Positions 1 to 27,807 of a DNA stretch of 27,807 nucleotides are shown here, piece by piece. The notes beneath the pieces were generated by a model. That model was not told the DNA's origin, did no database searches, and worked only from the letters and a program-made list of their open reading frames with translations. Positions within the stretch are counted from its first letter, which is position 1. The number at the start of each line of letters is the position of its first letter. Source of the DNA: a virus (taxonomy: Duplodnaviria; Caudoviricetes); the IMG/VR virus record IMGVR_UViG_3300036779_000039, positions 1-27,807 of that record; one strand, 5' to 3'. The position numbers and the translations under genes were made by a program.

Positions 1-2
1 AC

Positions 3-3000
3 GGTGTCGCCCGCGATCCTGACCACTGCATCGCGTAGCTTGGCCACCATCGGGCGGAGCGCCTTGGGGTAGGCGTTCAAGTCGAAGTGCCTCTCGATGA
101 TTGCCCTCGCCGTGGTGGTGCCTCGCACCGGCAGATTAACCATCTCACTGCCGTGCTTGTACTTGATGGTGCGCGGTTCTTGCTCGGGTTCACCCCATTT
201 GTTTCTGGCTGGGGCTTCGTCCTCCAGCACGTCGCTGCGTGTATCTTTATCACTCTTAGGAGTGATGGTGCGGCGCTTCAACGTGACGGTTTCGACAGGG
301 CGCTTAAACTCAGCCGCCGCCTTGGGAACCTCGCGCTCTTCCTCGTCTTCCTCACGCTCAGCTTTGGGCGCTTCCCGTTCGCGCGGAGCTTCCTGCGCTC
401 TGGCTTCCTGCTCCGCCAGTTTCGCGCGGGCGCGCTCGCTCGCCTCCTGCGCCCGGCGCTCGTTCTCGGTGAGCTTTCTTTCTTCGCCCGGCTCCTTGGC
501 GACCTTCTCCGCTTCGATGTTCTCTTTGGCTTGCTCCAGTGCTTCGACGTGCTTTTGCTCAATGTCGCCAAGCCCGCCCTCGGTTTCCTTCGCCGCCGCT
601 GAGCCCTCGATGTCCTCGACGGCTTTCTCTTTCGCTTCGCCCTTCGCCGCAGCGAACTCTTTCCCTTGGGCTCGGCGCTCTTTCAGCACGTCGGCCTTTG
701 CCGCTTCGCCCTTGAGGAGTTCCTTCTCGCGCTCCAAGAACCTTTTGAAGTCAGAAGTTTTCGGAACTTTCAAGTCAGCAAGGCGTTTAGCTTCGTGAAG
801 TAACACCGCACTCGCAGAGTGAGCCAACTCCGGATCTTTGCGGTCCCGAAGTTTGTCCATAAATTTAAAACCACGCGGGTCAGCCGTGGCCTGCATGACC
901 ATCTTCTTAACGCGATCCAACACTTGGGTGCGAGCGCCTGCGCCGCCCGATCCCCTTGCCGGGTCAGGCGCTTTCTCGTCGCCATCGCGAGGAAGATTAT
1001 TCCGCACCACGTCGTCGGCGACCGCGTTGGACGCCCGCATCGCGGCTTTGTCAGCTTCGCTTTTCTTGCCGGGTTGTTGTTGCTCGGGCTCTTTTGTTTC
1101 CGTCTTCACCCGCCCCGATTTGGTGCGCGACACTTCGGCGACTTGCGCGACGGCTTTGTCTTGCGCCACACGCTGGGCTTCTTGGGCGGCGCGCTCTTCC
1201 TCGGTGTCAGCGCGAAGGGTTCTGCGCTGGCGTTGTTGCTCGGCGGCGGCTTCCAACTCGGGCGTCCACGCGGTGCGCCCGGCAGTGAGATCGACTTTTT
1301 CAGTGGTCGGTGCGTTGTTCTCCACGGAGTTTTGTATCTCGTGGGCGCGCTCGTACAACCCCGTGGAGGGATGGCCGTTGGCCCGCATGTCGTCCACTAT
1401 CGCCTGCCGGGCGTCAGGAGCAAGTTTACTAAACTCGCCCATCTTGAGTGGCGCAGGGGGCGGCGCAGGAGCCTCTACAACCTGTGATTGTACAGGAGGG
1501 GTTTGTTCTGCTGTGGGTTGTGCAAACTCTCCGCGCTCGGCGGCGTCCATCTCGGCCTTGCGCGCCGCAATGTCCGCCTGCACCTTAGCGAGGTCAGGGG
1601 CGGCTTCCGCCGCAGCCGCTGGCGCTGCCGTCTCAGGCGGGCGTTCCGGGGCTGCGGCGGGGCTTCCTGCCACGGAGGGAGTGTCGGTGGCCTTGGGGCC
1701 GACGATCTGGTCGAGGGTGCCGTCCTTGGCGGCTTTGTCGATTGCGCCCTTGGTGATCTTGTAGTCGCCAACCTGCTTACGGTACTGGACGATCCGCCCG
1801 TCGTCCAGCGCCGTCTGCCCGAAATTGCCCTTTTTCTCAGTGATCTCAATGGGTTGCATGCCCAACGGGTAGACCATGGCGGCGCGCGGGTTCTCGGGAT
1901 CAAGCAGCGCGGCGTGTTCCGTCTGGGCGCGGGCGATGTCGTCCGCTGATGGCGGAGCAGGCGTGGCCGCTGGCTGGGTTTTGGGGGGTGGCTGGGGGGG
2001 TGGTGGCGGCTGGGTTGTATCGCCGGCTGGCGGGGCCTCTGCGGCCCTCTGTGCAGGGGGTGCAGTGGTTGTAGCAACTCCCGGTTGTTGATCTACAGGT
2101 TGATCTTGTGTTTTAACTCCCGGAGTGATGGGTTTGCCCGCCAGCGCGGCGTCTTGAGCGGGGTCCACTTTGGCCGCTGGCTGAGCGGGGCCGGTGCCTC
2201 CTGTACTCGTAGCAGAAGTCGAGGCGCGCGGCTTCGCCTCGGTCACTTCTTGCTCGGGCGTGCGTCGTCCGACAGTGCTCTCGCCGGGCGTTTGGGTATG
2301 GGCTTGGTTGGCGGGGAGATCCTCGGCTACCGAAGGCGGCTTTTCCCGTGCGGGTGCGCCGTGCGCGCCGTGCCACAACCCAAAGGGCGCGCCGAACTCG
2401 GCTTGCTCTACGCCTTGGCTGACGATGGCGCTGGGATCGTAGTCTTTGCGTGCGCCACCCCTAATTTCTTCGCGCTCAGTGAGCGCTTCTTGGCCTACCG
2501 CCTGACCGCCGAATATGCCCCCCGTGATGCCGCCGCTTAATATTCGGCTCACTATGGGGCCAGTGGCGATCTTGCCAGCGATTGCGCCCCCCGGAATAAC
2601 GCCAGCGAGGAACCCTCCCGCCATCACTGCGTCCAGCGTCTCAGGGGTAGGCGTGATCCCTTGCTCGACCAGCCGGTTGTACGCCTCGCCGCGCGACATG
2701 CCAGCCATCACCGCGCCCACTCCGGCAGGTCCAGCCGCCGCACCTGCGCCGACCAGCGCGCCCATGCCCGGTGCTTGCCCTGCCGCCCACACCAACGGGC
2801 GACTGATCCCGGCTTCGCTCACTCCGGGAGTGATCTGCGCCTGTTCGCCCTGCGCTGCTTTCTCTTGAGCTTGGGTGCGCGCCTCCCACTCGGCTTGTTT
2901 CACCGGATCGGACTGAAAACTGGCGATGGCCCCGGTGGTTTGCGCTATCGCGCCACGCACCGCGCCCGCGCCTGAGTGATAAACGTCGCTCCATGTCGCC

Positions 3001-3197
3001 GAGGGCGTCGGCAGGCCAGCCGTGCCCGACCACTTGCTCGGCTCCATCGCGGCAGGAGAACCAAAATAATCGATATCGGGGGTTGCGTCACTCTCAGAGT
3101 GAACGCTGGGAGCAACACTGGGAGCAACACTAGGGGGAGGGAGCGCAGGAGGAGGCTGCGCCCCGCCGAAATAATCAATGTCCGGATCGTCGGCCAT
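3..3197 (-). CDS. Large internal virion/ejection protein, 3' end beyond the window (>1060 aa); absent from the ORF track
   Basis: ATG at 3197 lies 9 nt after the stop of the 1884-aa gene. My manual translation (MADDPDIDYFGGAQPPPALPPP...AKLRDAVVRIAGDT) stays open to the window edge. It has a Gly/Ala-rich hydrophobic segment, a Pro-rich linker and a Glu/Lys/Ala coiled-coil region. Function is inferred from position after the other internal virion genes. Confidence 0.8.
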   Translation of the reverse strand, partial: MADDPDIDYFGGAQPPPALPPPSVAPSVAPSVHSESDATPDIDYFGSPAAMEPSKWSGTAGLPTPSATWSDVYHSGAGAVRGAIAQTTGAIASFQSDPVKQAEWEARTQAQEKAAQGEQAQITPGVSEAGISRPLVWAAGQAPGMGALVGAGAAAGPAGVGAVMAGMSRGEAYNRLVEQGITPTPETLDAVMAGGFLAGVIPGGAIAGKIATGPIVSRILSGGITGGIFGGQAVGQEALTEREEIRGGARKDYDPSAIVSQGVEQAEFGAPFGLWHGAHGAPAREKPPSVAEDLPANQAHTQTPGESTVGRRTPEQEVTEAKPRASTSATSTGGTGPAQPAAKVDPAQDAALAGKPITPGVKTQDQPVDQQPGVATTTAPPAQRAAEAPPAGDTTQPPPPPQPPPKTQPAATPAPPSADDIARAQTEHAALLDPENPRAAMVYPLGMQPIEITEKKGNFGQTALDDGRIVQYRKQVGDYKITKGAIDKAAKDGTLDQIVGPKATDTPSVAGSPAAAPERPPETAAPAAAAEAAPDLAKVQADIAARKAEMDAAERGEFAQPTAEQTPPVQSQVVEAPAPPPAPLKMGEFSKLAPDARQAIVDDMRANGHPSTGLYERAHEIQNSVENNAPTTEKVDLTAGRTAWTPELEAAAEQQRQRRTLRADTEEERAAQEAQRVAQDKAVAQVAEVSRTKSGRVKTETKEPEQQQPGKKSEADKAAMRASNAVADDVVRNNLPRDGDEKAPDPARGSGGAGARTQVLDRVKKMVMQATADPRGFKFMDKLRDRKDPELAHSASAVLLHEAKRLADLKVPKTSDFKRFLEREKELLKGEAAKADVLKERRAQGKEFAAAKGEAKEKAVEDIEGSAAAKETEGGLGDIEQKHVEALEQAKENIEAEKVAKEPGEERKLTENERRAQEASERARAKLAEQEARAQEAPREREAPKAEREEDEEEREVPKAAAEFKRPVETVTLKRRTITPKSDKDTRSDVLEDEAPARNKWGEPEQEPRTIKYKHGSEMVNLPVRGTTTARAIIERHFDLNAYPKALRPMVAKLRDAVVRIAGDT

Positions 3198-3206
3198 TAG
3201 AACTTA

Positions 3207-6200
3207 CTAGGGCGCTGGAGCGATTGCAGGGTGAGTGCGCTTATACCATCCCGGCCCGCCAACATCCTGCGGCGTCGTTGTAGGTACGCTGGAAGCGCGC
3301 ACCGTCGAGGGCCGCATCTCAGGAGTAGGCGCGTTGGCGATGGCGGCTTTCGTTTCGGCGGCGTAGGCGTTCTTGGTATTGAGCGCCTTGAGGTTCTGGT
3401 ACATCGGCTCCGGCACCGAGAAAGTGCTTGCGTAACCGTTGTCGTCCCTCACCGTGACGTTGCGCACGCCAGTACGTCTATCGAGCACCCCCGCCCCCGG
3501 CTTGCCGCTAGCGAACAGCATGACGCCGCGCGCCACGTCCTCTTTTCTCGTTAGGGGTGAGTTCATGAACCCGGCGTGCCACGCCTCCTGCAACATCTGT
3601 TGGGTGCCGGGGTCGAACCCAGCCGCCACCAGCGCCGTCCCGGCTTGGTCGCCAGTTAGATCGGGTTGCTTGGCGGCATCCCGCAGGAAAGATTGCGCCA
3701 GCGCCACACGCGGGTCTACCGTGCCCAGTTCATCGAGCGCTTCCTTGGGATTGCGCGTCTCAGCCCGCTTGAGCTTGTCGGTGTAGTCGTCAAGGGTTTC
3801 CTTGTCGGTCACCCCCTGTTGTTCTTGGCGCTTGTGTTCCTCGACTTCGTTGCGTTGCCGTAGAGCCGCCGCAGCGATTTCATTCTGGCTGCGCGTCCCC
3901 GCCGCCGTATCGCTGTGCGTTTGTACCTGCGCCGCGCGCCGCGAGGCAATGTCGGTAGCGATATCTTTTTGCATGCCCGAGATCATCGTGGTCATCGCTT
4001 GGGTGTTTCGTGTCTCCGCGTCGGTATATCGCTTCCATCGTTCGTTGTACGCCGCTTGCACCTGCGGCGCGTAACTCTTGAGAGTGACCTGATCGATCAC
4101 CTCGGGCTTGTGCAGGGGACGCCCGCCCTCAATGGGGCGGCCATCGCTAGTGAAAAATAGCGGTCTGACTTGCGCGGGCACGCTCTGGTAGGCGACGTTA
4201 TGCTCAAGATCCACGTCTTGATCTTGCGGCGTACGTACGTCCGCTGCCGTAGCAGTGCCCGTGGGTGCGGGCGGTATGCCATGCAGGCCCGCGCCGGGTA
4301 TCGGCGGCGCGTTGCTGTCCGCCGTCGTGGTATCGGGCGACTTAGCGGGAGATGGCGCTGTCCCCTCCGGTCCTTGCGGTTGAGTGCTGATCGGGATCGC
4401 CCCGCCAGTCGGCCCCGGCAGCGCGCCGGGCGGCGTAACCGGCGCAGTGGGCGGCGCAGTGTCAGGCTCGTCGTATTCTGGGCCGAACCCAGCAATCGCT
4501 TTGTTGGCGTCGTCCTGCGCTTTTTGGTCGGCTGCGGTCTTCTGCCGGGCGGTCACGCTGGCGCTACGCTGTTTCGCCATACGGGCGAAGCCGCTGTCGT
4601 ATTTGGCGGCTTGATCCTCGTAGGAAGTCCACTGGGTCGAGCCGTTGCGCATCCCCTCTAGATGACCCAACAGAGCATAGGGAGCGGCGATCTGTTGCCA
4701 CATCTGCCGCCCGTTGAGGTCACTGCCATCGATCTTAACGTTGCCATCCGGCAAGAGGGTCGCGTGGATGTTGCGCCCATCGGTCAGCGCATCAGCCGCT
4801 TGGTTGATCTCGTCCACCGCTTCCTTGGTATGGCCGTCATACAACAGTTTGGCGGCAGCTTCGGAATGTTCCTGCGACGCAAGCTGATCGTAGTGCAGGA
4901 TGCTCGCCATCATCTTGTTGGCGTCTTCGACCCGGCCTTGGCCGACCAACGTTTTATAGGCGAACTCCATTCCGGCCATATGCCTGAAAGTTGGAGCCAA
5001 CTCATGCGTCGGATCGGCCATATCGTCAATCTGTTCGCGCTGGTTCTGATCCATTTTCGGCGTGCCGTCAGGCAGATTGCCCTGCACAAAGTTCTGTCGC
5101 CCGGTTTGTGTCTGCGGATCTTGCGCAATCGCCCCCGGCAGGGTGCCCGCTTGCGCCGGAGTGCCAAGCCCGAGATGCTCGCCCAACCAGTGCAACCCCC
5201 CAGTCAGCGCGGCAATGAACCCGCGCGACGGGTTGCCATCGTCGTCCTTGATCTGCGCCGTGTTTGGCGGCAGGCCGGGCGGTGGCCCACTCTGCACCGA
5301 AGCGCCTCCGCCACCTCCACCCCCTCCACCACCCTGTGTTGGTTGTGCCCCAGTGTCCTCGCCGTAATAACCAGTGAAATCCGGCAGGCCCCCCTCTTGC
5401 CTGACCGGCGCTGGCGCTCCTCCGGGGGGCTGACCACTGTAAAAGAGCGCGTCGTCACTATGATCCTCACCTCCGCTATCCATCATGTCGGTCATTTGCA
5501 TTTGCTGCACGTCGGCGTCATCGACGCCGCCGCCATCGGCGAACCGCACCACGCCCCCCTTCAGCATGGGAAGCGAAGGGATCGCGCCAGCGACGTAAGT
5601 TGGGGCGCTGGTCGCCGACACGCCCTTGCCTACGGGTGCGCCCGCGCCCGCATAGGTCGCCGGATTGAAATAAATCGGCGGGATCTGCTGCTGCCCCCCA
5701 CCACTAGAAAGACCGGGCGGCATCCCGGCAATGGAGGGACTAACCCCGCCGCCGTCGTCGTATCTCATCCGTCTCGTCACTCTGGGAGTGATTGGGCCAC
5801 CCTTGCGCGAGCCGGAGATCGTGTTGTTCTGGGTTTGCAGCGTGTCGTCGGTGCCTACGCTGTAGTTGGTGCCGCCCGTGCTTGACGTATTGGTGAACCC
5901 TGCGCCAGTCGTCGCGTCCACGTTCGGGTCATAGCTCTTGGCAGTGACGGTGTTGGGCACCCCCGGCGTGCCAGTCGTTGTCGTGCTGGTCGGATCGATG
6001 GTCGTAGTGTTCACCTGCGGCGCGGTGATGTTGCTCACTGAGGGGGCTGGCTCGTTCAGGGGCGTGGGCGCGCTCGGCGCAGTCGGCCAGATGGCGCTCG
6101 GCATCGCCGTCATCTGGTTCCAGTATTGCGACGTGTCCACCGGCCCGGTCGGGCTCTGCCCGCCGCCGCCCCAGTAAGCCGCGTCCTGCTGCGCCGCTGT

Positions 6201-8861
6201 ATATTCCTGCCCCAGCAAACCTTGAGTGGTGTTCGCCCACGCTTGCTGATTGGGCGCGAGCGCGCTATAGGGCGTGCTTCCGGCCCAGCCGCCTTGCAAC
6301 GTCGGGCCGATATAGTTCGGGCTATCCATATACGCCATGCCGCCCGCCGCGAACTTCATCGTCGGGCGCGAGGGGATACCGCCGCCACGCGCGAAACGTT
6401 GGATGGGTCCGCCCTTGCGCGAGCCGGAAATAATGTTGTTCTTGCTTTGCAGCGTGTCGTCGGTCCCTACGCTGTAGTTCGTCCCTCCTGTGCTGGCAGT
6501 GTTGGCGAACCCAGCCCCGGTGGTGGCGTCCACGTTCGGATCGTAACTCTTGGCGGTGACCGTGTTCGCCACGCCGGGCGTGCCGGTGGTCGTGGTCGAG
6601 GTCGGATCAGTGACCGTCGTGCTGGCGGGATAATTGGTGATGTTCTGCACCGATGGCGGATTGATCACGGGTGCGGGCGTCGGCGCTGCGGCAGCAGGCG
6701 CAGGGGCGGCGGCAGGGGTAGAGCTAGGGTATGCGCCAACAGCACTAAACACCGCGTTTTGCTCAGACGACGGCATGCTGTAGCCTTGCGCAAGCGCAGT
6801 GCTGGCGTTCTGCCACCATTGCTGTTGCGCGGGCGTCATTGACGCCCAATTCGGATTGTTCGGCCCGCCGCCCCCCGGAGCGTCGGCGTTGATCTCATTC
6901 CTAAGAGCGACATATCCGGGGGATGCGCCAGCCCCAGTAAACGTCGGCGCAGAGGCTTGCGGTGCGGGATCGACGCCGGAACCGCCCCCATAGAACGCTG
7001 TTACCGGCTTCGATGGGATTGCCCCGCCACCCGCAAACCTCTGAATGGGTCCGCCCTTGCGTGACCCCATGATCTGCGCCCCCAGCGTAGCGTCATCCAT
7101 GTTCGCAGAGCCAACATCGAAACTTTGATCCTGCGGACGCATGGGTGCAGGCGTCGGCGCGACGTTGACGGCTGGCGCTCTCTGGGAGAGTGGCGGGTTC
7201 GGCCCCCACAAGTGAGAGAGATCAAGCGCTGTCGATACGGGCGGTCCACCGCCGCCCCGCCCACTCGGGTCATTAGCGGGCGCATTGGGACGATAGTCCA
7301 GAGTGGTGAAGCGCGGGTCTTGGCTCACTCTGGGAGTAACCGGCGCGGCTGTCGCTTTGGGTGGAATAGCCGACACCGGCTGAGCGGCTGGCGCAGGCTT
7401 GTCGGCGGCGCTTGGCGCTGGCGTTCCAGTCGGGGCCTCCAAAACATTTCCAGCCCCACCGCCAATAGGCGGCTTTGTTGGTACTAGCGAGCCTGCCAAT
7501 TCCGGCCCGCGCTCTCGCCCTTGCACCGGAGGCAGAGGCGGTTGATCGCCCTCTACCCACGGACGTGCATCCGCCAGTTCCGGTCCACGCTCGCGTCCTT
7601 GCACCGGAGGCAGGGGCGGCTGATCGCTTTCCTGCCACGGACGCCCTGTAGTCGAGCCAGCCAGTTCCGGCCCTTGCTCGCGTCCCTGTACCGGGGGCAG
7701 AGGCGGCTGGTCACCCTCTTGCCATTGACGCGCCCCAGCCAGTTCCGGCCCGCGCTCGCGTCCTTGCACCAGAGGCAGAGGCGGTTGATCGCCCTCTTGC
7801 CATGGGTGCGCCCCTGCCTGTTCCGGCCCACGCTCGATATATCTGTTTCTCGCCGCATCACGAGAAATCTGATTAACTTGTTCTTGCGCTACCCCCGGAT
7901 GCAGAGTATCTTCCGCCGCGACTGACGGCACGGGGGGAATAGCACTGATCGGCGGTCGAACGTCTTTTGGAATTTTCGAGCCGGGAGGCGGCGGGGGAGC
8001 CGCCTCGGGATGCAGTCTGAGAAATTCCCGCAGCCCCGCGTCGTCGTCCATCGACGCGGTTTGCACCTCACCCTTAGTATCGTCGGCCTGCGAGGTCGTA
8101 ACAGGCTTGTCAACGATCTTCCCAGTCGCGTCGGTCGGGTATCGCACCCCTTTCACGGTGACGTATGGCCCCCCGGCAGGAGACATCTCTGTCTTGCCGG
8201 TAGTGACTTTCCCAGTTCCGGCCCCAGTCTCGGTCTTTGGCGCTGCCGCCGTCTCGGTCGGTTTTGCCGCCGCCTTGGCGGCGGCATAGAAGCGCATCCC
8301 ATTGTTGCCGGGGGTGAAGTTCTTCGATGACGGGTCGGTTGACCACGCGCCCCAACCTTGTTGTTTGTAAATTTTATAGGCGGCGTCGAATGCGCCTTGT
8401 GGATCGCGAGCGCTGTTCGCTAGCTCTCTCCCATTCACAGGGTTGATTTGCGTCAGGCCAATCTCGCCAGCCTTGCCGACCGCGCCGGGATTGCCGCCGC
8501 TCTCGGCTTGCGCCAACGCCGCCATGTGCACCGCGTCGTCGCCCTGAAACCCAGCCTTATGGGCCATATCGACCATTTCGGCAAGGGAGACTTTACCCTC
8601 TTTGGGCGTCTCTTGGTTCACATCGCCGCCGCCCCCACCATATCGCCGTTCGCCCTCCTCGATCATACCCGGAATATCAGCGCCCTTGCCCATCCCCCGA
8701 CCGCGATACCAAGCCGCTTTCGCCTCGTCCAGATCGTCCTGCGTCTTCATGTGCGCAGAACGGGCCTGATAATAGTCCGACATCATCTTCATCTTCATCA
8801 CGGCGAGAAGACTGTCGATGAAGCCCTTGCCGAACGCGCCGTAATGCTTGCCCATTGCCAT
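3207..8861 (-). CDS. Internal virion/ejection protein with N-terminal lytic transglycosylase (SLT/lysozyme-like) domain and internal repeats
   Basis: 1884-aa ORF. MAALAQAESGGNPGAVG...GLTQIN...DPQGAFDAAYKIYKQQGWGAWST matches SLT motifs (catalytic E-S, GLxQ, GWxxW). The remainder is Pro/Gly/Thr-rich with repeats. Confidence 0.8.
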   Translation of the reverse strand: MAMGKHYGAFGKGFIDSLLAVMKMKMMSDYYQARSAHMKTQDDLDEAKAAWYRGRGMGKGADIPGMIEEGERRYGGGGGDVNQETPKEGKVSLAEMVDMAHKAGFQGDDAVHMAALAQAESGGNPGAVGKAGEIGLTQINPVNGRELANSARDPQGAFDAAYKIYKQQGWGAWSTDPSSKNFTPGNNGMRFYAAAKAAAKPTETAAAPKTETGAGTGKVTTGKTEMSPAGGPYVTVKGVRYPTDATGKIVDKPVTTSQADDTKGEVQTASMDDDAGLREFLRLHPEAAPPPPPGSKIPKDVRPPISAIPPVPSVAAEDTLHPGVAQEQVNQISRDAARNRYIERGPEQAGAHPWQEGDQPPLPLVQGRERGPELAGARQWQEGDQPPLPPVQGREQGPELAGSTTGRPWQESDQPPLPPVQGRERGPELADARPWVEGDQPPLPPVQGRERGPELAGSLVPTKPPIGGGAGNVLEAPTGTPAPSAADKPAPAAQPVSAIPPKATAAPVTPRVSQDPRFTTLDYRPNAPANDPSGRGGGGPPVSTALDLSHLWGPNPPLSQRAPAVNVAPTPAPMRPQDQSFDVGSANMDDATLGAQIMGSRKGGPIQRFAGGGAIPSKPVTAFYGGGSGVDPAPQASAPTFTGAGASPGYVALRNEINADAPGGGGPNNPNWASMTPAQQQWWQNASTALAQGYSMPSSEQNAVFSAVGAYPSSTPAAAPAPAAAAPTPAPVINPPSVQNITNYPASTTVTDPTSTTTTGTPGVANTVTAKSYDPNVDATTGAGFANTASTGGTNYSVGTDDTLQSKNNIISGSRKGGPIQRFARGGGIPSRPTMKFAAGGMAYMDSPNYIGPTLQGGWAGSTPYSALAPNQQAWANTTQGLLGQEYTAAQQDAAYWGGGGQSPTGPVDTSQYWNQMTAMPSAIWPTAPSAPTPLNEPAPSVSNITAPQVNTTTIDPTSTTTTGTPGVPNTVTAKSYDPNVDATTGAGFTNTSSTGGTNYSVGTDDTLQTQNNTISGSRKGGPITPRVTRRMRYDDGGGVSPSIAGMPPGLSSGGGQQQIPPIYFNPATYAGAGAPVGKGVSATSAPTYVAGAIPSLPMLKGGVVRFADGGGVDDADVQQMQMTDMMDSGGEDHSDDALFYSGQPPGGAPAPVRQEGGLPDFTGYYGEDTGAQPTQGGGGGGGGGGASVQSGPPPGLPPNTAQIKDDDGNPSRGFIAALTGGLHWLGEHLGLGTPAQAGTLPGAIAQDPQTQTGRQNFVQGNLPDGTPKMDQNQREQIDDMADPTHELAPTFRHMAGMEFAYKTLVGQGRVEDANKMMASILHYDQLASQEHSEAAAKLLYDGHTKEAVDEINQAADALTDGRNIHATLLPDGNVKIDGSDLNGRQMWQQIAAPYALLGHLEGMRNGSTQWTSYEDQAAKYDSGFARMAKQRSASVTARQKTAADQKAQDDANKAIAGFGPEYDEPDTAPPTAPVTPPGALPGPTGGAIPISTQPQGPEGTAPSPAKSPDTTTADSNAPPIPGAGLHGIPPAPTGTATAADVRTPQDQDVDLEHNVAYQSVPAQVRPLFFTSDGRPIEGGRPLHKPEVIDQVTLKSYAPQVQAAYNERWKRYTDAETRNTQAMTTMISGMQKDIATDIASRRAAQVQTHSDTAAGTRSQNEIAAAALRQRNEVEEHKRQEQQGVTDKETLDDYTDKLKRAETRNPKEALDELGTVDPRVALAQSFLRDAAKQPDLTGDQAGTALVAAGFDPGTQQMLQEAWHAGFMNSPLTRKEDVARGVMLFASGKPGAGVLDRRTGVRNVTVRDDNGYASTFSVPEPMYQNLKALNTKNAYAAETKAAIANAPTPEMRPSTVRASSVPTTTPQDVGGPGWYKRTHPAIAPAP
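5790..6660 (-). repeat. Intragenic duplication of ~85 aa (copies at ~6402-6660 and ~5790-6048)
   Basis: DPTSTTTTGTPGV(A/P)NTVTAKSYDPNVDATTGAGF(A/T)NT(A/S)STGGTNYSVGTDDTLQ...SGSRKGGPI occurs twice, with mostly synonymous DNA differences. Confidence 0.9.
7490..7835 (-). repeat. Coding tandem repeat, ~4.3 units of 26-29 aa
   Basis: E(R/Q)GPE(L/Q)AG..PWQEGDQPPLPPVQGR is repeated in the translation and is visible in the DNA. Confidence 0.9.
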
Positions 8862-8867
8862 CGGGGT

Positions 8868-8882
8868 TCACTCTCAGAGTTA
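8868..8882. promoter_or_regulatory. Intergenic copy of the palindrome, overlapping a TAA stop and the next SD region
   Basis: TCACTCTCAGAGTTA between the genes at 8880 and 8861. Confidence 0.6.
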
Positions 8883-10364
8883 AGTGGGCATGCCGGGAAT
8901 AGCGCCTTGGGTGGTGCCCATATGCGGTGGCCGAGAGACAAAGTTGGGTCTTTGCGGGACCGCCGCCGTGGGTTCGCCGCCTATGTCGTCGCGCTGCTGG
9001 AACCGTTGCTGGCCTTGCCGCGCCGCGTCGATCTGCTTGGCAAAATACTCATGCCCCTTCCACACCGCCACGTCCTTGGGGATGACGAACTCGTTGGCGG
9101 TCAGCATCGCAGGCACGTCGTCGGGCGTCTGGCCATGGCTGGGTGAAGCAGAACTCGGAACGCCGCCGCCCGGTGTCGCGTCGGGGTCGCCCGCAGGCGT
9201 CTGTGCAGGCGGTATCGGTGCGCTCGGGATGCCGGTCGCGCCGCCTCCCTGAGTGGGTGTGAGTTGCGGATCGGATGGCATGCCCACGTCACCGCCATCG
9301 TCGTACTGGATCATCAGGGTGCCAGCCGAACCGGGGATCGCAGAAACCTTGCGCGGATTGATCCTCAGTAGATCCTGCGCCATCGGCCCGACCACTTTGG
9401 GATAGTGCTTTGGGTCTTCCGCATAGCGATACGAATACAGGGGGGTGCCGTCCCGATCCGTGCCTTCGCGCTTGATGTCGGTCTTGTCTCGCTCGTCGGA
9501 CTTCATATACCCCATCATGCCCAACCCAGCGATACCGCCTATCGCTGACCCTAACCCACCCATCTCCTCCGCGCCAGCCTGCGCGAACTGAGCTTGGGCG
9601 CTGTTATAGCCATTGACGGCGTTAACATAAGAGTTCATGTTGTTCGCGCCAGCATTGTACCATGCGGTCGGAGCCGTCATCGCGGTCGAGCCGGTCGATA
9701 GGTTCGTGTCGGCAGTGGAAGCCGCGCCCTGCGCCAAATTGCCGGAGGTGCTCGCCGCTTGCGTGCCTGCGCCGGTCAACGTGCCGACCGAGTTGACCAA
9801 CCCACGCCCAGTGTTAATCGCGCCGCTCTCCAAGCCCATCTGTTGCAGGCGAAGGTTCTGCGAGGCTGTCGTCCCAGCCGCCGCTTCGGCGGCTCCCAAC
9901 ATCGGCTGAGCGCTGGTGTACAGCGCCGCATAACGGGGCGAGCTTGGGTTCACCCCGTAGGATCGCAGCGTCTCAGCAGCGGAGTTCAACCCCGCCGTAC
10001 CCTGCTCGGCCACGCTCGACATCGCCTGCGCTCGCGCCTGCGCCATCGCCTCCGGCGAAGCCCAGTTCTGCGCCTGTTGGGCGTAACTCGCTTCTAATGG
10101 CGCATAAGTCTGCTGGTATTCGTCCCACTGCGCTTGGCTCTCAGCTTGGCTCTGCGCCAGCGATTGTTGTTCTTGGGTAGAGAGCGCGATCTGCGCCTGC
10201 TCGGACTGGTCCATCAGCGGCTGCTCTTGGTTCCAGACCTGCTGGGTCCATTGCAACTGCTGCTCGCCCAACGCATACGCCTGCTGCGCGGCTTCGGCGC
10301 TGGCCATCGCTTGTATTTCGCCTGACTGGTCCGCGCTGCCCTTATCGCCGCCCATTGTACCCAC
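8880..10364 (-). CDS. Internal virion (DNA pilot/ejection-like) protein with internal Peptidase_S74-like domain; start may be ATG 10355
   Basis: Gln/Ala-rich helical N-terminus, Gly-rich hydrophobic stretch (GGLGSAIGGIAGLG), then SDERDKTDI...LYSYRY...GPMAQDL, and C-terminal DDVPAMLTANEFVIPKDV. Confidence 0.75.
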   Translation of the reverse strand: MGTMGGDKGSADQSGEIQAMASAEAAQQAYALGEQQLQWTQQVWNQEQPLMDQSEQAQIALSTQEQQSLAQSQAESQAQWDEYQQTYAPLEASYAQQAQNWASPEAMAQARAQAMSSVAEQGTAGLNSAAETLRSYGVNPSSPRYAALYTSAQPMLGAAEAAAGTTASQNLRLQQMGLESGAINTGRGLVNSVGTLTGAGTQAASTSGNLAQGAASTADTNLSTGSTAMTAPTAWYNAGANNMNSYVNAVNGYNSAQAQFAQAGAEEMGGLGSAIGGIAGLGMMGYMKSDERDKTDIKREGTDRDGTPLYSYRYAEDPKHYPKVVGPMAQDLLRINPRKVSAIPGSAGTLMIQYDDGGDVGMPSDPQLTPTQGGGATGIPSAPIPPAQTPAGDPDATPGGGVPSSASPSHGQTPDDVPAMLTANEFVIPKDVAVWKGHEYFAKQIDAARQGQQRFQQRDDIGGEPTAAVPQRPNFVSRPPHMGTTQGAIPGMPT

Positions 10365-10379
10365 TCACTCTCAGAGTTA
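10365..10379. promoter_or_regulatory. Intergenic copy of the palindrome
   Basis: TCACTCTCAGAGTTA fills the gap between the GNAT and S74-like genes. Confidence 0.6.
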
Positions 10380-10382
10380 AGG

Positions 10383-10901
10383 TCATTGCATCATGCCAAC
10401 CGGCGCGAGCGCCGCAAGCGGTAGATCAATCGTGTTGGTGCGCTCTGGCGGGGCGAACTCGATGTAGGGCATCTTCATCTTGAGCCAGCGGCACTCGTCT
10501 CGCGTCATGCTCATCAGGTACATGCCGTTCACGTCGTCTTTGTGGTTGAATACCCCCTCGGCCAAATACTCGATCCTGAACCCAAGTTTTAAATTGATGT
10601 TACGCGCCTTGTGATTGCGCTCCGGCACCAGACCAAAGAGTTTTTGGACACCCAACTGGTTGAACGGGTAGTCGAACGCCAGATACAGCAAGGGTCTGGT
10701 GATCCAGCGCGGATTAAACCCGGCCATATGGATCTGGCACGAGCCGCCATTGCCCCAATAGTCAGTAAAAAACCCGCCGCCCGTGAGACGATCATTGCTA
10801 TCGTATTCCGCGATGCAATGATGAATGCGCGGCACGAACTGGATCATACAAGCGTGCGCGATTACCCGGATCGCGTGCACGTCATCAAACCTTATCGTCA
10901 A
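10383..10901 (-). CDS. GNAT-family acetyltransferase-like protein
   Basis: AFDYPFNQLGVQKLFGLVPERNHKARNINLKLGFRIE matches the RimJ/RimL-type N..A....KLGF motif. Position between nozzle and internal proteins is typical of podoviruses. Confidence 0.8.
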   Translation of the reverse strand: MTIRFDDVHAIRVIAHACMIQFVPRIHHCIAEYDSNDRLTGGGFFTDYWGNGGSCQIHMAGFNPRWITRPLLYLAFDYPFNQLGVQKLFGLVPERNHKARNINLKLGFRIEYLAEGVFNHKDDVNGMYLMSMTRDECRWLKMKMPYIEFAPPERTNTIDLPLAALAPVGMMQ

Positions 10902-11203
10902 GACGACAACTCCGTTATTCGTGCTTCCAATCGAGCAACCCGCTGCCGCAACGAAGCCACCTCGCTTTCCAGCTTAGCAACCGACGCGCCGCTGGGAACA
11001 GCGCCCTTGACGCCCAACTGCTGCAACCGCTCGTTGGTGACGAACACCTGCGCCGCCGACGAGGGAGTAAAGTTAGGGCTTGGCGACTGCGCGTTGATGA
11101 TCATCATCGTCATTGCCTGACGTATGGCGTCCAACGTCGCCCGCATCGATGGCGCATCGTTGCCCGGTGACGGAATGCTCGGGTAGATCGTCTTGCCAGC
11201 CAT
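10898..11203 (-). CDS. Small virion-associated protein with C-terminal coiled coil (start ATG 11203)
   Basis: TGATG overlap with the upstream stop; ends VAKLESEVASLRQRVARLEARITELSS. Confidence 0.7.
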   Translation of the reverse strand: MAGKTIYPSIPSPGNDAPSMRATLDAIRQAMTMMIINAQSPSPNFTPSSAAQVFVTNERLQQLGVKGAVPSGASVAKLESEVASLRQRVARLEARITELSS

Positions 11204-13494
11204 CAGGTCGCCTTGAGTTCTTTCACGCTGGAAGCGAACTTCGCAAACCGCATCGCAATCACCCCCTCGAATTGGAACTCCCATAGCTCGGCTTTGAAGC
11301 CGTTCAATCCCAGCAACACCTCGCCCGACTTCTGTATCTCGCGCACCAACTTAAAAACACCATCGGCGTATACGCGAACGATCAGATACTGTGAAGCAGG
11401 ATCGAACACCTGCGCCTGATCGGTGTTCCTCACTCCCAGAGTGAAGGTCACTTCGGGCGGCACGTCGAACAGCACCATGAACGCCTTGAACTGTTGCGGC
11501 GTAGTAAATCGAAACTTCTTGGTCTTCCACTGCCAAGAGCGCAACGTTGTAGTCCCCGGCGTGCCGACTGGCGGGTTCCACTGCATCACAGTGCCATTGC
11601 TCATCAAACCAAAGATCTGCCCCGATAGCTCGTCCGAGTAGGCATTGACCACTTGGATTGGGAACCGGATATAAGTGAACGGCACGTTGGCGACCGAACT
11701 GTCCAGCACGAAGCCATAATAGCCCAACCCGTCATCACTCGGGATGGGAGCGCCCTTGACGAACCCGACATAAGACGAGCCATATTTGGCCGCTGCCCAT
11801 TGCGGCGGCAGGAGACTGTAGTGGAACTCTTTCTCGTAAATCTGGAGAGTAATGTTCTCGGTGCCGCCCGTGTTCAAAAGTTGGATGCCATTGGGCGAAG
11901 CATAGTACGCGCCCTCGCCCGCACTTACTATGCTGCCGCGCGAAATGCACGGTTCGTTCGCCGTGATCTTGCCGATGGTCATGGTGTCAGGGGTGACGCC
12001 GGTCGCAATGAACGGTGAGCCTTGGGTCAAAATATTGAGCGACGTGCCATTCGCAGTCAGCCCCACTATCGGATAGTCCACCGTCAGCGCATACTGGGGT
12101 GGCCACGCATGCGGCAGATACGCCGCCGAGAACCAGACCTCGCGCGAATTGGCGAACCCGGCAGCGATGCCATTGGCCATCATCACCACGCCCTGCAAGC
12201 CAGCCGGGGGCGGCGCGAAGCCAATCGTATTGAGCACCAGATTGCCAGTGATGTTGGCGTCCAAGGCGCTATCGTGGATGGTCACCGTGCCAGACGGATT
12301 GATCGGCACCTCGGTGACTTGGTAGTAGGTGGCGTTCCCACTGCTATCGGTGACGGTGCGATAGAGCCGGTAATGGCCGGGGCTCATCGCCCGGCCCGTG
12401 TTGTAGCCCGCTGGCGGTTTCGGGATGACCACCACCCATGTGCCGGTGCCGTCGCCTGACGCGACCGTCGCCGGAGACGGCTGGCCTTCCTCGGCGAAAT
12501 CGTTGATGTAGGTGTAGACGTAAGCCCGCGTCTCCGGCAGGGCCGAGATGAACTGGATGGTGTCGCCAGATTGCACTCCGCCCGCCACCACCCCTGCGTT
12601 CAGCGTGGTGGTGGTCGCGCCAATCGCCGTCACTGTGTTGCCAGATACGATCTGGTTGGCGTTGTCGAACTGGAAGGTGTCGCCAGCGACGGCGGCGTTG
12701 AGCAGCCCAATGCTGATCACCACCGTGGTCGCGGTGACACTGGCCACCACAGTGCCAGCGAAGATGATCGCCGGGTTGGAGGTGCACGCCACCGTCATGC
12801 CGGGGACGATGTTGTTCGGCGCGGTGCCGGTGCTGGAGAACGTCAGGGTGGTCGTGCCAATCCCAGCCGCCAGCGTCACCGCTGCGGTCAGGCGATGGTC
12901 GGTCAGATCGAGCGCGTTCATCCCCACCAAGACGCCCGCTGAAGCAGGCGACGAGGCGAAGTTCAACACCGTCCCACCCACCGCAGTAGCAGCGTTGGTG
13001 GTCATGATGATCGAGGTCGCCGGAGGCGTGACGGTGACCGGCACAGTGGGATTGGGCATGCCGAGAATATAATTCGCATTCGCCCCGCTCGCGCCCGCTT
13101 GCAAGCGGGCGAGGGTGTTATACATCGGCCCCGGCGACGTAGCGGGCCAAGTCGGGTTGTCACTCTGAGAGTTATATTGGTCGCTGGGAAAGAAATAATA
13201 ACGATTGAAAGTGTCGCCCACCGTAGGATTGCGAATGGTGGTCATGAACGGATCGGGGTATTCCAACCACAACGATCCCGCCGACGTGAAGTCGGGCGGG
13301 TTGGCGTTGTTCAGCGGTATCCGGTAAACCTGTTGAGTGTCGGCGTATTCGGTTTGGTACACCTCGGTGGCAACCCGAAACCCCCGCACCTGCCCGCGAT
13401 ACAGCCACGCGTTCTCGGCGAGTTGCGCGTTGTTGTCGGGTAGGAGAATGGGATCTCTTAGAGGCAACATCCCGCTGAAGTCGGCTAGCATCAC
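11203..13494 (-). CDS. Tail nozzle / tail tubular (DNA stabilisation) protein with inserted beta-rich repeats
   Basis: 763 aa. FSGMLP...LLPDNNAQLAEN N-terminus, TRAYVYTYI...EEGQPSPA, VWFSAAYLPHAWP, PCISRGSIV...YYASPNG and WQWKTKKF resemble podoviral beta-propeller nozzle proteins; synteny agrees. Confidence 0.75.
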   Translation of the reverse strand: MMLADFSGMLPLRDPILLPDNNAQLAENAWLYRGQVRGFRVATEVYQTEYADTQQVYRIPLNNANPPDFTSAGSLWLEYPDPFMTTIRNPTVGDTFNRYYFFPSDQYNSQSDNPTWPATSPGPMYNTLARLQAGASGANANYILGMPNPTVPVTVTPPATSIIMTTNAATAVGGTVLNFASSPASAGVLVGMNALDLTDHRLTAAVTLAAGIGTTTLTFSSTGTAPNNIVPGMTVACTSNPAIIFAGTVVASVTATTVVISIGLLNAAVAGDTFQFDNANQIVSGNTVTAIGATTTTLNAGVVAGGVQSGDTIQFISALPETRAYVYTYINDFAEEGQPSPATVASGDGTGTWVVVIPKPPAGYNTGRAMSPGHYRLYRTVTDSSGNATYYQVTEVPINPSGTVTIHDSALDANITGNLVLNTIGFAPPPAGLQGVVMMANGIAAGFANSREVWFSAAYLPHAWPPQYALTVDYPIVGLTANGTSLNILTQGSPFIATGVTPDTMTIGKITANEPCISRGSIVSAGEGAYYASPNGIQLLNTGGTENITLQIYEKEFHYSLLPPQWAAAKYGSSYVGFVKGAPIPSDDGLGYYGFVLDSSVANVPFTYIRFPIQVVNAYSDELSGQIFGLMSNGTVMQWNPPVGTPGTTTLRSWQWKTKKFRFTTPQQFKAFMVLFDVPPEVTFTLGVRNTDQAQVFDPASQYLIVRVYADGVFKLVREIQKSGEVLLGLNGFKAELWEFQFEGVIAMRFAKFASSVKELKAT

Positions 13495-13508
13495 CGTGGG
13501 AATGACGA

Positions 13509-13895
13509 TTACTCCTCTTCACTCTCAGAGTTAACTGGCGCAGAGTGAGCACGACGCTGAAGGTGGGCGATAGCCTTCCTGCCAGCGTCCTGCTCAGCCT
13601 TCTTGCGTTGCTCGTTCTCCGTCAGCGCCTTTCGTCCCGCTTCAAGTTCGCCAACCGTCGTCTCGCTCAAATGGTCCTCCGGTGGAGACGACATCTCCGT
13701 CACCATATTCGGTTTTGGCGGGATGCCATGAATATTGAGTTGCAACTGCTCGGGCTTCTTAGGCTCAGCAGGAGGAGACGAAGTTGAAGGCGCAGGCGGA
13801 GATGCGCCGTGCAGCGGGTTAGGCTTAGCGGGTGTGGGTGCGGGTGGTGGTGCGGGTGGTGGTGACTTTGGAGTTGGGTTTGGGGGGGTCGCCAT
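13509..13895 (-). CDS. Hypothetical Pro-rich protein (likely start ATG 13895)
   Basis: GAGGAAG precedes ATG 13895; fits the operon. Confidence 0.6.
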   Translation of the reverse strand: MATPPNPTPKSPPPAPPPAPTPAKPNPLHGASPPAPSTSSPPAEPKKPEQLQLNIHGIPPKPNMVTEMSSPPEDHLSETTVGELEAGRKALTENEQRKKAEQDAGRKAIAHLQRRAHSAPVNSESEEE

Positions 13896-14094
13896 TGGTG
13901 TCTTCCTCTGCTTGTACCGGCGCTTCATACGCCGATACGGTTAGCTCGTCGTCTAGGATAGCTTGGTAGTGCCGGTTACCCTCATCGCGCGGGACGAAGG
14001 CTTCGGTCGGCCCCATAAGATCATCCAAGGTTTCGCCCTCGTCGAGCGTCACCTTGATCGTGGTTTCGTCGGGGTCTGTGTAGATGAGTTGCAT
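13825..14094 (-). CDS. Small tail-fibre-associated protein (assembly/chaperone-like)
   Basis: GAGGA SD upstream. FVPRDEGNRHYQAIL resembles the PxDxxNRxYQ motif of small genes that follow tail fibres. Confidence 0.6.
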   Translation of the reverse strand: MQLIYTDPDETTIKVTLDEGETLDDLMGPTEAFVPRDEGNRHYQAILDDELTVSAYEAPVQAEEDTNGDPPKPNSKVTTTRTTTRTHTR

Positions 14095-14105
14095 GGTGAG
14101 TGTCC

Positions 14106-15311
14106 TCAGAAGTCCGCATCCAAAGTCAGGGGACCGGCTGTTGCATTGGCAATGCCTGTCGCAGTAGCGACGGCAGACAACCTTATATGACTAGCTATCG
14201 TTCCGTTGACCGCCATAGAGCTTGCATTGCCGTAAGCCGGAGTCCCGAGTGACACTGTTGTTGGCGCAACGCGCATCGTCACCTGATAAGTGAAATCGCT
14301 GTAAAAAGTCCCGCCAGCCGGGGCGTAGCCAGCGCACAATACATTCGGATAAATCTGAAAATACCGCTGGCAGTCGATCAGATTGTCGCTGTACTTGCGG
14401 AACTCGGGTTCAGCATTCTGCGCCGCCGCGCCGACCATCAGCGCCACGCCGGTGATGTTAAGCGCAGCGTTGAGCGTGGCGACCGGATTGACGACGCCCG
14501 CAGCGGTAAGAAAATTTCCGGCTTGCCACGCATTTGGCGTCGTCGCGACATTGGAGCCATTGCCAAGATTGAAATTAAGAGTGAGTGCAGCGACGTTCGC
14601 CGCCACCGCCCACGTTCCCGCTGTATCACTGGGAATGTTGAGCCGAACTCTCGTCCATACGCTAGCGGGGAGCGCAAAAGTCGCCACATAGGAGCGAGTG
14701 GCCGGAACGTTTCGCAAGGCTGCCGCATAAGTCCCAGCGACTGTTGCTGTCGCCCAGAACTCCAACGTCACCGGCTGTGCATTGGAAGTGCCCCACATCG
14801 CATCGTTGAAATTATAGCCTTCGACGTAGTGCGACCAATAGAGAAGATCAGCCGCCGCCGGGGTGTAAGCCGTCGTCGTCGTCCACGCTAAAAAGTACTG
14901 AAAACCGCCAGTCAACGCTTGCCCCGGTGGTCCTACAGGGGATTGCCCGACGTTGCCCTTACTGGCGATGTTGGTGCCAAATTTCCAGCGGTCGATGATG
15001 TAGCCACCCGTAGTAGCAGGCGCGGCGATGATGGTGCCCCCGTTGCGTTGATCGACGCTCATATCGCCGTTGATGATCCGGTTGCGGTAGCGGATGTTCG
15101 TCGCATCCACATACTCTTTGGTTGATGCGTCAAGCGCGTTCACCGGATCACTCGCGAGAGTGAGTTCGCCGGTCATCGTGCCGCCCGCCAACGGTAAAAA
15201 GCCGCCGCCAGTCGAACCGGAAGTCCATTTGGCTCCGTCCCAGATCCACACCGTGCCATTAGGCGCGTTGAAAATTTGGTTGTTGGTTGGGGAAGTGGGG
15301 AAATCAAGCAT
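14106..15311 (-). CDS. Tail fibre / receptor-binding protein, paralog B
   Basis: MLDFPTSP..APNG.VW.WDGAKW, LPLAGGTMTG..STKEYVD, NRIINGDMSVDQR domain, LIDCQRYF before the C-terminal tip. Confidence 0.75.
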   Translation of the reverse strand: MLDFPTSPTNNQIFNAPNGTVWIWDGAKWTSGSTGGGFLPLAGGTMTGELTLASDPVNALDASTKEYVDATNIRYRNRIINGDMSVDQRNGGTIIAAPATTGGYIIDRWKFGTNIASKGNVGQSPVGPPGQALTGGFQYFLAWTTTTAYTPAAADLLYWSHYVEGYNFNDAMWGTSNAQPVTLEFWATATVAGTYAAALRNVPATRSYVATFALPASVWTRVRLNIPSDTAGTWAVAANVAALTLNFNLGNGSNVATTPNAWQAGNFLTAAGVVNPVATLNAALNITGVALMVGAAAQNAEPEFRKYSDNLIDCQRYFQIYPNVLCAGYAPAGGTFYSDFTYQVTMRVAPTTVSLGTPAYGNASSMAVNGTIASHIRLSAVATATGIANATAGPLTLDADF

Positions 15312-15313
15312 GA

Positions 15314-16408
15314 TCAGAAGTCCGCGTCGTAAAGTTCGCCGCTTATGCTCGACGCGCTATTCCCCGAAGCGGAGGTGCTCGCCGCCCAACGCGCCATCGA
15401 CGTAGTAAGAGCAGAAGTAGCAGCACCCACATTCGCACTACCGGCGAATGACTGGCCGCTAACTGTCGGCAGGCCCCGCATAATCACCGGGTAAGTCCGA
15501 TGAACTTGGAGCCCCAGACCCGCACCAGCGGCATAAGCGCCAGTCACGATGGTCCCGTCTGGTTTATAGAAGTACCTCATGCAATCGATCAGGTTGTCGC
15601 TGTACTTGCGGAACTCCGGCTCGGCGTTCTGCGCCGCCGCGCCAACCATCAGCGCAACGCCGGTGATGTTGAAAGTGCCAGTTTGTGCTAGCCGCGAAAC
15701 AGCCCCGGCGACAGTATTAAAACTGCCTGCCACCCACGCATTCGCGCTCGCAGTCTGATAAGTCGTACCAGCATCGATAGTAAATTGGACAAAAGCCGCC
15801 AGTGCGTTCGCCGCAACCGCCCATGTTCCCGCCGTGTCGCCGGGGATGGTGAGCCGAACCTTCGTCCACATCGCCGCCGGAAGCGTGTAGGTGAATACGT
15901 AAGAGCGATTTGCCGCACCATTCTTAATTGCTCCGGCATATGTTCCAGCGACCCCGCTATAAGCCCAAAACTCCAGCACAACCGGCTGGGCATTTGCTGT
16001 CCCCCATTGGGCGTCATTGAAGTTATAACCCTCAATACCTTGCCAGTAAGCAAAGAGATCAGCCGCAACAACGGTATACACAGTAGTTGTTTGCCAATTC
16101 AGACAGTATTGAAAGCCGAGAACGAACGTCGTCGCGATTTGTCCCAGGTTACCTTTACTAGCAACACTGTTGACGTTCATAAATTTCCACCGATCAATGG
16201 CATAAGCACCTGTTGCCGGTTGCGCAACTACATTACCCCCGTTGCGCTGATCGACCGACATGTCGCCATTGATGATCCGGTTGCGGTAGCGAACGCTCGA
16301 CCATGGGTTGCCGGTCCCGGTCCATTTCACCCCATCGAATATCCAAGCGGTTCCGTTGGGGGCGACGAAGGTATCGCCAGCGTTGGGCGAAGCGGGGAAG
16401 TCAATCAT
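15314..16408 (-). CDS. Tail fibre / receptor-binding protein, paralog A
   Basis: Same architecture as 14106-15311 (MIDFPASP, RYRNRIINGDMSVDQRNGG, EPEFRKYSDNLIDC) with a different tip. Confidence 0.75.
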   Translation of the reverse strand: MIDFPASPNAGDTFVAPNGTAWIFDGVKWTGTGNPWSSVRYRNRIINGDMSVDQRNGGNVVAQPATGAYAIDRWKFMNVNSVASKGNLGQIATTFVLGFQYCLNWQTTTVYTVVAADLFAYWQGIEGYNFNDAQWGTANAQPVVLEFWAYSGVAGTYAGAIKNGAANRSYVFTYTLPAAMWTKVRLTIPGDTAGTWAVAANALAAFVQFTIDAGTTYQTASANAWVAGSFNTVAGAVSRLAQTGTFNITGVALMVGAAAQNAEPEFRKYSDNLIDCMRYFYKPDGTIVTGAYAAGAGLGLQVHRTYPVIMRGLPTVSGQSFAGSANVGAATSALTTSMARWAASTSASGNSASSISGELYDADF

Positions 16409-17415
16409 CGTACTCTCCTCGCCGACAAGAAGCCGCTCAGAGTGGGGACGGAGCCCGAATAACCCACCCCGGCGTTGAGATAGAGACTGAGCGGCGCAGC
16501 CGTTGAAACCCGGCCCGATACAGTGAGCCCGCTCGATGCACTCGAAACGTTAGCAGCGCCGCCATACGTTGAAGCGAAGGCGTTTGCTCCATTGGGGGCG
16601 GTTGCAAGCACCCCCCAATAGCCTTGGAGGCCAGCAATCGCGGGCATCCGCAGGGTGCCGTAAACATCCCAGTCGCCCGCCGTGAGCGCCAGCGAGCCGA
16701 TATCCTTGCTGGCGTTTGAGGCCGCTGCCGAGGTCGAGGTGAGACTGGCGCTGAGATATTCACCAATCTGTCCCGCCGCCGCGTCCGAGCCGTCAGTCAC
16801 GCCCTTAAGCGCCACCGACCCGTTCATCGTTCCACCAGCCAAAGGCAGATAAGCGCCGCCGCTGAAATTGTTGGCAATCACCCACTGAGAACTGTTCGCG
16901 TCGGTGAACCAGATGTACGTCTGCGCCCCGACGCTATCGAACCACATGTCGCCGGGTTGCGGCGACGACGGCGCATTATCCCCAATGGTGACCGTCGCCG
17001 CGCTACTGGTGTTGTTAGCGACTACCCACTGGGACGTATTGCCGTCGTTGTAGTATACATAAAGCTGCCCGCCAACACTATCCCACCACAGCGATCCCAG
17101 CTGTGGGTTCGTTGGTAAACTATCGCTGACACTGACCGACCCGCCCACCTGCGTCCACTGGGAAGCATTGAACGCCCCGGCAGAGATCGCCTGCGTAGCG
17201 CGATAAAGCTGACCCGCCTGCACTGCGAAATCACCCAGCGCGTAGTTCGCCAATGTCGAAAAATACCTGACTGCGATCAGATCTTGCGCGTTACTCGCAG
17301 AGTTAACCACGCCAAGCTGACCATCCGGCCAGTTGACGTAAAGTTCGCCCGGCAAACGCCCGCTAGGACGATTGCCCGCGACATTGGAACGTAAAGTTTG
17401 AACCCGGTTAGGCAA
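16405..17415 (-). CDS. Tail fibre-like protein (TTG start)
   Basis: GGGAGG SD before TTG. N-terminal QTLRS...PGELYVN, two PxxPQxGxxWxDSVGxQxY...SQWVxANN repeats, YLPLAGGTMNG, GVTDGSDAAAGQIGEY. Confidence 0.75.
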   Translation of the reverse strand: MPNRVQTLRSNVAGNRPSGRLPGELYVNWPDGQLGVVNSASNAQDLIAVRYFSTLANYALGDFAVQAGQLYRATQAISAGAFNASQWTQVGGSVSVSDSLPTNPQLGSLWWDSVGGQLYVYYNDGNTSQWVVANNTSSAATVTIGDNAPSSPQPGDMWFDSVGAQTYIWFTDANSSQWVIANNFSGGAYLPLAGGTMNGSVALKGVTDGSDAAAGQIGEYLSASLTSTSAAASNASKDIGSLALTAGDWDVYGTLRMPAIAGLQGYWGVLATAPNGANAFASTYGGAANVSSASSGLTVSGRVSTAAPLSLYLNAGVGYSGSVPTLSGFLSARRVR

Positions 17416-17427
17416 TATTGCCTCCCA

Positions 17428-19545
17428 CTAAAAAGTCCCCATATCTATGGTCGAGTTGGTGAGCGTATCGACGTAACCCTTGGTCGCTGCCCCTAAGTTC
17501 GCCGTAGGGGGCGCACTCAGGATCAACAGCCCGGTCATCGTGCCACCGGCAAGAGGCACCATCGTATTGGCGACCCCCTCTGCCGACGCCACGCCCGCGT
17601 CCACGTATTGTTTGGTCGCCGCCCCAAGATTATTCGTTGGGTCAGCGCTAAGAGTTAAAGCTCCGACCAGCGTGCCGCCCAACAGAGGAAGATACGCCGC
17701 TAGCGAAGCCGTCACTTGCGCCGCCGTCTGGTAGCCCGATGGGTTACTCGCCGCATAGCGCGAGGTGTCGCTTGGGTGAACGTGATCCTGCAACGAGAAC
17801 AAGCTGGAAGTTCCAATCGCCGCATTACCGTTCATCAGCGGCAACGCCGTGCCAGCCTTGGTATCGACATAGCTCTTGGTCGCCGCGCCAAGGTTGGTAG
17901 TAGGGACAGCATTGAGGATCAATGCCCCGGTCAGCGTACCGCCCGATAAACGTAAATAGGGCGCAGCCGCCACCGCCGTCGAGATCGACGTATCGACGTA
18001 GTTCTTGGTCGCAGCTTGAGGGGCCGCAGTCGGATCACTCTGGAGAGTGAGCGGCCCAGTCAGCACTCCGCCCGTGATCGCCAGCGCCTGCACCCACGCC
18101 CCATTGGAGCGCCCATAGACGTTGGCGTTGAGCGGCGCATCGCCAATGCCGCCCGTCGAATTGATATCGACATAGTGCTTGGTCGCCGCCTCAAACGGGT
18201 TCACCGGGTCAGCCCCCAGTGTGGTCACGCCATCGACCGTAAGATTGCCGGTGATGGTGCCACCCAAGATCGACAGGAACGGCCCGCCCGCCGTCGCCGT
18301 CGCCACCGTGTTATCGACGTATTGCTTGTCCGCCGCTTGCATCGGCGAGGTCGGATCGGCGCTCAAAATCAGCGCCCCGGTCATCGTTGAGCCCGTGATG
18401 TGCACGAATATCGTCGGGTCGATCTTTACATCGTTAATCTGACCATCGACATATTGCTTGGTCGCCGCTTGAAGTGGTTGAATAGGATCGTACGGCAACG
18501 CCACCTGCGCGCCAAACGTCGTCACCCCATCGATCCAAGCACTGCCGTTAATCGATAACGATCCGATGGCTGACAGATCGCCTTGGGTCACCAGCGAATT
18601 GACAAAACTACCGCCGCTCGCCCACGCACCGCCAGAACGCACGTAGGCGTTGCTGTTGTTCGGCGCATCGCTGGATATCGGGAAAGTTGGAACTTGCGTC
18701 CATCCGGCGTTGTAGCGACCGTATAGCTTATTGTCTGATGGCGCATCATTGCCAATCGCGGCAGGGGGAAGGTACTTCCAGCCGCCATTGTTGCGCACAT
18801 AGTTCGTGCTATCCATCGGCGCGTCGGTCTGGATCGCGTCAGCCATCCAAGTGTTATTGTTGCGCGAATAACTCTGAGAGTTGGATGGCGCGTCAACCTG
18901 AAAGACATTCGCTACCCAGTGACCGTTGTAGCGAGAGTACAAAATACTATCGATGGGCGCTTCGGTGACAAGATCGCTTGTCGTTAAGATGCTCCAAAAG
19001 AACGTCGTCCCGTCCGTCGTCCACTCGGACAGCGTGTCGGTGGTCGGATCGTACCACTGATCCAGCACCCCCGGATTGGCGGGCGCTGCCGCGCCCCAGA
19101 AATAGCGCACCCCAGCGTTGATATACCCCTGCGTGCCGAGCGGAAGCTGATTGTAGATCGCCGGAACTGGATTGACCTGCACACAGTCGCCGCTTGACGA
19201 GGGCACAGCGATGGTGAGCGTGTCGTTACGCGTACCCGTCTGGTAGGTCGCCGTCACCGTGAGGGTGTATTCCTGCCCCGGTATACCCCCTGACACCAAG
19301 AACGTGAGGATCTCACCGAGCGGGCCAATCTGTGGGTAGGAAACAACCAGCGCCGGATTGCTCGATACGTCAACCGCGAAGCTGTAACTCGTCAGAGTGA
19401 TGGCCGGGGTGACGTTGCTGTAGTCCAGCACAATCAGCGTTTGATCGGAAAGCTCTTTGACCAAGGTGCCAAAGTCGTTTAGATCATCAGCATAGAAATA
19501 GGCCGAGTTGGTGTTGATGACGCCGGAAGGAAGCGAGAAGCCCAT
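17428..19545 (-). CDS. Long tail fibre with adaptor-like N-terminus, foldon-like repeats and AATKxYVD repeats (start ATG 19545)
   Basis: Six (D/E)APxxxxxYxRxxxxW motifs and seven AA(T/D)KxYVD motifs, most preceded by GGTxTGxLxL. Confidence 0.75.
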   Translation of the reverse strand: MGFSLPSGVINTNSAYFYADDLNDFGTLVKELSDQTLIVLDYSNVTPAITLTSYSFAVDVSSNPALVVSYPQIGPLGEILTFLVSGGIPGQEYTLTVTATYQTGTRNDTLTIAVPSSSGDCVQVNPVPAIYNQLPLGTQGYINAGVRYFWGAAAPANPGVLDQWYDPTTDTLSEWTTDGTTFFWSILTTSDLVTEAPIDSILYSRYNGHWVANVFQVDAPSNSQSYSRNNNTWMADAIQTDAPMDSTNYVRNNGGWKYLPPAAIGNDAPSDNKLYGRYNAGWTQVPTFPISSDAPNNSNAYVRSGGAWASGGSFVNSLVTQGDLSAIGSLSINGSAWIDGVTTFGAQVALPYDPIQPLQAATKQYVDGQINDVKIDPTIFVHITGSTMTGALILSADPTSPMQAADKQYVDNTVATATAGGPFLSILGGTITGNLTVDGVTTLGADPVNPFEAATKHYVDINSTGGIGDAPLNANVYGRSNGAWVQALAITGGVLTGPLTLQSDPTAAPQAATKNYVDTSISTAVAAAPYLRLSGGTLTGALILNAVPTTNLGAATKSYVDTKAGTALPLMNGNAAIGTSSLFSLQDHVHPSDTSRYAASNPSGYQTAAQVTASLAAYLPLLGGTLVGALTLSADPTNNLGAATKQYVDAGVASAEGVANTMVPLAGGTMTGLLILSAPPTANLGAATKGYVDTLTNSTIDMGTF

Positions 19546-19546
19546 C

Positions 19547-20404
19547 TTACAACCCTCCACTTGACGCAGGCACATAGGGGACGAGCCACAACATGAAGAT
19601 CGCGGCGTCGGGAGTGGGCGCTTGGTTAAATTCGATGGTGTTCCCTGACGCTAGATATTCCGTCGAAGGTTGCTGCCATACACCATCCACCGACACAAAC
19701 AGATAGGCATCACCGGGAATATTCACCGTTGTCGTTCCATCCGCCGCCGTCAAGGTAAACTGCGTCGATACGCCGTCAGGAGCGATTGGGTTCAACGGGA
19801 TAATAGCGCCAACGCTGCCACCCCCGCCACCGCCTGCGCCCGCCGCTATCCACGAAGTGGCGAAACCATTGGTAATATAATCCGACACCACGCCATCGGT
19901 GACGTTATACCAGCGGTCCAGCACGTTCGGCGCGACCGGAGGGGTGGCGCTAACAAAGAACCGAGGGCCGGTATTGACGTAGATCGAGCCGTCGCTACTC
20001 ACCACATCCGAGTAGGCTGGATACGAAGAAGTCACAGCGCAACCGCAACCATCGCCAAGCACGTTGACGTTCAATACATCAGAGCGAATATCGCCGTCGC
20101 TCATGGTCACGAGGATCGTTATCTCGTATTGTCCCCCGGCGATCCCACCGCTCAGGAAAAAACTTAATCCTGTTTCGGCGGTGTTGATGACGGGGGCATC
20201 GATCCATAGTAGCGGCTCGCCGCCCGGCTTGACCCGAAACGAAAACGCCGTCAATGGAGACATCGTAATGAGTTGGCTATAGTCCACCGTGACGAGGGTG
20301 CGCGCGTCGAGCGGCTGATCGACAGCGCCAAGACGTAGGGTATTATCCGCAACAAACGTGTTCGGATCGCTCTGCGCGCCGGGGATCTTGTAGGCGTAGT
20401 TCAT
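19547..20404 (-). CDS. Fibre-tail adaptor-like structural protein (start ATG 20404)
   Basis: TGATG overlap with the upstream gene. The N-terminal ~165 aa are paralogous to the next gene (DYS...SGGIxGxxY...D.L). C-terminal DGVSTQFTL...FVSVDGVWQQP..EY...IEFNQAP beta-repeat. Confidence 0.65.
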   Translation of the reverse strand: MNYAYKIPGAQSDPNTFVADNTLRLGAVDQPLDARTLVTVDYSQLITMSPLTAFSFRVKPGGEPLLWIDAPVINTAETGLSFFLSGGIAGGQYEITILVTMSDGDIRSDVLNVNVLGDGCGCAVTSSYPAYSDVVSSDGSIYVNTGPRFFVSATPPVAPNVLDRWYNVTDGVVSDYITNGFATSWIAAGAGGGGGGSVGAIIPLNPIAPDGVSTQFTLTAADGTTTVNIPGDAYLFVSVDGVWQQPSTEYLASGNTIEFNQAPTPDAAIFMLWLVPYVPASSGGL

Positions 20405-21156
20405 CACGAGTCCCCCGCGTAAGAACCGAAATACCGATACCGGCTGTTCCAACCCTGTGGGAAAGCCCAGCGCTGCCCGCCAAAAACGAACATGTTGCGC
20501 ACCTCGGTGCGCGCCAGCCCTACCGCTTCGTTGAACTTGCGCCCATGAAACTGCATGCCGGGCTGGCTGCTGTAGGGCTTGCCCGGCTGCAACATCAATC
20601 GCGAAAGCACCCCGCTGGCTAACCCAGACAGATACTTCTCCATGATCCAGTCGGGTGGTTCGACAAACCCGTCAGCGTCAGTCGGATCGCAGGGGGTCAG
20701 CGCCAGCGTGGCGATCCACGTCTCGTTGGCAGTCGGGTTCTGCCAAATCCTCAAAATAGGACACTTCGACCCGGCATTGAGCAACGCCCCATCCCGAGTG
20801 GTGCGAAACAGCGGGTTCTGCGCTTCGGTGAAGGTTCCCTCGCCCTGCGTCACGGAAAGATACTGCGGAGGGCACATCGGCGCATAGGCCGGAGGCCATG
20901 GTCCCCCCGGAGGCGGCGGCGAGCGCGGACGTTGCACCGCCATCAGCCGGTTGACGACGACGTTCTGCCCGGTGGTAAGCTGGTAGTCGTTGGTTTCCGG
21001 AACAACAAAAATGGGAAGCTCCAACAGCCAAATGTTGGTGCGCTGAAAAAATTCTTTGAGAACTTCATACATCTCCATGCGGATCACGCCGTCAAGCGCG
21101 CCCGGCGCACCCACGCGAACCCTATCGTTAAGACGCGCCATATTGGTTGTGGTCAT
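20404..21156 (-). CDS. Head-tail adaptor / tail tubular protein
   Basis: EFFQRTNIW, ALTP, PDWIMEKY..LASGVLSRLMLQPGKPYS resemble podoviral adaptor proteins; position after the capsid gene. Confidence 0.65.
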   Translation of the reverse strand: MTTTNMARLNDRVRVGAPGALDGVIRMEMYEVLKEFFQRTNIWLLELPIFVVPETNDYQLTTGQNVVVNRLMAVQRPRSPPPPGGPWPPAYAPMCPPQYLSVTQGEGTFTEAQNPLFRTTRDGALLNAGSKCPILRIWQNPTANETWIATLALTPCDPTDADGFVEPPDWIMEKYLSGLASGVLSRLMLQPGKPYSSQPGMQFHGRKFNEAVGLARTEVRNMFVFGGQRWAFPQGWNSRYRYFGSYAGDS

Positions 21157-21157
21157 G

Positions 21158-21589
21158 TCATGCCGCGTTGGTGGTTAGAACTTGAGCTTGGAACTTCGAC
21201 ACGAACGCCTGCGCCCGTTGATCCTGCGTATCGGTCACGTCAAGGAACTGGGTCCACCCCGAAATGAACCACTCTACCGGAGTTATATAAGCGCTGGGAA
21301 CCGGCACCAAGGTGCCCTTGCCCTCTAGGTAGTTTCCGTTGCCATCGGTGGCGATATCATCGATGGTGTAGATACCCGGTAGACCGTCGCCCGTGTCGCC
21401 CTTGCGCAACGGGCTGGTGTACTTCAAATTGAGAAACATGTCGGGCCGGATGCGCCCCAACTCGCTTAACGCCGTGTTGAGCGCTCGTACGACCGTGCTA
21501 TCTGCGTAGCGATAGGGCGCGATCTCGTCCTGTAGCTCAAGCCGCGCCACCATCACGAAGTGCGTCACGTCGGTGTAATACTGAGCCAT
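21158..21589 (-). CDS. Head completion/adaptor protein (DUF6682-like)
   Basis: ARLELQD..PYRYADSTVVRALNTAL..RIRPDMF motif; immediately after the capsid gene. Confidence 0.6.
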   Translation of the reverse strand: MAQYYTDVTHFVMVARLELQDEIAPYRYADSTVVRALNTALSELGRIRPDMFLNLKYTSPLRKGDTGDGLPGIYTIDDIATDGNGNYLEGKGTLVPVPSAYITPVEWFISGWTQFLDVTDTQDQRAQAFVSKFQAQVLTTNAA

Positions 21590-21592
21590 AGT

Positions 21593-21607
21593 TAACTCTA
21601 AGAGTGA
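21593..21607. promoter_or_regulatory. Intergenic copy of the palindrome (opposite orientation)
   Basis: TAACTCTAAGAGTGA between the post-capsid hairpin and ATG 21589. Confidence 0.6.
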
Positions 21608-21609
21608 GC

Positions 21610-21641
21610 GGCCCCGGCGCTCTCGCGAGAGCGCCGGGGCC
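21610..21641. terminator. Perfect 32-bp GC-rich palindrome after the major capsid gene (terminator or mRNA-stabilising hairpin, no U-tract)
   Basis: GGCCCCGGCGCTCTCGCGAGAGCGCCGGGGCC equals its own reverse complement; ~42 nt after the capsid stop. Confidence 0.6.
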
Positions 21642-21683
21642 TAGCAGTCGTAGAGACGAGCATGCAACGACGGGAGTCGGATG

Positions 21684-22679
21684 CTACGTCCCGGCGACCT
21701 GCGTCACGATGGCCTGAGCAATGGCTTTGTTGTCGAGCACTTGTCGGCCATAGACCTGTAGCCCACGCAAGATTTGACCGAACGTGCGCTCCGAACGGAT
21801 CGTCTCGACGTTGGTCAACTGCGAAGCGAACGTCAAGCCATGCGCGTGGCCGCCATAGATGACCCACTCGCCCGCCGCCAAACCGGCAGGGGTGCCGAAC
21901 GGCAACAGGTTGGAGGCATAGATGGTGAACCTGTCGATCTGACCGAAGCGCCCATTCCTGAGAATGCTCACCTGATCGCCCGACACGAACACTTCGCGCA
22001 GTTCCGAACGCTTCAGTTGGAAGGTCGCCCAAGTGGGCATCACCACCCAGCGCCCCGTCTCGGGGATGTTTTGTTCGTCCAATGCTTGACCGATCCGCAG
22101 TAGAACATCGATGATCTCGACCTGCCCGGTGCTTGGATTGCGTCCCACGCAGGCAACCGGCGAGCCGGTCACGCCGAGGTTGATGTTGCCGGAGATAACC
22201 CCGGCAGCGGTGCCCATGTTGTAGGGGTTGGCTTGGTTGATCAGGAACAGCAGCACGTCGCTGTCAACCGTCATCTTCATCTGCTCGGACGCGTCGTCCG
22301 CCCAAATGGAAAGATTGTTGATGTCGGATTGCTTCTCGATCACGTCGTCCAAGATCGCGGCGAAATACTTGCCTTGATCGATGGTCAGTTCGACGTTCGA
22401 CCCGGCTGGCCTTTGCAGCGCAAGATCCCCGTTGACCATATAGTTGTTGATGATCAGCGTCGGCTTGGTGCGGATCTTAATCCGGTCGCCGTAGCTTTTG
22501 ATCTCGCCCTCGTAGTCGGTGTTGCTGATCGCCGCCAACACCGTGGCGGCGTAGAACTTTTCGATCAGCTTACCCGACCAGATCTCGGGGATAAAACCAG
22601 CGGCGACGTAATCAGTGGACGTTGAACCGGGCGGGTATATGGGCGGCGTTGTGCCGGAACCGGCAAGGGGTAGAGCCAT
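21684..22679 (-). CDS. Major capsid protein (HK97 fold)
   Basis: FIPEIWSGKLIEKFY...ISNTDYEGEIKSYGDRIKIRT, LTIDQGKYF, LDEQNIPETGRWVV, RGLQVYGRQV; GGAG SD; follows the scaffold gene. Confidence 0.9.
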   Translation of the reverse strand: MALPLAGSGTTPPIYPPGSTSTDYVAAGFIPEIWSGKLIEKFYAATVLAAISNTDYEGEIKSYGDRIKIRTKPTLIINNYMVNGDLALQRPAGSNVELTIDQGKYFAAILDDVIEKQSDINNLSIWADDASEQMKMTVDSDVLLFLINQANPYNMGTAAGVISGNINLGVTGSPVACVGRNPSTGQVEIIDVLLRIGQALDEQNIPETGRWVVMPTWATFQLKRSELREVFVSGDQVSILRNGRFGQIDRFTIYASNLLPFGTPAGLAAGEWVIYGGHAHGLTFASQLTNVETIRSERTFGQILRGLQVYGRQVLDNKAIAQAIVTQVAGT

Positions 22680-22720
22680 GTGTCATCTCCGTTAAGCCCA
22701 TGGGGGCAAGAAGGTTGAAC

Positions 22721-23914
22721 CTAACGACGGATGATGCGCCCTTCGTTCCCCGCTTGGATCAGCGCCTGCTCAAGAGCAGCCGCCTCTGCCTCACGTCCGG
22801 TGTATTTGCCTGACGTTTTGTCGCGGTAGAACTGGGTGATATCCGACGCTTGATAGAACGGCTTCTCGGGGGGGACAGTCGTTTGCCCAGTCTTGGCTCT
22901 GCCCGGCGCTGCAAATTGCATGAGGTCAACCTGCGGGGTGGGGGCAGGTAACAACCTCTGTGAGGTGTCCGCTCCATTGCCCGGTTGCTGACCCCCGCCG
23001 TTCGCAGGGCTACGCGCAGCCACATCAGATAGGAAGCTCTTAAAGATATCCACAACCTGACCTGTCGTATTCGAGTTGTGGGCAGCGTTCAGAAATTCTC
23101 GTCTTGGGTGGCGTGAGATCGGATCGATCTGATCCAACCATTGGTGAAACAACGGGTGATTATTGACTGCATCCCAGTTGGGCACCTCCTTTTCCAAATC
23201 CTTGTACATCTGCACTCGCGCATCAAATACGACGGTGTTCTGCACCCCGCCGATTTGACGTTTGACCTGTTGAAGCTCGCCATAGAGTTGAGTCAGTATC
23301 GGCTCGTAGACTTCCGCCGCGCGCCGCCCCATCACGTCGATGGTTTCCTCGCCGTACTCCTGAACCTCTTTCGGCGTCACCCTTCGACCCGGAGGAGGAG
23401 GAGCGACGTTGAAGCGCACCCCCGATCCCTCACTCTGAGAGTTAGGCGTCGGCTGGACCTGCGCCATCAGGCGCTGCATGTCTACAATCTGCTGCTGTAA
23501 ACGACGTTTCTCTTCGGTGTCGCGATCATAACGGCCCTTGAGAGAGCGAAACTGATGCTCCCAATCTTCCTGTGTCTGGGGAGTTGGAGGCGTCGGCGCA
23601 GGCGGCGGTTGAGATTGAGTTTGCGACAGACGTGGGTCGCCCGGCTCGGGCGGACGCGGATTGTTCGGATCGAAGTTCGCTGTGACCACGCCATTCGGCG
23701 ATGCTGGCTGGCCCGGCATGCGCACGCCTGATCCAATAGGCTCGTTCGCGCCGCTGGCGTCGTTCGCCGTCTTGGCGGCTTTGGCTTGAGCCGATAATGC
23801 TTCGGCGCGATCCGCTGCGGCCTTGACCGCAGGCGGAACTTTCACGTTCGGATCGGGCGCTCCCCGCTTGGTCGCGCCGCCGACTGCCTCATGCCCTTGA
23901 ACCGCTTCCGCCAT
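22721..23914 (-). CDS. Capsid scaffolding protein
   Basis: Directly precedes the capsid gene. Disordered N-terminus, WEHQFRSLKGRYD coiled coil, FHQWLDQIDP, and C-terminal EGRI. Confidence 0.75.
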   Translation of the reverse strand: MAEAVQGHEAVGGATKRGAPDPNVKVPPAVKAAADRAEALSAQAKAAKTANDASGANEPIGSGVRMPGQPASPNGVVTANFDPNNPRPPEPGDPRLSQTQSQPPPAPTPPTPQTQEDWEHQFRSLKGRYDRDTEEKRRLQQQIVDMQRLMAQVQPTPNSQSEGSGVRFNVAPPPPGRRVTPKEVQEYGEETIDVMGRRAAEVYEPILTQLYGELQQVKRQIGGVQNTVVFDARVQMYKDLEKEVPNWDAVNNHPLFHQWLDQIDPISRHPRREFLNAAHNSNTTGQVVDIFKSFLSDVAARSPANGGGQQPGNGADTSQRLLPAPTPQVDLMQFAAPGRAKTGQTTVPPEKPFYQASDITQFYRDKTSGKYTGREAEAAALEQALIQAGNEGRIIRR

Positions 23915-23918
23915 CTTC

Positions 23919-24155
23919 TTACTTCTTCAAACTCTCTGGTATGCTTTCGATCCCAACGATATCGTTACGCATGTCCCGCATGCGCCGACCGTAGCCGATA
24001 CCAAATTGCGCGTCATTTGACGCCACCGATAGAGTTCGTTCGATTTCCTCTGTCGCATAGACCTTGAACGCTTCCACGAACGTCGCCCATTCTGCCACAC
24101 TCGTTCGGCTCAATTTAAACATCGCCCGCAAATACTCATCGCGCGCCCTCGCCAT
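23919..24155 (-). CDS. Hypothetical helical protein, 78 aa (start ATG 24155, MARARDEY...)
   Basis: TGATG overlap with the upstream stop; position typical of small pre-scaffold genes. Confidence 0.65.
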   Translation of the reverse strand: MARARDEYLRAMFKLSRTSVAEWATFVEAFKVYATEEIERTLSVASNDAQFGIGYGRRMRDMRNDIVGIESIPESLKK

Positions 24156-24439
24156 CAGAGCGGCCCGACGATAATCTCTCCTTCGATGATGCCGGGAGCC
24201 AGTCGCGCCCACACATGCAAGGTCGTATTGAGGAATATCGGCGCTTCCGTTGGGATCGGCAGGCCACCCTCCGACGAATAGTCGGGAGCCACGTCGCCGG
24301 TCCCAAACACACAGTCGCCAAGGACCGCCGTGATCACCATCGGCCCCGGCCCAAGGTCCACCCAATAAGCCCGATCCGGGTCCATCGGGATCATCCGCGT
24401 CTTACGGGCGGTGTCAGCGCCCCCTTGCTCGTCCGCCAT
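24155..24439 (-). CDS. Hypothetical protein (start ATG 24439, MADEQGG...)
   Basis: Starts 1 nt after the upstream stop and overlaps the next start. Confidence 0.6.
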   Translation of the reverse strand: MADEQGGADTARKTRMIPMDPDRAYWVDLGPGPMVITAVLGDCVFGTGDVAPDYSSEGGLPIPTEAPIFLNTTLHVWARLAPGIIEGEIIVGPL

Positions 24440-24440
24440 G

Positions 24441-24719
24441 TCAGAACACTCGCTTCGGCTTGCTGGTGTTGAGCAGGGGAGGCCCATGCTCGATGATCTC
24501 GTCCAGCAAACTGGGCTTCTCGTGCTTCTCGCCGGGCTCCTGCTTGCAGTAGTTATTGGTCATGATCCGCTCGGGACCAAGACCAACCACCTCCTTGCCG
24601 ACAATGCTCCACAAGCCAGCCAGTTGCTCGCGCTTGCCGCCCGCCCGGTAGTCGTGCACGCCCACGTCGGTATCGCCGCACTCCTTGGCGTCCTTGCTCT
24701 GCTCGCTGCGCTTGTCCAT
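24441..24719 (-). CDS. Hypothetical protein, 92 aa
   Basis: Fits the operon; purine-rich SD-like region upstream overlaps a motif copy. Confidence 0.6.
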   Translation of the reverse strand: MDKRSEQSKDAKECGDTDVGVHDYRAGGKREQLAGLWSIVGKEVVGLGPERIMTNNYCKQEPGEKHEKPSLLDEIIEHGPPLLNTSKPKRVF

Positions 24720-24726
24720 CTCTCGC

Positions 24727-24741
24727 TCACTCTCAGAGTTA
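24727..24741. promoter_or_regulatory. Intergenic copy of the palindrome
   Basis: TCACTCTCAGAGTTA between the genes at 24746 and 24719. Confidence 0.6.
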
Positions 24742-24745
24742 ATTT

Positions 24746-24988
24746 TTACGGCACCAGCGCCACCAGCACGTTCAACGCTGAAGTGAACCCGGTATAGTCG
24801 AGACTGGGCAGCCGGGGAAGCGCCTCGTTGTTACGAAGATTATTGATCCACTTCAAGCAGTGCTGATCGCCATTGCTGGCGGTCTGCGACGGCAGAGCGG
24901 CGTTGGGAACCGCCAACGCCTTACCCACCGCGATAAGCGCGGAGATCCGCGAATTATCATCAATGTCGGGAAACGGAGCCATCGGCAT
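24746..24988 (-). CDS. Hypothetical protein, 80 aa
   Basis: AGAGGT SD upstream of ATG; same strand as the operon. Confidence 0.6.
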   Translation of the reverse strand: MPMAPFPDIDDNSRISALIAVGKALAVPNAALPSQTASNGDQHCLKWINNLRNNEALPRLPSLDYTGFTSALNVLVALVP

Positions 24989-25062
24989 GGGGGCACCTCT
25001 AGGAACAGTACGGGAACAGATGACACACAGCTAGTACAAATCAGGAACTCAGAGGCGGATCA

Positions 25063-25086
25063 TAGATTGACTGTAAAGTCAACCTA
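25063..25086. promoter_or_regulatory. Imperfect inverted repeat in the largest AT-rich intergenic gap (operator/promoter candidate)
   Basis: TAGATTGACT-GTAA-AGTCAACCTA; presents TTGACT on both strands. Confidence 0.4.
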
Positions 25087-25110
25087 ATAATTTCGTGCCT
25101 CTAACGATTT

Positions 25111-25389
25111 TCAACCGCTTTGAGTTTCTTTCCCACTGACGCCCGGCGCTTTCTTGCCAGCACTGCCCTTGCCGAACATCTTACCCGTTCCGCCATCGGG
25201 GAACCTGAAACCCTTGCCGTAGCCCTCGGCGTCGTTGGTGTCGGGCGATTTGCCGTCCGTCCCGCTATTCTGTTGCTTGCCCGAGACGCCTGACTCCGCC
25301 GCGTGCGCGGTGCCCTTGCCAAACATTTTGGTTTTTCCGCCACCAGCGAAAAAATCGGGACGCGACGACCGGCTACTTTCTCTTGCCAT
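25111..25389 (-). CDS. Small Gly/Lys-rich protein made of two internal repeats
   Basis: AGGAG SD. F(A/P)xGGxxKMFGKGxA....GVSGK occurs twice. Confidence 0.7.
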   Translation of the reverse strand: MARESSRSSRPDFFAGGGKTKMFGKGTAHAAESGVSGKQQNSGTDGKSPDTNDAEGYGKGFRFPDGGTGKMFGKGSAGKKAPGVSGKETQSG

Positions 25390-25522
25390 TTTTAGCTCCT
25401 ATGTTTTTAGGTTCTTTCTTGATCTCTGCCTTCGGCACTCGCTTGGGTAAAGACGGCACGCCGCCGTGCGTATGCGGCTTAGAACCGAAGTTCTGCGTCG
25501 TTACGCCCGGCTTTGCTTTCAT
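25373..25522 (-). CDS. Uncalled 49-aa Lys-rich protein
   Basis: ATGA overlap with the upstream stop. Manual translation MKAKPGVTTQNFGSKPHTHGGVPSLPKRVPKAEIKKEPKNIGAKNGKRK* fills the gap. Confidence 0.55.
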   Translation of the reverse strand: MKAKPGVTTQNFGSKPHTHGGVPSLPKRVPKAEIKKEPKNIGAKNGKRK

Positions 25523-25752
25523 GCCGTGATCCCCTTCACCGCCCACATGACCGCCTCTTCGATCTTCGTTATGGCTAAGGATCGTTCACGACCGGGCGGG
25601 ACGCAATCCATAACGACGTTAAGACCATTGGCGCCCCAATCCTTAACGCGAGTCATCGCCTCCTTCTCAACGTCGGTCAGAACCCGGTATTGGTGTCGCA
25701 CGGTGTTGTTGGCAGTGCGCTCGTCGCTCGCGCTATCGACGTACGGCGTCAC
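25519..25752 (-). CDS. Acb2/Tad1-like helical-hairpin protein (putative anti-CBASS/anti-Thoeris nucleotide sponge)
   Basis: YRVLTDVEKEAMTRVKDWG resembles Acb2 YRxLSxEEIxxMNRVKELG. RERSLAITKIEEAVMWAVKGIT resembles the second helix of the Acb2/Tad1 hairpin. GTGA overlap with the upstream gene. Confidence 0.7.
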   Translation of the reverse strand: MTPYVDSASDERTANNTVRHQYRVLTDVEKEAMTRVKDWGANGLNVVMDCVPPGRERSLAITKIEEAVMWAVKGITA

Positions 25753-26249
25753 TTGAAGCTGCCAATGCGTTTGGCACGCGGCTTGCTGTCGGAATTGCCC
25801 GGCTTGCCTGCGCCTGCTGGCTTGCCAATCGGGCCGAACTGGCTCTGACCGCCCTCACCAGTTTTGCCAACCCTACCGCCCTTGGCAAACCCTGACGCGG
25901 TGGGGGTCATCGGTGGCACATTGCTGGGTGGCACATTGCTGGGTGGCACCGCCGCTCCGCCATTGGCGAAGCCACCCGAACCACCCATACCGCCTCCGCC
26001 ACCGGGAGGCGCGCTGCCACCCGGCATGGGAGGAGCGCCGCCAACCGGAGGAGCCATCGGCGGCTTGGGAGCCATCGGTGGTCTGGGCGCGGCTCCCAGC
26101 CCTCCTCCTAAGCCGCCACCGGGAGGTCCGCCTGCGGGAGCACCGGGCGCGTGGCCCGCCATCGGCGTTCTCGGCATGGGCGGCTTCATGCCGCCACCAC
26201 CCATCTTCTTCCCGCCCGGTCCTGCCATCGCTCGGTTTCTCGCCATCAT
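25749..26249 (-). CDS. Gly/Pro/Met-rich low-complexity protein with FAxGG motifs
   Basis: GAGGT SD; GFANGG and GFAKGG motifs. Confidence 0.65.
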   Translation of the reverse strand: MMARNRAMAGPGGKKMGGGGMKPPMPRTPMAGHAPGAPAGGPPGGGLGGGLGAAPRPPMAPKPPMAPPVGGAPPMPGGSAPPGGGGGMGGSGGFANGGAAVPPSNVPPSNVPPMTPTASGFAKGGRVGKTGEGGQSQFGPIGKPAGAGKPGNSDSKPRAKRIGSFK

Positions 26250-26262
26250 CTCACCTCTTCCG

Positions 26263-26277
26263 TCACTCTGAGAGTTA
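26263..26277. promoter_or_regulatory. Intergenic copy of the palindrome, overlapping the portal TAA stop
   Basis: TCACTCTGAGAGTTA. Confidence 0.6.
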
Positions 26278-27807
26278 AGTGGGTCCGCCTTGGTTCACCA
26301 AGTTTGTCCTTAAACCCGCACTACCTGCGGGTTTAGCTTGGGGAGGCCCAGCTTGCGGAGTCGGCGGGCCAGACGGCGAGGGAGGAGGACCGCCCGGCCC
26401 GCCTTGTGCACCACCGGGCGAAGGAGGTCCGCTGCCACCCGGAGGTCCAGCAACCGGGCCTTGGCCCGGTTGTCCCTGTTGCATCTGCATGGCTTGCATA
26501 GCCTGCTGCTGCTTGTCCTTTTGATCCATCTCGGTATCGGATGGGACGATGTTCTCGCCCGGCATGCCGATCTCGGTGGCGACCGACCGAAGCACCTGCG
26601 CCCGCCCCTTCGGCCCGATGATCCCCATATCGATGGGGTTGGCGGTGATTTGCAGAAACTCAAGCTGCCGCGCGCGTTGGGTTTCGCGTTGCTGAGCGAC
26701 GGCCACGCCCAACACCCGGATCTTCTCTTCGCCCGTCAGCAAGCCGGTCTGGTCGGTCAGCATGACCATATCGAGCAGCCCGTTGATCACTGGCTCGATG
26801 ATATCCCTATCGATGTTCGACGCCACTGTTTGAAGGATCTTGGAAGAGTTCTGCATCAGCATAGAAAGCCCACTGGCGGTTCTTCCCAACCCGCCAGTGG
26901 GAGGCGAACCCGTCATGAATTTCGGGATCGCTGAGTGTTCATCAGCCATACCAGAGAACGCCATATAGACCTGAAGAAGCTCCTGAGAGTTCGACGCGGG
27001 GGAGAAGAACTCGACGGCTTTTTCGGTGTTGTTGCCGAACGGATCAGATTTGACATGCCAGCGCTTCCACGGGTACATCTGCTCGCCGTCTTCACCATCG
27101 GAGAGACGATCATCGTTGATGATCGCCTGCGGGCCAGACGAAATAGAAAGATTGTTAACCATCGCTCTCAAGGTCGCGTTCATCACCGAGGCAATGTCGC
27201 TCAGAAGATCAGGCAGGCCATTGCCGCACGGGTTGCCGGGAACCTTCTCAAAGCTGGTGGTGTAGTATTGGTGGCGCTTGCGTGGGCTAGGAGCCATCTG
27301 CACCTTGATGATGTGCCGCCCGATCAGCCACGCATTGATGAAGTAATCGCGCATCGGGTCTGGCACGAGGGAAGGGTCCATGCCCATCTCTAAACAAAAT
27401 CTACCTTGGGCGTTGCCTTGAAACTCTAAGCAGGCGATCAACCCGGATTGGTTAAATCTTGGATCTTCGCGACTCTCCAGAATAGCTCTCTCGGCGTCCG
27501 TCTGGTCCCAGTTATCCACCAGACCACCACGTCCGTACTCATCAAGGACTGCACGTACTTCGTCAGTGTTGAAGCCGGGGAGATCAAGAAGGTCGTTGAG
27601 TTCAGCGCGGGTAAGACGAGATCGTTGAATGACATTGGCATCCTCGATATTCGCTACGCCGGGCGTCCAATAAATGTCAAACGGCGAAACCCTTTCCCAA
27701 CACATCACCGGCACGTCTACAACCTGCGGACGCGCCACTTGAGGAGCTTTTTTGGGGGCCGCACTCTGAGAGTTAGGGTTGGGAGAGAGCGCGCCACCGG
27801 GAGGATT
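26275..27807 (-). CDS. Portal (head-tail connector) protein, 5' end beyond the window
   Basis: The frame is open to the right edge. ERVSPFDIYW, GNGLPDLLSDI..VMNATLRAMVNNLSISSGPQ, GRTASGLSML, NIDRDIIEP are podoviral portal motifs; Gln/Pro-rich tail. Confidence 0.88.
   Translation of the reverse strand, partial: NPPGGALSPNPNSQSAAPKKAPQVARPQVVDVPVMCWERVSPFDIYWTPGVANIEDANVIQRSRLTRAELNDLLDLPGFNTDEVRAVLDEYGRGGLVDNWDQTDAERAILESREDPRFNQSGLIACLEFQGNAQGRFCLEMGMDPSLVPDPMRDYFINAWLIGRHIIKVQMAPSPRKRHQYYTTSFEKVPGNPCGNGLPDLLSDIASVMNATLRAMVNNLSISSGPQAIINDDRLSDGEDGEQMYPWKRWHVKSDPFGNNTEKAVEFFSPASNSQELLQVYMAFSGMADEHSAIPKFMTGSPPTGGLGRTASGLSMLMQNSSKILQTVASNIDRDIIEPVINGLLDMVMLTDQTGLLTGEEKIRVLGVAVAQQRETQRARQLEFLQITANPIDMGIIGPKGRAQVLRSVATEIGMPGENIVPSDTEMDQKDKQQQAMQAMQMQQGQPGQGPVAGPPGGSGPPSPGGAQGGPGGPPPSPSGPPTPQAGPPQAKPAGSAGLRTNLVNQGGPT

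Follow-up and report, generated by a model that had tools for sequence, protein, structure and literature searches.

Evenly spaced palindromic sites across a podovirus family and a candidate phage protein that may read them

Why would a phage write one short palindrome again and again through unrelated genes? The question is raised by the window (the whole 27,807-nt stretch of DNA analysed here, IMG/VR record IMGVR_UViG_3300036779_000039), in which a sequence-only reading had counted 18 copies of ACTC-N3-GAGT against 0.3–0.4 expected by chance and had proposed that a dimeric protein recognises them.

Dyad sites in the window

All 18 copies were found at the starts given by that reading, and its chance expectation was borne out by dinucleotide shuffles (mean 0.30, maximum 2, with 0 of 100 reaching 18). 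The flanks are conserved, as had been described, and fit T(C/A)ACTC-N3-GAGT(G/T)A, with the outer T and A present in 15 of 18 copies. Five further sites with the same flanks carry a four-base spacer (ACTC-N4-GAGT, starts 252, 4074, 15150, 18037, and 19387, vs. 0.26 expected), all of them within genes, and one N4-type near-site was seen at 6544. The total is ~24 evenly spaced dyads of 15 or 16 bp, depending on the spacer, with N4 copies occupying gaps between N3 copies. The sequence-only reading did not include these N4 copies, and it also missed how regularly the sites are spaced, how their word changes across the family, and the out-of-window candidate reader, all described below.

Late structural genes hold 17 of the 24 sites, and 5 of the 18 N3 sites lie at gene junctions. 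Twelve N3 sites fall wholly within called genes; the earlier count of 13 was reached because site 27763 was taken as NSQS in the portal gene, a placement that is probably right, judging the frame from its sequence context. The in-gene sites are read in different frames, as claimed, and fall in two codon offsets, one giving peptides of the TPGV/TPRV/TLGV type and the other giving those of the HSAS/HSES/NSQS/NSES/NSAS type. Coordinates of the full N3 and N4 dyads below include the flanks, and the starts quoted above for them mark the ACTC core, 2 nt further in; dyads are listed without strand.

808..822, N3 dyad, within giant virion protein gene (HSAS)
2114..2128, N3 dyad, in gene (TPGV)
2819..2833, N3 dyad, in gene (TPGV)
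3088..3102, N3 dyad, in gene (HSES)
5777..5791, N3 dyad, in 1884-aa gene (TPRV)
7325..7339, N3 dyad, in 1884-aa gene (TPRV)
8868..8882, N3 dyad, gene junction, overlapping a stop codon
10365..10379, N3 dyad, intergenic
11430..11444, N3 dyad, in 763-aa virion gene (TLGV)
13160..13174, N3 dyad, in 763-aa virion gene (NSQS)
13519..13533, N3 dyad, in small gene, close to its stop (NSES)
17291..17305, N3 dyad, in tail fibre gene (NSAS)
18869..18883, N3 dyad, in tail fibre gene (NSQS)
21593..21607, N3 dyad, intergenic, downstream of capsid gene
23430..23444, N3 dyad, in gene upstream of capsid gene, likely scaffold (NSQS)
24727..24741, N3 dyad, intergenic
26263..26277, N3 dyad, at portal stop codon
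27761..27775, N3 dyad, probably within the 5'-cut portal gene
250..265, N4 dyad, in gene
4072..4087, N4 dyad, in gene
15148..15163, N4 dyad, in tail fibre gene
18035..18050, N4 dyad, in tail fibre gene
19385..19400, N4 dyad, in tail fibre gene
6544..6559, degenerate N4-type near-site
21684..22679, minus strand, major capsid protein gene (phrog_267, E 2.8e-50)
26275..27738, minus strand, portal gene, probably cut by the contig end (phrog_332, E 3.3e-50; PF23899)

Selection, spacing, and spread of the array

Synonymous codon shuffles do not produce the sites. The window contains 17 in-gene N3 and N4 sites, compared to a mean of 0.70 and a maximum of 5 across 1000 window-wide shuffles. This rules out selection at the protein level and agrees with the earlier view that selection acts on the nucleic acid. 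A hairpin or cruciform role (N4-type promoters, ssi priming sites) was also rejected because the arms show no pairing covariation; across 1409 sites, complementarity was at or below independent expectation at all six variable positions. The dyads behave instead as duplex DNA sites that a symmetric protein would bind, in line with the proposed recognition by a dimer, and we predict with high confidence that they form a docking array for a phage-encoded protein.

The sites are enriched at gene junctions, and they are also more regular than junctions would make them. Their spacing in the window has a CV of 0.46 vs. 0.95 for random placement (0 of 5000 as even); a null preserving the preference for junctions gave 0.93 (0 of 3000). 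In all 12 genomes tested, the sites were likewise spaced more evenly than under a junction-aware null (p ≤ 0.016), and sites recur every 0.6–1.5 kb across the family.

The capsid gene served as the query for finding relatives, which placed the window as the structural arm in a family of podoviruses with genomes of ~60 kb and very large internal virion proteins. This family includes the cultured phage RHph_TM3_14A, grown on Rhizobium etli, whose capsid is 65.7% identical to that of the window. Between 39 and 99 dyads were found in 13 of 15 whole relatives and in RHph_TM3_14A, compared to at most 0.8 in shuffles; because a cultured relative carries the sites, the array is not a library or assembly artefact. 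The dyad word is re-spelled lineage by lineage, and both spelling and spacer differ among phages with 89–93% capsid identity to the window. In RHph_TM3_14A the word is TTACC-N5/6-GGTAA. Some branches have only 12–22 sites, and in G014 the array and the candidate reader are both so divergent that only a broader profile and a dyad scan found them. Arrays persist while in-gene positions turn over, with 38% of positions shared at >60% identity and 7% at <45% (2.5% expected). In 15 of 15 genomes, the non-structural arm is 1.5–3.6 times as dense in sites as the structural arm.

A HIP1-like motif equally abundant in the host was not what we found. The window's 15-mer occurs three times in 61 genomes of Xanthobacteraceae, a likely host family, with the window's own host inferred. 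In one 3.3-Mb Xanthobacteraceae genome, 14 of 14 N5-type and 13 of 18 N6-type sites lie within an integrated relative of 61 kb, which has att repeats and encodes a tyrosine integrase; the array there is confined to this prophage. A motif over-represented in the host is therefore ruled out for this family. We make no claim that hosts avoid the word, because the reversed-pattern control differs from it in dinucleotide make-up. A tyrosine integrase was present in only 3 of 27 records, which weakens a simple role in silencing lysogens.

The candidate reader

Our candidate for the protein that reads the dyads, and the one towards which we lean, is F16. It is encoded by the first early gene, outside the window (EVB41_028 in RHph_TM3_14A), and is an all-helical protein of 250–390 aa from an unannotated family of 836 clusters at 50% identity. 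Among the 28 records holding its slot, F16 is present in 26, and the two without it (G015 and G023) have no dyad array, a pattern that would favour F16 as the reader. Only 1 of 301 Xanthobacteraceae genomes encodes it, namely the one with the prophage. Changes to its conserved Q-x-SKLR helix are seen in G014, G021, and G027, all of which have re-spelled dyads; G020 has an altered helix yet a canonical motif. In L288 and L292, the F16 gene is divergent and flanked by re-spelled dyads, which begin a short way upstream of it. Of 15 F16 genes, 13 have a dyad after the stop, but another gene has such a site in 12 of 14, and flanking is thus not unique to F16. In a distant branch, 11 of 12 loci, which are not independent of each other, have a site 39–103 bp upstream of their first gene.

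Other records fit less well. A divergent F16 occurs in G031, where 24.8 kb yielded no dyad, G025 has F16 with only a weak array, and G040 (complete), G041, and G043 have arrays without F16. The first gene of the G040 branch showed no detectable homology to F16 (HHalign probability under 2%), which would count against F16, and L321 of that branch carries a near-canonical TACTC-N3-GAGTA dyad. Motif distance correlates with F16 distance at rho 0.47, ranking it 11th of 20 genes, vs. 0.70 for the primase-helicase over the same pairs, and this better tracking also speaks against F16 to a degree. The co-variation test covered genomes other than the window, G014, G015, G023, G024, G025, and G031. Residue columns separating ACT-type from ACC-type words numbered 0–11 in each gene, and no reader stood out from them. 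In the F16 tree, some dyad words cluster, but kin share labels. Another protein, F13, was rejected as co-distributed with the array, since weak homologues occur in G014 and G015.

The F16 core is only mildly basic (net 0 to +8), a point against the proposed reading. F16 had no match in Pfam, PHROG, or PDB sequences, and Foldseek searches of full and core models against the PDB matched no solved fold, which does not show that the fold is new. The best VIA Z was 6.9–7.0, to unrelated helical proteins, and a BFVD search returned only two uncharacterised homologues. Comparison with ParB-HTH gave weak rows below the bar (TM 0.31–0.41). A homodimer prediction scored 0.31 against a mark of 0.42 and was not used as evidence.

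Possible roles and known parallels

Palindromes in coding DNA that are read by dimers include RK2 KorB operators, N15 centromere sites, matS sites read by MatP, and SlmA sites. The dyads resemble these in being scattered through coding DNA, although at ~1 per kb their density is far higher, and neither ParA nor ParB was found among 126 accessory proteins scanned, nearly all from seven genomes. A closer parallel is the repeat of Cluster O mycobacteriophages such as Corndog, described as a 17-bp dyad in 34 copies within and between genes, with invariant 7-bp arms and a fixed 3-base spacer, absent from the host and carried by phages without integrase; that account gives its function as unknown and predicts a dimeric binder (PMC4351075). 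The array studied here likewise has at least 30 dyads genome-wide, in and between genes and absent from the host. However, its sequence, host phylum, and phage type differ, its arms are degenerate with a spacer of 3 or 4, and the Corndog 17-mer is not matched; measurably even spacing, family-wide re-spelling, and a co-occurring candidate reader are features of the present family when set against that description. Cluster A phages (L5, TipsytheTRex) are reported to have more than 20 operator and stoperator sites for one phage protein, with a proposed halt to elongation and a specificity that diverges among relatives (PMC9283540). Those stoperators are described as asymmetric 13-mers oriented with transcription, mostly intergenic, in temperate phages, and their binder as a monomer that has both an HTH and a Stoperator domain (PMC9283540). 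Our family shares the genome-wide spread of more than 20 sites, with 39–99 per genome, but has 15–16-bp dyads, mostly in genes of phages that for the most part have no integrase, and no HTH family was matched by F16 in Pfam or PHROG.

We tentatively propose that the main role of the array is to brake transcription, and hold the combined explanation, in which F16 docks on the dyads and brakes transcription genome-wide, just as tentatively. F16 would be the first product made after entry and would bind beside its own gene, then occupy sites roughly every kilobase. Two loosely joined cores, each reading a half-site, would accept both 3- and 4-base spacers, and bound F16 would stop stray or premature transcripts on either strand within about one gene length. 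Until replication raised the number of sites above the F16 pool and lifted the brake, the genome would stay quiet, either during a stalled infection or, in the few members with an integrase, as a prophage. The denser non-structural arm, the junction enrichment, and the site upstream of the first gene in the distant-branch loci may each count for a transcription role. Sites within 5–7 kb late genes are awkward for it, and most members show no evident state to silence because so few records have an integrase.

Even spacing also fits a doubtful but serious alternative, in which the same first-made protein sits about every kilobase with no main transcription role. It would either compact or shield incoming and replicating DNA, or give that DNA a self mark that protects it from host defences, phage nucleases, or co-infecting relatives. 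The regularity beyond any junction effect, the many sites in late structural genes of the window, and the persistence of arrays in integrase-less phages and through turnover of in-gene positions would all suit such a coat. The early-arm density bias and the fixed site upstream of the first gene do not, 12–22 sites in some branches would be too few, and structure searches identified no spreading or bridging domain in F16.

It seems improbable that the conserved DUF927 primase-helicase loads or primes at the dyads, which would then be usable on both strands at Okazaki-fragment-like spacing. The observed spacing would suit this role, and the motif correlation of the primase-helicase is the best of the 20 genes (partial 0.59 given F16). 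However, that correlation runs along the whole protein (0.39–0.73) and is highest in the conserved middle and not in the C-terminal part, as a good marker of lineage would show; moreover, G015 and G023 have the primase without an array, and the hairpin signal is absent. About as improbable is a role in packaging, ejection, or nicking, with the dyads recognised by a terminase or virion protein. Genome-wide even spacing and the very large internal virion proteins lend this something, yet the terminase, portal, and capsid distances correlate with the motif (0.27–0.45) no more closely than those of F16, and G015 has every one of these genes without having an array. The dyads also lack the polarity that nick and translocation signals usually have. 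Least plausible of all, and by our estimate very unlikely, is that the phage exploits sites of a host protein, such as a LysR-type box, which follows a T-N11-A rule, or a CtrA-like box. TTAC-N7-GTAA does fit that rule, and GANTC avoidance (8 vs. 59) together with the hosts of relatives points to Alphaproteobacteria as the host group. Against this stand the near absence of dyads from chromosomes of the likely host family and the differing words of phages with closely similar capsids.

Dyad arrays spanning the genomes of non-temperate phages have been a puzzle since the Cluster O mycobacteriophages, for which the reader was not identified. The present array offers a candidate, drawn from a large unannotated protein family; natural word variants provide built-in specificity controls, and a cultured phage is at hand. 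In its broadest form, which we consider rather unlikely, this soil-phage family would build its own sequence-addressed chromatin, a first-made protein of an undescribed helical fold docking every kilobase on a lineage-specific palindrome to silence or shield the genome and to tell self from host and co-infecting relatives, with word and reader re-spelled together. If docking by F16 is true, it would add a class to the known DNA-binding proteins of phages and give a family that mostly lacks integrases a means of timing its genomes or keeping them silent.

Dyad sites in the window and its family

The window is an entire record and a podovirus structural arm. It encodes the portal, the capsid, the tail fibre and large internal virion proteins; its structural genes lie on the minus strand throughout. 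Rhizobium phage RHph_TM3_14A and three sister phages have a capsid protein sharing 65.7% identity with that of the window, and IMG/VR contigs encode capsid proteins up to 93% identical to it. The window avoids GANTC (8 vs. 59 expected) and CCWGG (1 vs. 62) and does not avoid GATC, a pattern that differs among relatives. The host was probably alphaproteobacterial. Three genes of this arm are recorded as separate observations:

25519-25752, minus strand: 77-aa gene whose product matches the Acb2/Tad1 hairpin domain (PF24729, E 1e-16) and is likely an anti-defence sponge protein
3207-8861, minus strand: 1884-aa virion protein; its N-terminal domain is SLT/lysozyme-like, ERGPE..PW.EGDQPPLP recurs several times in its interior, and a Thr-rich block is duplicated
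10383-10901, minus strand: acyltransferase-like gene (phrog_4470) that keeps its place amid the virion genes (16 of 17 genomes)

Tad2-like genes occur in the relatives G001 and G003, and G003 also carries a phage gene with a PEP-CTERM motif (21851-22516, minus strand, E 2e-7).

All 18 ACTC-N3-GAGT palindromes reported by the sequence-only reading were found in place, against 0.30 in shuffled sequence (18 was reached by 0 of 100 shuffles). That reading had placed 13 copies inside genes; 12 lie within called genes, five at junctions, and the copy at 27763 probably within a 5'-cut portal gene. Five further sites, whose flanks match but whose spacer is 4 bases long (252, 4074, 15150, 18037 and 19387; 0.26 expected), had been overlooked and occupy long gaps of the N3 series. 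The codon-preserving shuffle it had suggested bore out selection on the nucleic acid: 17 in-gene sites were seen vs. 0.70 (maximum 5 across 1000 runs) when synonymous codons were permuted window-wide. Site spacing had a CV of 0.46, vs. 0.95 under random placement and 0.93 under a null keeping junction bias, and spacing was under-dispersed in all 12 genomes tested with a junction-aware null.

The array is real and family-wide. Thirteen of 15 whole or large records held 39-99 sites each (61 in RHph_TM3_14A), with block shuffles giving at most 0.8. The family pattern was taken as the half-site (G)TWACYY with an AC-to-GT gap of 7 or 8 bases, and its spellings include TWACTC-N3/4, TTACCC-N3 and TTACCT-N4. 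Among 13 further records, eight had the canonical word, which was re-spelled as TCACGCCC-N-GGGCGTGA in G021 (18 perfect copies) and as ACTA-N4-TAGT in G027 (29 copies); the array of G025 was weak, and a dyad scan revealed none in G023 and G031. Outside these 13, G014 had GTTRAAC-N3-GTTYAAC (~12 sites), and no dyad array was seen in the complete record G015. More distant loci carry TTATCCATGGATAA, GTTTAGC-N3-GYTAAAC, TACTAC-N2-GTAGTA and TCCC-N7-GGGA. A TTTAGC-N3-GYTAAA dyad in L292 (2206-8040) and L162 resembles the RK2 KorB operator, with a longer spacer. In G023 the asymmetric word TTGTGTTAC occurs seven times (4179-28283), perhaps as a promoter element or as part of a replacement system.

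In-gene positions were common to 38% of site pairs at >60% protein identity, falling to 19% at 45-60% and 7% at <45%, against ~2.5% by chance. The early-vs.-late comparison suggested earlier did reveal a difference: sites were 1.5-3.6 times as dense in the non-structural arm as in the structural one, in each of 15 genomes.

Double-stranded, phage-specific sites

Across 1409 sites, arm complementarity never rose above independent draws at any of six variable positions, a result that the score threshold lowers slightly. G035, a Xanthobacteraceae genome, holds an integrated relative on its 239-kb contig C32, which encodes a tyrosine integrase and lies between direct repeats (at 48217 and 109562, at least 44 bp long). 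This prophage looks complete (61 kb, 48217-109605), and its att repeats resemble a tRNA 3' end. It contained 30 of the 36 relaxed-pattern sites on C32, and 14 of 14 N5 and 13 of 18 N6 sites in the whole genome. A motif abundant across host chromosomes, named earlier as a refuting outcome, was not what we found in a likely host family: the strict 15-mer (13 copies in the window) occurred just three times in 61 Xanthobacteraceae genomes. The dyad array is selected, phage-specific and evenly spaced, and its dyads are not hairpins.

A candidate reader

The sites are very probably read by a symmetric, phage-coded binder, and F16, the first early gene product (EVB41_028 in RHph_TM3_14A), is its most likely identity, which we favour with some reserve. 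When proteins of 17 genomes were clustered, a single sizeable family, F16, was present in every one of the 14 array-bearing genomes that include an early region and initially in neither G014 nor G015; a broader profile detected a divergent F16 in G014. It occurs in 26 of 29 records besides the window. G024 lacks the F16 slot, and G015 and G023 keep the slot without F16 and without a dyad array. In the early arm, the first sizeable gene encodes F16, whose N-terminus is acidic and variable. A ~160-aa helical core, in which a Q-x-SKLR helix is conserved, is followed by a C-terminal helical hairpin (pLDDT 91 and 96); the protein had no match in Pfam or PHROG or to a solved fold. It spans 836 clusters at 50% identity, and among 301 Xanthobacteraceae genomes was found once, in the prophage. 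G014, G021 and G027, where words are re-spelled, have an altered SKLR helix, as does G031. Seven perfect 14-mers begin directly upstream of a divergent F16 at locus L288, and sites lie on both sides of F16 at L292. A second, core-only paralogue (153 aa) lies at 1115-1576 in G010.

Other results sit less easily with F16. Over 23 genomes, motif distance tracked the primase-helicase (rho 0.70) better than F16 (0.45-0.47), and nine other genes also exceeded F16, though the primase-helicase signal is distributed over the entire protein length. The SKLR helix is altered in G020, yet its word is canonical, and G031 has F16 with no word detected. A site lies at the stop of 13 of 15 F16 genes, and some other genes equal F16 in adjoining sites. 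The G040/G041/G043 branch has arrays without F16, including a near-canonical word at L321; its first gene belongs to a different helical family and is preceded, at a distance of 39-103 bp, by a site in 11 of 12 loci, and HHalign found no homology to F16. This family may be a distant form of F16 or may have taken over its slot; alternatively, neither family reads the sites.

Possible roles of the array

We infer the array's role, as we do its reader, and tentatively propose a transcription brake. The first-made protein would bind next to its own gene and then at each kilobase, and once bound would halt transcription that is stray or too early on the two convergent arms; replication would multiply the sites and titrate it away. 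In integrase-bearing members, the same protein would act as lysogeny repressor. A tyrosine integrase was found in three of 27 records (two of 17 near-complete ones). The 'putative integrase' of RHph_TM3_14A is a DUF927 primase-helicase by profile matches, and PF00589 had no match in that record:

L081 (MN988472.1), 42239-45322: EVB41_076, labelled 'putative integrase', with DUF927 and primase/helicase profile matches

No CI-type HTH was seen among 26 scanned proteins of the G035 prophage early region, which has two Trans_reg_C winged-helix genes.

The chief rival to the brake, a protective or organising coat or a self-mark, is possible if rather less likely. Primase loading seems improbable, and we think packaging or ejection signals equally doubtful. 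That a host factor reads the sites is very improbable.

The nearest published description is that of the 17-bp dyad of Cluster O mycobacteriophages, with 34 copies and function unknown (PMC4351075), and the mechanism nearest to the proposed brake is that of the Cluster A stoperator, an asymmetric site bound by a monomer (PMC9283540). The array belongs to neither. Literature searches found nothing on RHph_TM3_14A by name and, by title and abstract opening, nothing on the family's motif; the original RHph phage paper was not among the results, and the repeat may be mentioned there or in its supplements. Neither TTAC-N7-GTAA nor TTAC-N8-GTAA appeared in the 12 papers listed among 6,096 matches. 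The family offers an array of a known kind, itself unexplained, that can be tested in a cultured phage.
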